A DNA stretch of 64,000 nucleotides, taken from assembly GCA_964486045.1 (NCBI GenBank), contig CAZALK010000007.1, positions 1-64,000 on the forward strand. The letters are read 5' to 3'. Of the stretch, positions 1 to 64,000 are shown in pieces. Source of the DNA: an uncultured archaeon. GTDB taxonomy: Archaea; Asgardarchaeota; Lokiarchaeia; Sigyniarchaeales; SOKP01. A program made the translations under genes and the position numbers. Every line of letters begins with the position of its first letter. Within the stretch, counting starts at the first letter, position 1. The notes under the pieces were generated by a model, which saw only the letters and a list, made by a program, of their open reading frames with translations, had not been told where the DNA came from and did not search any database.

Positions 1-3000
1 CAAAATGCCTTATCTTTCGGTGATATTATTTACTATAATCGAGACCAAAACTATAGTGACATTCCGATTCAATTTAACGGGTATTTGGATAATTGGCAAG
101 ATATAATTACTCAAGAAAATAAAAGCGATATAAGTGTTGATATGAGTTATTGGGACTTTAGTGATGAAATCTGGGTTCCAATGGGCACTCAAACCACAAC
201 CGATGGTACCTTTACTGTTGATTGGCATGTGGATAATAACACCTTCTATAAATTACTTCCCCATCAACGCAGCTATTTACCAATTAATTATACTTTCGAT
301 GAACAACCAAACAATAATTACTTCTATGGTTCCTACGGATATTTTGATGACACGACCACCTTACACCCATTCTTAGTTGATATAAACGGCAATATCTATG
401 TATACTCATACAACAATTCCAATAATCAATGGTTTATCAATTTTACAAATTCTCTGGGATTTTCACTTCAAGGGAATGTAATTTCAAATTTCGATCTTAA
501 TGGAGATATTTACACTGATTTAGCTATTTATAACAAATTAGCTATTTCAGACAATATTTCTCTTTATATTTTCGACTCAAATACTTTAATGTATAATTTC
601 AATCAAACAATATTAGCTTCCAGTATTTCGCTTCCAGAATCCCTTCCTGGTGCCGTGTTTACCGAATACGTGTTTGATTTTGAGAGTACTAGCTATCTTT
701 CTATGTATATATGTGTTAGCAATACTGCTAATGCTGTAAATTATATCGCAAAGCTAGACTTTGATAGCGATCTGGTAAGAACACAGCAAAATGATGGCAC
801 CCAACTTCCTGCAAATAGAATAGTTAGCGCAGTTAACATCGTAGATGACAGTGTGTTTGTTGGTGCAATAAACCCTGCTTATAACTATGTTGTAAATTCC
901 TCTATACTCAGTATTGATAAGAATTTAGTGAATTTCACAATGTTTGAAGATTCGGTAAAAGGAGCTATTTTAGAGCTTAATTCATTTACTTCACCTATTG
1001 GGGTGGTCGTGGTAGCAGGATTGTCTATGTCTTATTATAACGAAGATGATGATATTCTATATTATATATTTGACACATCTACGGACACATGGTACAAGAC
1101 TAGCTTTTCACTGAATTCTGAAGTCGAATCCTTTTCAAACGAAATATACGATTTTAAAATCCGTTCTATCGTAAAGTCTAAGGAGGACTATTTTGAATCC
1201 GTGCTCATTTCCTCATCTCAAGGTCTATGGAAAACATATATCGATACAGAGGTTATTACTAATAGTTTGACACCAATATTTTATGCCGTTGATACGTTTA
1301 GACCGTGGGATCTATACAAATACCAACAAGACAGTGAAACTTCCATAATTCCACTTACTCATAACCCTGCTATTGAAATAATTAACGTCTATGAATTTGA
1401 CAAATATTACGATTTAGGTTATTATACTTACGATGAATTAAGAGAAATTGACTCTTCATCTTATTACATTAGCGCTGATAAGAAATCTTTAATATGCTTA
1501 AATATTAATGATTTAAGTTGGAGAGCAAGGACTCAGGATGATGCTGACCTTTATTATGAAGTAAGATATTTTTATGAGTCTACTGTTGCATATGCTTCTG
1601 GTTTACTTTCTGGAAGTTATAAAGTGGACGAATATGAACAAGTGGGTAATATAGCTGCTCGAAATTCACAGATGAGGGCTGAAAAGTTAGGCTTTCAATT
1701 GTTAAATCCCCATGACTTGGATCACTGGACTTTTTATTACGGAACAGACTATGATGACTGGAACTACCAACAGATTGATGCTACTACAGGAGTTCCTTAC
1801 ATTTTGGCTAGTGGCTTGTTTGCTGATAGTGGGATAGCTTCTCAAGATACCTTGTCAGCGTTAACTGAATATGATAATAAAAGAATGGATTATGGCTCTA
1901 TAATTACTACTAGTAGCACAGTCTCCACCGGAGCGGAGTTAAGTCAATTTGGAGATGGTCAAGATTTCTTCAGACCTTCGGATTTCCAATCTCCCTACAG
2001 CAATTCATATATTGATGCTGTATGGGTTGAAGACCTCTCTAGATCTTCCACCATTGATTTCATTAGTGATATGGATGATTACGCTAGCCTTCAAAGTAGT
2101 ATGGGCGCGTGGACGGACAACATCTTTCCAGAGACTGCAGGACAGATAGGATATCAGCCCGAAATAGTCAATGTTGTTATATGGGATGATCAAGAAGAAT
2201 CAGCAATAGTTGTAGGAAATTCAACGTATGAATCGGTTAATCTAGCTGAAAGAATTAATATACTCAGTGATATAGGTGACTACCTTAAGATCTATCAAGT
2301 AGATCCAGATTTATCTGATCGAGATCTTTATATTGACGTTACCTTCAGACTGGATCATAATGAAGACTATGAAAGTATAAAATATATCCTTGTCTCAACA
2401 TCGTTTGCCCATGAGATAGAACCAATAGCGGGGTATTCAATCGGTAACTTCCCTATGGAGGATTATCATAATAATATACAAGTAGGATTAGCAGATAGTT
2501 CTAACACATACTTCAAAGATATTAATGGAGATGATAGTTTTGACGCATCAAATATTATCACCAGTAGGAGTAATCCAGATAAAGTGTACAACACATTTAA
2601 GACATATAATTTTGGTGAGTCAATATATAGCGACATTGTCGATGGTAAATATACTAAAGTCTCGAACGATGCAAATGAAGCGAATTTCCTATATCCCGGT
2701 TCATCACAAAACTTTATTGAAGACGGGATATTCACAAGGCAAGCTAATAACATCAACCAATTTAACTATGAAAATTATATCCCGGAAGTTATATGGCAAT
2801 CTCCTGCTCAATATTATTCCGAGACGCACATTTATGACTATAACTATTTACGATTAGACACCAGTTCCATTACAGATTTTGCTGCAGATGAAGAACTCAC
2901 TCTTAGAGTTTCACTAGATGGATATTCTTCGCCAACCAACCTATTAGACCATAATGATCTTATACTTCGACAACTTATTTGTACCGTATTTTCAGACAAG

Positions 3001-6000
3001 GACAATTTAAATAATGAACACTGGGATGTGAGTGGTGCAGGCTATACAAGACAAGACTCAGATGGAAGTTTAATTTTAAACTCAGGTGCTATAAAATTAA
3101 ATAATGAGGTGAAAGCATATCCCGTAAGAGCCAACCTAAATAGTGATAATAAGTATCGAGCTTCCTTTAAATTTGAAAGGACTGATGATCCAATGACCTT
3201 CTCTGTTGGAAGTTCTAGTTATACTTATAATCCTCTCGGTCAATATACTCTAGGTTTAAAAGACGATATAAATTTGGTAGAAATTACATATGATAAAACT
3301 GATCCTACAAATTCTTGGCACTTTTTTGTAAATGGTGAGGAGCGACCCGGAACCGAACTAGGGCAATTTGACCATACTAACTTTAATCCTTCTGGTGACT
3401 TATATCCAAAAATATCTGTTGCTGACGGGATTGAAATTGATCTTATAGAAATTAAGAGTCAAGTGTTTAAGAAAATTGATGCCGATTTTAGTAGCTGGTA
3501 TACCGAATTTAACGACACAGACGGACCTACCCCAGTCGGGGGTGTTAACGAAGTAGGTAGAGATCTTACATATTCAGACAAATCTCTACAAAGAGAGATA
3601 ATTTATTCTTTTAACGAAGGGTTAACCAATGTGAACGAAGTGTTCGAAGACCTGCGATTATGGTCTGATATTGATTATAATACTAATTACGATCAAATTA
3701 CTCAACAGCAATATGATCCAAACTTTCCTTTATTTAATTGGAACTTACCTAGTAATGAGCAGCTGTTTAATTCAAATCCGGGAGCGATAGGTGTTAAAAC
3801 CTTTGGTGAGGGTTATTCACTTCCATTAACGTATGGGGAAGTTTGGCACTTCGATGGATATTTCAGAGACTACCCTCTCCCTCCTGCGCTTCCGAGTAAT
3901 ATTTATATCTCAAGGATTGGATTAGATTTTTATTTTAGGTATTCAGATGGGGATGGGTCTGGTTCTACCATAACCTATAAATTCGATAATTTAGGAAATC
4001 TCGTTTTACTTCTTCCTGACCCTGGTCCCGACCCTTATAGTAAATGGAGAACCGAATATGACGGATTCAGAACCGAGTATAATTTTGATGACCTTGAATA
4101 TTGGAATTATGGGGAATTCCAAGATACAACGTTTAGTAACGCAATGACTTATACAGATAATTTAAATTTCGCAAACTTTCCAGGTTATTCGGCTTATTAT
4201 GATGATACTCAACTACATATAAACTCTAAACTTGATTTTTTCGACCATCTTAACGTGGAAGTCTATAGTCTTGATTATGATATATATTATACAGACGAGC
4301 CAAACACATTTGAAGATTATTTAGATAATCAAGAATTTGATATTCCCACAAAGGCTCTTGCTGAATTTTATATAGTTGATAGCAAGAACTATAAAAGAAT
4401 AATTAGCAACACCGATAACTTTAGTTCCAGTGGTTCCAATCTTACAACCCTTCTTGGTGATTCTAGTCTGAAAATGGACGATATTATCTATAAAACTTCA
4501 TTTGGAAACAACGCTCTCAGCTTTAACATTAAGGCAAACATAAATTATCCCGATTTTGCCGATGAGGCGGACTCAATTACCGCTACCAATACAATTAATA
4601 GTTTCCAGATAGTTCCTAAACTAAAGCCAACTGAAGGGAAAGGGCTTTCTATACCAGATCCCGAAGATCTATATCCATACCCATACGGTTCAAGCTGGTG
4701 GCATGAGCAAGAGTTAGTATCGTTAATGCCATTTAACCTTACTTATTCAGGAATCAATGAACAGGACATAGATGGGCTTTCTGACATCATTTTGAAAGCT
4801 AATATAAACGTATCTGTTTCCAATTTTAACGCTTGGTCATGGCGACCCAACTTAAAAGTATATGATTATAATAACGACAAATGGCTTCCATACGAGGGTA
4901 ATATTTATATGTATAACGATGTAGATGATAAATTGGTGTGGACCGGTCAGGAATCTGATACCGCCCAAGATGAATATGATAGTGTACAAAAGTGGCGCGA
5001 TTCTGGGTTATTCTACGGAAATCCAGCAAGTGAAACATCTGATAATGGTACTATTATTTTTAAGATTTCAAAGGATAGTTATGACTTATCTGACATTGTC
5101 AGGTATGATACTACAGGAGGTTATTCCTATTTAACACTTTTAGGTCTTACGTATGTTATTCCTGGAACTTGGAATTCTAATGAAGGAAAGTGGGACTTGA
5201 CTTACGAAGATAACTTTGATTCAAAGGGAAGAATGAGCTTTAATTCCTCATTCACATCAAACTATACCTATGCCCGTTCCTATAAAAAGACGTATGTTAT
5301 TAAGAAGAACCTCAACTACTCTAACGATGTTGCTGACGTGTTTGATAGACCTTCCGTCACTCAACCTTGGATTGACCTTAACGAGACGTTAGGGGCTATA
5401 AACCCAAGGTATATCGCTCAGATTGTGGATGTATACGGCATCAATTATAACCCTAAGATGGTGAGTATTTTAACAGATCCTACTCCTGAAGATGCAATTG
5501 GGAGTGATTACTGGAGATTCAACAGAACGGAAGGGAAACTATACATTCCATTGGGAGCAATAATTAATTATGAAAAGTTTAACTTCACTATGGAATTATG
5601 GACCGATTTCACCCAAGATGTTGGAAATGAAAATATATTTTATCCTGATTCAAGTTTTAATAATATTACTATAGTCGAGAATATAATACGGAATAATAGT
5701 GGTCAGATTGAATACTTTACTAAGAATTTTGAATCAGACTATTCGTTCTATCAAGACGAACCTTATTTCTTTGACCTTAACGGTGACGGAAGTGTGAATG
5801 CTATTGAATTTTCAAATAATATAAATATTGAAAATAATGACAAAATTAAAGGTGTAGTACACAACATCGAGAATTTTGGAAGTCCCGAATTTGACGAAAA
5901 GACTAATTTATTGCTCTATGATACCCTTAAATTTCCATTTGCTGTCACCAACTTAGATGATGCTGTATTATTGGGATTAGATTTAGAATTACAGTTTAAA

Positions 6001-9000
6001 ACGGGATTTATTGGCAAAGAATCAATCACTAACATATTACTTTCTGAAAGCGATTATGATATTAATCTAGAATTTTATAAACGAGAAAGTGGTCAGGACA
6101 ATTATATCGGGACACTCCACTTAGAAGACTTGACTGACGTCTTCTCCCAATACGGCTTGTATAATCTTTCCATTGACCTAAAGAAAAGCGGTTTACACCT
6201 TAATAGCCTATTCGAGTGTTTTGAAGGTGGAAAGGAACTGATTGTCAATGTCACAGCAAGTTTTCATGGTTTCCATCAAGGAAAAAGACTTAACGGCAAG
6301 TTTGCTTTAGAGATTCTTTATGCCGAGATTGACGCTGATTTAGTAAATGAATATCCAACCTTAGATATGGTAGAATTATATCCAACAAACGACGGCACTC
6401 AATATATCAACATGTCTAGTGATTTCATGCATAATCCTGCTTATGCTGATATTGACGAGCTATACGGTTATAGTTATGCTGATGGTCAATTACAGTTTAT
6501 AGATCCTGCTAAATACTATTCTGGTAGTTTAAAATATCTTTCTGACATTTCTGGTCAAAAGGGTACACATTCAGGAGACCTTACAAATATTGATAGAAAG
6601 GATGGTAACTACCTTAACTTAACTTCAGAATCTGGGGCTGGAACTAGCTTAGATTATATACTAGATGGACAATACGTACCTCGGCAGCCAGATGATTTTA
6701 GTTTAGATCGTGGTTCTGCTGATTATAGCGGATATTTAGACCGGCTTGATGGAAGTTATTCTACATTTACCTCAGATGATACAATTCCTGGCAATGTCTT
6801 AGATCCCCAGAATATTGCTCCATCAGAATATATTACAAGCTTAAGCGGATTTTATGATACCGATTCAAATCTTGCTAATTCTTACGTGGATGATTCAAAT
6901 TATGCCAGTATAAATAGTAAGTGGGCCATTATCTATGTAATTAACGTTGGTCTAAACTTTAATACTCCTTTAGGGGGTAGGGATTTCGCATTTAATATCC
7001 ATATTGGACGATCAGGAATTGGACTTGTTGATCTATATGTCAATGGTCAATTAGTGGCTTCAAGCAATGAAATTGACCTCAATTTTAATTCTCACGACGT
7101 TACTAGAATTGAAATTTATGCTTGGGGGGTCTTAGATTTCGATGTATATGTATATTATTTCAAGTTAATGGAGCTCACCGATTTCACCATACTCGAAGGG
7201 AGTTCAAACCAAGGGGGTGATGTAGAGTTTGACGATAATTCTTGGACCACATTTACAAGTAATACAATAGAAAGTGCTAGTCAATCGTTAATTCCCGAAG
7301 ACGATGCCATAACCGAGTGGGACTTTCCTGCTTCAGCTCCACATTGGAATGATGTTAATGTAGATGATAGCTTATACATTAAAGAAGATGCTTATGGATC
7401 AGAATTTCCCGGTCAGACTGACCAATTTATCTTTCCAGATTGGACCATACCAAGTGAAGCTCAAGGGGCTAGGGTAACTACCCTGAAGATACATGTCTTG
7501 AGTAAGAAAGATTCTGGAGCTACTGCTTGGTCAGCGGTTAAATATAGCTTAAATGGTGGGTCATCTTTTTCCTCTGAAAAGAACGTAGTTAGCGGAACGG
7601 GATACGGTTGGTATACACTCACGTGGACAGGTCTTTCTTTAACAACAGTGCAATTGGAATATTTAGAAGTTGCTATTACTTGCTATAACCAAGACCCAGT
7701 GTGGATTACTCAATCTCCTGGATACATATATGTAGATATGATATATGTGGAGCTTATTTATACAAAGCCAACCATCAACAGAATTGAATTCATTTCCCAG
7801 TTTACAATGGATCCTGTTGGACAATTTGTTAACGATATAGATTTAGATTATGCTTACGTATTCCCTACCACCTCAAATCTATTTATGGACTTTTATATTT
7901 ACAATTTTGCACAAGGAACTTGGGATTTTATAGAAGAAGATGAATTTAATATGGCCGATACCTACAGTGTGCTCCCCACTCATTATAATACCCAAAATGA
8001 GGTAATAGTAAAAATGAAAGCTTATACCGGTTCGGGACTCTACCCAGCGTTCACTCTTGAGCTTGATCAGCTGCGATTAACTTTTAATAACACGGCCTTG
8101 TCATTTACTTCAGAGATTTTTGTTGACAACATTTATGCAGATAGTGTTCTACAATACTCCTACAGATTAAACTCATCACAAACTCTTGCTTTTGAGATTT
8201 GGAGCGAAATCTTTCAACAATGGATAACAATTTCTGAGGACAATAGGCAATCATTCACCAAAAGCACTTTTAACCTACGAGGTGATTTGCCAGGAATGTA
8301 TTTTGACCAATCCCAGAAAATTCTGCTTAGATTCTTTGCTGAAAATTTCATGCTCCAGACATTTAACCTACAAATTGATTTACTAAATGTCGGACATTCT
8401 TCCTATACTACAGAAGAGACTACTGGGTTGGAAGATTACTTTGTCAGTATCGATTATTACTCTAATGATGAGAACTTTTACTTGCTCTATGGGGATGACT
8501 TAGGTTATCATTCTTTGGGGACGCTTCGCTCCACTTCAGGTACCACATTTACGACCAATTTCTTCCCAGTATTACTAGACACACGCCTTACATTACGGAT
8601 AATCCATAATGAGACGTCATCACCGGTATCGATATATCTAGATAGAATTATTATAAGCTCTAATTCCACAGAAGAGATAGACGATATAATTATTACCAGC
8701 GATACGACCTACGATCTTTATTATGCCAATCTTAAGTTCCTCAATGTACCATCCCTTGTCAGCTCACATATAACAAGCACGCCACTAACATACACGGAAA
8801 TGAAAAAGAATTATTACGTCTTTAAAATATCAGACATTGATACCACAAACGAATTTATTGTTGATAGAGTCAAATTTATTAGCCCTTCCCATACTGAGAA
8901 TATTACTATTCTTCCACAAGATTATTATCACGTGGCAGACGATGAGATTTATATCGATTCCACTGTTGCTACCAATCCATCAGTGATTCCAACCAGCCAG

Positions 9001-12000
9001 CTTACCGCCGATTATTCTTATATCTATGATAGCTGGGAAGAAAATGAATATGTAGATACCCAACCTTACGTCCATAATTTTACTATATCAACAGCCCAAC
9101 GATTAGAAGCTATTTCATTTATGACAACCTTTACTGAAATCCCCCAAATCCAATCGTGGTTCTTTGGGACAACTGAAGAAGAAGCAAATTACAAACAATT
9201 AAGTAATCAACTCATAAAAGATGTGAACCTTCTTGATATCCAGCTCTTTGACTACGCTTCTGATTCATGGGAAACTGTTAATTATGTTGTCTATGATCTT
9301 GCTGATAGGGATGCCAGAACGTTTGGATTTTTCATTGATAGAAATGCTATTGACTTTCTAAAATATGATGGGCTCTCGACCAATAATTTGATGTACCAAC
9401 TTAAATATCGATTTAAAATAGAGCAAAATTACTTTGATGAAGATTATTCTACTAAAACATTTTTTGATATTCAAGATTTAAAGGTCCAAGTATACTATAA
9501 CCCTGGTAAAAGTGTAGTGTCTCTTAATCCTCAACTAGAATTTTCAGCGGATCTTTCTGATATCATTCATCCTAATGGTGATACAAGTACAACCGCCCAT
9601 ATTAACGAGTTAAGCTTTGATATTGATTGGAGATATGGAGTTAGTGTAAATGATGCTCCTGTTGATGATATTGATATTAACGAGGTATTTAACAATTTTA
9701 CGCTTTATTCAAATTATGTGAATCTTTCCGTATTTGATAAATTTGGGACCAAAACCTTACTAACCAAGGCAGGTGGTAAATATTACCTAAGAAATTCAAA
9801 TACTGAAAACGTCTATGACTTCATAAACGATAAACATGGGAAACAATATGTAGACTTCCTCTTAGATTATAAATGGGAACTTCGCGGGCTCATTAGTTAT
9901 ATTTATGGCTCCATTTTCGACCTGGAAGCTTCAATTGAGCTTACAAATCTTAAATTAAGAGCTAAAATTACCACTGTTGAAAAAGAGTTGATTACCCCAA
10001 TTTCTATGCCGGTTAACGGCTCTATATATGTCGGTGATATAACAGGAGATTCTATAAATGATATTGGTTTCATGGGTGGTTTCCTAGAAAAGAAAGAGAA
10101 TAATGATCGGTTTTACGTAAAATACGACTTTAGCTACTTGTATGATGCCGATGATGATGATTTATTCAATAGTACCAAAGATCCTCGAGTCTACTTCGCA
10201 CAATACATCCAAGATATATCCTTTAGTTCTGCTGATGTCGAAGGGTTCTTGTATTACGATGGGGAAAACAGTAATAAGACTCTTATTATCGGTGATGAAT
10301 TTCTCTTCAATCTTACAACTACGGGCAATGTAGATGAGGCGTATCTATATGTTGATCTCGGAAGCAGTGAAGTAATAGGGTCAAATATCTATAATGTATA
10401 TGCCAACATTTCATATGAAGATACAACAAGTGGAAGTTTCACTTTAAATCCCACCTCGACTACTACTGTAGATAGATCTGGGACTGTTAACTGGACGACT
10501 CCAGATAATGCAAAAGCACAAGACGATGCTCTAACAAATGCTTCCATAATTTTAGGAGGAGGTTCTGGACAGTATGCTATGCCCACTTCTAGTAATTTCA
10601 CGTTTACAGAAGGTAACCTCATCTACGGTGATCTAGAAAACGTAGATGCCGCATATACCAACCTTACTCCAGGTTTTACGGCCGGAGGTGGCGGAGAACT
10701 AGAAGGTACCTTTGGGTATACATCCACGGGTTCCAATAAACACGGATTGAATAAAGATAATAAACAAGGTACGATATTTTCCTTATCACAGGATGGAAAT
10801 GTCACTAAGATTTCCGCCTATGCCAAGACTGGCGGTGGAGCAAAGAATCCAAAAGTAGCAAAAGCAGTTATATATAGTGTCTCAAGTGGTTCCCCAACTA
10901 CCCTATTGGGTGTTTCTGATGAGCTTATATTAGACAATACCTTGCAATGGCGGGACTTCACCTTTAGCCTTGAGGTTGAACTTACCGCAGGAGATTATTG
11001 GATTGGGCTTATTCATGGAACAAAGATAGACATATACAGTATCAATGACATTGCTTATGATCGAATATATAACTCTGATGATTATGGTGATAATCCTGAT
11101 TCCACGTTCGGTGCATTTTCAAATGAAACCGGTAAGAAACTATGCATCTATGCAACCTACAATTATACTATAGGAGGACCAGATTCGTACGATTTAAATA
11201 CTGAGATCGAATGGGCTCCAAGCGAAAGCGTAAGTTCAATGGATTATCTACGATGGAATTATGTTAATAGCACTCCTATCAATTTCTATATATATAATTG
11301 GGTAACTACCGATTATGAAAACTTTACTTCAAGCATAAGTCCCTTAACCTTAGGGGGTAATTATAACAGTTCTGACAACAGAGTTAAGGTTAAATTTAAC
11401 AAAACCGATACTTCTTCATTTACAGTAGATATCAATCAACTACGAATTGAATATTCCACTCCCGTACTCCCATCTCAAAGTGACTGGCTCCGTAGCACCG
11501 ATTTTGGCTTTATTATTCCAGACGGAGCTACCATAAATGGTATTATGGTTGAGTTTGATAGATACTCCCCTCAAACAGGTCAGAATTCCATTAGAGATTA
11601 TTCAGTAATGTTAAGAAACTCTTCTGGGCGAGTAGGCGACGATAATGCAAATACTTCTTATTGGAAAATGGTAGATGATGACACTTATAACTCATATGGA
11701 AATTCCACATATTTATGGGGAACTTCATGGACAGTAGGAGAAATAAACAGCGCAAGTTTTGGCGTTGATATTGCAGTTCAAAACGATGGAGTGTCTAATA
11801 CGGCTTATGTAGATGAGATTCGCATTACAGTTTATTATACGGAAGCTCCAGCGCCATACGATGGAATTATTAGACCTGACGGAGATATCACAGCCGAGTG
11901 GGAGACATCAAGTGGTAGCAGTCATTTTGCGTTAATTAATGAAGTTACATTAGACACCAACAATTATATTTACACATCCAGTATTGCCTCATCAAATATT

Positions 12001-15000
12001 ACTGATACTTTTGATATGAGTTACTTGGATATCGGTACCGGGTCTATTACCCAAATTCAAGTCAAAGTATATGGTGATGAAATCGATATCGATTCGACAA
12101 TTAACGTATATTGCGGAACTTGGCTGGGAACGAAGCAGCTAGGCATGACCTCTGAAGGTTGGTATACTTACACATGGACCGGATTAAGCCTTTCCCAAGC
12201 CAATTTAACTAATATGCAGATTAAATTTGAGTCAGCTCCACCACAAACTATTAGCGGTCCAGTGTTAATTGGTCAGTTTTCAGCTATTGGGGGTACATCA
12301 AATAAATTCTCATTTAATTGGTCTAGTATCGAACAATCTATGGCTTATACTACAGGCGATGAAACGGATGTAATTGTCGAAATTATTGACATTGATTCTG
12401 GAAGTAGCTTAAACCTTACTTACACAGTTTTGCTTGATTTTGAAGATCCTACTTCAGTTATATCAATAGGAGATGGAGCTACCGATTATTCATTAAACAA
12501 TTATGCTGCTCCATGGACACTATTTAACATTTTTACAACTGATAATCTACAAGGCATTATTAATCATACTAACTATTATTATACAGACGAAATTTCCGTT
12601 GAGTATCAAATAAATGTATTCGATATGAGTAATATTTCTCTATACTTTTCTGGATTTAGTCCAATAAGTGGAACCGAGACCACATTATTTGATTTAGGAG
12701 TGCCTGTAAACAATTTCGAAGACCATACTAAGTATTATTATACTATTGAATTCAGAATAACTGATGCTGCAGGTAATACTATTACTAACTCCAGTTATCT
12801 TGGTGATTCATACAACTATGATGCGACAATACCACGAATTCTAGTATCAAATGAAGTTACTATCCAATTTGATAATAATCTAATTAATGTCAATGAAATT
12901 TATCAAGGAATTGGAACTATCGTAAATTTCACATTAATCGGTGCTGACAATAGTGAATTACAAAATAATTGGATTAAAGTCAAATCAGGCAATTATTACT
13001 TGGAAATTACCTTATGGAACGAAGCCTCACAAAGATATGAAGTTAGATTTGATAGTCTTGACGATTTAATTTTATATTCCGAAAATATTTTTGAAAATAC
13101 ATTGGTATCTAATTTTCCTCTTGACTTTCAATTAAACTGGGATGCAACTGGAACAGATTATTATGCATTTGCAAAACACGCTTCCCAAAAAGATCCGCTA
13201 GTCCTTTCTTACTTCTTACAAGAAGAACGGACCTCAGTCATGGAGATTTCTGAGTGTGAAGGATTTAGGCTTCTAGATTATATCAATTATTCAGAAGTGT
13301 TTAGCTACCTCTATAATGGTGAAACCGGAGAGTATGATATTAAACACAACTTTGATGAAAATGATTTTACTGTGTTTATCAACGGCTCGGTCTCATGGAA
13401 TGTAAATTTCAGTCAATATAACATTGAGGATAATCTAGTGTTTTTTAATTATTATGGTTCGGATTATGCAGAAATCATTAAAGACACTCAAAAAGACGGA
13501 ATGTTCCTCAAGATTTTAGTTCCAAATATTTATTCAACTCATGGCACAATTGAAAGACTTCAAATCATCTTTACTGATTTTGATGATAATCGGTTTGTGT
13601 ATAGCATGGATTCACTTGATTTCGATAAATACTTCAAAGACGCATCACAGTACAAACGTGTTATTTCTGGACTGTCTGAACTACTTGAAATACCAATACA
13701 TATCGATTTTTCACGACTTTCTGGGACAAACATGGAAGCAAATTTTGATATCACAGAGATTTATTCTATTGACTTCATAGTAACTGATGCTCCAATATGG
13801 CCTGGCAGTGTTTCAATGTATGATCCTAATACCGGATTTACCATTATTAACTTCCCTTATCAAATATTCGGTATTTCACAAATGAACTTCTATGATATTT
13901 TATCAAACAATTCTGCATTAATGGTCTATTTTGATGAATTTAAGTATAATTTTCTGGCCGATGAAGGCTCTACAATTGAATTAGATCAGTTTGATTCCGA
14001 AATTACAGATATGGAAGCTTTTACCGAACTACAACCACTATCACTCACTCAATCCAATGACCTTTATTACACAAGTATTATTGATATCTACTTTAGGGTG
14101 AGTTATGCAACCACGCCATTTCTATTATATGATATGGCAACTCCAGTTCTACTCATGGTTGACAATTTAACTGGTACCACACTTGGATTTTCATTTTTAG
14201 AGTGGGATAATTCCATTGATAAATTCCATTCTAAATTTAGTATCACAGAGGAGTTGGGAAATTATGAACTCATCTTTACATTACTTCCAACTATCACTGA
14301 AGAGACTGTAAATTCTACCGATTCTATTGAAATTGAGTTGATCCCGCAAATTTTATCACAAATAGTCTTAAAAAACGAAAGAGAAATTGTTTTCAATCCT
14401 GATTATACATTTACTCTTAACACGAAATTTAATATAGATTTTGAAGAAGAATTGAATTTAATGGGCTATATATTAGACAATTCTACCTATTATAGAGACC
14501 GCGAAATCATCCCCTATAAGGCAACCGATCCAATTGGAGAATTTACGCTTACTGAATACGAAATTGACCTAAATGGACTCATCGGAGAATCTGAATTCAT
14601 TGATAAGGATAACTTTAAGCTTGAATTTATCGATCGGGAGAATTACAATGAAATAACTCTCTTGTTTGAAGTGATAGATGGTCAAATTATATATAATATT
14701 ACTAGTTTAATTGAAGGGTGTTGGATTAGCTATTACGCCTACTATCGAGTAGATCATCCCAACAAGTTCATGTTAATTATAAATTGGACCTCCGATAATT
14801 CACAATTGATTCCTTACGATACTGACCTTCTACTCACCTATAAAGTCATCCAAGGAAAAATAATTACACCAGTCACCTTTGAAGATATTGAGGATGTGGT
14901 TATTCCCGTTGATTTTAGAATGTTTAGCTATGATACTTTTGAATGGGAGAATACCAAACAAATTGACAGTGAGATTCTCGAGACAAATCCAACGTTTGAA

Positions 15001-18000
15001 AACAGTTCCTTGTTTACTTCAGTGAGTCAAGGGCAATGGAGATTAGTAGATAATTCTTCCACCGGTGCAGGGATAATTACTCTTAAAGACGTGTGGAAAG
15101 AAGTGGGAGGTGCGTTTGAACTGCTCAATGAGAGCCTTTACACCTATAGTATTAGGAATGAGAGTGGGGTTGATGCTCTTAACCTAACCTATACAGGTTC
15201 CGGTTCAATCGACTTTAAGATTGAGTATGGCTACATTCCAAAGCAGAAACTTACTCACTATGCAATAAACAACTTCTTGATTAATTCTACTATTAGTATT
15301 AGAATAAACAATTCAGTTACCATAACGAACATGACACATGGGATCGGGTATGACATTACAGGCACCACCAATAATTACATAACTTTCTATACTTTTTACA
15401 GTTCGGTTACTCCGGAATACAAGGTAGGGGATGCCTATTTCATTTCTTACTATGGATATCTTACTGAAGAAATCAATCTCGTGAATAATATGATCCTTGA
15501 ATTTTTGGATTCTGATGGATTCTGGATACCAATAACTAAAGTTCCGATTGGAGCTGATGGTAATTTAGATCATAGTTTTTTCATGGGCGAAGATGGATTA
15601 GAATTTCCATTAAACGAAGAAATAATTATGAGGATAGTCTATCTTCCTTCCAGTTTAACCAATTACAATGATCAATCTTTAGGAGTTGATTATTCTGGAT
15701 TTAATCCGGTCTATAACACTACCTATTCCATAAATGAAATGTTTACTTTAACTGTCAATGGAAAACAAAGCAAAATCTCCTATATACCTACCGAATTTTC
15801 ACGCACCTTCGACCAATGGGCAACAGTTCAAGACAGAATTTATACCACCACCACAAGTCCTTATGAAACTTTACAAGTTGGTAAGCCTTATACCTATTTT
15901 GACTTCCACAGGACCATTACAGATAATTATGAGTTCCAATTTGAATTAACTGACGATAGGGGCGAATTTCTCGCAGACCAGTTAGTGTGGATGGAAATCG
16001 GTTTCAAACCGAAGGCGGGGCTTAATTACAAAATACTTGACTGGGAAGATGAGGATGGAAATTATATCGATTCTGAAGCGTTAGGTACCGCTTGGATTAC
16101 TGAGCAAGGGCAAGAAGGAGTGCGTGGTCCAGGGGTATTGGATCCTACTTATTCAATATCGCGAATGTTCACCCGACCTGAATCATGGGAGTACCTAGAC
16201 TCCAAGACAGGACAAGTCGCTGAGTACTCAAGCCTATTCTGGGATTATCAAATAACTGATAATACAGGAATTGTTTCTTTCAATGTCAGCTTGGATGAAG
16301 ATCTAATAGAAGACCATCACCGCATTTTCGATGAATCACTTTTCAGTAGTGGAAGTGTAACCTTTGACTCGCTTGATGATTATCGGCTATATATTCGCGT
16401 ATTCCATGCCCCTGTGTATGATATAGGTCATATGGCTTTTGATGATGCTTCACAACTTTATATGTCGCAAGACAATAATGTATTTGACCTTGGTAGAGTA
16501 TCCGAATTAGACGGATATGATTATAAAGACACTACATTCTATTCAGGAGGGTACGGAGAGGGTTTAATTACAATCCATCCCGAAGATCTTATGCTTGGAG
16601 TACCAAATCTCTTAGTACACCAAATGGGTTCGGAACTAAACTTTTCATTTAGTGTGGAGATTGCAGAGGCTGATGTTGTACCTGATGCCGAATTGATGAC
16701 TATTGCCAAATTAGAGACCAGTTTCGAGACTAATAACTTGATTCCCGAAGATAGTCAGAATATCTATTTAATAAACGGAATGCCAATCATAGCAATGATC
16801 ACTGATTATTCAGGTGAAAGTGTATTTGAAGAGGGACTTGTTCAATTTTCTGCGTATGTTGATAGTGACGGAGTAGCAACCTTCAATATCAATGACACTT
16901 ATTTAAACCAACTGATTCCGGGAGTATACCAAGTCAACATTTTCACCTTACCAAGGGAGTACACTAAGGATGTATACCGTTTCATCAGCCTCGAAGTGAG
17001 ACCTGAGAATTGGATGAAATTTGGAGAACCTACCATGACATTAGACCTTCTCAACTGGTATGATTCCGGATGGGGTGGAGCATACTTCGGAAACGATTAT
17101 GCGTTCTATGAAGATATATATCCACGACTCACTGGGTATCTTGCAACCTTACATAGCGAAGAAGGCATTTCTGATTATATCAACTTCAAAGTTTCAGCGA
17201 AGGCAAGGGATATCGGAGATACTACTGATTGGAGCGAATTTTCATGGATTGAACTTGGAGATGAGGATCTTTTCATTAGTTCACTCGTCTATGACGGTCT
17301 TTATTACTTTGAATATCCTCTAGGGCAGGATGGTGATATGTTGATGGGTAAAGAAGTTATTTTGAACATATCTGCGGACGCCACCTACAATCAGACAGGA
17401 ATGATTGCCGATAATAGAGAGCAAAAATTATTTATTCTAAACCTTACTCTTACAAATTCCAGTATTAGAACTGATTCAGTGATACTTGATTCTTATTCTG
17501 ATTCAGATATAGGAGAGTTCTGGATAGGAAATCTTGCCGAAAACTATGGTGTAGAACGATATTTTGAATACACGGATGATATTGATACTTATGGAATTGA
17601 TTCTGATGATATTTTATTAAACCTTAATGGATACACCGATATTATTGATATTGTAGAAGTGAGAGGAATATATGAATATGATGAAGTAATTCTGATAGAG
17701 GGCGCCGGTAATAATTATACGGTTATTGGAGATTATAGTATAGTAATTAACAGTGGAACCACTTTAGATAACTACTCCGATTTAGTAATTTCATACACGG
17801 TTAAACTTGAGGAAAATAAGGTTAAAACATGGACATTCTCTGAGACCAATGGATTCGAGTTCTCTGAAATACTGTTTAATACTGACACAACTCCACTCCA
17901 ACTAGATCATGATAATTATTTAGGTGTATATAATTCAAAATTTAATGAATCTTATACATTAGACGTTTCCGGGATGGCTAATCTAAACGTTGGTTTTATA

Positions 18001-21000
18001 GATAGTGATATAACCCTAAAAGATGTAAAAATCTACAATATTACCGATAACACAGGGCAAAAAATTGAAGATTCATATGAACTTAGTATTATAAATAATA
18101 ATAAACAAATTAGAATTGACGTTGATTTAACTGGCCCAAAAGACGTCTTCATTAAATATGGTGTTGCTTCCTATAAGCTTGATCGAGGATATCAACGAAT
18201 TGATATGAATATGACAGATGCTGTCAGAAAACTTTCAAGATTCCGTGATTCACATAAATTATACAATCACAGTTCTAGCACCGATATTAATCTACTCACC
18301 ATTCCAGACGATCCCCAAGATCCACTCAATCCAGGTACACCTAAGATCTTAATCCCCATTTTAGAAGATAATAAAACTACTATCTCATTCAATTATCTCG
18401 CTTTGCTCTATGACAGCATTCTCAATGGTTCATTTTTCTTAGACGATGCTGTACTTTATGGAAACGTGTCAAAGCTTAAACCAATACTTGCAACATTTAC
18501 CTTTACTACCGAAGATGGAGAATCTTATTTCGATTATGTATCAATCGATCCTTCCACCGGAGAAAATAGGTTTGATTTCGAGATTAATCTCCAGCCTATG
18601 TATGCGGTTAAAGGTTATACTACTTATGATATCGAAATCGATTTTCTTACCTATGGTAATAACATGAATATTACTCAGTATGTTATTTTCGATAAATTTG
18701 AGCTTACTGCTGATGATAGGATACTTCAGGTCATCGATAAACCGATGAAAAATAAAAGGAATGAGATAAATGTAGCCCAGACGATAAATACGGCACATTA
18801 CGCTCAAATTTTCACTGATAGACTAAATGAAGCGTATGATGTGGTTAATGACGCATGGGTGACGATTGCAGTTGAAGGCTTTGATGATTATGGTGAATTG
18901 GTTAAACTATACAAGGACGAGAATAATTATGATGAACTTACGTTTGAAGTTATTGACAACAATTCATATTCCTTTAAATCAGAACAATCTCAAGATTATA
19001 GGCTTACGGAATCATTAGGACTTCACATTAATGCTTACGACCTTGAGCTTCCTGAATATATCGAAGGAGAAGTTAATCTTTATGCTGGAAAAGGCACAGA
19101 AGCTTACGGAGAGGTGTTTGTTGATGCTAAAGAGTTTAATATGACTTGGCAGTACAGTGATTATACCGTAGATGTTAGTCAATTTGATGACAACATTTAC
19201 AATACCCAAAATTTCGAATTATCAACTCAACCCCTCACCAGTCAATATATGTATGTTAACGGGGATTTATACCTACATCATCGAGTTGATCTTACTGACT
19301 CGAATAACATTATTAGTTCAGGGTTACCAAACGGAGTTCAATTTGCTGTAGAAATTCCAAACGCGACTACTAGAATTGACTATGTTGATATAAACACTAT
19401 TGATAGGATAAGTACTCCTTGGGACTGGGTTGAATCATGGCAAGGATTTGCTTTAACGCAAGATGATTATATTGTATATAACCCCGATAATGCTGACACT
19501 TACACACCGTCTACAGTTGTCCTTACAGAAGGAACTCACTATGATTTGGTTATTACTGAACAAGGGGAGAATCAGATTCACTTTTATGAAACAAAGGATG
19601 ACATAATTCTACTTCTTACCAGCAATACCATCCAAATTGATTTCCATGCTGACTTCGAATTTACGGAGTTTGATTATAGCATAGATGAACCTGCAAATAC
19701 CTACAGTCCTACCCTTCATTGGAAATTCCCTGATAGCTCATATCTTTTCTGGGATCAATTTGAGTATCATCCCGATTTAACTTCAGCCACCACCTTTAGT
19801 GCTTCATTTTATCATTTGAGCGAGTATGCCCCTATGAGTGCTTTTATGTCCTCTACCACTGAAGAATTTCAATTCTATCCAAATGAATATAACTTTACCG
19901 AATTTATTTTTACCGGATTTGATGATAGATTTTATGAAGTCTCACTGAATTTAACTAACGGCGGAGAATTTGACGATATTATACAAGACAAACAATGGGA
20001 TAGAATAAACCCATTTGGTATTACCATCCAGACCGAAGCAGGTGAGCGATATGTAAATGAAAAATATATGATCTCTTGGTCACATGATGTTAATTATCCC
20101 ACTGAACCCATTTACACATTTACAATGGTAAAGGAATATTTTGAATATCTTAATATTCTCAATGACACCGAAGTTTTAGTGACATATAATTACATGAAAG
20201 AAAGTTCAAGCTATTACACTAAATATGATGATATTCTTTATGGTAGTTCTTATACATTCACTATTAAAGATTCACTTGGAAACATTATCCAACCGGTAGG
20301 AAATATATCCTCAATTCAAGGAAACAATATAACGTTCACGGATAGCATTAAACAATATTTAACCATTGGGGAGAATTTTACTATCGAGTACTCATTCAAA
20401 ACAAAGGGCGGCTTACTGGACACCAAACACTTCTTTATCGAAATCCAGCCTTATGAGATGAAGTTCTATAATAATTATTACCCATTCAGCGGTTCCAGCA
20501 TCGTAGCGCCTTTATACTATAATCTATCAGCGAATTATCAATATCAACTAGCACTTAATTATCGACTCCAAGAAAAAACATTTCTAACATTCTCAACTGA
20601 GTTAAGCGATTATGAAGCTACAAGTAAGACTGCTACTATTGAATTAAGTCAGAATGATCCTCTTGAAGATAAAGATGGTTTTGTATTGGTCACTTACTTT
20701 ATTAACTCATCAGGTCAAAAGGAAATAATTGAAGATGAATATGTTGATTACAATAAACTGTATCACAAGGTTATTATCAGTGATTTTGATGCGTTTACCG
20801 AGGGAGATACACTTGTTGAAGGAGATAGTATTTATGCCATGATCATGCCAGAGCTTCTCAACAAATACCAACCGTTCCATTATGTCGAGACTGATTTAAG
20901 TAATAGAGCCTTTACCCTCACTAACTGGAAAGTTTCTCAAGATACTGATAATACTTTGATGGCCAATTTCGATTCTAATAACTTCATTTATGGTGCTACT

Positions 21001-24000
21001 GCCTACGAGCCAATTACTCCTGGGATGGTAAAACAGATCTATGCTATTCTAAATAGCACCAATAACCTCACTTATTATCTTACCGACGAATTAAATGATG
21101 CTTTCAATGGCTGGAAAGATTTTGATACCCTTATTATGAAAATGGGATTCTTAAATCCAGATGTACTTGAATATCTAAATGTTTCGTTCTACTATAATGA
21201 TGACACATACATAGGCTATACAAATGTGACTTTAGACATGCTCGACGATGATTCTGGTTCTGTTTACATTAGACTTCCCGACTCAACCGACTTCCAATAT
21301 TTCACGGTCGCTAATAACGCCCACATCACCTTTAGCCCCGCATTCTATCAAGCTGATGATTATCTCGGATTTTTCTATGAACAAGGGGTTCCTACCTACC
21401 AATCAGTAGAATGGGCTCTTGACGATGTAGTAAACGGTTATCTACCTATTGATTTAGATAAAGAAGCCTTTTCACTCAATGAAAAAGTATATATATTTAA
21501 TGATCAATATGAATTCCTTTATGCAATAGATACTGGGTTAAGAGAGCAAAAAGAGGATTCTAATGGACAGATTTACACTTTACAATATAATAACGTTTCA
21601 ATCCCGAGCTCATATATAATAGGTGGAAATCCAATGCAAATGAAAGATGGAGACCTTCTCTTTCTAAAATATAACGCATCTTTAGAAGAATCAATTGGAA
21701 TAATCGTTGAAGATATGGTGCTTCAGAAGAAACCTTATATCTTAAATTATGAGACAGAACTAAATGACGTACCAATTGCTGAAATTTCTTTATTAGGGAT
21801 TAATAATGACGGAATAACCTATACAACTGAAGGTCTTTATGAGAATCGAGATAAACTCGTGGCATGGAATACCCCCTTAGGCTTAACTCCTTTTGAAAAC
21901 GGATTTTATAATGAATACAAACAAGCAATTATCAATATATCTCTAAGTGATATTTACTCTGATTTCAAGACAGTAAACGCTGATAATATCGAATACTCTT
22001 ATATAACCGATATTTTAATCACATCTAACGACCCACGCTATGAGTTAATCGTCGATTCGATCTTTCTATTTGAATTTGATGAAAATGCAACCCTTTACGA
22101 TTCGGATATTTTCGATATTTTTGATAACAATCACATGGAGAAATTCTATGTTGGTGATTATGCGCATATTTACAACGAGGTCTTAACTCTTGAGGCAAGC
22201 GAGTTTCTACCGCTATATCAAGATAATAGTGCAATTAATGAGACCTACTATTTCAACGCATTTGATAATGACGGGAACTATTATTATTTTGACGAGCACT
22301 TAAGTGGTCAAGAAACGACTTCAGGAATTTATGATATTACTTGGAATTCTCAATACAGCGAAGAATATTATTATGCCTATCGCGACCAAGATTCAGATCT
22401 TCAAGACTTATTTGAGTATTACAACCCACACATCGACACTTTCAGGTATCTTTATATCTCATGGGCAGACCAGAATGCATGGAATGAATGGCACACTATT
22501 GAAACTCCAAATGTAAATAGCAGCACACTTGATATAACCTTTAAATGGTACGATGAAGTCTTAGAGGAATATCAATCCGTATCATATGATCAATCCCTAG
22601 ACGAATTTGAAGCAAGACATATTGCGATTGAAAATATTTACCCATACAACTCAGGACCGGTAGAAACATTTGACTTATCACAAAACTATTACAACGCCGT
22701 AAACCTTGAAATCATGCTTGCCAAGGGATATTATTTTAACGAATCTGAGGTTAATTTTGATCTAGGAAATGTTATTTTACAGGGTGATAAAAAATCGATT
22801 CAAATTACGGAACCAAATGGCTTTGAATTAAATAATTTCGAGAAGATAGTTGTATATCTTAACTTTACTGAGGGTGCGTACTCCGATTATACTCAATTTA
22901 GACTGAAGGACAATGGTTTTATTAATCACCCAGAAGCACCATTGTGGACCAAAAATGACAGCATTTATGTTAATTATGAATACAATGATATTGATTACTT
23001 TCTACTCATGGAAGATTATGCTGTCGGTTCTGATGATTCGCTTTTTGAATACTCCGAATATGTGAGAAATGGTAATTTTGTCTCATATAATACCTTAGAC
23101 TCTGAATATGAAGTCCTTAAAGATATGCAGCTTGCAAACTTCGACAATTTTACTGGAAAAGAGGATAAGAGAAACACTCTTGAATTTTACGATTCAGATC
23201 TTGATGGTACACATGAACTTGTTATTCAGAAAGAAGATGTAGACGTTGACGGAGTTTATGATGTGTTTAGATATGGTGAGGTAGATCCCGCGGGAGAGAT
23301 TGTGTTTCATACGACTCTAATTACAATCGAGTCATCTAATACAGAGACACAAAAGGCCAGTAGTGTAAAGCGGAGTAATTATTACAAAATCGCAGGGGAT
23401 GATTCAATTTTTGGTGATAGTCTCCAAATCATGATTGCTAACGATGGTGACTTTGCATGGTGGTGGGCTGGTACTTTGTTCGGGCGAAGGACCATGATAA
23501 CCGACACTACCACAACCACAACGACCACCACAAGTACCATAATGGTGCAAAAGGACCTCGATTTGGACGGTATTATCGATAAGGATATTACATTCGAGTC
23601 AATAAACACTATTTCAGTAGCATCTACCTATACTACAGAGATCCTTGGGTTCTATCTTGATGATATCTTCAGCGAGAATCATATGTTTGAAGGCTCGTTG
23701 ATAGAATATCGCAATTCAACAGTAGAAATGTCAGATAAATCTCATACATTTACATTTAGGGATTATAAGAACGGTGAAGTAAGTTCCACTCGAATTTACG
23801 AAGACATATTTCCAAATGAGCTTTCAGATAAATACAATCTCAACAATTATCTTACTACCGTCATTAATAATAACGACGATGAAGATCCTTCAAATGACTT
23901 TGTTCTTCAAGCTCCCGCTCTGGAGAGTTTATTGACCTTTACCCACGCAACCGATAATGTCCCTGCTTTATTTGATAGTAAAACTACTATAACCTCCTCG

Positions 24001-27000
24001 ATAGCCATGTATAATATTCTAGCAACTCAGAAAACCGTATCAATCCCAGACTCACGAACTAATCTATATAAGACATCCTCTGTACTAGACATTATTCAAG
24101 TGATTCCTGTTGACGGTAAGGTTATAGTTGATAGCAATCCTCGGTACAGTCCTAAGGAAGTGAGTATCAACGGTGAATATTGGTATTACTCTAGCGGTCA
24201 AGACGGAATTTTCGACACAGTTTTTGTCGTAAACGAAGATAAAGAAGTGTTAGCTATTGGTTTTGACTACGATTATAACTCTCTATTTGTACCAAATAAG
24301 AGAATTAAAAGTGAAAAACACCTCATAAACACCGTAGTAGGGGGCGGACATGACTTTTCATCATTAGGTCCTCAAAATAGAGTATATTTGCGAGACACCA
24401 ATTCTTATGACGGAAATTTCATGGATAATACATTTTCCGATTCTCTCTACGATATTTGGAAGATGCATTATACCTCAGAGACCAGTGCGTTGATGAAAGA
24501 GATTTCCGCTATTACATCACGTCAATTTGTTCAAACTGTGACTCCCAGGGTAGTTGATGACGTTCTTTGGCAAGTTGGTGCAGGATTATTTGCGACAATA
24601 TTTATGATTACCTCAAGTACAGGTCCTCTCGGATTTTTGCTCATGTATGGAACCCTTCAAGCAGCTCATGCTCGTGAGGTTGCGGAGGAGAACCTACAAT
24701 TGATCGCTTCGCAGACATTCTATAATGAGGACTTCGAGGCGGAAATAACTCTTTCAAGTAAGAAAGCGTATGACGAGTTATGGGGGGGAACAATCCCTAA
24801 TATACTTGGGGGTAGTACTTCCGGAGTATATGCCGGAGTGTATTTAGAGACTGATAGACATATTTTTAAAGGAGATCTTCTGCTTGCCCCACAAGGAATC
24901 CAAAAGACTGATTGGATGGGTAATAACGTTCCGATCTCCTTAGACTATGCTGCACAGACACGAAGTTATTCTGGATACTCAGATATAAATGATACTCGTC
25001 TCAACGCACATTTATTTACCTACGAGTACCCTGAAGGTCATCATAATGAGCCTGGTGCGCTTGACCAAGTAATTACTGAAGCCGGTATTGATATAAGCGC
25101 TTACAATTTGAATTCAGTAATGCATTTAGAGAATGCAATTTCCCAGGAAACAGGTGGTCAATATGACACACTCTACCCATATATGTTATACGACAATAAT
25201 GTTTTTATACCAACTTTCCAATTTGCCGGCATTGACAACGCATTTCCAGTGCCTGACTTCTATCATGAATATCCAATATTCGTAGATCTCCAATCCAGTA
25301 GTGCAACCCCAACTTTTATAGTTTCTGACCTTTACACCATCTACAAAATATTTGATATCAACAGCCCACGGGATATTGATATTGTTCCTGATAATGGAGT
25401 TCATATGATTTACAGCGATGTTCAACGAATAGACGTCTATCAATATACGACAGCAGACCTTGTTATGGGATATGACCAAATCGTTTATGACAGAAAGTTT
25501 ATCGGATCATACTATAATAATAGCTTTTCATTTAATAAAACGCAAGGAATTCTCACTATTGATAAAGATGTCCATTCTTACCTTGTATCACAAGCAGGAG
25601 CATTAGAAGTTGCCCACCTTGGGGACCCCGATTATGAGGTGTTTTATGTGTTTGAAATTAAGATTGCTAAATATCAAGTCTTAGATCCTGAGGACAAAAA
25701 AGAGAGTCATATTGCCACCATGCAAGCCGTCGAACAAAACATCTTAGAGTATTCTTATCAATACACACACGCTCAAAACACGCAGCAAGGGTTATCGGAG
25801 ATGTTTTATACCGTTTTTATTACCACGATAAGCACCATAATTACTGTCGGTCTTACTTATGGGATTGGCTCGTTTTTGAAACCAAGTACCGGATTTGTAT
25901 GGGATGGCACCGGTTGGACTTTTATGGATACTCTTACAACCGATGTTGGCGTAAGTACATTAGTAAGTCATTTTGCAGGGGTTGCGAGCCAGATGTCAAA
26001 AATAAGCGTTTTATTTTCCCCAATTAAAGAGTCTTTACAAGAAATATTTGTTGATCCCTATCTGGAGACTATAGTATCTGATATCGTCGCAAGTCTTGGT
26101 GGAGGCATCGCTTTACAAGTGCTATTCAGCAGTCTTGTTGAAGGTGGTCGTGAAAGCATTACTGGGCCGTTATCACAATTCATATTCGGTGACAGTCAAG
26201 TTAATACTCAGAGCTTAGTGACCGAACAACATGTTATCAATGTCATTTCACAAGAGGAAAGCGTTGTGGAGAATGCCATCGAGAACAAAAAATATTCACT
26301 AAAATACAGTCCACAATGGAGTTCAATTTTCAAAACCGGAGCTTCTCTGATTCTTGGTGCAGCACTCACAGCCATCGGCGGACCTATGTTCTTTGGTGGC
26401 ACTCTTGCCAGCGGATTTGTTGCCCTCCAATCGATTTCCCAAGATGTGAAGATACAAAAGACTATTATTCATAATATTGTATCTCAAAGTTTCTCAACTG
26501 ACTATAATGCTAAAAACAACGCCGAAGAGATCGAAATTCAGGTACGTGCTGCGGGAGTACATCCTGATATTGCTCTTCAAAAGATTTCCGCCTTCTCAAC
26601 CCAAAAGGTTAGAGATTTACTTCCAAAAGTTTACAGTGCTTATGAATATAATCCTTTATTAAATATTTACCTTGTTGCAGGCCACACAGTTCTCGATCCA
26701 AATTTACCATTATCAAAGATCCACTACAGGAGACCACTTACTGTGGTGGCTGATATGGTAGGTGGTGCTACATCTACTCGGATTGACGCAACAAGTATTG
26801 TTAATGAAATGGCAGAAGCATTATATGCAAAATTAGTTGCAAAAATTCCACAAAAAACTCTTGGAGATGCGATTCTTGCTACTTTTTCGGAAGATGCTCT
26901 AAGGCAATTACTTGCTGATAAAGGGATTTATAGAGACAAGTTAAGATCATGGATAACTAAAAGCCAAGAAAGTTTTAATGTACTTGTTGAAATCGCTACT

Positions 27001-28497
27001 GAAGCTCACATTTTGAGAAATATTATTTTTCAGCGAAGTAAGATGTTTTCATTTACTTCTAAATTGACTGAAATTTTTAATGAATTTCAACATCCCTATT
27101 TATTCACTGAAGGATTTAAACGACATTATTTTACAAATCGATTTGGTCGAGGTGCTGATTTTAAGGCAAATATGATTGAGCAATTTCAAGATTTTTTTAT
27201 AAGTGTTCAAGACCCAGATATCACATTAGAGAGTCGAAACCGTCTTCTAAATATGATGGATATTTATAGTGCTCAGAACAATTTACCAAATTATCGTCAA
27301 CTTAGGGATAAACCAGTATATACTTTACTGGAAGCGGCTAGGAAGGCTTTTTCAAAGCAAGAGGGCAGTTTTATACCGATGAGTAACTTCATACGACGTA
27401 TTGTTGGTAGTGGAATGACACAATATTCAATGATAGTACAAGACCAATTTGGAGCTATAAAGGTAAGCAATCTTTGGGCTTATTGCAAAGAAAATATTTT
27501 AAACCAAGATGATAAAGCATATATTGAAGGACTTGTAAAGGCTGCAGGCTTTTATCTTGATAGTATTATTTTGACAGATTCTGATTCCCTCAAGGCTCCC
27601 GAAATTGAAATTGTTGCTAAGCTCCAAGACAAACTTAGTGTTTTAAATAGATGGAAAAATAGTAATCCTTCTGTGAGAGAGCTGACACAATATTTCGGAG
27701 TAGATTTTAGTAGAGTTATGTCTGAATACTCTCATGATCGGTTCAAAAGAGTATTTTTTGACAATGAGATTCAAATAATAAAGGGCAAATTACATTCTGA
27801 CCTATTAGCTATAAGTCCACGAGGTTATAATGATATTATCTTTATGCTGAATAAATACGATTCAAGCAATAGAGTTAGAGAGATTGAGCACAAGTATAAG
27901 ACATATCAAGGATGGATAAATAATCGAGATCGTAAGATTTATGGAGATTCTGATACTGTTCATCCTAAAGTCTGGAATAAGCCCAAGTTTCGGGAAGCAA
28001 TACGGAAAGTTCTCTTTCCGAGACAGGGAGGGCATGTTACAGTTGAGAACGGTGAGAGCGTCTATCATATATTTGATGGTTTTACAGGGGAAGTCTTTAC
28101 TTGGAGAAAATTAACATTAACACCACATAAGGATCTTCAGTCAGGAAATGTTGTTTTAGTAGCTACTAACGAAGAAGGTGTTGAAATTGCCATTATTCAT
28201 CACATTGATTTTAATAAAGAGAATAATCAGCTTAGTAATTACTTGTGGATACGTAGTGAGAATCATAAGACAAATCTTAGAGATGATGCCAAGAGGAAGT
28301 ACATAGCTCAAGGAAAGATAGCTTCCTTAGCATTTGAATATGGTTTAGCTCCGAGATTCTGGTCTCACGAAGCACAATTAAGATTTATTGAAGCAAAACG
28401 TACTAATAGTGGATTATTTCCTTCAGGGGATACAATTATGATAGTGGGGGATTCTACCAACCAATTAGGCTTGGATCATTTCTTAGGAAATAAGTAA
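1..28497 (+). CDS. Giant (>=9,498 aa, 5'-truncated) surface/secreted protein with C-terminal membrane helices and HNH nuclease tip; candidate polymorphic toxin
   Basis: Frame 1 is open from base 1 (QNALSFGDIIYY...), so the TTG at 85 is not the true start. D/E/N/Y/T-rich beta-type body with many NxS/T sequons and DxNGD/DxDxDG Ca-binding motifs. Hydrophobic helices at ~24.6 and 25.8-26.4 kb. Basic C-terminus with HHIDFNKENNQLSNYLWIRSENH. Confidence 0.9.
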   Translation, partial: QNALSFGDIIYYNRDQNYSDIPIQFNGYLDNWQDIITQENKSDISVDMSYWDFSDEIWVPMGTQTTTDGTFTVDWHVDNNTFYKLLPHQRSYLPINYTFDEQPNNNYFYGSYGYFDDTTTLHPFLVDINGNIYVYSYNNSNNQWFINFTNSLGFSLQGNVISNFDLNGDIYTDLAIYNKLAISDNISLYIFDSNTLMYNFNQTILASSISLPESLPGAVFTEYVFDFESTSYLSMYICVSNTANAVNYIAKLDFDSDLVRTQQNDGTQLPANRIVSAVNIVDDSVFVGAINPAYNYVVNSSILSIDKNLVNFTMFEDSVKGAILELNSFTSPIGVVVVAGLSMSYYNEDDDILYYIFDTSTDTWYKTSFSLNSEVESFSNEIYDFKIRSIVKSKEDYFESVLISSSQGLWKTYIDTEVITNSLTPIFYAVDTFRPWDLYKYQQDSETSIIPLTHNPAIEIINVYEFDKYYDLGYYTYDELREIDSSSYYISADKKSLICLNINDLSWRARTQDDADLYYEVRYFYESTVAYASGLLSGSYKVDEYEQVGNIAARNSQMRAEKLGFQLLNPHDLDHWTFYYGTDYDDWNYQQIDATTGVPYILASGLFADSGIASQDTLSALTEYDNKRMDYGSIITTSSTVSTGAELSQFGDGQDFFRPSDFQSPYSNSYIDAVWVEDLSRSSTIDFISDMDDYASLQSSMGAWTDNIFPETAGQIGYQPEIVNVVIWDDQEESAIVVGNSTYESVNLAERINILSDIGDYLKIYQVDPDLSDRDLYIDVTFRLDHNEDYESIKYILVSTSFAHEIEPIAGYSIGNFPMEDYHNNIQVGLADSSNTYFKDINGDDSFDASNIITSRSNPDKVYNTFKTYNFGESIYSDIVDGKYTKVSNDANEANFLYPGSSQNFIEDGIFTRQANNINQFNYENYIPEVIWQSPAQYYSETHIYDYNYLRLDTSSITDFAADEELTLRVSLDGYSSPTNLLDHNDLILRQLICTVFSDKDNLNNEHWDVSGAGYTRQDSDGSLILNSGAIKLNNEVKAYPVRANLNSDNKYRASFKFERTDDPMTFSVGSSSYTYNPLGQYTLGLKDDINLVEITYDKTDPTNSWHFFVNGEERPGTELGQFDHTNFNPSGDLYPKISVADGIEIDLIEIKSQVFKKIDADFSSWYTEFNDTDGPTPVGGVNEVGRDLTYSDKSLQREIIYSFNEGLTNVNEVFEDLRLWSDIDYNTNYDQITQQQYDPNFPLFNWNLPSNEQLFNSNPGAIGVKTFGEGYSLPLTYGEVWHFDGYFRDYPLPPALPSNIYISRIGLDFYFRYSDGDGSGSTITYKFDNLGNLVLLLPDPGPDPYSKWRTEYDGFRTEYNFDDLEYWNYGEFQDTTFSNAMTYTDNLNFANFPGYSAYYDDTQLHINSKLDFFDHLNVEVYSLDYDIYYTDEPNTFEDYLDNQEFDIPTKALAEFYIVDSKNYKRIISNTDNFSSSGSNLTTLLGDSSLKMDDIIYKTSFGNNALSFNIKANINYPDFADEADSITATNTINSFQIVPKLKPTEGKGLSIPDPEDLYPYPYGSSWWHEQELVSLMPFNLTYSGINEQDIDGLSDIILKANINVSVSNFNAWSWRPNLKVYDYNNDKWLPYEGNIYMYNDVDDKLVWTGQESDTAQDEYDSVQKWRDSGLFYGNPASETSDNGTIIFKISKDSYDLSDIVRYDTTGGYSYLTLLGLTYVIPGTWNSNEGKWDLTYEDNFDSKGRMSFNSSFTSNYTYARSYKKTYVIKKNLNYSNDVADVFDRPSVTQPWIDLNETLGAINPRYIAQIVDVYGINYNPKMVSILTDPTPEDAIGSDYWRFNRTEGKLYIPLGAIINYEKFNFTMELWTDFTQDVGNENIFYPDSSFNNITIVENIIRNNSGQIEYFTKNFESDYSFYQDEPYFFDLNGDGSVNAIEFSNNINIENNDKIKGVVHNIENFGSPEFDEKTNLLLYDTLKFPFAVTNLDDAVLLGLDLELQFKTGFIGKESITNILLSESDYDINLEFYKRESGQDNYIGTLHLEDLTDVFSQYGLYNLSIDLKKSGLHLNSLFECFEGGKELIVNVTASFHGFHQGKRLNGKFALEILYAEIDADLVNEYPTLDMVELYPTNDGTQYINMSSDFMHNPAYADIDELYGYSYADGQLQFIDPAKYYSGSLKYLSDISGQKGTHSGDLTNIDRKDGNYLNLTSESGAGTSLDYILDGQYVPRQPDDFSLDRGSADYSGYLDRLDGSYSTFTSDDTIPGNVLDPQNIAPSEYITSLSGFYDTDSNLANSYVDDSNYASINSKWAIIYVINVGLNFNTPLGGRDFAFNIHIGRSGIGLVDLYVNGQLVASSNEIDLNFNSHDVTRIEIYAWGVLDFDVYVYYFKLMELTDFTILEGSSNQGGDVEFDDNSWTTFTSNTIESASQSLIPEDDAITEWDFPASAPHWNDVNVDDSLYIKEDAYGSEFPGQTDQFIFPDWTIPSEAQGARVTTLKIHVLSKKDSGATAWSAVKYSLNGGSSFSSEKNVVSGTGYGWYTLTWTGLSLTTVQLEYLEVAITCYNQDPVWITQSPGYIYVDMIYVELIYTKPTINRIEFISQFTMDPVGQFVNDIDLDYAYVFPTTSNLFMDFYIYNFAQGTWDFIEEDEFNMADTYSVLPTHYNTQNEVIVKMKAYTGSGLYPAFTLELDQLRLTFNNTALSFTSEIFVDNIYADSVLQYSYRLNSSQTLAFEIWSEIFQQWITISEDNRQSFTKSTFNLRGDLPGMYFDQSQKILLRFFAENFMLQTFNLQIDLLNVGHSSYTTEETTGLEDYFVSIDYYSNDENFYLLYGDDLGYHSLGTLRSTSGTTFTTNFFPVLLDTRLTLRIIHNETSSPVSIYLDRIIISSNSTEEIDDIIITSDTTYDLYYANLKFLNVPSLVSSHITSTPLTYTEMKKNYYVFKISDIDTTNEFIVDRVKFISPSHTENITILPQDYYHVADDEIYIDSTVATNPSVIPTSQLTADYSYIYDSWEENEYVDTQPYVHNFTISTAQRLEAISFMTTFTEIPQIQSWFFGTTEEEANYKQLSNQLIKDVNLLDIQLFDYASDSWETVNYVVYDLADRDARTFGFFIDRNAIDFLKYDGLSTNNLMYQLKYRFKIEQNYFDEDYSTKTFFDIQDLKVQVYYNPGKSVVSLNPQLEFSADLSDIIHPNGDTSTTAHINELSFDIDWRYGVSVNDAPVDDIDINEVFNNFTLYSNYVNLSVFDKFGTKTLLTKAGGKYYLRNSNTENVYDFINDKHGKQYVDFLLDYKWELRGLISYIYGSIFDLEASIELTNLKLRAKITTVEKELITPISMPVNGSIYVGDITGDSINDIGFMGGFLEKKENNDRFYVKYDFSYLYDADDDDLFNSTKDPRVYFAQYIQDISFSSADVEGFLYYDGENSNKTLIIGDEFLFNLTTTGNVDEAYLYVDLGSSEVIGSNIYNVYANISYEDTTSGSFTLNPTSTTTVDRSGTVNWTTPDNAKAQDDALTNASIILGGGSGQYAMPTSSNFTFTEGNLIYGDLENVDAAYTNLTPGFTAGGGGELEGTFGYTSTGSNKHGLNKDNKQGTIFSLSQDGNVTKISAYAKTGGGAKNPKVAKAVIYSVSSGSPTTLLGVSDELILDNTLQWRDFTFSLEVELTAGDYWIGLIHGTKIDIYSINDIAYDRIYNSDDYGDNPDSTFGAFSNETGKKLCIYATYNYTIGGPDSYDLNTEIEWAPSESVSSMDYLRWNYVNSTPINFYIYNWVTTDYENFTSSISPLTLGGNYNSSDNRVKVKFNKTDTSSFTVDINQLRIEYSTPVLPSQSDWLRSTDFGFIIPDGATINGIMVEFDRYSPQTGQNSIRDYSVMLRNSSGRVGDDNANTSYWKMVDDDTYNSYGNSTYLWGTSWTVGEINSASFGVDIAVQNDGVSNTAYVDEIRITVYYTEAPAPYDGIIRPDGDITAEWETSSGSSHFALINEVTLDTNNYIYTSSIASSNITDTFDMSYLDIGTGSITQIQVKVYGDEIDIDSTINVYCGTWLGTKQLGMTSEGWYTYTWTGLSLSQANLTNMQIKFESAPPQTISGPVLIGQFSAIGGTSNKFSFNWSSIEQSMAYTTGDETDVIVEIIDIDSGSSLNLTYTVLLDFEDPTSVISIGDGATDYSLNNYAAPWTLFNIFTTDNLQGIINHTNYYYTDEISVEYQINVFDMSNISLYFSGFSPISGTETTLFDLGVPVNNFEDHTKYYYTIEFRITDAAGNTITNSSYLGDSYNYDATIPRILVSNEVTIQFDNNLINVNEIYQGIGTIVNFTLIGADNSELQNNWIKVKSGNYYLEITLWNEASQRYEVRFDSLDDLILYSENIFENTLVSNFPLDFQLNWDATGTDYYAFAKHASQKDPLVLSYFLQEERTSVMEISECEGFRLLDYINYSEVFSYLYNGETGEYDIKHNFDENDFTVFINGSVSWNVNFSQYNIEDNLVFFNYYGSDYAEIIKDTQKDGMFLKILVPNIYSTHGTIERLQIIFTDFDDNRFVYSMDSLDFDKYFKDASQYKRVISGLSELLEIPIHIDFSRLSGTNMEANFDITEIYSIDFIVTDAPIWPGSVSMYDPNTGFTIINFPYQIFGISQMNFYDILSNNSALMVYFDEFKYNFLADEGSTIELDQFDSEITDMEAFTELQPLSLTQSNDLYYTSIIDIYFRVSYATTPFLLYDMATPVLLMVDNLTGTTLGFSFLEWDNSIDKFHSKFSITEELGNYELIFTLLPTITEETVNSTDSIEIELIPQILSQIVLKNEREIVFNPDYTFTLNTKFNIDFEEELNLMGYILDNSTYYRDREIIPYKATDPIGEFTLTEYEIDLNGLIGESEFIDKDNFKLEFIDRENYNEITLLFEVIDGQIIYNITSLIEGCWISYYAYYRVDHPNKFMLIINWTSDNSQLIPYDTDLLLTYKVIQGKIITPVTFEDIEDVVIPVDFRMFSYDTFEWENTKQIDSEILETNPTFENSSLFTSVSQGQWRLVDNSSTGAGIITLKDVWKEVGGAFELLNESLYTYSIRNESGVDALNLTYTGSGSIDFKIEYGYIPKQKLTHYAINNFLINSTISIRINNSVTITNMTHGIGYDITGTTNNYITFYTFYSSVTPEYKVGDAYFISYYGYLTEEINLVNNMILEFLDSDGFWIPITKVPIGADGNLDHSFFMGEDGLEFPLNEEIIMRIVYLPSSLTNYNDQSLGVDYSGFNPVYNTTYSINEMFTLTVNGKQSKISYIPTEFSRTFDQWATVQDRIYTTTTSPYETLQVGKPYTYFDFHRTITDNYEFQFELTDDRGEFLADQLVWMEIGFKPKAGLNYKILDWEDEDGNYIDSEALGTAWITEQGQEGVRGPGVLDPTYSISRMFTRPESWEYLDSKTGQVAEYSSLFWDYQITDNTGIVSFNVSLDEDLIEDHHRIFDESLFSSGSVTFDSLDDYRLYIRVFHAPVYDIGHMAFDDASQLYMSQDNNVFDLGRVSELDGYDYKDTTFYSGGYGEGLITIHPEDLMLGVPNLLVHQMGSELNFSFSVEIAEADVVPDAELMTIAKLETSFETNNLIPEDSQNIYLINGMPIIAMITDYSGESVFEEGLVQFSAYVDSDGVATFNINDTYLNQLIPGVYQVNIFTLPREYTKDVYRFISLEVRPENWMKFGEPTMTLDLLNWYDSGWGGAYFGNDYAFYEDIYPRLTGYLATLHSEEGISDYINFKVSAKARDIGDTTDWSEFSWIELGDEDLFISSLVYDGLYYFEYPLGQDGDMLMGKEVILNISADATYNQTGMIADNREQKLFILNLTLTNSSIRTDSVILDSYSDSDIGEFWIGNLAENYGVERYFEYTDDIDTYGIDSDDILLNLNGYTDIIDIVEVRGIYEYDEVILIEGAGNNYTVIGDYSIVINSGTTLDNYSDLVISYTVKLEENKVKTWTFSETNGFEFSEILFNTDTTPLQLDHDNYLGVYNSKFNESYTLDVSGMANLNVGFIDSDITLKDVKIYNITDNTGQKIEDSYELSIINNNKQIRIDVDLTGPKDVFIKYGVASYKLDRGYQRIDMNMTDAVRKLSRFRDSHKLYNHSSSTDINLLTIPDDPQDPLNPGTPKILIPILEDNKTTISFNYLALLYDSILNGSFFLDDAVLYGNVSKLKPILATFTFTTEDGESYFDYVSIDPSTGENRFDFEINLQPMYAVKGYTTYDIEIDFLTYGNNMNITQYVIFDKFELTADDRILQVIDKPMKNKRNEINVAQTINTAHYAQIFTDRLNEAYDVVNDAWVTIAVEGFDDYGELVKLYKDENNYDELTFEVIDNNSYSFKSEQSQDYRLTESLGLHINAYDLELPEYIEGEVNLYAGKGTEAYGEVFVDAKEFNMTWQYSDYTVDVSQFDDNIYNTQNFELSTQPLTSQYMYVNGDLYLHHRVDLTDSNNIISSGLPNGVQFAVEIPNATTRIDYVDINTIDRISTPWDWVESWQGFALTQDDYIVYNPDNADTYTPSTVVLTEGTHYDLVITEQGENQIHFYETKDDIILLLTSNTIQIDFHADFEFTEFDYSIDEPANTYSPTLHWKFPDSSYLFWDQFEYHPDLTSATTFSASFYHLSEYAPMSAFMSSTTEEFQFYPNEYNFTEFIFTGFDDRFYEVSLNLTNGGEFDDIIQDKQWDRINPFGITIQTEAGERYVNEKYMISWSHDVNYPTEPIYTFTMVKEYFEYLNILNDTEVLVTYNYMKESSSYYTKYDDILYGSSYTFTIKDSLGNIIQPVGNISSIQGNNITFTDSIKQYLTIGENFTIEYSFKTKGGLLDTKHFFIEIQPYEMKFYNNYYPFSGSSIVAPLYYNLSANYQYQLALNYRLQEKTFLTFSTELSDYEATSKTATIELSQNDPLEDKDGFVLVTYFINSSGQKEIIEDEYVDYNKLYHKVIISDFDAFTEGDTLVEGDSIYAMIMPELLNKYQPFHYVETDLSNRAFTLTNWKVSQDTDNTLMANFDSNNFIYGATAYEPITPGMVKQIYAILNSTNNLTYYLTDELNDAFNGWKDFDTLIMKMGFLNPDVLEYLNVSFYYNDDTYIGYTNVTLDMLDDDSGSVYIRLPDSTDFQYFTVANNAHITFSPAFYQADDYLGFFYEQGVPTYQSVEWALDDVVNGYLPIDLDKEAFSLNEKVYIFNDQYEFLYAIDTGLREQKEDSNGQIYTLQYNNVSIPSSYIIGGNPMQMKDGDLLFLKYNASLEESIGIIVEDMVLQKKPYILNYETELNDVPIAEISLLGINNDGITYTTEGLYENRDKLVAWNTPLGLTPFENGFYNEYKQAIINISLSDIYSDFKTVNADNIEYSYITDILITSNDPRYELIVDSIFLFEFDENATLYDSDIFDIFDNNHMEKFYVGDYAHIYNEVLTLEASEFLPLYQDNSAINETYYFNAFDNDGNYYYFDEHLSGQETTSGIYDITWNSQYSEEYYYAYRDQDSDLQDLFEYYNPHIDTFRYLYISWADQNAWNEWHTIETPNVNSSTLDITFKWYDEVLEEYQSVSYDQSLDEFEARHIAIENIYPYNSGPVETFDLSQNYYNAVNLEIMLAKGYYFNESEVNFDLGNVILQGDKKSIQITEPNGFELNNFEKIVVYLNFTEGAYSDYTQFRLKDNGFINHPEAPLWTKNDSIYVNYEYNDIDYFLLMEDYAVGSDDSLFEYSEYVRNGNFVSYNTLDSEYEVLKDMQLANFDNFTGKEDKRNTLEFYDSDLDGTHELVIQKEDVDVDGVYDVFRYGEVDPAGEIVFHTTLITIESSNTETQKASSVKRSNYYKIAGDDSIFGDSLQIMIANDGDFAWWWAGTLFGRRTMITDTTTTTTTTTSTIMVQKDLDLDGIIDKDITFESINTISVASTYTTEILGFYLDDIFSENHMFEGSLIEYRNSTVEMSDKSHTFTFRDYKNGEVSSTRIYEDIFPNELSDKYNLNNYLTTVINNNDDEDPSNDFVLQAPALESLLTFTHATDNVPALFDSKTTITSSIAMYNILATQKTVSIPDSRTNLYKTSSVLDIIQVIPVDGKVIVDSNPRYSPKEVSINGEYWYYSSGQDGIFDTVFVVNEDKEVLAIGFDYDYNSLFVPNKRIKSEKHLINTVVGGGHDFSSLGPQNRVYLRDTNSYDGNFMDNTFSDSLYDIWKMHYTSETSALMKEISAITSRQFVQTVTPRVVDDVLWQVGAGLFATIFMITSSTGPLGFLLMYGTLQAAHAREVAEENLQLIASQTFYNEDFEAEITLSSKKAYDELWGGTIPNILGGSTSGVYAGVYLETDRHIFKGDLLLAPQGIQKTDWMGNNVPISLDYAAQTRSYSGYSDINDTRLNAHLFTYEYPEGHHNEPGALDQVITEAGIDISAYNLNSVMHLENAISQETGGQYDTLYPYMLYDNNVFIPTFQFAGIDNAFPVPDFYHEYPIFVDLQSSSATPTFIVSDLYTIYKIFDINSPRDIDIVPDNGVHMIYSDVQRIDVYQYTTADLVMGYDQIVYDRKFIGSYYNNSFSFNKTQGILTIDKDVHSYLVSQAGALEVAHLGDPDYEVFYVFEIKIAKYQVLDPEDKKESHIATMQAVEQNILEYSYQYTHAQNTQQGLSEMFYTVFITTISTIITVGLTYGIGSFLKPSTGFVWDGTGWTFMDTLTTDVGVSTLVSHFAGVASQMSKISVLFSPIKESLQEIFVDPYLETIVSDIVASLGGGIALQVLFSSLVEGGRESITGPLSQFIFGDSQVNTQSLVTEQHVINVISQEESVVENAIENKKYSLKYSPQWSSIFKTGASLILGAALTAIGGPMFFGGTLASGFVALQSISQDVKIQKTIIHNIVSQSFSTDYNAKNNAEEIEIQVRAAGVHPDIALQKISAFSTQKVRDLLPKVYSAYEYNPLLNIYLVAGHTVLDPNLPLSKIHYRRPLTVVADMVGGATSTRIDATSIVNEMAEALYAKLVAKIPQKTLGDAILATFSEDALRQLLADKGIYRDKLRSWITKSQESFNVLVEIATEAHILRNIIFQRSKMFSFTSKLTEIFNEFQHPYLFTEGFKRHYFTNRFGRGADFKANMIEQFQDFFISVQDPDITLESRNRLLNMMDIYSAQNNLPNYRQLRDKPVYTLLEAARKAFSKQEGSFIPMSNFIRRIVGSGMTQYSMIVQDQFGAIKVSNLWAYCKENILNQDDKAYIEGLVKAAGFYLDSIILTDSDSLKAPEIEIVAKLQDKLSVLNRWKNSNPSVRELTQYFGVDFSRVMSEYSHDRFKRVFFDNEIQIIKGKLHSDLLAISPRGYNDIIFMLNKYDSSNRVREIEHKYKTYQGWINNRDRKIYGDSDTVHPKVWNKPKFREAIRKVLFPRQGGHVTVENGESVYHIFDGFTGEVFTWRKLTLTPHKDLQSGNVVLVATNEEGVEIAIIHHIDFNKENNQLSNYLWIRSENHKTNLRDDAKRKYIAQGKIASLAFEYGLAPRFWSHEAQLRFIEAKRTNSGLFPSGDTIMIVGDSTNQLGLDHFLGNK
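28198..28266 (+). other. HNH (beta-beta-alpha-Me) nuclease motif at the tip of the giant protein
   Basis: HHIDFNKENNQLSNYLWIRSENH matches the HHIDxNKxNNxxxNLxxxxxxxH consensus of HNH_3-type endonucleases. Confidence 0.8.
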
Positions 28498-28599
28498 TTT
28501 TTATACCACTATATTTTTTTATATGCATATTTCCATATAATAATTGTTTAAAGTTTTGAGTTGGATTAAAAACAAATTTGTTTTATCTTCGCTAAGTTA

Positions 28600-29937
28600 A
28601 TGAGTAATAGAATAATTTATCCTCATTTTAAGAAAAATATTGTTCGGCTTAGTAGATATATTTCTCTGAAGTTAGAGGATACTAGAACTAATATTTACAT
28701 CGATAACAAATTGTTTATGCAATGTAAATCGTTAATTGTTCATATCTCAATAGATAAATTAAAGAAATATGATGATCTTACTTCCATTGACGATTTAGAG
28801 CAAGAATTTCTTAACTCAAATCACAATCAATCAGAGCTAAGTCCAGAAGATGAGTTTTGGGGTCATTGCTCGAATATTCAAGGTTGGATAGAAAGTGATT
28901 ATGATGCGAGGATCTTACATCACAGTTTAGCTTTCCCTCTTTTAAGAACATTGTATAACTTAGGGGATATTAAGGCCAAAAGAGCTTTTAAGGCTGAGAT
29001 AATTTCTCGATTCATAAATGGGTCAAAACAAGTCAAAATTTTTTTACTTGAGGAAGGTTTTCTATGTAATTTTAGCTTAGAAGAGCGGGAATTAATAAAT
29101 AAAGGTCTTGATGAGCTTTATAATACTTCCTATTTTGCTAAGACTTATTTTTCAGAAAATGAAATAGCATTACTCTTTGATAAAGATGAATTAAATGTTA
29201 TTCAAGAAAAAATTCGCCCGAAGAATTTTTCTAAATCTTTTACACGCAAATATAACCATTTGAAACCCATTTACGATATATTTGAGATCAATGAACTCAG
29301 GAAGCTTACGGATATCACTAGTTTAGCCCTAATCCAGAATTATATTGCTGAAATTAGAGGAATTGAGGACTTTACATATTTAAGAGAGCTTTGTTTAAAT
29401 ATGAATGAAATTAAAGAAATTAAAAATCTTGAAAAACTCAAAAAACTTCGACAACTATCACTACCAGGAAATAATATTTCTGAGATTAAGGGACTTGGGA
29501 ATCTTACAGAATTAGAATTCTTAAGTCTTGGTGATAACCAAATAGTAAAGATTGAAGGCCTCGAATGTTTGAAAAGATTAAAGGTTTTAGACCTTTGGGA
29601 CAATAAAATTAAGGATATTGAAGGTCTTGAGAATCTTACTGATTTGAGACAATTAGCTCTGGGAGGTAATTATATTTCGGAAATTGAAGGTTTAGAGACT
29701 CTTAAAAATTTGAGGGTGTTAATACTTAATTCTAATAAAATATCTGAAATAAAAGGTTTAGATAAACTGATTCACCTTAAAAAAGTTACATTCTATAACA
29801 ACAATATCTCAGAAATTCATGATTTTCCAAATTTACCAGAATTACAAGAGGTTAGTCTTAGGAGAAATCCAATTAGTAGTAAAGATATTAAGGATATTCA
29901 AAAAATTTTAGGTACTAAAGTTAAAGTTTATTTTTAA
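28600..29937 (+). CDS. Leucine-rich repeat protein (SDS22-like LRRs) with Lokiarchaeia-type N-terminal 'EFWGHCSNxQxW' domain
   Basis: C-terminal tandem 22-aa repeats LxxLxLxxNxIxEIxGLExL. N-terminal LKLE..TNIYI...F.QCK...SID...EDEFWGHCSNIQGW..DYD.RILH..LAFPLL. Confidence 0.9.
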   Translation: MSNRIIYPHFKKNIVRLSRYISLKLEDTRTNIYIDNKLFMQCKSLIVHISIDKLKKYDDLTSIDDLEQEFLNSNHNQSELSPEDEFWGHCSNIQGWIESDYDARILHHSLAFPLLRTLYNLGDIKAKRAFKAEIISRFINGSKQVKIFLLEEGFLCNFSLEERELINKGLDELYNTSYFAKTYFSENEIALLFDKDELNVIQEKIRPKNFSKSFTRKYNHLKPIYDIFEINELRKLTDITSLALIQNYIAEIRGIEDFTYLRELCLNMNEIKEIKNLEKLKKLRQLSLPGNNISEIKGLGNLTELEFLSLGDNQIVKIEGLECLKRLKVLDLWDNKIKDIEGLENLTDLRQLALGGNYISEIEGLETLKNLRVLILNSNKISEIKGLDKLIHLKKVTFYNNNISEIHDFPNLPELQEVSLRRNPISSKDIKDIQKILGTKVKVYF

Positions 29938-30101
29938 TCCGTTAATCCAGTTGTTATTTCTTAGGTCTAGTTATGACATTCAAAAAATCACCTTTACACT
30001 AGAATGGATGACAATGAATTAAAATTTAAAACCAATAGAACTAATTATATAATAATAATAATAATAAAATATTACCTAAAGAATTAGAAAAAGTTGATTT
30101 T

Positions 30102-30752
30102 ATGGTAGAGATAAGTTCGATAATCGTTTTGATTACATTTTTTGTTATATTTATGGTTTTTCTAGTGTTTGACTTGTTCGGTCGGAATGAAAAATACGGT
30201 TATATTGCCTATATCATCGCTGTGCTTCCTGTTAATTACTATTGGAGCTTAGGATTCGATCCTCTCGGCGCGTATATTATTCTTTTTGTTCTATGGGATA
30301 TAACATTACTACGAGATACCATAGCAGTATATCTTAAGAGAGATAAAGAAATTAATGAGATTCTTTTATATCTCTTTCTCGGGATCATAATTCAACTAAT
30401 TTTGACTGCGATATTACCAGAGATTATTACAAGTCTACAAGGTTTCACTGACCAAGTATGGTATTTCTGGTTACCAAATGTTCATACTCATCCTATTGAG
30501 ACTATTGCTTTAACTTTTAAAATTACTGCGACTTTGATGATACTTTTAGTTATTTTTCCACTAATTATTGATATAAAAGATGAGGAAGCAACATTACCCA
30601 TTATCATTGTATTTGTTGCGATATTTATTGTTCCATTTCTATTTTTAAGTTTTGTATGGCTTCCAGAGGCAATGGGTGTTTTAACATTTCTATTTTCGGT
30701 AATCCTTTTTGTGGTACTATTGTTGATTACTAGATCGGGGAAAGAAACATAA
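30102..30752 (+). CDS. Multi-pass membrane protein, unknown function
   Basis: 216-aa ORF with about 7 hydrophobic helices. Confidence 0.8.
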   Translation: MVEISSIIVLITFFVIFMVFLVFDLFGRNEKYGYIAYIIAVLPVNYYWSLGFDPLGAYIILFVLWDITLLRDTIAVYLKRDKEINEILLYLFLGIIIQLILTAILPEIITSLQGFTDQVWYFWLPNVHTHPIETIALTFKITATLMILLVIFPLIIDIKDEEATLPIIIVFVAIFIVPFLFLSFVWLPEAMGVLTFLFSVILFVVLLLITRSGKET

Positions 30753-30868
30753 ATCAAAACAATTTCTATAATCTTTTACCTACTTTTTATTATTATTTTT
30801 ATATTTTCCCCACAACATAATATTACACAATAAGGAATTCATATAGGAATAATTCTTTATATTCAATA

Positions 30869-31867
30869 ATGGCCAAAAAAAAAGGAAGTAACGATCCCAA
30901 TAATGAAGAACTTGACTCCGGATCAAAATCTCCTTATAATTTAAAGGATTTACCAGGAGTCGGGGATGCAACAGTAAAAAAATTACAGGATGCAGGGATA
31001 ATTTCAATCAGAACACTTGCTATGTACCCCTTAAAAAAATTAACAGACGAAGTTGGATTAGGAGAAAAAACGGCCAAAAAATTAGTTAAAACGGCGCAGG
31101 ATGTAGAAAAAATGGGTTTCAAATCTGCTGATAAAATTTGGGAAAAAAGAAAATCCTTAAAAAAATTAACTACTGGAAGCCAGAATCTAGATGATTTAAT
31201 TGGAGGAGGAATTGAACCTGGAGCTGTAACTGAGTTTTTTGGTGAGTATCGTACAGGAAAAACGCAAATAGCTCATCAGCTTTGTGTAAATGTCCATTTA
31301 CAATACGAACAAGGAGGTCTTGAAGGAAATGCGCTATACATTGATACTGAAGGTACTTTTAGACCAGAAAGAATAATACAAATGGCAAGTGCTATAGACG
31401 TAGATTATACTGAAATTTTAAAGAATTTAACTATTGGCAGGGCTTATAATAGCGATCATCAAATATTATTAGTAAGAGAAGCTCCAAAGATAATTGAGGA
31501 AAAGAAGATTAAATTAGTAATAGTAGATTCCTTGATAGGTCACTTTCGTAGTGAATATATTGGAAGGGGTACACTAGCAGTGCGTCAACAGACATTAAAT
31601 TCTCATATACATGATATGTTGAGATTATCAGAATTATACGATGAATTAGCTGTGGTTTATACAAATCAAGTATCTGCGAGGCCTGATGTTTTCTATGGAA
31701 ATCCATTGATACACACGGGTGGTCATATTGTAGCCCATGGATCAACGATTAGGATATTTTTAAGGAAAGGTAAAGGAAATCAAAGGGTTGCCAAGGTTGT
31801 TGATGCCCCAAACATTCCAGAAAGTGATACTGTTTTTTCTATTATTGAAGATGGAATAAAAGATTGA
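30869..31867 (+). CDS. radA: DNA repair and recombination protein RadA
   Basis: N-terminal HhH (DLPGVG), Walker A GEYRTGKTQ, YIDTEGTFRPERI, FRSEYIGRGTLAVRQQ, GGHIVAH. Confidence 0.97.
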   Translation: MAKKKGSNDPNNEELDSGSKSPYNLKDLPGVGDATVKKLQDAGIISIRTLAMYPLKKLTDEVGLGEKTAKKLVKTAQDVEKMGFKSADKIWEKRKSLKKLTTGSQNLDDLIGGGIEPGAVTEFFGEYRTGKTQIAHQLCVNVHLQYEQGGLEGNALYIDTEGTFRPERIIQMASAIDVDYTEILKNLTIGRAYNSDHQILLVREAPKIIEEKKIKLVIVDSLIGHFRSEYIGRGTLAVRQQTLNSHIHDMLRLSELYDELAVVYTNQVSARPDVFYGNPLIHTGGHIVAHGSTIRIFLRKGKGNQRVAKVVDAPNIPESDTVFSIIEDGIKD

Positions 31868-31896
31868 GAAGATAAAAATTAAAAATTAAAGAGAAA

Positions 31897-32349
31897 TTAG
31901 AGATCAACGATTACATTCACATCTATTCCTTCTCTTATTGAAGCAGTTATAGTGCAATATTGTTCGAACATCTTCTGACATTGAGCAGCTCTCTTACGCA
32001 TTTCGGGAGAATCGATTTTTGGATTTATAGTAACATCAATTTTCTTTACCCGTACAAATCCTTTTGCATTTTTAAAGATCGTGACTATTGCTTTTGCTTC
32101 TAAATCTTTAACTGTAAAATCTCTCTTACTAAAACAAAATACATAACTTGAGCTTAAACACCCTAACACAGCCATGGCTAGTAAGTGAGCAGCATTAGGA
32201 CCTAGCATATCAGACTCAATTTTGTTTGTTTCGTCAATAAGACAATCTCCTAGTGTGATTTCACCTAAGTCGCATTTAAAAATCATATCTCTTTCTAACT
32301 TTACTTTTACTTTAATCATTCTTTCTTTCAATTCTTTCACTTCCAACAA
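31897..32349 (-). CDS. OsmC/Ohr family protein
   Basis: GPNAAHLLAMAVLGCL and C..MFEQYCTITASI two-Cys pattern. Confidence 0.8.
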   Translation of the reverse strand: MLEVKELKERMIKVKVKLERDMIFKCDLGEITLGDCLIDETNKIESDMLGPNAAHLLAMAVLGCLSSSYVFCFSKRDFTVKDLEAKAIVTIFKNAKGFVRVKKIDVTINPKIDSPEMRKRAAQCQKMFEQYCTITASIREGIDVNVIVDL

Positions 32350-32425
32350 AAATAGCTACTTGAGTTTATTCTAAACATATTGTTTATCATTAAATTACTT
32401 TGAATAAATTATACACTTTTATTTT

Positions 32426-33016
32426 TTATAAAGATTCAATTTTTTTTAATCTAAAATGACGATATACATGGAATCCAAGAAAAAGGAAATAAATCATCAC
32501 AACTAAAAAGTACTCAAGGGCAAGGAATGTTATGAATAATATCATTAGTATAAAAATTAACGTTTCTAATATTAAACACGCACTACATCCGTAATATTTT
32601 TCATCAAAAAAGGATTGTTTTTTTTTATATTGTGATAAATAATTAGATATATTATTGAATTCTTCCTTTGAAATTAATAATCTAAGACCTACTAGTTTTT
32701 TTTGAAAGTAAAAGAAGTTTGTTCCCCAGTCAAAGGTATCAATAATAATATGAAGAAAATAGCTAAGACCACCAATGATAACAGAAATTGTATTAAATAA
32801 CAACCCTAGAATAATAATTATAACCCCAGGAATAATTGAATGTGTGATTAACATCCTGTGATTATTATTGAGGGCATATTTAGAGAGAAAAACATCAAAA
32901 TCACACAAAAATGAAAATAGTATTACTAAAAAAAATTCAATAAAACTAAAATCGAAATAATACTTAAAAATTGATGCAATTATAACTCCGACTCCATAAT
33001 GAGTGTTAATATGAAT
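32426..33016 (-). CDS. Membrane-bound metal-dependent hydrolase-like protein (YdjM/DUF457-like)
   Basis: Motifs TH...DFD...HRMLITHS...HIIID. The reading frame extends 36 codons upstream of the track start to a probable ATT start at 33016 behind AGGTG. Confidence 0.65.
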   Translation of the reverse strand: MHINTHYGVGVIIASIFKYYFDFSFIEFFLVILFSFLCDFDVFLSKYALNNNHRMLITHSIIPGVIIIILGLLFNTISVIIGGLSYFLHIIIDTFDWGTNFFYFQKKLVGLRLLISKEEFNNISNYLSQYKKKQSFFDEKYYGCSACLILETLIFILMILFITFLALEYFLVVMIYFLFLGFHVYRHFRLKKIESL

Positions 33017-33031
33017 TAATCTACACCTTTT

Positions 33032-34015
33032 TTATTTAATATAATCCTTCTTAGCAATCCTTTTCAATACCTTCTTTTTTACAGCACATCCATCTAACCC
33101 TTTTTTTTCTACTAAGAAAGAGGCAGCCGCAGAAGCTAAATTAGCAGATTTTTCAATTGCGATCCATGATTTATCAGAACAGAGAAATTCATATAAAAAT
33201 ATGGAAATATAAACATCTCCTGCACCTGTTTCATCTATGACTTTTTTCGGTTTAAATGCAGGTATTTTCAACATTTTATTTCCTTTCTGATAAACTAATG
33301 ACCCATTTTCTCCCATTGTCATAATGAATATTCCATTTGTTCCAAATTTCTCAAAAAAATTCATAATTTTGTGGTGATCATTATATTCGTTTGAAAGTAA
33401 TTTCATTTCATCTTCAGATCCTTTAAGAATTAACTTATCTCCAATTAATTCTATTATTTTAACCATATTAGAGATAAGTTTTTCATCATGATTATAGGAA
33501 ACTATCCCATAATCATCAATATTTCTGACGAATCCTTGTAAATCTATTCCTATGTAGATCTCGGGATAATATTTGGAGATTTGTGAGATATATTCAAAAG
33601 AAATTTCATTGCACAACGGTACTAATACAATTACATCAGGAGGATTATCTAGATACTCTTGTGGAAAATTTCTAAACATGAGTGGGGGACTTTTAGACTT
33701 CAGAGTTAAAACCCTCGAATGGTTAAAATAGTCTAGGACAAAGCTCGTATTATTTACATCTGAATATTTAATTCCTTTCAAATTAATATTTTTATCATTA
33801 ATAAAATTAAAGAGGGACTTATCAAAATTTAAGTTCCCCACATGGGAGATAATACTTATATCAACGTATCGAGCATAAGTTCTTAAAGCTAAAGAACAAT
33901 AAGAAACACTCCCCCCTAATGTGGGTTTGCTTAAACGTTTAAACCTAACAACAGTATCGACAGCAAAATGTCCAACAAATAATAAAGAGGTATTGTTTTT
34001 ATTTTGATTACTCAT
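33032..34015 (-). CDS. PfkB/ribokinase family carbohydrate kinase
   Basis: N-terminal VGHFAVD..LGGSVSY; C-terminal IDETGAGD motif. Confidence 0.92.
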   Translation of the reverse strand: MSNQNKNNTSLLFVGHFAVDTVVRFKRLSKPTLGGSVSYCSLALRTYARYVDISIISHVGNLNFDKSLFNFINDKNINLKGIKYSDVNNTSFVLDYFNHSRVLTLKSKSPPLMFRNFPQEYLDNPPDVIVLVPLCNEISFEYISQISKYYPEIYIGIDLQGFVRNIDDYGIVSYNHDEKLISNMVKIIELIGDKLILKGSEDEMKLLSNEYNDHHKIMNFFEKFGTNGIFIMTMGENGSLVYQKGNKMLKIPAFKPKKVIDETGAGDVYISIFLYEFLCSDKSWIAIEKSANLASAAASFLVEKKGLDGCAVKKKVLKRIAKKDYIK

Positions 34016-34018
34016 TTA

Positions 34019-35185
34019 TTATGATTTTAATTTTTCAATTATAATATTCTTTTCTTCTAAGGCTATTTTTAGTTTGTTTATGTTATTTTGTAATTCTCTA
34101 ACTAAACCAGACATTGGACCTGTAGGTGCTATTATTTGAGTTTGTGGTGATGTTTTCAATTCGGTTACTAATTTATCTTTAAGTTTAAGTTGTTCTTTAA
34201 GATCTTCAATTAACCTTTCTGCTTCTATAAGGGAAAGAGTTTGAGGGGTGACTTTAGTTTTTTCGTGTAAAATTTCCTGCAATTGAGAGAGTTCAGTTCT
34301 TATTTCTTCATTTTCTTTTTTAAGTTCCTTTATCTCTTCTGGTTCAAGTTTAAAACCACCACTTTCAATAGTTTCTTTAAGTTCAGATTTTTCTCTACTC
34401 AAATTTTCTACAATGCGTTTATATTTATTTAGATCTGCTTGAAGGTCTTGGCATAAAATTTCTAAAGTATCAGACGGTGTTTGAGAGGGTTGAGGTTTTA
34501 TCACAGGTGGTTCTGGTTTGTCAACAGGAATAACAGAATCAACTGGTGATTTGGGACCTTTTTCAATTAGTTGCTCATTTAATACTCTTATTTTTGCTTT
34601 TAAATCTTCAATTTTACCTTCTAATTCTCCAACTTGGGATTTATTTTTTAATAGCTTTGATTGTAAATCCTCAATTAAAGCTTTAGACACTTCAGGGTTA
34701 TCTTTAGGGGGTATATCCTCCTTAAATTCTAAGGCAGACTTTGCTTCGCTCAATTTAATTGTCAATTCAGATATTTCGCTCTCTTTAATAGCTATTTCAT
34801 TCTCTTTAATAGATAATTTATTATCTTTGAGAGAGATATCATTGTCTTTTTCCGTTAGGCTATTTATTAAACTTTTAATCCTATTGGACAGATCAAGATT
34901 TTTGTTTTGAAGTTCTTTAACTTGATTTTCTCTTATTAGAGACCCTTGTTTTCTCTCCTCTTTTAGTCTTTTATTTTCTTCAATAGTATTCCTAACAATT
35001 TCCTCTGTTTTGCTAATTAATTCTATGTTTTCCGCAATTTTATTCCTCAAAATCTCATTTTCATTTTCTACTTCTTTAATATGATCCAACGTTCCTCCTA
35101 TGACATCTGGTTTTTTAGGGTCATCTATCATCTTTTTACGCCACAAACTTATAAAATCTTCTACTTTTTCCTCTTCTTCTGGCAT
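34019..35185 (-). CDS. Long coiled-coil protein, unknown function
   Basis: E/K/L heptad-rich 388 aa with a Pro-rich linker. Confidence 0.75.
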   Translation of the reverse strand: MPEEEEKVEDFISLWRKKMIDDPKKPDVIGGTLDHIKEVENENEILRNKIAENIELISKTEEIVRNTIEENKRLKEERKQGSLIRENQVKELQNKNLDLSNRIKSLINSLTEKDNDISLKDNKLSIKENEIAIKESEISELTIKLSEAKSALEFKEDIPPKDNPEVSKALIEDLQSKLLKNKSQVGELEGKIEDLKAKIRVLNEQLIEKGPKSPVDSVIPVDKPEPPVIKPQPSQTPSDTLEILCQDLQADLNKYKRIVENLSREKSELKETIESGGFKLEPEEIKELKKENEEIRTELSQLQEILHEKTKVTPQTLSLIEAERLIEDLKEQLKLKDKLVTELKTSPQTQIIAPTGPMSGLVRELQNNINKLKIALEEKNIIIEKLKS

Positions 35186-35251
35186 TTTTCTTTCACTTGC
35201 TTTATTATTTTATTAATATTAAATTATTATTTTCATTTCTGTGATAAAAAA

Positions 35252-36139
35252 TTATTTAATCAAAACTCCTGAAAAGTATCCTACGCAATATCCACCGATA
35301 CTTCCACTTTTTTCAGAACTAGTATAATATTTCAATAATTCACCCTTTGTTGCGTTTAAATTTTCTGAAATTAACATAAGTGTAGTAATCGTTTGAGGTC
35401 CACACACTGTGGTTTTTAGCGCGTTTTCAAGAGTGTTTCTTGAACTTAAGTTTTCAAATTCTTGAATCACTGCCAAATCGATCTCTTTAAACATATTCAA
35501 TTGGTTAGAGCTGTTTACTTGTTTATGCGACATATCTGACGATGCTAGAATAACTACGTCCTTTTCTATTGAATTTATTGCCTCAGTTATATCTTTTGCT
35601 ATTTGATTAAGTATTTTGAAATCTTTAGTACCCGCGATTTTAATTGTGACAATTTTCACTTCTTTATCGAAAGAGCAGTACTTAATAAAGGGTAGTTGAA
35701 TTTCGATGTTATGTTCTTGTTCAGCTTTTAATCCAATAAAAAGAGCATTATCATCTTCAATTATATTACTATTATCTAAAATTAGTTTTGACAACCTGTC
35801 ATCTATCCTCAAATTACCTAAAGGTGTTTCCCATTCTCCTTTTTCCATCAATGCGATTTTGTGATACCCTACATGATCAGTTCCTAGTATTATAACTGTA
35901 TCCGGTATTCTTTCTTTAAACAAGTTTAAATATGTAAAAGCAGCACAGGGTCCTGAATATGTCATTCCGGCATGTGGAGAGACTCCCCCTATAATGGTTC
36001 TCTCAGCTTTATTCAACGGAGAGGGCAATTCATTAGGTCCAAATTCTTTATCCATGAAATATCCTTTCAATGCTTCAAGCAAACCCTTCTCTGAGCCGGG
36101 ATACCAGCTTCCCGCATGAGATGCTTTTCTAAGGACCAT
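35252..36139 (-). CDS. MEMO1 family (AmmeMemoRadiSam protein B)
   Basis: RKASHAGSWYP, PHAGMTYSG, W.TPLG, EHNIEIQLPF, SSDMSH, CGP, VGY motifs. ATG at 36139. Confidence 0.92.
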   Translation of the reverse strand: MVLRKASHAGSWYPGSEKGLLEALKGYFMDKEFGPNELPSPLNKAERTIIGGVSPHAGMTYSGPCAAFTYLNLFKERIPDTVIILGTDHVGYHKIALMEKGEWETPLGNLRIDDRLSKLILDNSNIIEDDNALFIGLKAEQEHNIEIQLPFIKYCSFDKEVKIVTIKIAGTKDFKILNQIAKDITEAINSIEKDVVILASSDMSHKQVNSSNQLNMFKEIDLAVIQEFENLSSRNTLENALKTTVCGPQTITTLMLISENLNATKGELLKYYTSSEKSGSIGGYCVGYFSGVLIK

Positions 36140-36261
36140 TTTATTAATCACCAATCAAAAATATCTCAATATTAAAATTATTATTTTCTAAGCTTAAATA
36201 ATTTAATCTAATCGTCGAGGATTGTAAGAATTATTAAGTTAGTGTTAATACCTCTTAAATA

Positions 36262-36867
36262 ATGAATGAAGTAAAGGAAAATCAAATCTCTCTTGATGAC
36301 ATTGATTTACCAGAAAAAATCCCTACAAAATTTATAAATAATCGAGTTATTGTTTTTAATCCACTTTTTGCATCATATTTATACGTAAAAGGTGTAAAGG
36401 GTCAACGTTTTTTTGGCTCACCATTAGGAATTAATAAGCCACGTTTAGAATATTTTTCGAAACCTTCGGAATTATCTCTCATTGAAGGCCTTTATCTACT
36501 AGAGGAAGAACATATCACCATTTTTGACGTAAAAGAAAATAAATATTTAGACTCAGAAGAATTCCATGAAATAGCAAAAGCTGTTCATAGCAAGTTTGAG
36601 GAAAAATACATAATTTACAGAGACTTGAGAGAAAAGGGATACATTCCGAGGCCAGGCCTTAAGTTTGGAGCAGATTTTGTTACGTATAAAAAAGGCCCCG
36701 GATTAGAACATTCCCTCTTTATGGTTCATGTTTTACCTCATGATTCTGAAATTACTGCAATAGATATGGTTAGAGCGGGTAGGCTCGCAACTTCTGTGAG
36801 GAAAAAGTTTGTAATCGCAAATCCATTGACGAAATCATATTATTTCTTTGAATGGTTCAAACCGTGA
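36262..36867 (+). CDS. endA: tRNA-splicing (intron) endonuclease, alpha-type subunit
   Basis: LSLIEGLYL, YRDLREKGY, GLKFGADF.TY..GPGLEHS, GRLATSVRKK: catalytic Tyr/His/Lys retained. 201 aa fits a single alpha unit. Confidence 0.93.
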   Translation: MNEVKENQISLDDIDLPEKIPTKFINNRVIVFNPLFASYLYVKGVKGQRFFGSPLGINKPRLEYFSKPSELSLIEGLYLLEEEHITIFDVKENKYLDSEEFHEIAKAVHSKFEEKYIIYRDLREKGYIPRPGLKFGADFVTYKKGPGLEHSLFMVHVLPHDSEITAIDMVRAGRLATSVRKKFVIANPLTKSYYFFEWFKP

Positions 36868-37008
36868 GGGTATTAGGCGAGATTTCGTATTAGGAGCAAG
36901 ATCAAAAGCAACCTATTAACTATGTCTAATAAAATTATGAGTATCAGTAATTTAAGGCATTTTAATTCTTAAAGTCTTTACAAATTTGCTAAAAAAATCT
37001 TTCGACTG

Positions 37009-37275
37009 TCAATAATTTTCTAGATAGAATTTTGCAGTTGTAGGGTCATTGAAATTATCTAAAAAAGACCGAACGATATCATTTGGAGTAACTTCACCAT
37101 TGGGACCAGAGCCAGGATTCTGAATTAAATATTGGATAATGTTTAATAATGTCTTTTGATCACCGACAGGAACTTTGCTATCATATTCTTTATGTTGGCT
37201 AGAATAAGTTAAAATAAGGTCTTGCAAATATACCGCGAATTTTCTTCTAGGGTCAATATGGTGACGATTAAATGA
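37009..37275 (-). pseudogene. Orphan HNH-like nuclease C-terminal fragment
   Basis: Frame open from 37275 after a TAG: SFNRHHIDPRRKFAVYLQDLILTYSSQHKEYD... No start codon before the HHID motif. Confidence 0.55.
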
Positions 37276-37404
37276 CTAAGTCCCTTTACAAATTTAACTG
37301 AGGTTCTCTTTAACTAGTATGACAACTAAAATTTTTGAATGGTTTAAGCCTTAATGGGAATGAAACCTAATACGAAAAGTCTTTCTGGTTAACTTTACAA
37401 GTTT

Positions 37405-38931
37405 CTAATAAATTGGTTCTCCTGTTATTCTATCAATCCTAGTATGCTTAAATCTTGCTCTTGACCTTGACTCAATATCACTAGCTTGTATTTTATCTAC
37501 GACTTCTTGCGGAAACATAAACTTAGCTAAATGTATAATCATCTCCTTAGTTTCAATACAATTGAATAGTCTTAGAGATTCGCAAGAATAGAAAACCTCG
37601 CTGATGAGATCATGACTCATATCAATTGAAAAATCAAGGATTTCAATATTTCTATAAATTCTTGATATTATAGAATTAAGAATATCATAGTTTTTGAGTT
37701 TATCAAGAGAATCGTTCATATAAAGATAAAATAAAACATAGTATGTTGCTTCAGAAGATACAAATCCATCACGATTTTGTTTTATACCATTAACAGTAAT
37801 TCTGCTTTCTATTTCATCTTTTAGAGCTTTAATATTTTGAGGGTCAATCCGGTTGAGAATTCCAAGAAGACTATAGATTTTTAATATAATCACTAGTTGA
37901 GAAGTTTCTAATTCTCTTAAATAGGTAGGTTTAAAAAATCTTTTCTCGGCTTTTAATATATCATTAATTAATTGATCCGAGACTTTTAGGTTTGCCATTT
38001 TTACTGATTTAAAGTAGTAATACAATCCATCTGTTGCTTCCAATATTGGAGCTTCAAATTCGTCTCTTTGATCTTCATAAATATCTTCAAGGAATTGCTT
38101 TATCTTTTCTCTGTCAATATCAATTTTTAAATGTTGCGAGAGGTATATACCGCAAAAACATAAATCAGGATTCTTTAATGTGATCAATGGAATATCTTCG
38201 AGACAATCTTCAAAGTGTTCCTTTAGATATTGTGTGATATGAGAAAAATCAAAATAAGATTGTATTTCATAAAAATCTATAATCCTATAAATTAAATATA
38301 ATAATTGTAATTTATCTTGAGAATTTGTTAAATCCTCTAGACTTTCTATATTAGTCTTATTACTACGGAATTTTTTGATAATATTATCTCTTATCTTTAC
38401 ATATTTTCTTAAATTTTCCATTTTCTCAGGTGATTTTTCAAAAAGCGTCCTCAAATTTCTTAACTCAATCATAAATTCAAGTAGAAGAAATCCTCCACCA
38501 CCATTCTGCTCTCCTTGATGTCTATTACCTCTAAAATTTAACAAAATAGACGCTGCCATTGGATCTACTAGATAATAGACAATTTGTTCTAATAAGATTT
38601 CATAAATAAACGGAGCAAGTTTGATTCTGTATAAATCATTTAAGGTAGAAATTTGTTTTCTCTCGTTATCATTGAGTTCTACTAAATGGCTTGAAAATCT
38701 ATTTTCAACATTTGATTTTTCTAATCCAAATCCTTGTAACCGTTCTATAAGGAATGATACAACATCTTGAAGAACTTTGTCTATATTATCCGAGGTGATT
38801 CCACTTATTCCTAATGATTTGGAAATTTCCTTCTGTAAATGAAAATGAAAAAATCGATCTACATCATTGTAGAATAGTTCTGTTTCGGTCAAGAACAAAT
38901 CGAGAATATTAAAAATTCCTTGAAGAATCAT
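37405..38931 (-). CDS. Hypothetical helical protein (C-terminal alpha-alpha barrel/prenyltransferase-like repeats possible)
   Basis: Long ORF with ..EAT..LYY.. repeated twice. Likely start MILQG at 38931. Confidence 0.7.
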   Translation of the reverse strand: MILQGIFNILDLFLTETELFYNDVDRFFHFHLQKEISKSLGISGITSDNIDKVLQDVVSFLIERLQGFGLEKSNVENRFSSHLVELNDNERKQISTLNDLYRIKLAPFIYEILLEQIVYYLVDPMAASILLNFRGNRHQGEQNGGGGFLLLEFMIELRNLRTLFEKSPEKMENLRKYVKIRDNIIKKFRSNKTNIESLEDLTNSQDKLQLLYLIYRIIDFYEIQSYFDFSHITQYLKEHFEDCLEDIPLITLKNPDLCFCGIYLSQHLKIDIDREKIKQFLEDIYEDQRDEFEAPILEATDGLYYYFKSVKMANLKVSDQLINDILKAEKRFFKPTYLRELETSQLVIILKIYSLLGILNRIDPQNIKALKDEIESRITVNGIKQNRDGFVSSEATYYVLFYLYMNDSLDKLKNYDILNSIISRIYRNIEILDFSIDMSHDLISEVFYSCESLRLFNCIETKEMIIHLAKFMFPQEVVDKIQASDIESRSRARFKHTRIDRITGEPIY

Positions 38932-39017
38932 TGTAAAATAGAAAATATTACTTAATATAAATAACAAATTTAAAAATTAATATTTTTTGATTTACTAAAA
39001 CTAGTAAAATATCTTGT

Positions 39018-39470
39018 TTAAGGAACTACAAGGACAGGTTTTTTTGAGGAATTTGCTACTCTTTCAGTAATGTTTTCAAGCAAAATTTCAGAAGTATGTT
39101 CACTATCTCTTAATTTTATTATAATCAAATCGTAGTAGGCAGCCATCTTAATTATCTCTTCTTCTGGAGTGCCAACTATCATTTTACTTTCAAGATTAAA
39201 ATCGAGACAACCGCATTTTTTTGCTTCTCTAATTGCTTTTAGGCAATTTTTTTCACATTCCTCAAGATATTTAACATAACGTGAATCTACTTTCTTTCCT
39301 TGGTGGAAAAAAAACCGATCTAAATTTTTCTTATTCACAACATAAAGTATCATTATGGGACAATCTTCAAAGATCTTTGAAACTTTAGAAGCATATCTTA
39401 CCGCATCATAACTTTTAGGAGAACCATCGATTGGTACCAATATCGATCTAAAGCTTAATTCTTCTAACAT
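39018..39470 (-). CDS. Universal stress protein (UspA family)
   Basis: ILVPIDGS..S..A, G.P.EEI...A..YDLII, ERV..SKKPVLVV. Confidence 0.9.
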   Translation of the reverse strand: MLEELSFRSILVPIDGSPKSYDAVRYASKVSKIFEDCPIMILYVVNKKNLDRFFFHQGKKVDSRYVKYLEECEKNCLKAIREAKKCGCLDFNLESKMIVGTPEEEIIKMAAYYDLIIIKLRDSEHTSEILLENITERVANSSKKPVLVVP

Positions 39471-39593
39471 ATAAACATACCAAAAATATAATTTGTACCC
39501 AATAAATAATAGAGTAAGTTCAATATTTAAACTTTTATCTTAATAATTGCTTCGATTTTGAACTAAAATTAAAGATAGAGTTTAGAAGTAAAA

Positions 39594-41405
39594 TCATTGA
39601 TTAATTTTTAATCTTTGCATGAGATTGTTTTTTATATTTTCAATTTGTTCAAAATCTTCATTTGGAACTGTTCGGCTTATTCGCATTATCCGTGTTATAA
39701 ATTCTGTATCCAAGAGTGATTCAATTAGTTTTCCACGGTTTAGAAGTTTTTTACCTTCATTATATATTAAAAGGATCAATTTCACTAATCCGAGTAGTTT
39801 TTTTGGATCAGTAAAACTGTCGATCTCATCAAAAGCACTCTGAACCAAAAATCCATTTTTAATTATTTTGGCAGTAAAAAGCAGTAGTTGTTGGTCATCA
39901 GGGAGATTTTTTTCACCTAAAAGCTGTGTAATATATTTTAACTCTTGTTCTTGTGAAAGTATTTCGTTTATTTTTTTTCTACACACTGACCAATCAAGAT
40001 CAATCTCAGGCCATTCTATATCTCTTTCACTCCACCAATCTTTGAGAGATCCTGGATAGTTAGAATAAGAATTAAGCCAACTGATAGCAGGATAATGTTT
40101 TAAATAAGCTAAATTAGAATCTAAAGCCCAAAATACCTGAACAACGCGTTTTGTTGTTGCAGTAACTGGTTCACTAAAATCTCCTGCAGGAGGGGATATT
40201 GAACCAACAATAGTTAAAGAACCCGTTCGAATTTTTCCTAAATTATCACTTCCAAGTGGTTCTACCACACCAGCCCTTTCATAGAAACTAGATAATTTTG
40301 AAGGTAAATATGCGGGATATCCTTCCTCTGCGGGCATTTCCTCCAACAGCCCAGATATTTCTCTCAAGGATTCTGCCCACCTAGAAGTGCTATCTGCTAA
40401 AACAGTGACATCATAACCCATATCTCGATAATATTCAGCTATAGTAACTCCTGAAAACAAGCTTGCCTCTCTAGCAGATACGGGCATATTAGATGTGTTT
40501 GCGATTACAACGATATGATCTAATAAAGGTCGTCCATTTTTACGATTTTTTATTTCCGTAAATTGTTTTAATATATTTGCAACCTCGGACCCCGGCTCGC
40601 CGCAACAGATATACACAATAATATCGGCATCACAAAATTTTGCTAGAGATTGTTGTATAATTGTTTTTCCAGTTCCAAAACCACCAGGAATTGCAATAGT
40701 TCCTCCCCGAGCTATAGGAAATAATAAATCTATAACACGTATACCTGTGATCAACGGTTTTTCTGGATTTTTCTTCTTACCAAAAGGTCTGCTCTTAGTG
40801 ATTGGCCATTTTTGTAACATCGAGAAGGGTTTTTCACTCCCATTCGTTGATAAGGTATAAACTTCCTCTATAATAGTATAATCTCCTTCGGGAGCAATTT
40901 TTGATATTTTTCCTGATGCTTTAGGGGGTACCATAATTTTATGTTCTAAGGACAATGTTTCTTGAACAGTTCCAATTATATCACCACCACTTACATCATC
41001 GTGAAGTTTTCTTAAAGGAATAAAATGCCATTTTTTAATTCTTGATAAAGGTTCAATTTCAACACCTCGTTCTAACCCACCGGATGTGAACTTCTGAAAA
41101 ACTTTTTCTAAGGGTCGTTGAATTCCATCAAATACATTAGAAAGTAACCCAGGACCTAATTCCATTGAAAGGGGTTCATTTAAACTTATAACCTCTCCAT
41201 ATAATCTTAGATTTTTGGTATCTTCAAAGCATTGAGCGACGATATAATCAGAATATATTTGGATAACTTCTCCTAAAATTTTAAAATCAGATATCTTTAT
41301 TAAATCGTGAAGGTGGACAAAATTTTCTAAACCTTTTATTTTGACTAGAGATCCAACAATCTCAGTTATGTATCCACGTTCAACCTCTCTCGTTGATTCT
41401 ATCAT
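39594..41405 (-). CDS. atpA: A/V-type ATPase subunit A, second divergent copy
   Basis: PGGFGTGKT Walker A, ANTSNMPVSARE, DSTSRWAE, EEGYPAYL. The catalytic loop reads GEPGSE instead of GERGNE. Confidence 0.9.
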   Translation of the reverse strand: MIESTREVERGYITEIVGSLVKIKGLENFVHLHDLIKISDFKILGEVIQIYSDYIVAQCFEDTKNLRLYGEVISLNEPLSMELGPGLLSNVFDGIQRPLEKVFQKFTSGGLERGVEIEPLSRIKKWHFIPLRKLHDDVSGGDIIGTVQETLSLEHKIMVPPKASGKISKIAPEGDYTIIEEVYTLSTNGSEKPFSMLQKWPITKSRPFGKKKNPEKPLITGIRVIDLLFPIARGGTIAIPGGFGTGKTIIQQSLAKFCDADIIVYICCGEPGSEVANILKQFTEIKNRKNGRPLLDHIVVIANTSNMPVSAREASLFSGVTIAEYYRDMGYDVTVLADSTSRWAESLREISGLLEEMPAEEGYPAYLPSKLSSFYERAGVVEPLGSDNLGKIRTGSLTIVGSISPPAGDFSEPVTATTKRVVQVFWALDSNLAYLKHYPAISWLNSYSNYPGSLKDWWSERDIEWPEIDLDWSVCRKKINEILSQEQELKYITQLLGEKNLPDDQQLLLFTAKIIKNGFLVQSAFDEIDSFTDPKKLLGLVKLILLIYNEGKKLLNRGKLIESLLDTEFITRIMRISRTVPNEDFEQIENIKNNLMQRLKINQ

Positions 41406-41441
41406 TAATCTTTCAACTATTGTTTTTATTTCATTTCCATA

Positions 41442-41879
41442 TTATTTCATAGCTTGCTTACCACAAAAAAGACACTTTTTTACAAATTTGGGCATTATAT
41501 TTCCACAGTTTTCACATTTACCTATTAGTGGTGTAGAATAATTAAAATCAAGGCTTATGTGCTTAAAAACTTTTGGTTGGGGCTGTCTTGGTTCTTTTAT
41601 TTTAAATTTATCTTTTCTCCTTTGAGTATTAAGAGCTATCCTTTTCTTTTTATCTGGAAACATCCTAGAATAAAGAGATTTTTTACGGTGTTTTAAAAAG
41701 GGACCCGCAGATATTAAAAATAGAAACACAAGTATAATTATTACAACAAAAGGATTTACATCAAATCTATTTATTATTGTAAAAATAATTATAAAAGCAG
41801 ATAAGTAAATAATTAAAATAATAAATTTGAATATAATCCTTTTAGGAGTTGGTTCTTTAGGTTCATTATCATTAGTCAT
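41442..41879 (-). CDS. Small membrane protein with C-terminal zinc ribbon
   Basis: Two N-terminal TM helices; CENCG...KKCLFCG. Confidence 0.75.
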   Translation of the reverse strand: MTNDNEPKEPTPKRIIFKFIILIIYLSAFIIIFTIINRFDVNPFVVIIILVFLFLISAGPFLKHRKKSLYSRMFPDKKKRIALNTQRRKDKFKIKEPRQPQPKVFKHISLDFNYSTPLIGKCENCGNIMPKFVKKCLFCGKQAMK

Positions 41880-41917
41880 TTATCGAGTTTTATAGCTTTA
41901 ATTTAATTCGAATTATT

Positions 41918-44212
41918 TCATCTATAGGTTTTCGAAATATAGTCAACAGCCTTATTCACATCCTCCTTTCCGGACTTTACCTCAAATTCCTTATCAATTT
42001 CCTCGGAAATAATATCTCTTTCAGCTCCAACTCTAAAGGAAATTGTGGAGTAATCGTCATCTAAATAAAAAGGAAAAAAATCTATGCCAGAACCCTGATA
42101 AAATTTTCCTAAAAACTCATAAAAATGTAACCTCATTGCATTTAAAAAGACTAATAATCCCTCTAACAAAATAACAATCAAGTTCCCAAAAATCGACCCT
42201 ATAAGTTGTACAATCTCTATACCTATTCCTTCTCCTTCAACAATATTGACCATGGCGTTGATAGAGGTCAAGAGAGCAATATGAGCAAGTGCTAGAGCTA
42301 ATAATCTAATATATGAAGCTACATTGCTCATAACGGATAATACTGTATCAAATGCCTCGATTGATCCTTCACCTATTAAACTTCCGATAGATTCTTCTTG
42401 TAGGTATGAAATCTTGAATATTTTTCCTAGAGGTTTTAATAACAATAATAAAAGCCCTGGTATCACCGTTAATAAGATCGGAAAAGGAGGTGCAATCCAT
42501 ACATAAATGTCAAAACCAATTCCTAAAATCAAAACTGCCCCACCAACTAGTAAAAGAATCTTAATGAGAGAATCACTAAATGCTAGATATTTCCTTTTTT
42601 GTTTCCAATAATTCAGGAATTGAACGAACCACCCCAAGCAAATGTGAAAAATACCAATTATTACAGTAAATTTGAATACAGTCATAATTTCATTTAAGGG
42701 ATTAACCCACAATGGTTCAATGTGAAATAATGTAATTCCGAAAAATTCTATCTCCCCATGCAAACCAAAAAACTCTCCGTATAAAAATCCTACTAAGAAA
42801 GCCGCAATGCCGCAATAAAAAATAATCCAACACATATTACGAGTATCTCTGCTTCGCTTCCTTAAAATAATGGTCCCTAATAATCCAGAAATGATGAGGA
42901 CTAAACCATGCCCAATATCGCCAAACATCAAACCAAACAATATTGGAAATGTAATAGCTAAGAACGGTGTAGGATCAATCTCAGAATAGGTTGGGGTTCC
43001 ATACAATTTTAATATTGTTTCAAAAGGTCTAAAGAAAAATGCGTTTTTCATAACGGTCGGAGTTTCATTTCTTAAATCTTCCTCTTCCTCGTGTTCCTCA
43101 GATGATTCATCATTGTCTTTATCTAAAATTTCTCCTTTTTTTATTCCTTTTTTTAATCCTTTTTTTAATCCTTTTTTTAATCCCGATTTTTTTAAATCAG
43201 TTTCATATATGGGTTTATTTTTATGGATATCTAACGTTTCTATTACTATGTTATCTTTGAAATTCGTAAATAGAATTTGCTCAATTTTCTTCTTTTTTGA
43301 TGATGGTACAAAAAAATTAAGTATTAAACGATTGGATAATGTTCTTTCAAATTGATGATCTGCCCAGTTGTATTCCTCAATATTTTGTACGATTTCATTA
43401 ATTCCTGCGAATTTCAGCATATTTATATCTATAATTCTCTGTAGTTCCTTTCGATATCTAGATAATTCTTGTTCTCGAAAAGATAGTTCACCTTCAATTC
43501 GTGTAAAATTGATCCCTTCTTTTGACAAATATCTTCTCATTATTGAGACTTCTTCAGAATGTATTAAGCGGATTCTCCCATTAAACTCATCTTCTTTATC
43601 TTTAGGGTAAAAAATATAAAATCCAATACGATCCTCAGCAACCTCGAATGTTTCATAAAAGTTAGGGAATTCAGAGAAATCAAAAAGATTGGTTAAATTG
43701 TTTAAATTCTTGGAAAACGTTGTAAATACTCTAAAATTAAAGTGATTTAAATTTGAGATATTTTCTCTATTTAGCATTATTTTTTCTAAATATAGGTAAC
43801 TGGTTTTGATAACATGTAGCTTTTCTAAATCAATTAATTCTTTTGAAATGTACCTATTTAATTCAGTAGAGCGATTGGTATAAAACTCAATATCCTCTAA
43901 GATATGGTTAATTAAGTCGTTAATATCGTTTGCGACAAACTCAGCTCTATCTTTTTTATCAACTTTTAAATCTACAAAATCATATGGGTTAATGTTAAGC
44001 TTCTTGAATAAGTCATCCAAATTTTCTCTTAATTTTTTAATTTTTTCTAAAAGTGGCTCTTTTTCCTCAAGGTTTTCTTTAATTTTTGGCTTTTTTTTTT
44101 CCTTGATATGAACAGAATTTATATTTGAGAGCTCAATCAATAGTTTATCCTTTAGATTATTACTTATCTCTGCTTTCATTAAAGTAAATATTTTTTCACT
44201 ACTTTTTCCCAA
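41918..44212 (-). CDS. atpI: A/V-type ATPase subunit I (a)
   Basis: YG.P.Y.EIDPT, FGLMFGDIGHG, SYIRLLALALAH, RLHFYEF..KFY.G.G. Confidence 0.95.
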   Translation of the reverse strand: MGKSSEKIFTLMKAEISNNLKDKLLIELSNINSVHIKEKKKPKIKENLEEKEPLLEKIKKLRENLDDLFKKLNINPYDFVDLKVDKKDRAEFVANDINDLINHILEDIEFYTNRSTELNRYISKELIDLEKLHVIKTSYLYLEKIMLNRENISNLNHFNFRVFTTFSKNLNNLTNLFDFSEFPNFYETFEVAEDRIGFYIFYPKDKEDEFNGRIRLIHSEEVSIMRRYLSKEGINFTRIEGELSFREQELSRYRKELQRIIDINMLKFAGINEIVQNIEEYNWADHQFERTLSNRLILNFFVPSSKKKKIEQILFTNFKDNIVIETLDIHKNKPIYETDLKKSGLKKGLKKGLKKGIKKGEILDKDNDESSEEHEEEEDLRNETPTVMKNAFFFRPFETILKLYGTPTYSEIDPTPFLAITFPILFGLMFGDIGHGLVLIISGLLGTIILRKRSRDTRNMCWIIFYCGIAAFLVGFLYGEFFGLHGEIEFFGITLFHIEPLWVNPLNEIMTVFKFTVIIGIFHICLGWFVQFLNYWKQKRKYLAFSDSLIKILLLVGGAVLILGIGFDIYVWIAPPFPILLTVIPGLLLLLLKPLGKIFKISYLQEESIGSLIGEGSIEAFDTVLSVMSNVASYIRLLALALAHIALLTSINAMVNIVEGEGIGIEIVQLIGSIFGNLIVILLEGLLVFLNAMRLHFYEFLGKFYQGSGIDFFPFYLDDDYSTISFRVGAERDIISEEIDKEFEVKSGKEDVNKAVDYISKTYR
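43133..43180 (-). repeat. 4 x 12-nt tandem repeat (plus strand TCCTTTTTTTAA/T) encoding (L/I)KKG repeats in atpI
   Basis: Directly visible; protein GLKKGLKKGLKKGIKKG. Confidence 0.9.
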
Positions 44213-44260
44213 TATAATAGCCTCTTATTGTAAGTGTTTACTATCTAATTTCTAATATTA

Positions 44261-44899
44261 TTATTTATGTTCGATTATTATATCTTTAATCTTTTTTAAG
44301 CGAACAAAGTTTTCTCGGTCCACTTCTTCAAGTATTGCCTTTATGTGTTTGACGTTTAACTTCAATCTAGGTATGATTACATTTTTCAATCCACTTATCC
44401 TCCTGTTAATTTTCTTAAAGTTAAGAGCATGCTTCAACATTAAGTCTTCGATTTCAGAGAAATGGAAAAGATTAATGAAGAGATCTTTTAACATCCTATT
44501 TAAATCATCAACATAATGACTGGTATTTTCGAAAGTATAAGCGGGAAGTTTTTCTTCTTGCTTAAGTTCGTATGTTATTTCTGGTACAACAATCCCGATT
44601 TTCTTTACATATTGAATATTTATGGTTGGCGTAAATTGTAATTTACTTAATTTACTTATTAAAGTTAAATTTCTTTTACCCATTTCTTTATAGGTTTGAT
44701 ATAATTTTTTTAAAGCTTCTGTGTAAACTTTGATGAATTCTTTTCTATAACCTAAATAATCTTTATATAACTTTTTAATCTGAAATATTAATTGTTCTCT
44801 TTTGAATTCTAAAAAATTTTCCCCTTTTTCAGCGAAAACCAATCTTTTTCGCAATGTCATTAAATTTGTTTTAGTTGGCTTAATATCTCTGAAACTTAT
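44261..44899 (-). CDS. atpD: A/V-type ATPase subunit D
   Basis: IKPTKTNL..L..RL..A..G...LE.KRE.L; RR...L..V.IP.L; LEE..RE.F.RLK. Probable ATA start at 44899. Confidence 0.92.
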   Translation of the reverse strand: MSFRDIKPTKTNLMTLRKRLVFAEKGENFLEFKREQLIFQIKKLYKDYLGYRKEFIKVYTEALKKLYQTYKEMGKRNLTLISKLSKLQFTPTINIQYVKKIGIVVPEITYELKQEEKLPAYTFENTSHYVDDLNRMLKDLFINLFHFSEIEDLMLKHALNFKKINRRISGLKNVIIPRLKLNVKHIKAILEEVDRENFVRLKKIKDIIIEHK

Positions 44900-44902
44900 A
44901 TC

Positions 44903-46294
44903 TTACACCTTTGAATGATAATGTTTATCGATATAATACTGATGAATTCGAAGTAATTGATTTTTATTTAAGTTAGAGAGTACGTCCCAAGCAAGATTCA
45001 ATGTACTGTTAAAATCTCTATTTTCGTTTGATTTTTGATCCATGAATTTTTGTTCAAAATCATTACTAAATTTTAGTAACTTTCTTTGATCAAAATTAAG
45101 ACCATCCTCTCCTACGATTGAAATAAGGTCTCTCACTTCAAGAGAGTTAGAATATGAAGCTAATAATTGGGAACTCACATCAGCATGATCCTCGCGAGTA
45201 TTTTCTTTTCCAATTGCATCTTTCATTAATCGTGAAATAGAAGCTAAAACCTCAAACGGTGGGTATACTCCTTTCTTATGTAAATTACGACTTAGAACTA
45301 GCTGCCCTTCTGTAATGTAGCCAGAGGTGTCTGGAATAGGGTGAGAAATATCATCGTTGGGCATCGTGAGAATCGGGATTTGAGTTATCGACCCTTTCTT
45401 CCCTTTAATTTTTCCTGTACGCTCGTAAATTGAAGCAAAATCAGAATATAGATAACCGGGATATCCTTTCCTACTAGGAATTTCTTCTTTCGCTGAACTC
45501 AATTCTCTTAGAGCTTCCGCATAATTAGTCATATCAATTAAAATCACAAGTACGTGCATGCCTTTCTCAAAAGCAAAATATTCTGCAGTGGTTAGTGCCA
45601 CCCTTGGAATTATTATCCGTTCTATAATTGGATCATCGGCGAAATTTATGAAAGAAATGATATTTTGGAGGTTCCCACTCTCTTGAAAACGATTCATGAA
45701 ATAAATTGCTTCATCTTGAATAATCCCAATCCCACAAAAAATGATCGCAAAAGGTTCTTCCGACATAACCTTAGCTTGAGTAACAATTTGAGCAGCAAGT
45801 TTGTTATGGGGCATCCCTTGTCCGCTGAAGATTGGGAGTTTTTGGCCTCTAATCAATGTAAACAAACCGTCAATTACAGAAATCCCCGTTTGGATTACAT
45901 CAACAGGATACTCTCGTGCAAAGGGATTAATTGGCACTCCATTTATGTCTCTCTGAACATCAGTTAAAATTTCAGAGTTAGATATTGCTTTAGTCTTAAT
46001 ATCAATTGGTTTTCCCATTGAGTTAAAAGTTTGCCCAAACATATCTTTTGAAATTTTTACATTGAAAGTTTCATCAGTAAATGTAATTTCAGCATTTTCA
46101 GAAGAGATTCCAGTTGTGTCTTCAAAAACTTCAACCACTATTACATCTTCAGTCATTTTTATGACTTGTCCAGTCCGATTTTGGCCATCGGTCGTTTTAA
46201 TTTGGACAATTTCCCCATATTGAACATCATGTAAATTTTCTAAAAATAATAACGGTCCAATAATTTGGTTAATTTTATTATATATTACGCTCAT
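44903..46294 (-). CDS. atpB: A/V-type ATPase subunit B
   Basis: RGQKLPIFS, DMTNYAEALRE, GYPGYLYSD, HPIPD.SGYITEGQ. Confidence 0.96.
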   Translation of the reverse strand: MSVIYNKINQIIGPLLFLENLHDVQYGEIVQIKTTDGQNRTGQVIKMTEDVIVVEVFEDTTGISSENAEITFTDETFNVKISKDMFGQTFNSMGKPIDIKTKAISNSEILTDVQRDINGVPINPFAREYPVDVIQTGISVIDGLFTLIRGQKLPIFSGQGMPHNKLAAQIVTQAKVMSEEPFAIIFCGIGIIQDEAIYFMNRFQESGNLQNIISFINFADDPIIERIIIPRVALTTAEYFAFEKGMHVLVILIDMTNYAEALRELSSAKEEIPSRKGYPGYLYSDFASIYERTGKIKGKKGSITQIPILTMPNDDISHPIPDTSGYITEGQLVLSRNLHKKGVYPPFEVLASISRLMKDAIGKENTREDHADVSSQLLASYSNSLEVRDLISIVGEDGLNFDQRKLLKFSNDFEQKFMDQKSNENRDFNSTLNLAWDVLSNLNKNQLLRIHQYYIDKHYHSKV

Positions 46295-48135
46295 TTTCCT
46301 TTAAAAGCTCCATGTAATAATTTTAAAGTTTCAATTTCATTGAGTAAATTCTTCTTTAAAGTTTCAATTAAATAAAAATCTTCATTTCGAATAACATGAT
46401 TTATTCTTAAAATACCATTAACTATTTCTAAATCTTTGACATCATCCATTAAAAAGCCTTGTTTAAAAAGTTCTTTTCCTTCTTTGAACAACAATAAAAT
46501 AAGTTTAATTATACCTAATAATTTTTTAGTATCTGTATAATTATCAATATCATCAAAAGCGCTTTGTATTAGAAAACCATTTTTAATCAACTTTGCTATA
46601 AATAAAATTAATTGTTGTTCGTCTGGTAAATTTTCTTCCCCAATTAACTGAGTAATATAGTGTAATTCATGATCATAAGATAAGATTTCATTTACTTGCT
46701 TTCTACACCGAGACCAGTCAAGATCTATTTCAGGCCAATCAAAATTTCTCTCAAGCCACCATTCTGTAATGTATTCTGGATAATTGGAATATGAGTTAAG
46801 CCAGTTTATTGCTGGATAGTGCTTCGAATATGCCAAGTTTGAATCCAGAGCCCAAATTCCTTGAACAAAATTTTTGGTTGTGGCTGTCACAGGTTCGCTA
46901 AAATCTCCAGCGGGCGGAGATATTGAACCAATTATAGTTAATGACCCTGATTTTTCATTACCTAGCTCGTCAGTTCCAAGTAATTTAACCACACCAGCTC
47001 TTTCATAAAAACTCGAGAGTTTAGAGGGTAAATAAGCAGGATACCCTTCTTCTGCTGGCATTTCTTCTAATAATCCGGAAATTTCTCTCAAAGATTCTGC
47101 CCATCTTGAAGTGCTATCTGCCATAACAGCAACATCATATCCCATATCCCTGTAATATTCAGCGATGGTGACTCCTGAAAAAATATTTGCTTCCCGTGCG
47201 GAAACAGGCATATTTGAGGTATTTGCAAAAAGAATGATACGTTCCAGCAATGGACGGCCAGTTTTGGGATCAATAATTTCGGTAAATTGTTTTAAAACGT
47301 CTGCTATTTCATTTCCTCGCTCCCCACACCCAATAAACACGATTACATCAGCGTCGCACCATTTTGCCAAAGATTGCTGAATCACAGTTTTTCCGGTTCC
47401 AAATCCTCCTGGAACACCGCAAGTACCTCCCTTTGTTATGGGAAATAATAAGTCGATGACTCTCATCCCCGTTATTAGTGGTTCATTCGGTAAATATCTC
47501 TCCTTAAATGGTCGAGATTTGGTTATTGGCCATTTTTGTAGCATTGAAAAAGATCTTTTATCATCTCCCACTTTTACTTGATAAATATCATCGATTATTG
47601 TATAATCTCCCTCTTCTACTATATGAATTAATTCTCCTGAAATCCCAGGAGGAATCATAATTTTATGAGAGATAACCTGAGTTTCTTGGATTATTCCAAC
47701 TACATCTCCACTATTTATGGTTACTTTTACCTTTTTTGAGGGAATAAAATGCCATTTTTTTGTTCTTGATAATGATGGTATCTCAAGCCCTCTTTTTAAT
47801 CCACCGTCTTTGAAAATTTCAAAAGCTTCTTGAAGAGGTCTTTGGATTCCATCAAAAATGTTTCCCAATAACCCTGGAGCTAATTCCATTGAAAGTGGTT
47901 CGTTTAATCCTTCTACCTTATCACGAATTCTTAAATTTATAGTATTTTCAAAACATTGAGCAACTACGTGATCGGAATAGATTTGAATGACTTCTCCTAG
48001 GATATTATGATTAATAATTTTAATTAGATTATGTAGTTTTATTGAGTTTTCAATCCCCCTGATATGGATTAAAGATCCGTTGATAGCTGAAATATAACCT
48101 TCCTGCAAGGTTGAATCAGATTTGGATTTGATCAT
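46291..48135 (-). CDS. atpA: A/V-type ATPase catalytic subunit A
   Basis: PGGFGTGKT, GCGERGNE, DSTSRWAE, EEGYPAYL. Confidence 0.96.
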   Translation of the reverse strand: MIKSKSDSTLQEGYISAINGSLIHIRGIENSIKLHNLIKIINHNILGEVIQIYSDHVVAQCFENTINLRIRDKVEGLNEPLSMELAPGLLGNIFDGIQRPLQEAFEIFKDGGLKRGLEIPSLSRTKKWHFIPSKKVKVTINSGDVVGIIQETQVISHKIMIPPGISGELIHIVEEGDYTIIDDIYQVKVGDDKRSFSMLQKWPITKSRPFKERYLPNEPLITGMRVIDLLFPITKGGTCGVPGGFGTGKTVIQQSLAKWCDADVIVFIGCGERGNEIADVLKQFTEIIDPKTGRPLLERIILFANTSNMPVSAREANIFSGVTIAEYYRDMGYDVAVMADSTSRWAESLREISGLLEEMPAEEGYPAYLPSKLSSFYERAGVVKLLGTDELGNEKSGSLTIIGSISPPAGDFSEPVTATTKNFVQGIWALDSNLAYSKHYPAINWLNSYSNYPEYITEWWLERNFDWPEIDLDWSRCRKQVNEILSYDHELHYITQLIGEENLPDEQQLILFIAKLIKNGFLIQSAFDDIDNYTDTKKLLGIIKLILLLFKEGKELFKQGFLMDDVKDLEIVNGILRINHVIRNEDFYLIETLKKNLLNEIETLKLLHGAFKGK

Positions 48136-48793
48136 ATTTTCTTAGAACTTCTGTTATTTTATTTTTCTGAATCTGAATAAAATTATCTAACTTATTTTCT
48201 ATTGATTTCATCTCGATATTGTCAATAATCTTCGAGATTTCCATCTGTATATACACAGAGTTTTTGTCTATTAAATTCTTAATTGTGTAATCATAAGATA
48301 TCAGCCCTCCACTGATCCTAACTTTAAACCCTCCAATAAACTCTTGTTTATCTTCGTGAATTTCGACCGGAACATCAAAAATCTTTTCTAATTTACTATA
48401 ATTCTTCATAAAGTAATCAAAATCTTTAGAATTAAGAAGAAGTTCAATATCTTGATGTCTTTTAATGTTAGGATTGACTTTTTTTGTTAAGTCTATTAAA
48501 TATTTGATATAATTTTCGTAATTTTTTTTTATTTTCTCACTTATCAAAGAATTTAACGTTATTTTTAGATTGCTAATTAATTCATTTTTTGTATTCAAAG
48601 CGATTTCTTTTCCTTTCAACAGGGTAGAAGATAGAGATTGATTTAAATAATTCGTATAGTTTTTTGCGAATCGTTTTCTAATTTTTGAAGACCTTTCTAA
48701 AGTCTTATCAATGTATCTTTTTTTAATTTCAGCTTTTTGAAACAAGGTTTGTTGATTAAGATCTTTAATTTCTTTCTGCGCTTTTTCAATCAT
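48116..48793 (-). CDS. atpE: A/V-type ATPase subunit E
   Basis: N-terminal coiled coil, IGGF....GLISYDYT, operon position. Frame is open upstream to 48841. Confidence 0.85.
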   Translation of the reverse strand: MIEKAQKEIKDLNQQTLFQKAEIKKRYIDKTLERSSKIRKRFAKNYTNYLNQSLSSTLLKGKEIALNTKNELISNLKITLNSLISEKIKKNYENYIKYLIDLTKKVNPNIKRHQDIELLLNSKDFDYFMKNYSKLEKIFDVPVEIHEDKQEFIGGFKVRISGGLISYDYTIKNLIDKNSVYIQMEISKIIDNIEMKSIENKLDNFIQIQKNKITEVLRKYDQIQI

Positions 48794-48857
48794 AAATAAT
48801 CCTAAATTTCCAATTTTCCCTTTCTCTTCAGAAATATTTATTCAACTCACTATTTAT

Positions 48858-49175
48858 TTATATAATATCTGATACTGCGCCTAGAATTTTATTTAAAATT
48901 AAATCCTCTTTGTCTACATCAGTTTTAAATAAATCAGGCATGATGAATATGAATGGTCTTCTATTATTTATCTTAAAATCAATTATATAATTCGAAATAT
49001 CCTTTGGCAATTCAAGAGCGATGAGAATCATTCCGATGGATGGCCTTTTTATTAGATCTCTAAATAATTTTAAAAATTCTTCACTTTTTTCAACTATAAT
49101 GCCTTCTATTCCCAACATTGCGAGCATTAGCACATGCTCTTCGCTCCCTATAATAATTACTTTTTGATCAGCCAC
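48858..49175 (-). CDS. atpF: A/V-type ATPase subunit F
   Basis: KVIIIG......L.MLGI.G, IGMILI, P.I..MPD; 105 aa. Confidence 0.88.
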   Translation of the reverse strand: MADQKVIIIGSEEHVLMLAMLGIEGIIVEKSEEFLKLFRDLIKRPSIGMILIALELPKDISNYIIDFKINNRRPFIFIMPDLFKTDVDKEDLILNKILGAVSDII

Positions 49176-49486
49176 TAAAAATCAGTACCTAATTTACCTA
49201 TTATAAGCTTCTTTAAATCATCAACATTTTCTTGATACGAGCTTTTGATCTCCTTAATCGCGCTTTTCAGTTCCTTTTCAAATGATTTGATGTTAGAACT
49301 AACCTCATCTGAAAGTACAAGGAGAGTGTCATTTACTAGCTTTTTTTTAAGATCAAGCAACTCTCCTAACACCTTTTCTTGTGAATCACGAAATTCTTCA
49401 ATTTCTTTTAGATTTGCTTCTCTTGCTTTATTAATTAAATCGTCATAAACCTTTTCGATGTCCTTTATCCAGTTAAAAATTTCCAT
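49175..49486 (-). CDS. A-type ATPase peripheral stalk subunit H (G-like)
   Basis: 103-aa charged coiled coil (IKDIEK....I.KAREA) inside the operon. Confidence 0.65.
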   Translation of the reverse strand: MEIFNWIKDIEKVYDDLINKAREANLKEIEEFRDSQEKVLGELLDLKKKLVNDTLLVLSDEVSSNIKSFEKELKSAIKEIKSSYQENVDDLKKLIIGKLGTDF

Positions 49487-49500
49487 GATTTCCCTCTTTT

Positions 49501-50553
49501 TTATTTTTTCAATAATTTGAATTTACGCTGCAGTAATTTCACTACTTGTGGTAACACATACAAACGAATTTCATCGTCTTTTTTAATAAGGACTTCTAAG
49601 ATCCTGTAAATAGTCTGATAATCAATGTCATCAATTTTAATTTTAAAAGATTTAAAATAATAATTTACATATATTTTTTCAATCGACCAAATTAAATGTT
49701 TTGGATCCAGTGTTGAAGATATAAAATAAAGTCTAATATCCTTGATTTTCCTATAATATTGGGTTAGATGTAAAATAAAATCGTCAATGTTTGTTAAATT
49801 AATTAAATTCTCCAATTTATCTTTGTCTAAAAATAAAAAATTATCAACCAAAAATTGGGATAACAATTTTGGATCAATCTTGTTAATGATGCCTCTATAT
49901 ATCGTATTTAAATTATATATTTCTGTAGTATATTTGACATATAAAGAGATCATCTTTTTTTCTTTTTTGTCCAATACCTTTATTTCCTTCTTTAAATTTT
50001 CGTAGTATAATTGATCTAAAAATGCTTCTAATACAAAAACTTCATTTTCATTTTTAAAGTAAAGAATTCCTTCTCTTATTGCTCTATTATACTTAGTGTC
50101 TTTCAAATATAGTTGAATTTCATCTAATGAGGAAATTTCAGTTAATCTTTTAATAAAATCCGAATTATTCAAGTATTTCTCTGCAGTTTGGTTAACCATT
50201 GATAACTTTTCATCTGCATTCATCTCTAATATAGTCCCTAAAATGATATTCTTAATATTCCTAATTTCATATTTCAGTAAATAATTTCTTAGAAACCTCT
50301 TCATGTTTATTGGAGTATATGATAAAATTCTTCCTATTAATTTAATATACATTTCAACTAGAGCAACTTCGATATCTTCGATAGTGTATGTATTAATGCT
50401 TAATCCTGGGTAATACATTCTAATAAACTCAATAAGTTGTTTGATTTCAGTAATTTGTTTTAACTTTTGAAGAGTTAAATCATCTATAATTAATTGTTTT
50501 AGAAAAACAATTTTAATGTAAGTAAAAGCGTAAGAATTTACAACAACACTCAT
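49501..50553 (-). CDS. atpC: A/V-type ATPase subunit C (d)
   Basis: L.KYEI.NIK.I, L..T.Y, LEA.LD..YY..L, EIYNL..IYRG; operon position. Confidence 0.85.
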   Translation of the reverse strand: MSVVVNSYAFTYIKIVFLKQLIIDDLTLQKLKQITEIKQLIEFIRMYYPGLSINTYTIEDIEVALVEMYIKLIGRILSYTPINMKRFLRNYLLKYEIRNIKNIILGTILEMNADEKLSMVNQTAEKYLNNSDFIKRLTEISSLDEIQLYLKDTKYNRAIREGILYFKNENEVFVLEAFLDQLYYENLKKEIKVLDKKEKKMISLYVKYTTEIYNLNTIYRGIINKIDPKLLSQFLVDNFLFLDKDKLENLINLTNIDDFILHLTQYYRKIKDIRLYFISSTLDPKHLIWSIEKIYVNYYFKSFKIKIDDIDYQTIYRILEVLIKKDDEIRLYVLPQVVKLLQRKFKLLKK

Positions 50554-50672
50554 TTAAGAATTCACCAATGCGAAGGGATAAATTGAAGATAAACTTTAAG
50601 AATACTCATCACTCCGATATCTGCATCCTAGATAAATCTTTTTGAATAATCAAGTATAAAGATTTTTGCATT

Positions 50673-51038
50673 TTACGCTGGACTCGGTATTTTAGTCCAT
50701 AATAAAATCGCTACGATTAATCCGTATACCGCTAATGCCTCACATAATGCCACAACTAAAAAAGCCTTAAAAAAAGCTTCTTCTCGTTCGGATAGAGAAG
50801 AAATTGCGGCAGTACCAACAGTTCTGATAGCCCAAGCGCTTCCTAATACTGCTGAACTTACCGAAATCGCAGTAGCTATCGCTAAAGATATCGTTGTCGC
50901 AGTATCATAGTATGCTAAATTGGGGTCTGTTTGAGCGGCTACAAATGAAATGATCCCGTTAGATGTAAAAATTACTAACAAAATCAAAACGATTTGGAAT
51001 GATCCGAGTAATACATAAAATTTCTGTTTACCTTTCAT
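50673..51038 (-). CDS. atpK: A/V-type ATPase proteolipid subunit K (c)
   Basis: Hairpin with ion-binding Glu in VALCEALAVYGLIVAILL, plus an extra N-terminal hydrophobic segment. Confidence 0.93.
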   Translation of the reverse strand: MKGKQKFYVLLGSFQIVLILLVIFTSNGIISFVAAQTDPNLAYYDTATTISLAIATAISVSSAVLGSAWAIRTVGTAAISSLSEREEAFFKAFLVVALCEALAVYGLIVAILLWTKIPSPA

Positions 51039-51176
51039 ACTTCTTACATCCTTGTTTAAGTTTAATTTAATTTATAATTTTAAATTTGAATAATATAATT
51101 TAGCGTATAAATTTTCTCATTTCAAGAGAAAAAATGTAGAACCAATACTTAGCTCTAAAAATTAGTAAAAAAAATT

Positions 51177-51821
51177 CTATTGGTACAATAAAATTCTTAT
51201 TAAATCAGCAATATCATGGATTTTGTCGCACATACTCTCCAGTAAAACGATACTGTCTCTAATTCTGAGAAGCTTTCGTATATCTAAGCTCTCGTCAGAG
51301 TATAAGTGTTCTAGAAACTGTCGATATATTATATCAACTTCATTTTCAATCTCGTGAATCATTGTAGTGTTGTTAAAAACAATTTCGGGATTACCTGAAT
51401 CTCTAAGGCTTTTTATTGTAGATTTTAAGACGTCACCCATATTAATGGTCTTATTAATTAATTTTTCATACCTATTCTTTATATCATCATCCTTTCTGTC
51501 GTCTAATTTAATTTTAGGCAGCATATCAACAAACTCAAGTGGATAATTTATCACGTTGTCCATTCGGAGAATCAGAGCAACATAGTCTCCTAGTCCATGA
51601 GCACCAGCTTCAGCATAATTCTGGATCAATTGAATTTTAATACCATCTGCATCCTCTTCACGTAATTGCATTTTTATTTTTTTCTTATCTAAGCTCTCTT
51701 TGTTAGATTCATAGTCTTTCGCCCAGGTTGAATAATAAACACCCATATCTGATATCGTAGAGTACAATATTCTAGAATGCTCAATGAGCATCGAAACAAT
51801 TTCGTCTTTAATTTTGTTCAT
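51177..51821 (-). CDS. DUF47 / PhoU-like phosphate transport regulator
   Basis: Duplicated E..AD / E.E.D helical motifs; LE..CD...DIAD. Confidence 0.8.
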   Translation of the reverse strand: MNKIKDEIVSMLIEHSRILYSTISDMGVYYSTWAKDYESNKESLDKKKIKMQLREEDADGIKIQLIQNYAEAGAHGLGDYVALILRMDNVINYPLEFVDMLPKIKLDDRKDDDIKNRYEKLINKTINMGDVLKSTIKSLRDSGNPEIVFNNTTMIHEIENEVDIIYRQFLEHLYSDESLDIRKLLRIRDSIVLLESMCDKIHDIADLIRILLYQ

Positions 51822-52024
51822 AAGAAATTTGCAACTATATTTAATTTTCTTCTATTAACCTAAATGATTAGATAAATAAAAATATAGGTTTGTTGAAAAT
51901 AAACGGTAATAAGCCCATTATTGCGCCTCACCATCAATTTTCTAATTAGTATTTGAATGATAAATGATTTTTAAACATAAAATTACCTTTGATTTTAGAA
52001 TTTAATAAATTAATGTGGATAAAT

Positions 52025-52810
52025 ATGGAATATAAGCATCTTTTGATTGAAAAGCGTGATGATCATATAGCTATAGTTACACTTAACCGTCCAGATCAGC
52101 TCAACGCACTCAATTCAACTTTAATGCGTGAAATTGAACAAGTAACAGGAGAATTTCAAAGAGATACAGAAACTCGTGTAGTAATCTTTACCGGTGCGGG
52201 TAAGTATTTTAGTGTGGGAGCAGATTTAAAAGAACAAAGAAGTCCTTCTACATTACTTGAACAAACAAGGGCCAAACAAATAGGACCAAGAATGATACGT
52301 AAAATATTTATGATTGACCAAATTACGATAGCTGCCATTAACGGTGGGGCTCTGGGCGGTGGAGCATGTATTGTTTCCGCATGTGATTTTCGAATTGGGG
52401 CTGAAGGTTGTATGTCAGGTTTTCCAGAATCTAGGTTAGGGATGAATTTATCATGGGTTTCTGTCCCTCTAGTGGTTCATTTAATAGGACCTACGTTTGC
52501 AAAAGAAATGATTATATTGGGTAAAAATAATGATGCCCAAACACTTCTTAAGTGGGGATTCATAAGTGAGATAGTACCAAGGGAGGGATTGTTAGAAAGG
52601 GCTATAGAGATTGCAAGAAACTATGTAGAAATGCCACCTATTCCTGCTCAGATGATAAAAAAAAGCATTAACCACATCATTGGTGCTCTAGATCAAGCAA
52701 TAATGCACATGGATGCGGATCAACATTCATTGACAATGAAAACAGAGGATTTAAGAGAAGGGATTGCTGCATTCTTTGGCAAGCGTAAAGGCAATTATAA
52801 AGGAAATTAA
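52025..52810 (+). CDS. Enoyl-CoA hydratase/isomerase (crotonase family)
   Basis: TLNRPDQLNAL, FSVGADL, IAAINGGALGGG, PE.RLG, EGIAAF.GKR. Confidence 0.93.
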   Translation: MEYKHLLIEKRDDHIAIVTLNRPDQLNALNSTLMREIEQVTGEFQRDTETRVVIFTGAGKYFSVGADLKEQRSPSTLLEQTRAKQIGPRMIRKIFMIDQITIAAINGGALGGGACIVSACDFRIGAEGCMSGFPESRLGMNLSWVSVPLVVHLIGPTFAKEMIILGKNNDAQTLLKWGFISEIVPREGLLERAIEIARNYVEMPPIPAQMIKKSINHIIGALDQAIMHMDADQHSLTMKTEDLREGIAAFFGKRKGNYKGN

Positions 52811-53035
52811 GAAGAATTATAGTTACAATATATTTTCCTTATTTTTTTTATTATATTACTTCAATTAGAAATCGATTATTCAAATTAAGAGACAAAAAAC
52901 ATGAAATTTTATATTTGAGAATAAAATATATTTAAAATAAAGAAATTATATAAATAATTAAATTGTTAATGTGATTTGAATAATCTTAACCAGAACATTT
53001 CTACCTAAATTACAATTTATTTTCGGAGAGGAAAA

Positions 53036-53695
53036 TTGAAGAGCATCCGGAAAACTATAAGGAATTGGAAACAATATGGAGAACTTTCAGATTTAGGTGA
53101 AATTTCTCGTCGTAAGTTTTTTAACAATTGCTTTGATGGAGCATTAACTTGTGCTGGTATTGTTAGTGGTATATTTATAATATTTCTGGGTCCAAAATCA
53201 GATCTATTTACCCCTCAAAATGTCTTGATTACAGGCATTATGACGACCATTGCGATTGGTCTCTCTGGGTTGTGGGGGGCTTTCCTGTCTGAGGAGGCTG
53301 AGCGTAGGAAAAAGTTATCAGATATGAAAAGAGATATGGCAATCATTGAGGATACAATTGAGGTTGCTGAAGAAGGTAACGGTAAGAAGAAAAATAAAGT
53401 TCCCAAAACGCTCCTCGAAAAAGCTGAGAGTTTTGCTACTATTGTTGCATCTCTGGTAGATGGGGGTGCTCCTGCCGTCGGTAGTCTGCTTCCACTAATT
53501 CCATTTTTCTTTGGGGCGACGTTAACGATTATGCATTTTATGTTTTCCTATGTTATTCTTGCGGGGTTACTCGTATATTTAGGAATATTTTTAGGAAATA
53601 TTTCGGGGGGAGGAAAATTAAGATATGCACTCCACTTAGTAACTGCTGGGGTAGTAACATTGTTAATTAGTTTATTGCTTGGTCAAATAACTTAA
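53036..53695 (+). CDS. VIT1/CCC1 family transporter
   Basis: RRKFFNNCFDGALT, SG..GAFLSE.AER, PLIPFFF; TM helices. Confidence 0.8.
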   Translation: MKSIRKTIRNWKQYGELSDLGEISRRKFFNNCFDGALTCAGIVSGIFIIFLGPKSDLFTPQNVLITGIMTTIAIGLSGLWGAFLSEEAERRKKLSDMKRDMAIIEDTIEVAEEGNGKKKNKVPKTLLEKAESFATIVASLVDGGAPAVGSLLPLIPFFFGATLTIMHFMFSYVILAGLLVYLGIFLGNISGGGKLRYALHLVTAGVVTLLISLLLGQIT

Positions 53696-53751
53696 AAATA
53701 CCCCATGTAAGATTTTTTATTTTATTATTATATTTGTGAATAAAAGGAACG

Positions 53752-54321
53752 GTGGATATAATGGACAGAGGGATACTCTTCTTGGCTAATGAAGTAGCAT
53801 TAGACGTATATAGGGGAGCTATGAACGGTCTAAAGAGAAGTTATTTAAAACGGGGGTTTGTTTTAGTAGAATTGTTTGATACATTGGTATTTCGTGGGGA
53901 TTTAAGCGTATTAGGGAACTTTACGGAGGATCATATGCAATCTTTTGATGAGAAACAGGCTCTTGGGAGAGAGTTCCTATTCGTAATTGGAGGTTCTCTT
54001 GATGATGCGTTAAGAGAAGAACTTAATAAATTTCCTATGTTTAATTATGGATATTGGAAGATCTATGATATACCAGCACTCATATTATTAATTCATAAAG
54101 GTTCCAAAACACAAGACTATAATAACATATTAAGACAATCTGGGGCCAAAGAAATATTTGAATCGTCATATATAATTAATAGCAATGTTTTAGAATTTAT
54201 AAACCAGCAGTTTGAGGTAGAGGAAGATTCAAATACATGTTTTACAACATTCAGATGCTATCCTATAGGTGGAGTAGTTTCTGTAGATACATGGAAAAAC
54301 TCTTTCTATAAAGTTTATTAG
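53752..54321 (+). CDS. Hypothetical protein
   Basis: 189-aa ORF; no recognised motif. Confidence 0.6.
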   Translation: MDIMDRGILFLANEVALDVYRGAMNGLKRSYLKRGFVLVELFDTLVFRGDLSVLGNFTEDHMQSFDEKQALGREFLFVIGGSLDDALREELNKFPMFNYGYWKIYDIPALILLIHKGSKTQDYNNILRQSGAKEIFESSYIINSNVLEFINQQFEVEEDSNTCFTTFRCYPIGGVVSVDTWKNSFYKVY

Positions 54322-54434
54322 ATTATTTAGACTCTACATAAATTTTTAGATGGTTCTTAGCTTTTTTTATTTGGTAAATTTTATCTTTTAAGTTTCATTT
54401 TTATTATCATAATTAAAGAACGACGAGATTAGAT

Positions 54435-55241
54435 TTGAAAGCATTTATAGGAATAGATATTGGCTCATTAGCAACCAAGATTGCTTTACTTGATAATGAA
54501 AATTTGTTGGATTTCCGAACAGAGAGATCTACCTACGACTTTAAGAGAATAGGGCTCAATTTGTTTAATGATATCCTAGAAGCAAACAATCTAAGCAGAG
54601 ATGAAGTTTTTGTTATGTCGACTGGCTACGGTCGGAACACAATCGAATTCGCTGATGATCGAATTACTGAAATAACAGCCCACGCAAGAGGAGTACAGTT
54701 CTTCTTTCCAAAGACTCACTCTGTGATAGACATTGGCGGTCAAGATAGTAAAGCCATTTTGATATCAGAAAAGACGGGGAATGTGATTGACTTTCAGATG
54801 AATGATAAATTTAGAATTTAAATTTTAAAGTCAAAATGCGCTGCCGGCACAGGCAGGTTTTTGGAAGTCATGGCAAATGCCCTTGAAGTCCCCATTGAGG
54901 ATATTGGAGGATTAGGTCTACAATCAAATAACCCAGCGTCAATAAGTTCTACATGTACAGTTTTTGCTGAATCTGAAGTTATTTCACTTTTTGCAAAAGG
55001 AACCAAGAAAGAAAATATAGCCTCAGGGATTCATAAATCCATTGCAAGAAGAGTTGCAGGCATGGCTAAACGTATAGGTGTAGCTCCTTTACTAGTTTTT
55101 TGTGGAGGTGTAGCCAAGAATATAGCTGTTAAAAAATTCCTAGAAGATGAGTTAGGATTTGAAATAGTTACTCCTGATCAACCAGAACTGACTGGAGCCA
55201 TCGGAGCAGCCTTAATTGCTCAAAAAAATAATGGTGACTAA
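54435..55241 (+). CDS. Acyl-CoA dehydratase activator (HgdC/BadF-BcrD, ASKHA ATPase with [4Fe-4S]); join(54435..54808,54836..55241), 259 aa after removing a 27-nt insert
   Basis: GIDIGS..TK, STGYGR, TEITAHARG, IDIGGQDSK, MNDK|CAAGTGRFLE, ISSTCTVFAESEVI, GGVAKN, GAIGAAL. Both halves are in the same frame. Confidence 0.93.
54809..54835 (+). other. Candidate bulge-helix-bulge (BHB) mRNA intron, 27 nt
   Basis: UGAU-AAA-UUUAGAAU(UUAA)AUUUUAAA-GUCA-AAA: 4-bp central helix, two 3-nt bulges, 8-bp intron stem. Contains an in-frame TAA. Canonical cuts restore the frame and motif. Confidence 0.8.
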
Positions 55242-55326
55242 ATTTTTTTTGCATTTATTCTTTATATCAAGAAATTTTATGAGCAATTAACTCCTTTTTG
55301 ATTATTAATTCAACATTATTTTATTT

Positions 55327-56463
55327 ATGAAAATGGCCAATTCTGAGCTCTTATCGGAATATTATATATACCTTAAGGAAAAGAAGGAAAAGGGTAAAAA
55401 AATTGTAGCTTTTATGTCTCATGATAATATTCCTGAAGAATTAATAGACGCTGCGGGATTTGTTCCCTTAAGGATGATTTTTGCGGGAAATGATGAATTA
55501 ATGGATGCTAGTCATGATTTCCTCTCTCCGTCAACTTGTGCATTCGCTCAATCTTGTATAGGGGCGTTTTCCATTAAACCAGACAAATATAAGTTTGTAG
55601 AATTAATTGATTATTTTATTGTCTCAAATCATTGTGTTTCAGATATATGTGCTTCTGAAGTTATAGCCAAATACTTTAACATACCCCGCTTAAATTTTTA
55701 TGTTTCATACACTAACACTGAGAGTAGTTTAAAATATTTTAAAATTGAGTTATTAGAATTAAAAGCACAACTTGAAGAGATAAAAGAAACCAAAATAGAT
55801 GCTCAAGATTTAATAAATAGTATTAAGAATTATAATAGTCTTAAGCAAAAGTTATTAGAATTAAGCAATTTAGCAGTGGAGGGGTCTCAGAAGTTAAAGA
55901 TTTTACAAAAAGCGATGTTATACGGACCAGATATCCTTCCTGAATTAGAAACACTTATTCAAGAAAAGAAAAATATCCATAAACCAAGCCATTCCAAAGA
56001 TATTTTACTTACTGGTTGTTCTATTTTCATTGATGATTACTTAAATGAATTAATTGAAGAGGGTGGTGGCAACGTGATCTTTTTTGATACATGGGTTGGC
56101 TTTAATTATTATTCCCAAATCTTTGAAGAAAATGTGCTAGATTCTTCAAAAGATCCGATTGACTTAATAACCCATCGATTTAAGAGAAATATTTATGGAG
56201 ATCATTCAGTTCCTAACTTTTTGGAGAGTAAGATTTCACAAATAGAAACATATTCGAAGAACTATACAAATAAAACGGGAAAGAAAATAGGTGTTATAAA
56301 TCACATTATTAAGTTTTGTGACCATATGTCTATTATGTCCTCACATTTAAAAAACCTATTACAGGAAAAGGGTATTTCAGTATTGAACCTTGAACGAGAT
56401 TATTCTAGAGCCAATAGAGGACAGTTATCAACAAGAATAGAAGCATTTATAGAGATGTTGTGA
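55327..56463 (+). CDS. 2-hydroxyacyl-CoA dehydratase subunit (HgdA/B, HGD-D family)
   Basis: IPEELIDAAG..P, C.F..SC.G, KFCD, L.LE.DY....GQL.TRIEAF.EM. Confidence 0.9.
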   Translation: MKMANSELLSEYYIYLKEKKEKGKKIVAFMSHDNIPEELIDAAGFVPLRMIFAGNDELMDASHDFLSPSTCAFAQSCIGAFSIKPDKYKFVELIDYFIVSNHCVSDICASEVIAKYFNIPRLNFYVSYTNTESSLKYFKIELLELKAQLEEIKETKIDAQDLINSIKNYNSLKQKLLELSNLAVEGSQKLKILQKAMLYGPDILPELETLIQEKKNIHKPSHSKDILLTGCSIFIDDYLNELIEEGGGNVIFFDTWVGFNYYSQIFEENVLDSSKDPIDLITHRFKRNIYGDHSVPNFLESKISQIETYSKNYTNKTGKKIGVINHIIKFCDHMSIMSSHLKNLLQEKGISVLNLERDYSRANRGQLSTRIEAFIEML

Positions 56464-57827
56464 AAAAGATGAGTTTAGTAGCGGATGAATTGATAAGATT
56501 TTCCTCTGTTTTAAAGATAACCCATAATCTTTTAATGGGAAGAGATTACCTTAAGAAAAAAAAGTTTAGAGAGAAAAAGAAGTTAATAGCCGTAGCCTTA
56601 CCTCTTTCGGACTTAGTTTATTCTTTCCCAGATTTAATTCCAATATTACCAATACGAATGCATGAATTTGATGTTCAAAAATATTTCAAATATTTAGGTT
56701 CTGCTTCAAATATTGTTGGGTGGGACGGTGTTTCTAGCCTTTTAGGTTTTTTGAAAAAACTAGGTTTAAAAAATGTCAGCCAAACCATCGATGATACAAT
56801 TGAAAATGTAATCGATGCCATAACCAACAAATATAATGAAATGTATGACTTAGGTGAAGAAAGTGGAATCCCCACGGATTTTTGTTACGGTGTTAAAACG
56901 CTCTACGGAATGAATGTATCAAAAGGAAAGAACTGTGCTGCGAATTTAAATTATACTATACGATGTAGTGCTTGGAATAAATATTTAGAATCATTAAAAA
57001 CAATTGGAAATCATTCTAAGCAAATTTGGATTGAAATTCCTCCAAGGAATATAGGAAATACATTAGAACTTTTTATTGATAACATAAACAATGGGATAAA
57101 TGAGTTAGAGAAAATTAGCGATCACGGTTATAGTGATAAAGTCTTTAGAGATCATCTACAAACTGCCAATCAAATACGTCAGTCTTACAAAGATATTATT
57201 TATGAAATAAGTACTTCGGATTTTTATCCATGCAATCCAGCAACCTTTAGTGAAATTCTCGCGTTATTAAATATTAGCTTTCATGATTACAATTCAAATG
57301 CTACTCGATTTAAAGATAATATTGCTTCTTTATTAAATGAGATGAGAGGGAGGGTAAGAAAAGGCATTGGGATGGATGTTTCCGGAATGCCCAAAATATT
57401 AATTACACCCATGTTCGGTGGTTGGGAACCGAAGACGCATCGGATAATCGCGGAGAAGAATGGGAGAGCTTTGTACGGAGACTGGGATATGTTAGGTTTC
57501 TTAGACCATGTCCCGATAACAAATCGTGTTGATCCTGTTGAGGCTTATGCGAGATTTTTGATGGATATTACTGCAAACGGAATAGGCTGTGACAATAACA
57601 CGCTTACAGATTCATATGTAAGATTAGCTAAGAACCTAAATGTAGATGGATTGGTTTTTGTGCAGGTCTTTGGGTGTCACTCTATATCAAATTGCTATCC
57701 CATGCTAAAACAAAAAATTCATTCAGAATTGGAGATACCAACAATATCCTTGACTTTTAATAAAATGGGGGAAAATTTAGAGCAAGTTCGTACCAGACTC
57801 GGTGCATTCATGGAGATGTACAAATAA
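56460..57827 (+). CDS. 2-hydroxyacyl-CoA dehydratase subunit (HGD-D family)
   Basis: DFCYG, RC, VDG.V....GCHS, EQ.RTRLGAFMEM. Confidence 0.88.
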   Translation: MKKMSLVADELIRFSSVLKITHNLLMGRDYLKKKKFREKKKLIAVALPLSDLVYSFPDLIPILPIRMHEFDVQKYFKYLGSASNIVGWDGVSSLLGFLKKLGLKNVSQTIDDTIENVIDAITNKYNEMYDLGEESGIPTDFCYGVKTLYGMNVSKGKNCAANLNYTIRCSAWNKYLESLKTIGNHSKQIWIEIPPRNIGNTLELFIDNINNGINELEKISDHGYSDKVFRDHLQTANQIRQSYKDIIYEISTSDFYPCNPATFSEILALLNISFHDYNSNATRFKDNIASLLNEMRGRVRKGIGMDVSGMPKILITPMFGGWEPKTHRIIAEKNGRALYGDWDMLGFLDHVPITNRVDPVEAYARFLMDITANGIGCDNNTLTDSYVRLAKNLNVDGLVFVQVFGCHSISNCYPMLKQKIHSELEIPTISLTFNKMGENLEQVRTRLGAFMEMYK

Positions 57828-58264
57828 ATCTCTACCATATTTACAAATTTATTCCGGAGTGAATCAGCAATAATAGAGATTAAAGCATTTTTTCACTTTA
57901 TATAACTTCAGTTTGTAGTGAACTTTGGCTCAAGATTTCTTAAAGACATAAAGGTCTATAAGAATTTCACTCTTCTTCAAATCTCTTTCTTTTTCAGAAA
58001 ATTAGTTTCCAAGAAAATAAGTATAATCCTTGATGAACTTACTTTTTAATGAAATAAGCCGTTAATTAGCTTTCAGAATTTTGGCTATATAATTTAAATA
58101 AATCTATAATACCCTAAAGAATAGTAAAGATTTGTAATACTCATAAAAATATAACTAATTGCAACTAGATAATTTAAAGGAAAAATTTATCATTAACTCT
58201 TGAAGTTAACTAAAAAAGATATGAGCCTCCTAAAGACTTATTGATTAAATAGACAATACTTGGG

Positions 58265-58681
58265 CTAAGGAGCAATTATATGAGAACTAATTAAAATTAA
58301 TTCATCCCCAACTAATTTAATACTCTTATCAGATACTCGATATTTATAGTGAAAAAATCGATAGAACGAATCTTCTAATAACTCCTCCTCTTCTGGAGCC
58401 GGTTTCTCCCAACTACTTGAATCATAAAATAACACATCACCCTTTACGATAGTATAATCTTCTATTAAATCTTTAACGTCTATACCATAATGATCATTCC
58501 AGTATTTAGCATCTTGTTCTGGGATTGAGAATAATCTTGCATTGCTCTCATCGATACCAAGGTCATCAAATAAATATTCTAGACGAGATATTATATAATT
58601 TTCCAAAAACTCTCTATTTTCAATCTCAGGAGTGACTTTTTTTAATGCTAAAATAACGGACGACGACAATTCGACGGGCAA
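58265..58681 (-). CDS. Hypothetical acidic protein
   Basis: 138-aa ORF; lies between the duplicated dehydratase 3' ends. Confidence 0.55.
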   Translation of the reverse strand: MPVELSSSVILALKKVTPEIENREFLENYIISRLEYLFDDLGIDESNARLFSIPEQDAKYWNDHYGIDVKDLIEDYTIVKGDVLFYDSSSWEKPAPEEEELLEDSFYRFFHYKYRVSDKSIKLVGDELILISSHIIAP

Positions 58682-58943
58682 GATAATTATTTTTCAGTCA
58701 ACTTTTCTATTTTGCTTTATAGGGGGTATAATAGTATTATAACTTTTAAATTATATGAAATAGAACAATTTACCTTTAAAAAGATTTTCTTTAATTTTTA
58801 ATACTTGTCATTTACTTTTTCTTAAGTTCACTAAATAGTGAATCAAATTTTATTAAAAAATTATGAAAAAATTCTAAACTTTAACTACTTTTATAATGAT
58901 TAAAAAAGACTAAAAATAGTTTTGCTTTATACTCTTTGATGAC

Positions 58944-59351
58944 TTGAATTTTAGAATGGACAATATAACTAATGACTTTAGAAAAGGAAGAGCCTTGTAC
59001 GGTGACTGGGATATGCTACGATTTTTGGATAATATTCCAATTTCAAACAGAACCGACCCAGTTGAAGAATACGCTAAATTCTTAATGAACATAACTGCAA
59101 ATGGAATTGGGTGTGACAACGATACATTAACTGATTCATACGTAAGATTAGCTAAGAATTTAAAGGTTGATGGGCTTGTATTTGTACAAGTATTTGGATG
59201 TCATTCTGTATCAAATTGTTATCCTATGTTAAAAGAAAAGATACGTAATGAATTAGAGATACCAAGTATATCCCTTACTTTTAATAAAATGGGAGAAAAT
59301 GTGGAACAAATTAGCACAAGGCTCGGTGCATTCATGGAAATGTACAGATAA
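58944..59351 (+). pseudogene. Duplicated C-terminal 121 codons of the 56460-57827 dehydratase subunit
   Basis: 58986-59351 aligns without gaps to 57462-57827 (102/121 aa identical by manual count). Lacks the N-terminal ~330 aa. Confidence 0.85.
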
Positions 59352-59399
59352 ATTATTCTTTGGTTAATTAGGCACATAAAAGCTTGAAAATGGAGAATT

Positions 59400-60116
59400 A
59401 TGACAAATGAAATAAAAAGAAACAAAAAGAATAATCCCATCTATATAATTGATAATTTTTCAGTTAACTTTCAAACAGATCGATTAAGAAGCTTGGTGGA
59501 AATTTTTAGTCAAAAGATCCCTGATACTAGTGTGAAGGTTATCCATTATTCTCAAGTCAATATGGATATTTTGAAGTCTAGCAGTGGGATAATTCTCACA
59601 GGCTCAGAAATCAATGTATCTGAGTTTTATGACAATAAAACCTTACGAAACAAATTTAAATTAGTGCTAAAACTAATTAAAAAAGCTAAAAACATACCAA
59701 TATTAGCAATTTGTTTTGGTTTCCATTTAACTGGCTTTGCCTTTAATGGGAAAGTATATCGAATGAGTAACCCCCACGATGGTGGAAGAATCATCCCACT
59801 TTTGTTAAACAAAACTGATAAGTTGATTGGGCATAAAAAAATATGTGTAGATATTCAACACCGAGACTTTATACCCCCAGATGACCGTCAAATACTAAAG
59901 AAATTTGAAATAATTACAACTAAAGTTCTTTATGGTTATAATACAATCCAATATATGCGTCATATAATTAGACCAATTTATTCAGTTCAATTTCATCCTG
60001 AAACTCACCTTGTAAATCATACCTATAGAAATCAAGAGGATGTAGAAATTATTGAAAAAGCACAACAACACGGGGCAGAAATTATAATAAATTTTGTAAA
60101 TATCTGTAATCAATAA
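59400..60116 (+). CDS. Class I glutamine amidotransferase
   Basis: IIDN, GIILTGS, PILAICFG (nucleophile Cys), VQFHPE. Confidence 0.9.
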   Translation: MTNEIKRNKKNNPIYIIDNFSVNFQTDRLRSLVEIFSQKIPDTSVKVIHYSQVNMDILKSSSGIILTGSEINVSEFYDNKTLRNKFKLVLKLIKKAKNIPILAICFGFHLTGFAFNGKVYRMSNPHDGGRIIPLLLNKTDKLIGHKKICVDIQHRDFIPPDDRQILKKFEIITTKVLYGYNTIQYMRHIIRPIYSVQFHPETHLVNHTYRNQEDVEIIEKAQQHGAEIIINFVNICNQ

Positions 60117-60243
60117 AATATAGCAAAAACTAATGTTTTATTGGCACGATTCTCAAAAATTTTAATACCAACATATGATTTATAAACCAATGTAGAATCT
60201 TAAAAAACAGTATAATCTGAACCTTTTTGGAGATTTTTATAGA

Positions 60244-61599
60244 ATGAGCATATATGCCGATGATGTTGTAAGTTTTACTTCAGTGTTGAAAATTGCTTAT
60301 AATTTCTTAACAGGAAGAGACTATTTACAAAAAAAAAGGAATAATGAAAAAAAAAAGTTAATTTCGGTGGCTTTAGGCTTGCCAGACCTAGTTTTTGCGG
60401 CAGATTCCATTCCCGTATTTCCAATTCGATTGGAGAAATTTAAACTTAATTTATATCTAATAGCCCTGAATACGGCAAAAAACTTATTTGGGTGGGATAT
60501 AACAACAAACCTCTTAGGTATTGCGCGTCAACTTGATTTCTTAAAAATAGTTGATACGATAATAAATGATGTAATAAGCACCATAAATGTTAAATACAAT
60601 AAAATGTATGAGTTAGGAATAAAGGATAGCAAAGCTTCTGAATTATGTTATGGCGTGCACTCTATTTATGGAATGCATAAATCTCAATATGAGAATTTAG
60701 ATGCAAACTTAAATTTTACATTGCGGTGTGATGAATGTAATACTTATTCTGGATCTTTGAAAACTATGATACCAAATCAAATTTGGGTTAATATTCCACA
60801 AGAGAGAGATGGAAAAGTTTTAGATATAATGAAGAATAATATTGAACAGGCTATAGTTGAATTAGAGCTTACTACAGGCAATATTGTGACTGACAACAGT
60901 TTAAAAAAACAATTCCGTATTGGAAACCAAGTTAAGAGATATTATAGAACAATTCTACATGAAATTGGTGAATCAGACTTTTATCCTTGTAACCCTGCGA
61001 CATTCGCTGAAATTCTAGGGCTTCTTACAATTTCATTTCAGGATTATAATTCTAATGCTCAGAGATATTTAGAAAACTTAAGTCAATTAGTAAAAGAGAT
61101 GAGAGAAAGAATAAAGAAGGGCATAGGTATGGATGTTTCAAACACCCCTCGACTGCTCATCTCCCCAATATTTAATGGATGGGAGCCAGCAATTCATGAA
61201 ATTATATATAAATTTGGTGGTAGATCCATTTATGCTGATTGGGATGTTTTAGGATTACTGGATGAGATTCAAGTTTCGAAAGATTCAGATCCCATAGAAG
61301 ACTATGCTCGATATCTTTTAAATGCTTCATATAAGGGAATTCAATGTTTAAAAAATTGCGCTACACTAGCTAATTCATATTCAGGATACATTAAAAAACG
61401 AGGGTTTGATGGAGTCATTTTCAATCAAGTCTCGGACTGTTATTCAAATTACTCAAGCTGTTATGAATTATTAAAAAATAAAATAAGGAATGAATTGAGA
61501 AAACCGACAGTTGTAGTAAAGTTTAAGAAAATAGGGGAAAATATAGAAGAAGTAAAGACTAAATTGACTCCTTTTATGAATAGGTTTACAAAACCTTAA
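60244..61599 (+). CDS. 2-hydroxyacyl-CoA dehydratase subunit paralog (HGD-D family)
   Basis: Full-length paralog of 56460-57827 (L.GRDYL.KK, CYG, SDFYPCNPATF.EIL, GIGMDVS). Confidence 0.85.
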   Translation: MSIYADDVVSFTSVLKIAYNFLTGRDYLQKKRNNEKKKLISVALGLPDLVFAADSIPVFPIRLEKFKLNLYLIALNTAKNLFGWDITTNLLGIARQLDFLKIVDTIINDVISTINVKYNKMYELGIKDSKASELCYGVHSIYGMHKSQYENLDANLNFTLRCDECNTYSGSLKTMIPNQIWVNIPQERDGKVLDIMKNNIEQAIVELELTTGNIVTDNSLKKQFRIGNQVKRYYRTILHEIGESDFYPCNPATFAEILGLLTISFQDYNSNAQRYLENLSQLVKEMRERIKKGIGMDVSNTPRLLISPIFNGWEPAIHEIIYKFGGRSIYADWDVLGLLDEIQVSKDSDPIEDYARYLLNASYKGIQCLKNCATLANSYSGYIKKRGFDGVIFNQVSDCYSNYSSCYELLKNKIRNELRKPTVVVKFKKIGENIEEVKTKLTPFMNRFTKP

Positions 61600-62212
61600 T
61601 TACATGCCAAAGAAATCTGATGGTTTTAACAGATGTTGACCCTCTTCCTCTTCCTTTTTTCTTTTATCTATTTCTGCTTGGTCACTGGGATCAACCCATT
61701 CTTCCTCACTACCTGCTGCCTTTGCACCACCAGGACGTTTAAGACCTGGGGGATTTAAGTTGGTACCTGCGGAAATTTGTTCAGGTTGTTGTGCAACAGA
61801 TCCAGCTTGAGTAGGTACATAAGTTATTCCTCCAGATTTCAAGAATTTTAATTCACTCATAACTTTTTCTAAATTCATTGTTTGTACACTTTTATTCATC
61901 GTATCCATTATTTCTTTTAAGGATTTTGACGTTTCTCGTAGACCTTTTGGGTTAATTCCTGTTAATAATGAATCTAAATTCGCAGTGATACTTTCATTTA
62001 ACTCACCTAACGATTCCAATACAGTGCTCCAATGTTTATTCATCTGAGATTCAATGGCGCTAATCATCTTGATAGTTTCATTCATGAAATTCGCGGGATC
62101 ACGAAATCAGGCGTAACCCTTTCACGTGCGCCTCGTATCTCTCCTCGTCCTTCGCACGTAAATCTGATATCAACATTATCAGTTTACGTAAAGCATCTTT
62201 CTCTTCACTCAT
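61600..62212 (-). CDS. Hypothetical coiled-coil protein with an apparent +1 frameshift near 62104-62106
   Basis: ATG 62212 ORF (MSEEKDALRKLI...) stops at 62101-62099. The 161-aa ORF 62085-61600 continues one base out of frame. Confidence 0.6.
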
Positions 62213-62450
62213 AAATATTCACTTTTTATCATTTCTAATAATAGTAATAACAATTTTATAATTTATATTTATGTACTTCTATAGATTCTTTACTAGTGCA
62301 TTGGGTAGTGAAGAAATGAAGAGGGCTTGAATATCAAATATTAAATTTTAGACCATGATATATGTCTAAAGAAATATGTTCTGAAATCTGGGCTTTGCTA
62401 AATAAACTCAAGAAATTATAAATTAATCAATATTTTGCTTATTTGATACT

Positions 62451-62744
62451 TTAAAACTCACGTCTATTAGAGTTTAATTCTTTTTTAATTATATTTATTT
62501 TTTCTAACAGCTCCTTAGTGATTACTTCTGTCTCTATGACTTCTTTCAATTTATTAAGATTCTTTAGCGATTCTGGCAATTTGTCTATTGGGTTAAAGCG
62601 AATATTAAGAATTTCAAGTGACTCTAGCGTCCCAACTGAGATTGGTAATTCAGAAATATTGTTTAGAGATAAATCCAGTTCTTTTAAAATACTCCCCATA
62701 ATAGGAGCATTAATTGCTTTAATTTCAATATTCACACCAGCCAC
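62451..62744 (-). pseudogene. LRR protein C-terminal fragment
   Basis: LKELDLSLNNISELPISVGTLESLEILNIRFNPIDKLPESLKNL: only about 2.5 repeats, no convincing N-terminus. Confidence 0.6.
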
Positions 62745-63029
62745 ATTAAATATTAGTGGTGATAGGACGGTTTATATATGGATGACTCAGTTAGCTGTGG
62801 AAGTTATATAATTGATCATATTTCCCCTAGGATGAGTATTGACGTCAAGCCTCATTCTTTAACAATTTTCAAGTTTAAAAAAGAGTAAATTAGCAATTTC
62901 AACTATTTATTTCGAGGAGCGAATTAAGATCTTTCCAAATTTAACAGAACAAAAAGAATTTATTTTATAAGCTAAGAAATCTAATTTCTATTCATCAGTT
63001 TAACAAATTAAATGAGAGCCCAATGGAAA

Positions 63030-64000
63030 ATGTCTATAAAACACCAGCCATGGCAACCCAATCCAAAAATATATGAGATTAACACTTGGCCATGGCTTAA
63101 ATACCTATCAGAAATATATAATAAGCCTGTTACTCTACAAAACATCCCAGAAGAGATTTACCGTAAAAATATTAATTTATTTGACGCGATATGGTTAATG
63201 GGGGTATGGGAGAGAAGCCCAGCAAGCAAGAAAATTGCTTTTGAAAATCCTGATTTACAGAATGAGTACCATAAAGCTTTACACGAATTTCGGGATGAAG
63301 ATGTAATTGGTTCACCCTATTCTGTTTATTATTACCATGTAGATAAGAGTATAGGCGGATTTGAAGGCTTGAAAAAAGTACGACATCAATTATCTGAACA
63401 AATTATTAAGCTATTACTTGATTATGTTCCTAATCATATATCTATTGATTCACTCTGGACATTAGAATCTAATCTATTTATCCAAGGAACATTGGAGGAT
63501 CTTATGAGAAGACCGAATGATTTTTTTAGTCTTTCAGGAAAGATTTTTGCTAATGGACGAGATCCCAATTTTCCTGGTTGGTCCGACACTATTCAAATTA
63601 ATGCCTTTTCAAAAGAAGCACGGCAAAAGACGATTAACACATTATTAAGTATTGCTGAAATATGTGATGGGGTTCGTTGTGACATGGCAATGCTAATGAT
63701 AAACAAAATTTTTAGTAAAACTTGGGGTGAAAAAGCAGGACCCATACCCGAAAAAGAGTTTTGGGAGGAGATCATAACAGCTGTTAAGAATAAATATCCG
63801 GATTTTTTATTTATTGCTGAAGTCTATTGGGATATGGAATGGGAACTACAACAACAAGGTTTTGATTTTTGCTATGATAAACGTTTGTATGAAAGGTTTG
63901 CTCATGATAATGTAAATAGCATAACAGAACATCTTAAGGCGGATATAAGCTATCAAAATAAACTCGTTCGGTTTATTGAAAATCATGATGAGATTAGAGC
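63030..64000 (+). CDS. GH13 alpha-amylase family glycoside hydrolase (3'-truncated)
   Basis: Translated manually: IYEINTW.W, DAIWLMGVWERS, GSPYSV, LDYVPNH, DGVRCDMAM, FIAEVYW, RFIENHDE. Alternative ATG at 63012. Confidence 0.9.
   Translation, partial: MSIKHQPWQPNPKIYEINTWPWLKYLSEIYNKPVTLQNIPEEIYRKNINLFDAIWLMGVWERSPASKKIAFENPDLQNEYHKALHEFRDEDVIGSPYSVYYYHVDKSIGGFEGLKKVRHQLSEQIIKLLLDYVPNHISIDSLWTLESNLFIQGTLEDLMRRPNDFFSLSGKIFANGRDPNFPGWSDTIQINAFSKEARQKTINTLLSIAEICDGVRCDMAMLMINKIFSKTWGEKAGPIPEKEFWEEIITAVKNKYPDFLFIAEVYWDMEWELQQQGFDFCYDKRLYERFAHDNVNSITEHLKADISYQNKLVRFIENHDEIR

Follow-up and report, generated by a model that had tools for sequence, protein, structure and literature searches.

A giant Lokiarchaeal surface protein with an exchangeable nuclease tip as a likely contact-delivered polymorphic toxin

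What would an Asgard archaeon do with a protein of more than 9,000 residues that ends in a nuclease and is followed by a gene for a leucine-rich repeat (LRR) protein? This question is raised by the first 64 kb of contig C7 in the 5.18 Mb genome of a Promethearchaeota (Asgard) archaeon; the 64,000 nucleotides analyzed are referred to here as the window. A first-pass annotation of this DNA had read the locus as having a polymorphic-toxin layout, a reading that is supported by variable tips, an HNH fold and co-varying downstream genes. Overall, we consider it likely, with good confidence, that the gene encodes a surface-tethered, contact-delivered polymorphic nuclease toxin for archaeal conflict, on a chassis of a type not previously described.

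Extent and architecture of the giant gene

The giant protein, initially given as longer than 9,500 aa with an LRR gene adjacent, was recovered as a single frame (1-28497, + strand; 9,498 codons) with the expected downstream gene. No stop codon is found upstream, as the window starts at base 1 of the contig. Since the frame is already open at this point, the true length of the protein exceeds 9,498 aa; its first residues align with approximately residue 3,160 of a complete relative of 12,736 aa and, judging from relatives, the complete protein probably comprises 11,000-13,000 aa. No contig elsewhere in the assembly overlaps the start of the gene. A chimeric assembly at the gene end was ruled out, as both the junction region and the downstream genes recur in an independent metagenome assembly, together with a tip that is 99.85% identical. 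Close homologs from the Loki's Castle metagenome are annotated as hypothetical. The features of the locus are as follows.

1..28497, + strand: giant open reading frame, 9,498 aa, 5' end absent at the contig edge (open-frame reading)
1..24510, + strand: acidic, sequon-rich, modular extracellular stalk (judged from composition, sequon count and paralog comparison)
11464..12264, + strand: insertable modules, with several copies in a 20,619-aa relative and in an N-terminal fragment on contig C36 (up to 51% identity, repeated hits)
23191..23580, + strand: three DxDxDG putative calcium-binding loops (motif only)
24511..26490, + strand: conserved pre-tip module, i.e., a helical hairpin, a beta domain, a 60-residue helix and then moderately hydrophobic Gly/Ala/Thr helices (sequence and model)
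25543..28494, + strand: sequon-free C-terminal 984 aa (0 sequons vs. 6.8 expected), marking the part that would cross a membrane
26530..26766, + strand: ubiquitin-like (Ubl) domain ending Met-Val-Gly-Gly, homologous to the stand-alone Ubl of the host at C10:126182-126445 (E about 1e-5)
26767..27954, + strand: effector region consisting of helices only, weakly resembling HTH/XRE DNA-binding domains (Z 4.5-5.3)
27955..28416, + strand: HNH nuclease domain with its motif at 28198-28266 (motif, Pfam trace and model fold match to Cap5)
28600..29937, + strand: 445-aa soluble protein with a Promethearchaeota-type N-terminal "HCSN" domain and leucine-rich repeats, starting 102 bases after the stop of the giant frame

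Consistent with the earlier description, the body is acidic and rich in N-glycosylation sequons (D+E 15.4% vs. K+R 5.6%; 125 sequons in 8,170 aa). The stalk shows 50-100% identity per 250 aa with that of the paralog on contig C8, and the bodies of relatives are collinear, with inserted or duplicated modules that include LamG and Ig-like domains. A Pfam and NCBIfam search with the whole available protein (9,498 aa) matched no family, and the reported lack of YD/RHS and hemagglutinin repeats was thereby confirmed, as neither these nor an RHS core were detected. A TPS domain, FHA repeats, a VENN/DUF637 pre-toxin domain and a CdiB partner likewise had no Pfam/NCBIfam match on the 9,498 aa or on the N-terminal parts of complete relatives (for DUF637, the ESM Atlas gave a lead at 0.82 only). 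The chassis, which had been expected to differ from those of the known toxins, is indeed of no described type. With regard to an anchor beyond the window, 4 to 15 N-terminal transmembrane helices were found in the relatives with starts that were read (6/6; the start of this copy being absent) as well as in the contig C36 fragment, which has five; an anchor of this five-helix kind is predicted for the missing start of this copy. Complete genes are preceded by a divergent HTH gene and, in most cases, also by a gene encoding 93-105 aa.

The hydrophobic helices that had been noticed ahead of the tip correspond in position to the Gly/Ala/Thr helices of the pre-tip module, which, from its sequence, represents a candidate membrane-penetration unit. 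These helices are not as strong as the genuine anchors at the N-terminus, and their number varies among homologs. The model of the module (pLDDT 66; <50 for the last 100 aa) aligned best with generic helical hairpins (Z 7.3) and gave no clear match to known translocation folds (colicin, CdiA, Tc and others). Matches to phage tail and neck structures were non-significant, Foldseek returned nothing at E <= 0.001 for the models of the pre-tip module and the tip, and searches of the ESM Atlas yielded only leads below 0.9.

An abrupt switch in sequence character near 26.75 kb, as previously noted, is present; it represents the end of the Ubl domain (26530-26766), which had been overlooked. The free Ubl of the host has Gln-Ala-Gly-Gly at its C-terminus, and the host also encodes a Ubl-E1-E2-JAB cluster; genes for JAB proteins lie at C5:175160-175999 and C2:173008-173499. 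The Pfam ubiquitin family was found in three of six embedded Ubls and not in this copy alone, and in the predicted model this copy was not folded, the alignment depth being too low. A profile built from the six embedded copies retrieves PDB entries for ubiquitin and for the Ubl of Rad23 (E 2e-7 for the latter), which indicates homology to ubiquitin-fold proteins. Approximately 14 of 88 tips contain a Ubl; in 7 others its position is taken by a hydrophobic hairpin and in 5 by a GQxxGA motif. As linkers differ among tips and one HNH effector family was found behind three different linkers, linkers are modules in their own right; where P0029 and G003:C8 are compared, homology starts directly after the Ubl end. 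The Gly-Gly is a plausible candidate release site, which would be cut by a deubiquitinase of the target, although Gly-Ala is the more usual terminus of embedded Ubls: only two of the ten Ubls of this type, i.e., this copy and that of G090, have a true Gly-Gly end, the rest ending in Gly-Ala or otherwise. Alternatively, the Ubl could be a handle for unfolding or pulling.

The effector that follows (576 aa) had been described as a basic, K/R-rich domain, a description that was not upheld, as it is only mildly basic (77 K+R vs. 69 D+E). Of two helical units described as repeats, both are present (at 27316 and 27598) and neither has a BLAST match to the other. A His-His-x-Asp...Asn...His motif is located at 28198-28266, as first reported, and is kept in homologs. 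Structure prediction of the tip gave pLDDT values of 80-94 over the nuclease, and residues 489-642 of the model align with five HNH structures, best with Cap5 (Z 6.3, rmsd 3.3, 93 aligned residues); McrA and a retron HNH align on the same tip residues. This match came from a wide structure search, a Foldseek search with the whole tip being diluted by the size of the tip. Despite the modest Z, the HNH call rests on the motif, the Pfam trace and repeated HNH matches, which agree on one region, and the model thus indicates that the tip carries an HNH fold, i.e., a toxic enzyme fold. The effector family is rare, with only 19 representatives among 1.8 billion proteins, and the six homologs that could be placed in context occur among Lokiarchaeal-type genes or on short contigs.

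Exchange of tips and co-variation of downstream genes

The expectation that the body would be conserved while C-terminal tips vary was borne out even among paralogs within this genome. The paralogs on C7 and C8 mostly show 70-100% identity over aa 1-7,750, 36-56% over aa 7,750-9,000 and approximately 21-23% in the tip; contig C8 opens with the same 50 bases as C7, and its paralog has 9,447 aa. C4 and C23 carry 5'-truncated copies, and the copies on C9, C10 and at a second C8 locus form a more distant group. In total, the genome contains at least seven copies with the module (this gene and six others with unrelated tips), one or two of which could derive from a sister strain given an estimated genome contamination of 7.8%. 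Seven orphan tips occur elsewhere in the genome, most of them beside a partner-type gene.

Among other genomes, a search with a profile of the 660 residues preceding the tip detected the family in 56 of the 134 genomes that represent the host family (about 40%), in one of the 26 remaining genomes from the class and in three genomes from other classes among 400 searched; more than 100 homologs of the pre-tip module have been located. Many relatives have intact frames of about 9,100-20,600 aa. Stand-alone tip cassettes are present as well, and headless copies and tip-partner cassettes are scattered, occurring among other places in ribosomal operons and ahead of EF-2, the latter with a duplicated 5' piece of EF-2 itself. 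Tips range from 440 to 1,850 aa in length and show HNH, GIY-YIG, PD-(D/E)xK, LAGLIDADG-like and HTH signals, many being without assignment. Nearly all tips that could be recognized are DNases and belong to homing-endonuclease superfamilies, their range being narrower than that of bacterial systems; one tip weakly matches the RNase-type family PBECR1.

A same-strand downstream neighbor, typically 30-160 bases away, was found for 57 of 73 complete tips. Co-variation of this gene with the tip, which had been put forward as a test of the toxin reading, holds across the family: pairs with the same tip family and the same partner family number 71 as compared to 16 expected, with a maximum of 36 in 5,000 shuffles (generic HCSN family excluded), a permutation value that overstates the association, as kin are not independent. 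The link is found in every bin of chassis identity (38-61% vs. 7-14%), and persists for chassis <25% and >40% identical. As an internal control, the tip of G022:C5 has only its first 300 aa in common with family A, and its partner differs. Moreover, partner genes form a tandem array at G014:C35. Dedicated pairs include the tips on contigs C13 and C6, which have a zinc-finger partner.

The HCSN-LRR gene at 28600..29937 is a candidate immunity protein, a role that we favor only by a little. Downstream of the effector homolog closest to this one (40%) there is again an LRR gene, and downstream of another homolog an HCSN gene; for the C23 paralog, the HNH tip of which is related, no partner was found on the same strand. 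This genome encodes 47 members of the HCSN-LRR family, most of them not beside a tip. HCSN genes flank 21 of 73 tips vs. 47 of 4,368 genes, and 13 of these 21 are convergent and not co-transcribed. Their enrichment beside tips is large, yet their specificity is the weakest of all partner classes. Prediction of a complex between effector and LRR protein scored 0.01, a value that we count neither for nor against such pairing.

It is also conceivable that the tips are selfish homing-type endonucleases, delivered to neighbors or re-imported, that drive recombination and the spread of cassettes, with the partners as regulators. The nuclease groups of the recognizable tips (HNH, GIY-YIG, PD-(D/E)xK and LAGLIDADG), with their long helical DNA-binding regions, would fit this idea, as would the headless copies and cassettes scattered into ribosomal operons and ahead of EF-2. 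Homing nucleases, however, are usually housed in introns or inteins and require no stalk of 10,000 residues. Furthermore, the tip-specific small partners in toxin-then-immunity order and the partner array at G014:C35 fit immunity, and the weak PBECR1 match is to an RNase-type family. We thus regard selfish endonucleases as an unlikely explanation.

Sequon avoidance and the side of the membrane

Asgard archaea N-glycosylate exported proteins at N-X-S/T (PMC11284389), and AglB is encoded in this genome. Among 91 tips only one sequon was found as compared to 572 expected; the first 37 tips had 0 (199 expected) and two sets collected later had 1 (318 expected) and 0 (55 expected). Composition as the cause was ruled out with control motifs, as reversed motifs and motifs with Asp or Gln substituted occur in the tips at expectation; the non-glycosylatable N-P-S/T is enriched (24/7). 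Soluble cytoplasmic proteins, by comparison, have 0.92 of the expected sequons and partner genes 45 vs. 44, and ectodomains show 1.83 of expectation, with none of 90 ectodomains empty. When the nuclease families of the tips occur on chassis that lack membrane helices, their sequons are retained. Avoidance begins at the second helix cluster (1/33), and a ranking by sequon-free tail places this family in the top 11 of 1,851 proteins of the genome.

As neither cytoplasmic domains nor ordinary surface enzymes show sequon avoidance, we infer export of the final ~900 residues together with a need to keep them unglycosylated, most simply so that they can cross a membrane again. The pattern is silent on whose membrane the tip crosses. 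Together with the N-terminal transmembrane anchors of the six relatives and the C36 fragment, the sequon avoidance of the tips points to export from the producing cell.

These data also bear on the possibility of a surface adhesin with an extracellular DNase, or with a variable self-recognition tip, that acts outside cells. The body is adhesin-like, with LamG and Ig modules in relatives, and hypervariable C-termini without toxicity have been proposed for VARTIG in Thermococcales (PMC8416519). Ordinary ectodomains, however, are enriched in sequons rather than devoid of them, and a Ubl domain or a soluble cytoplasmic partner would be of use only within a cell, which renders an adhesin very unlikely. 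The alternative raised in the first-pass annotation, i.e., a giant receptor with its helices in the producer's own membrane and a cytoplasmic nuclease that kills the cell upon sensing of virus or contact (abortive-infection type), could draw on the nearest folds being defense nucleases (Cap5, McrA) and on the hydrophobic helices between stalk and tip, but is strongly disfavored and highly improbable, since a cytoplasmic domain never meets AglB and would have ~0.9 of the expected sequons, in contrast to the single sequon observed, and since the pre-tip helices are weaker than anchors and variable in number.

Proposed mechanism and relation to known systems

For the preferred reading, a contact-delivered toxin, we propose that the N-terminal helices anchor the protein and that the remainder is exported, with the stalk being glycosylated by AglB. 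The stalk, of 8,000-18,000 residues, would reach a neighboring cell, where the pre-tip hydrophobic helices would insert in the membrane and take the unglycosylated C-terminal ~900 residues through it. In this copy a JAB-type Ubl protease of the target may then cut after Gly-Gly and free the 576-aa effector, a step to which we give somewhat less than even weight; other copies would use other linkers. The helical domains of the effector would bind DNA and its HNH domain would cut it. Kin would be protected by the downstream cytoplasmic protein, a role slightly favored for this LRR gene and held with greater confidence for dedicated partner families. New tips would arrive via recombination in or near the pre-tip module. 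More broadly, and only tentatively, contact conflict in Lokiarchaeia may rely on single-chain, membrane-tethered injectors of 10,000-20,000 residues with an undescribed translocation module and glycan-free cargo, some copies of which borrow the Ubl processing of the target.

If this is true, archaea closely related to the lineage of the eukaryotic host use touch to fight or to tell kin apart, with consequences for models of cell-cell contact in eukaryogenesis; copies and cassettes together number a dozen or more in this genome, and ~40% of the genomes in one Lokiarchaeal family are involved. Ubl-dependent release would limit killing to cells with an Asgard-type ubiquitin system. The Ubl linker and LRR partners would tie two eukaryote-like Asgard protein families to conflict, and the expanded Lokiarchaeal LRR family would gain a testable role. 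Moreover, the sequon-free tail is a straightforward and powerful genomic signature of translocated cargo in prokaryotes that glycosylate, one that could be used to find other archaeal effectors.

Ubiquitin-ribosomal protein fusions are precursors that are cut by deubiquitinases. The giant protein shares with them a Ubl ending in Gly-Gly ahead of cargo, in a host that encodes free Ubl and JAB proteins; it differs in that its Ubl lies within an exported protein, and in that the Ubl of most family members either terminates in Gly-Ala or is missing.

The aloposon giants Otus and Ephialtes of Heimdallarchaeum (PMC8813620) are likewise giant Asgard proteins with truncated copies elsewhere in the genome. 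They are, however, encoded by tandem genes for 3,000-6,000 aa at tRNA sites with a ParA-like ATPase upstream, whereas here a single gene is preceded by an HTH gene and a small gene, and no tRNA genes were found in the window or at nine loci; an aloposon was rejected on gene context (no tandem giants, tRNA or ParA-like ATPase upstream). In Thermococcales, the VARTIG module (PMC8416519) likewise belongs to a large archaeal surface protein, one whose C-terminus is hypervariable and whose downstream genes vary, but its variable part is an Ig domain rather than an enzyme behind hydrophobic helices. With the haloarchaeal contractile injection system (PMC11566945), the locus shares contact-dependent antagonism by an archaeon (here proposed); that system is a multi-gene, phage-tail-like machine, whereas here a single giant polypeptide is found with no such genes nearby.

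Polymorphic toxins have been described as generally absent from archaea, except for some methanogens and haloarchaea (PMC3482391), and no description of them in Asgard archaea was found in the literature searched, which did not cover the Makarova 2019 mBio survey of archaeal polymorphic toxins. With the polymorphic toxins (CdiA-CT/CdiI, Rhs, MafB; Zhang et al. 2012, PMC3482391) the family has in common a constant trafficking body with a variable C-terminal toxin, the toxin-then-immunity order, stand-alone cassettes, arrays of partner genes, and HNH and PD-(D/E)xK tips; their LRR-type immunity (Imm-LRR) parallels the LRR partner found here. Unlike these toxins, the family has no detected known delivery module, a polytopic N-terminal anchor, a length of about 9,000-20,600 aa, a presumably glycosylated stalk, a sequon-free tail, tips of 440-1,850 aa and a Ubl linker, and its orphan tips are dispersed rather than in tandem. 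By its gene organization, the family thus corresponds to the genomic definition of a polymorphic toxin, and it is not a member of the CDI, Rhs or aloposon groups.

Nuclease family and chassis beyond the giant genes

A second polymorphic nuclease family was observed in the genome of the window (G000), on contigs C1 and C20.

Members of the second nuclease family in G000
C1:291709-296838, family member
C1:700558-704943, family member
C1:493688-495415, family member
C20:3-3383, family member

These proteins have a low-complexity, acidic/proline-rich N-terminus, a common middle region (67% identity between the C1:291709 and C20 copies) and C-terminal ends with zinc-finger plus PD-(D/E)xK or LAGLIDADG-like domains, which are relatives of the giant-protein tips (i.e., the exchangeable C-terminal domains); sequons are retained in this family. 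The window's HNH effector was also found in P0003 (L082:6001-8538), where the N-terminal domain joined to it contains cysteine and lacks any homolog in G000; P0003 is a third chassis carrying the same effector. Related HNH genes adjoin EF-2 at L082 and EF-1alpha at L085. At L086:1493-3761, a truncated HNH tip and an HCSN gene form an insertion just before EF-2, and a duplicate of a 5' EF-2 segment lies ahead of this insertion.

Giant-gene variants and a putative ATPase cluster in the window

The start of a giant gene on G000 C36:1-5700 shows five TM helices, with a small upstream gene and a divergent HTH gene. A 94%-identical start at C17:154-2290 is fused directly to a mid-body piece; this junction is a deletion remnant or misassembly. 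The largest family member seen, G024:C13:86445-148304 (L030-L033), is intact (20,619 codons). A weak internal S24/S26-type peptidase match in the G012:C47 tip (L049:6062-7852) could represent a further release device. Elsewhere in the window, sequence reading indicates a putative A/V-type ATPase cluster (39594-51038).

Two genes of the putative ATPase cluster
39594-41405, A-subunit-like
46291-48135, A-subunit-like

Partner genes

The Promethearchaeota HCSN domain family is expanded in G000 (47 genes, usually LRR fusions and mostly away from any tip) and could represent a dispersed stock of immunity genes. In G014:C35:17270-20175 (L037), five or six zinc-finger partner genes form a tandem array upstream of a giant gene, an arrangement that resembles a poly-immunity locus.

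What the first reader, a model, noticed from the sequence alone, without database searches (positions are those of the whole stretch)
54795..54843. Canonical bulge-helix-bulge intron inside a protein-coding gene (dehydratase activator) of a probable Asgard archaeon
Seen: the two activator ORFs are in the same frame, separated by exactly 27 extra nt within the invariant MNDK-CAAGTG motif, immediately before the [4Fe-4S] Cys codon. The insert carries an in-frame TAA (54819-21). As RNA it folds into central helix UGAU(54803-06)/GUCA(54830-33), 3-nt bulges AAA(54807-09) and AAA(54834-36), and an 8-bp intron stem UUUAGAAU(54810-17)/AUUUUAAA(54822-29) with a UUAA loop. An imperfect exon-exon helix (54795-802/54837-43) closes it. 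Established: archaeal EndA cuts BHB motifs after the 2nd nt of each bulge. Doing so removes 54809-54835 and gives ...GAT AA|A TGC..., an intact 259-aa activator. The archaeal BHB mRNA intron I know of is crenarchaeal cbf5; I know of none in a metabolic gene or in Asgards. Inference: EndA/RtcB-type mRNA splicing gates expression of this enzyme, reminiscent of eukaryotic non-spliceosomal mRNA splicing. Annotation would call it a pseudogene.
Basis: partly seen in the sequence, partly recalled or inferred. Interest (0 to 1): 0.95.

Follow-up and report, generated by a model that had tools for sequence, protein, structure and literature searches.

The report
tRNA-type mini-intron in Asgard enzyme gene
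A 27-base hairpin with a stop codon interrupts an otherwise intact enzyme-activator gene of an Asgard archaeon. Eleven related genomes carry different hairpins at the same spot, all shaped like tRNA introns, so the messenger RNA is very probably cut and rejoined by the tRNA-splicing enzymes; in the papers I could search this is published for one archaeal coding sequence only (cbf5).

Summary
A BcrAD/HgdC-type activator gene (54435-55241, +) is broken by exactly 27 nt (54809-54835) between MNDK and CAAGTG, just before the [4Fe-4S] Cys, with an in-frame TAA.

Energy of the single sequence is unremarkable (z about 0). The case rests on comparison:
- 11 of 154 genomes of the order, in two genera only, carry a 27-35 nt insert at this same site.
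- Inner hairpins differ in sequence, but the intron GUCA that pairs with exon UGAU/UGAC is invariant.
- Six lengths are not multiples of 3; the other five carry a stop.
- Cutting after the 2nd bulge nucleotide always restores Asp-Lys-Cys. In one genome the Lys codon exists only after that cut.
- Spliced genes are full length, with dN/dS 0.05-0.09, as in intronless orthologs.
- The insert is present in DNA contigs of two runs.
- The genome has EndA alpha and beta plus RtcB.
- Its single uS10 gene has a textbook 31-nt BHB intron.

No RNA data were available, so splicing is inferred. "Canonical" is overstated: the outer helix is weak (relaxed HBh' form). Regulatory "gating" is unsupported. The scan has reported the same kind of intron in at least 18 other Asgard genomes. 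In the papers I could search, only cbf5 has one inside a coding sequence.

The parts
54435..54808 (+). Exon 1 of the activator gene (TTG start; ends with GAU AA, the first two bases of the Lys codon)
   Evidence: Pfam BcrAD_BadFG match over residues 5-262, E 6.9e-57.
54809..54835 (+). 27-nt BHB-type intron (phase 2), with in-frame TAA at 54819-21
   Evidence: Absent from more than 140 orthologs. Replaced by 30-35 nt inserts at the same site in 10 other genomes. Present in DNA contigs of two runs.
54836..55241 (+). Exon 2 (A of the Lys codon, then Cys-Ala-Ala-Gly-Thr-Gly ... to stop TAA)
   Evidence: Alignment to 1HUX puts the cluster-ligand Cys127 directly after the junction.
54803..54806 (+). 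5' strand of the 4-bp central helix (exon UGAU, from the Asn-Asp codons)
   Evidence: Pairs with 54830-33. It is UGAC, giving 4 Watson-Crick pairs, in G119.
54830..54833 (+). 3' strand of the central helix (intron GUCA)
   Evidence: Invariant in all 11 carriers although the inner region is nearly randomised.
54807..54809 (+). Bulge 1 (AAA); predicted 5' cut between 54808 and 54809
   Evidence: Cleavage between the 2nd and 3rd bulge residue is the rule for cbf5 and tRNA introns (PMC2738675). It restores Asp-Lys-Cys in all carriers.
54834..54836 (+). Bulge 2 / 3' splice region (AAA); predicted 3' cut between 54835 and 54836
   Evidence: As for bulge 1. It is closed only by a weak exon-exon helix.
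54810..54829 (+). Intron hairpin h' (stem 54810-17 / 54822-29, loop UUAA 54818-21)
   Evidence: All 11 carriers have a 6-10 bp hairpin here with different sequences.
55327..57827 (+). Two HGD-D genes (55327-56463 and 56460-57827), the dehydratase that the activator serves; both intact
   Evidence: Pfam PF06050, E 1.9e-53 and 2.4e-34.
36262..36867 (+). endA, catalytic alpha subunit of the splicing endonuclease
   Evidence: PF01974 102 bits and TIGR00324. It keeps the Tyr/His/Lys positions. The second paralog, on contig C10, lacks the His.

Best explanation
The 27 nt at 54809-54835 are an archaeal bulge-helix-bulge (tRNA-type) intron inside the coding sequence of an HgdC/BcrAD-type activator ATPase.

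Proposed mechanism:
- In the pre-mRNA, exon UGAU (from the Asn-Asp codons) pairs with intron GUCA to make the 4-bp central helix.
- An intron hairpin closes the 5' bulge. The 3' cut site lies in an A-rich stretch that is only weakly closed by exon-exon pairing. This is the relaxed HBh' form.
- The heterotetrameric (alpha-beta)2 EndA cuts after the second bulge nucleotide on each side.
- RtcB joins the exons to give GAU AAA UGC (Asp-Lys-Cys) and probably circularises the intron.
- Only the spliced mRNA encodes the 259-aa activator with its [4Fe-4S] Cys.

Shown here: the anatomy, the conservation pattern, the selection on the gene and the presence of the enzymes. Inferred: the cleavage and ligation themselves.

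The intron looks like one of a set in this genome, because uS10 and a Ras-like GTPase carry similar inserts. It is gained and lost among close relatives rather than serving an obvious regulatory role.
For: 1. Same-site inserts occur in 11 of 154 genomes of the order: genus g1 7/54, genus g22 4/42, and 0/58 in 22 other genera.
2. Lengths are 27, 30, 30, 30, 32, 32, 32, 32, 33, 35 and 35 nt. Six break the frame, and the other five carry TAA or TAG.
3. The inner region has median identity 0.64 against 0.58 for shuffled sequence, yet every copy folds into a 6-10 bp hairpin (0-72 of 1000 shuffles fold as well). GUCA plus bulge 2 has median identity 1.0.
4. In G119 the exon reads UGAC, turning the U.G pair into C-G.
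5. The canonical cut restores D-K-C in all carriers. In G004 (AA|C...AU|A) the invariant Lys codon exists only after that cut.
6. All 7 genus-g1 genes are open over full length after removal. Carrier-carrier dN/dS is 0.05-0.09 at dS 0.6-1.4, against a median of 0.08 for intronless pairs.
7. The insert is present without indels in contigs of two runs, at depth 272 and 81.
8. The genome has two EndA paralogs (one catalytic, one lacking His) and one RtcB. Asgard (alpha-beta)2 EndA carries the L1 loop linked to broad specificity (PMC5829648).
9. The single uS10 gene of this 99%-complete genome has a 31-nt insert relative to 5 same-genus orthologs. Its minimum-energy fold is a strict hBHBh' motif.
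Against: No RNA evidence was available: no transcript, junction or circular intron. The single-sequence fold is not more stable than shuffles. The outer exon-exon helix is weak or absent. In some carriers (L124, G119, G005, G042) 2-7 unpaired bases separate bulge 1 from the hairpin, so the motif is relaxed and the assumed EndA tolerance is untested. My structure-first genome scans showed no measurable enrichment of BHB geometry at frame-restoring sites. A genome-wide claim therefore rests on a few verified genes.
Confidence: 0.85

Rival explanations
1. The gene is a pseudogene. A short hairpin-forming insertion inactivated the activator and merely resembles a BHB motif.
For: There is an in-frame stop. 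The fold energy is at chance level for an AT-rich sequence. Automatic annotation would call it broken. A few other genes in this genome do have plain nonsense codons.
Against: Eleven genomes keep an insert at the same nucleotide, with no other lesion in the 7 genes checked. dN/dS of 0.05-0.09 at dS up to 1.4 equals that of intact orthologs. GUCA is invariant while the rest of the insert drifts. The downstream HGD-D genes are intact.
Confidence: 0.04
2. Translational bypassing: the ribosome hops over the insert, as in phage T4 gene 60, from an AAA take-off codon to an AAA landing codon. No RNA cutting is involved.
For: In the window the codon before the gap (AAA 54807-09) equals the codon before UGC (AAA 54834-36). 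A hairpin with a stop follows the take-off site.
Against: Take-off and landing codons do not match in G004 (AAC / AUA) or G052 (AAU / AAA). Hopping there would lose or replace the invariant Lys. The conserved element is GUCA pairing with exon UGAU, which bypassing does not need. The uS10 insert has no matching codons but a perfect BHB.
Confidence: 0.03
3. The insert is removed or avoided by some other route: an unknown RNA-processing activity, excision from DNA in part of the population, or two separate polypeptides that assemble.
For: Splicing by EndA has not been shown. Contigs cannot exclude a minor intronless DNA variant.
Against: No start codon lies between the stop and the Cys codon, so two polypeptides would lose the cluster ligand. 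The geometry and cut positions fit EndA exactly (PMC2738675). No indel variant appeared in two runs. At 27-35 nt the insert is far too small for a group I or II intron, and Rfam finds nothing.
Confidence: 0.06
4. The insert is an assembly or sequencing artefact.
For: The genome is a metagenome-assembled genome with 7.8% estimated contamination.
Against: The same insert is in independently built contigs of two runs, one of them with a nearby SNP. Homologous inserts occur in 10 other assemblies from different studies.
Confidence: 0.01

Closest known systems
BHB intron in the cbf5 pre-mRNA of Crenarchaeota (Desulfurococcales, Sulfolobales; Watanabe 2002; Yoshinari 2006; Yokobori 2009, PMC2738675)
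   Same: Both are short introns inside a protein-coding sequence. Both use a relaxed BHB motif built partly from exon sequence, with cuts between the 2nd and 3rd bulge residues. Both depend on a hetero-oligomeric EndA. In both, the internal region is highly variable and the parts that pair with the exon are conserved. Both show patchy gain and loss among relatives.
   Different: The host gene differs (a metabolic activator ATPase, not an RNA-modification enzyme), as does the phylum (Asgard/Promethearchaeota). Here it is one of several interrupted protein genes in the same genome, including uS10. No cDNA or in vitro cleavage evidence exists here.
BHB element in the 5' UTR of HVO_1309 mRNA, Haloferax volcanii (PMC7714728)
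   Same: EndA acts on an mRNA outside tRNA and rRNA.
   Different: That element lies in the untranslated leader and does not interrupt a reading frame. It was shown experimentally.
Non-canonical tRNA introns of Asgard and TACK archaea (PMC5829648; bioRxiv 10.64898/2026.10.13.758758)
   Same: The size range, the relaxed BHB geometry, the (alpha-beta)2 EndA, and repeated gains at sites where exon sequence can supply half of the motif are the same. ARAGORN finds only 31 tRNAs in this genome, 20 of them with introns.
   Different: The host is an mRNA, so the intron must be removed before translation, which in prokaryotes can start on the nascent RNA.
HgdC, activator of (R)-2-hydroxyglutaryl-CoA dehydratase (PDB 1HUX), the family of the host gene
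   Same: The match is E 3.1e-61 over the whole length. It includes the DKCAAGTG motif with Cys127 and the STCTVFAESE motif with the second Cys. Two HGD-D genes lie next to it.
   Different: The substrate of this dehydratase is unknown. No family member with an intron is described in the papers I searched.

Membership tests
Archaeal BHB (EndA-dependent) intron | 4-bp central helix flanked by 3-nt bulges on opposite strands | tested here: met
   UGAU/GUCA with AAA and AAA is the minimum-energy fold of 54798-54850. The same helix is present in all 11 carriers.
Archaeal BHB (EndA-dependent) intron | Strict hBHBh' form: both bulges closed by an outer exon-exon helix and an inner intron helix | tested here: not met
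   The inner helix is present, but the outer helix is only -2.0 kcal/mol here and about 0 in most carriers. This is the relaxed HBh' form, as in most cbf5 introns.
Archaeal BHB (EndA-dependent) intron | Cuts between the 2nd and 3rd bulge nucleotide give a functional product | tested here: met
   The cuts restore Asp-Lys-Cys and the frame in all 11 carriers. In G004 only this cut yields Lys.
Archaeal BHB (EndA-dependent) intron | Structure conserved, with sequence change, among homologs | tested here: met
   The hairpins differ in sequence and all fold. GUCA is invariant while the inner region is near random. The exon U-to-C change in G119 improves the pair.
Archaeal BHB (EndA-dependent) intron | Host encodes a splicing endonuclease of broad specificity and an RtcB ligase | tested here: met
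   EndA alpha (window 36262-36867), a beta-like paralog lacking His (C10) and RtcB (C1) are present. The L1 loop itself was not examined.
Archaeal BHB (EndA-dependent) intron | Spliced RNA, a circular intron, or in vitro cleavage observed | not testable with these tools
   No RNA run holds this sequence.
BcrAD_BadFG / HgdC activator ATPase (host gene) | Full-length family match with both cluster-binding Cys motifs, next to HGD-D genes | tested here: met
   Pfam E 6.9e-57. 1HUX E 3.1e-61 with C127 aligned.
Translational bypass element (T4 gene 60 type) | Matching take-off and landing codons | tested here: not met
   The codons match in the window, but not in G004 (AAC/AUA) or G052 (AAU/AAA).
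Group I / group II intron, or other Rfam family | Match to a ribozyme model; size of hundreds of nt | tested here: not met
   No Rfam match in the window. The insert is 27 nt.
MITE / small mobile repeat | Multiple copies in the genome | tested here: not met
   blastn-short of all intron variants against the genome gives only the locus itself and chance 14-21 nt matches.

The most novel reading that the evidence does not exclude
This Asgard family runs genome-wide, EndA/RtcB-dependent splicing of messenger RNAs. On this reading, tens or more of protein genes, including the essential ribosomal protein uS10, small GTPases and metabolic enzymes, carry 27-35 nt tRNA-type introns. These introns arise repeatedly at sites where codons happen to supply half of a BHB motif, and they are lost precisely. 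A prokaryote on the eukaryotic stem lineage would then already have to finish splicing before translation. That bears on ideas that intron invasion drove the separation of transcription from translation.
Probability: 0.55. Interest if true: 0.9.

Novelty: new member of a known kind. Interest (0 to 1): 0.8.

Why it matters
In the papers I could search, EndA-type splicing inside a coding sequence is documented for one archaeal gene family only, cbf5 in Crenarchaeota. One further case lies in a 5' UTR. [quoted passage not shown] It sits alongside an interrupted ribosomal protein gene in the same genome.

If confirmed:
- Many Asgard 'pseudogenes' and split genes in databases would be annotation errors.
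- Metabolic reconstructions of these organisms would need correcting.
- The problem of removing a stop-containing intron before ribosomes reach it, in a cell without a nucleus, would become directly testable.
- The polymorphism (11 carriers among 154 genomes, with diverged introns at one site) would offer a natural system for studying how protein-spliced introns are gained and lost.

Tried and rejected
1. RNA evidence: no RNA holder was listed for this sequence, so expression and splicing could not be examined.
2. Structure-first genome scans for BHB hairpins that restore reading frames gave about 370,000 chance hairpins in this 31% GC genome. The rate of frame-joining was the same (1.1%) whatever the central-helix pairing. 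Adding a paralog-spanning BLAST filter did not help. The method cannot count introns here, and I make no genome-wide count.
3. Rfam and ARAGORN found nothing in the window.
4. No second copy of any of the intron variants exists in the genome, so the mobile-repeat idea is dropped.
5. A search of 5.8 billion proteins for an uninterrupted protein nearly identical to this one, which could have come from a spliced transcript assembly, found only relatives at 88% identity or less.
6. Three other Ras-family genes with internal stops (C1:96650-97500, C2:161000-161650, C6:93900-94450) are not intron cases. They show plain nonsense codons or unclear structure.
7. A formal covariation count on a MAFFT alignment was not attempted. 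The hairpins differ in length and would not align; structure-anchored description was used instead.

Full report
**What is in the sequence**

The + strand at 54435-55241 encodes a BcrAD_BadFG / HgdC-type activator ATPase (Pfam E 6.9e-57; PDB 1HUX E 3.1e-61). Two HGD-D dehydratase genes follow it (55327-57827). The frame reads ...FQMNDK FRI*ILKSK CAAGTGRFLEV.... That is nine extra codons, one of them TAA at 54819-21, inside the most conserved motif of the family. The 1HUX alignment has a 9-residue gap exactly there, and the next residues are K126 and C127. By my recollection of the HgdC structure paper, C127 is a [4Fe-4S] ligand. Removing 54809-54835 gives GAT AAA TGC and a 259-aa protein.

**Is the fold more than chance?**

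Taken alone, it is not. The described structure is central helix UGAU/GUCA, two AAA bulges, an 8-bp stem and a UUAA loop. It is the minimum-energy fold of 54798-54850, but only at -5.6 kcal/mol with z 0.02. In a 59-nt context the central helix drops out. In a 31% GC genome such hairpins are everywhere. The proposed exon-exon helix is worth only -2.0 kcal/mol.

**Comparative evidence**

Most of the 23 uninterrupted same-genus orthologs run straight through as AAYGAYAAR-TGYGC. One ortholog (G004) has a 30-nt insert at the same nucleotide. A pattern search found inserts at this site in 7 of 54 genomes of the genus. Across the order it found 11 of 154 genomes: genus g1 7/54, genus g22 4/42, and none in 58 genomes of 22 other genera. 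One further hit, G134, is ordinary coding sequence. Nine carriers also turned up among 80 GTDB species loci whose record titles name Promethearchaeota, confirming the Asgard assignment.

- **Lengths.** They are 27, 30, 30, 30, 32, 32, 32, 32, 33, 35 and 35 nt. Six break the frame, and the other five contain TAA or TAG.
- **Structure.** Every insert ends in GUCA plus a 3-nt A-rich stretch and contains a 6-10 bp hairpin. Each hairpin folds better than nearly all of its own shuffles (0-72 of 1000).
- **Sequence.** The hairpin sequences are close to random with respect to each other (median identity 0.64 against 0.58 for shuffles). GUCA plus bulge 2 is invariant or nearly so (median identity 1.0).
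- **Exon change.** In G119 the Asp codon is GAC, so the U.G pair becomes C-G.

This is the pattern described for cbf5 introns: a variable interior, with conservation only where the intron pairs with the exon (PMC2738675).

**Cut positions**

Cleavage between the 2nd and 3rd bulge residues is the rule for BHB motifs. It restores Asp-Lys-Cys in all 11 carriers. G004 is diagnostic. Its DNA reads GAU AAC ... GUCA AUA UGU, so the invariant Lys codon does not exist in the DNA and is created only by joining AA to A. Other 30-nt deletions would give Ile. This also argues against ribosome hopping, which needs matching take-off and landing codons: AAC/AUA in G004 and AAU/AAA in G052 do not match.

**Is the gene alive?**

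After in-silico splicing, all seven genus-g1 genes are open over 264-282 codons. Carrier-carrier dN/dS is 0.05-0.09 at dS 0.6-1.4, the same as for intronless pairs (median 0.08). The downstream dehydratase genes are intact. The gene therefore makes protein, and the insert must be removed.

**Not an artefact, not a repeat**

The insert is present without indels in contigs of two sequencing runs, at depth 272 and 81, one of them with a nearby SNP. No other copy of any intron variant exists in the genome. Rfam finds nothing.

**Machinery**

- The genome has two EndA paralogs that are 32% identical. The one in this window (36262-36867) keeps the Tyr/His/Lys positions. The one on contig C10 lacks the His. 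That fits an (alpha-beta)2 enzyme.
- There is one RtcB.
- Asgard (alpha-beta)2 EndA carries the L1 insert associated with broad substrate range (PMC5829648). The weak outer helix here would need that range.

**Context in the same genome**

- **uS10.** The only uS10 gene matches the Pfam model from position 22 onward only. Aligned with five same-genus orthologs, it has a 31-nt insert. Its minimum-energy fold is a textbook hBHBh': UCUGUG-UGCA-AAA...UGCG-ACU-CACAGG, at -15.4 kcal/mol. The canonical cuts give VCK|SQG, as in ortholog G001. A single-copy ribosomal protein gene cannot be dispensable, so this organism very probably splices mRNA.
- **Ras-like GTPase.** The gene at C1:354166-354678 has a 30-nt insert with TGA and TAA between WDFAGE and KKFR, with GGAG/CUCU pairing.
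- **DKHST|GGVPGN gene.** This gene on C7 has a 30-nt insert with CAGU/GCUG pairing (seen).
- **tRNAs.** ARAGORN finds only 31 tRNAs, 20 of them with introns. This fits the report of intron-laden Asgard tRNA genes (bioRxiv 10.64898/2026.10.13.758758).
- **Earlier scan notes.** Notes of this scan list more cases in this genome and follow-ups in at least 18 other Asgard genomes. I tested only the uS10 and GTPase notes myself.

**History of the intron**

On the protein tree the carriers fall in at least 3-4 places. Intron subfamilies exist: G005/G042, and G045/G119/L081/L124. The G045 intron (g1) is most like that of G119 (g22). Either one old intron was lost many times, or intron-bearing alleles move between species. 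I cannot tell which.

**Limits**

There is no RNA evidence. My structure-first genome scans could not measure enrichment. I found nothing to support a regulatory role; 'gating' holds only in the trivial sense that expression needs splicing.

**Prior knowledge**

In the searchable library, BHB elements in mRNAs are reported only for crenarchaeal cbf5 and the HVO_1309 5' UTR (PMC7714728; searches). Subscription journals are not covered.

**Verdict**

This is a real feature: very probably a spliced tRNA-type mRNA intron (confidence 0.85). It is a new member of a known kind, in a lineage and gene class where none is published.

Noticed in passing
G000 contig C9:148801-148861 (locus L130:1462-1522): The single-copy ribosomal protein uS10 gene carries a 31-nt insert relative to five same-genus orthologs. 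It folds as a strict hBHBh' motif (outer helix UCUGUG/CACAGG, central helix UGCA/UGCG, bulges AAA and ACU). The canonical cuts give VCK|SQG.
   Followed up: yes
G000 contig C1:354166-354678: A Ras-like GTPase gene has a 30-nt insert carrying TGA and TAA between WDFAGE and KKFRLL. Exon GGAG pairs with intron CUCU, the bulges are AAU and AAA, and the inner hairpin is weaker.
   Followed up: partly
G000 contig C7, minus strand, about 122 kb beyond the window end: A gene with the DKHST|GGVPGN motif (thymidine-phosphorylase-like, from memory) is split by a 30-nt insert with UAG and UAA. The central helix is CAGU/GCUG and the bulges are ACA and AAC. Seen in the output.
   Followed up: partly
Genomes G007, G010, G012, G013 (same genus): No uS10 Pfam match was found at all, although completeness is 83-99%. 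Their uS10 genes may be interrupted more heavily, or may not be assembled.
   Followed up: no
G000 whole genome: ARAGORN finds only 31 tRNA genes in a 99%-complete genome, 20 of them with introns, and some calls are doubtful (Pyl, Stop). This suggests many heavily interrupted tRNA genes that escape detection.
   Followed up: no
G013 contigs C40:1058-1819 and C56:55096-55904: This genome holds two copies of the activator gene. An intronless copy sits on a 2-kb contig and branches at the base of the genus. An intron-bearing copy lies next to the dehydratase genes. The first may be contamination.
   Followed up: partly
L157 (G045, genus g1) and L164 (G119, genus g22): Their introns are 84% identical in the inner region, more than most within-genus pairs, although the host proteins group by genus. 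This hints at transfer of intron-bearing alleles or retention of an old intron type.
   Followed up: partly
G000 C2:161000-161650 (-) and C6:93900-94450 (+); G006 C1:2476425-2477180: Genes of the Ras family and of the activator family carry single in-frame stops without any insert. One is a TGA where I would expect the family's conserved Trp (from memory; no alignment was made). They may be nonsense mutations, recoding or sequencing errors.
   Followed up: partly
window 51989-54321: Upstream of the activator lie an enoyl-CoA hydratase gene (51989-52810), a membrane protein gene (53036-53695) and a 189-aa ORF with no Pfam match (53752-54321). They may belong to the same acyl-CoA pathway operon.
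   Followed up: no
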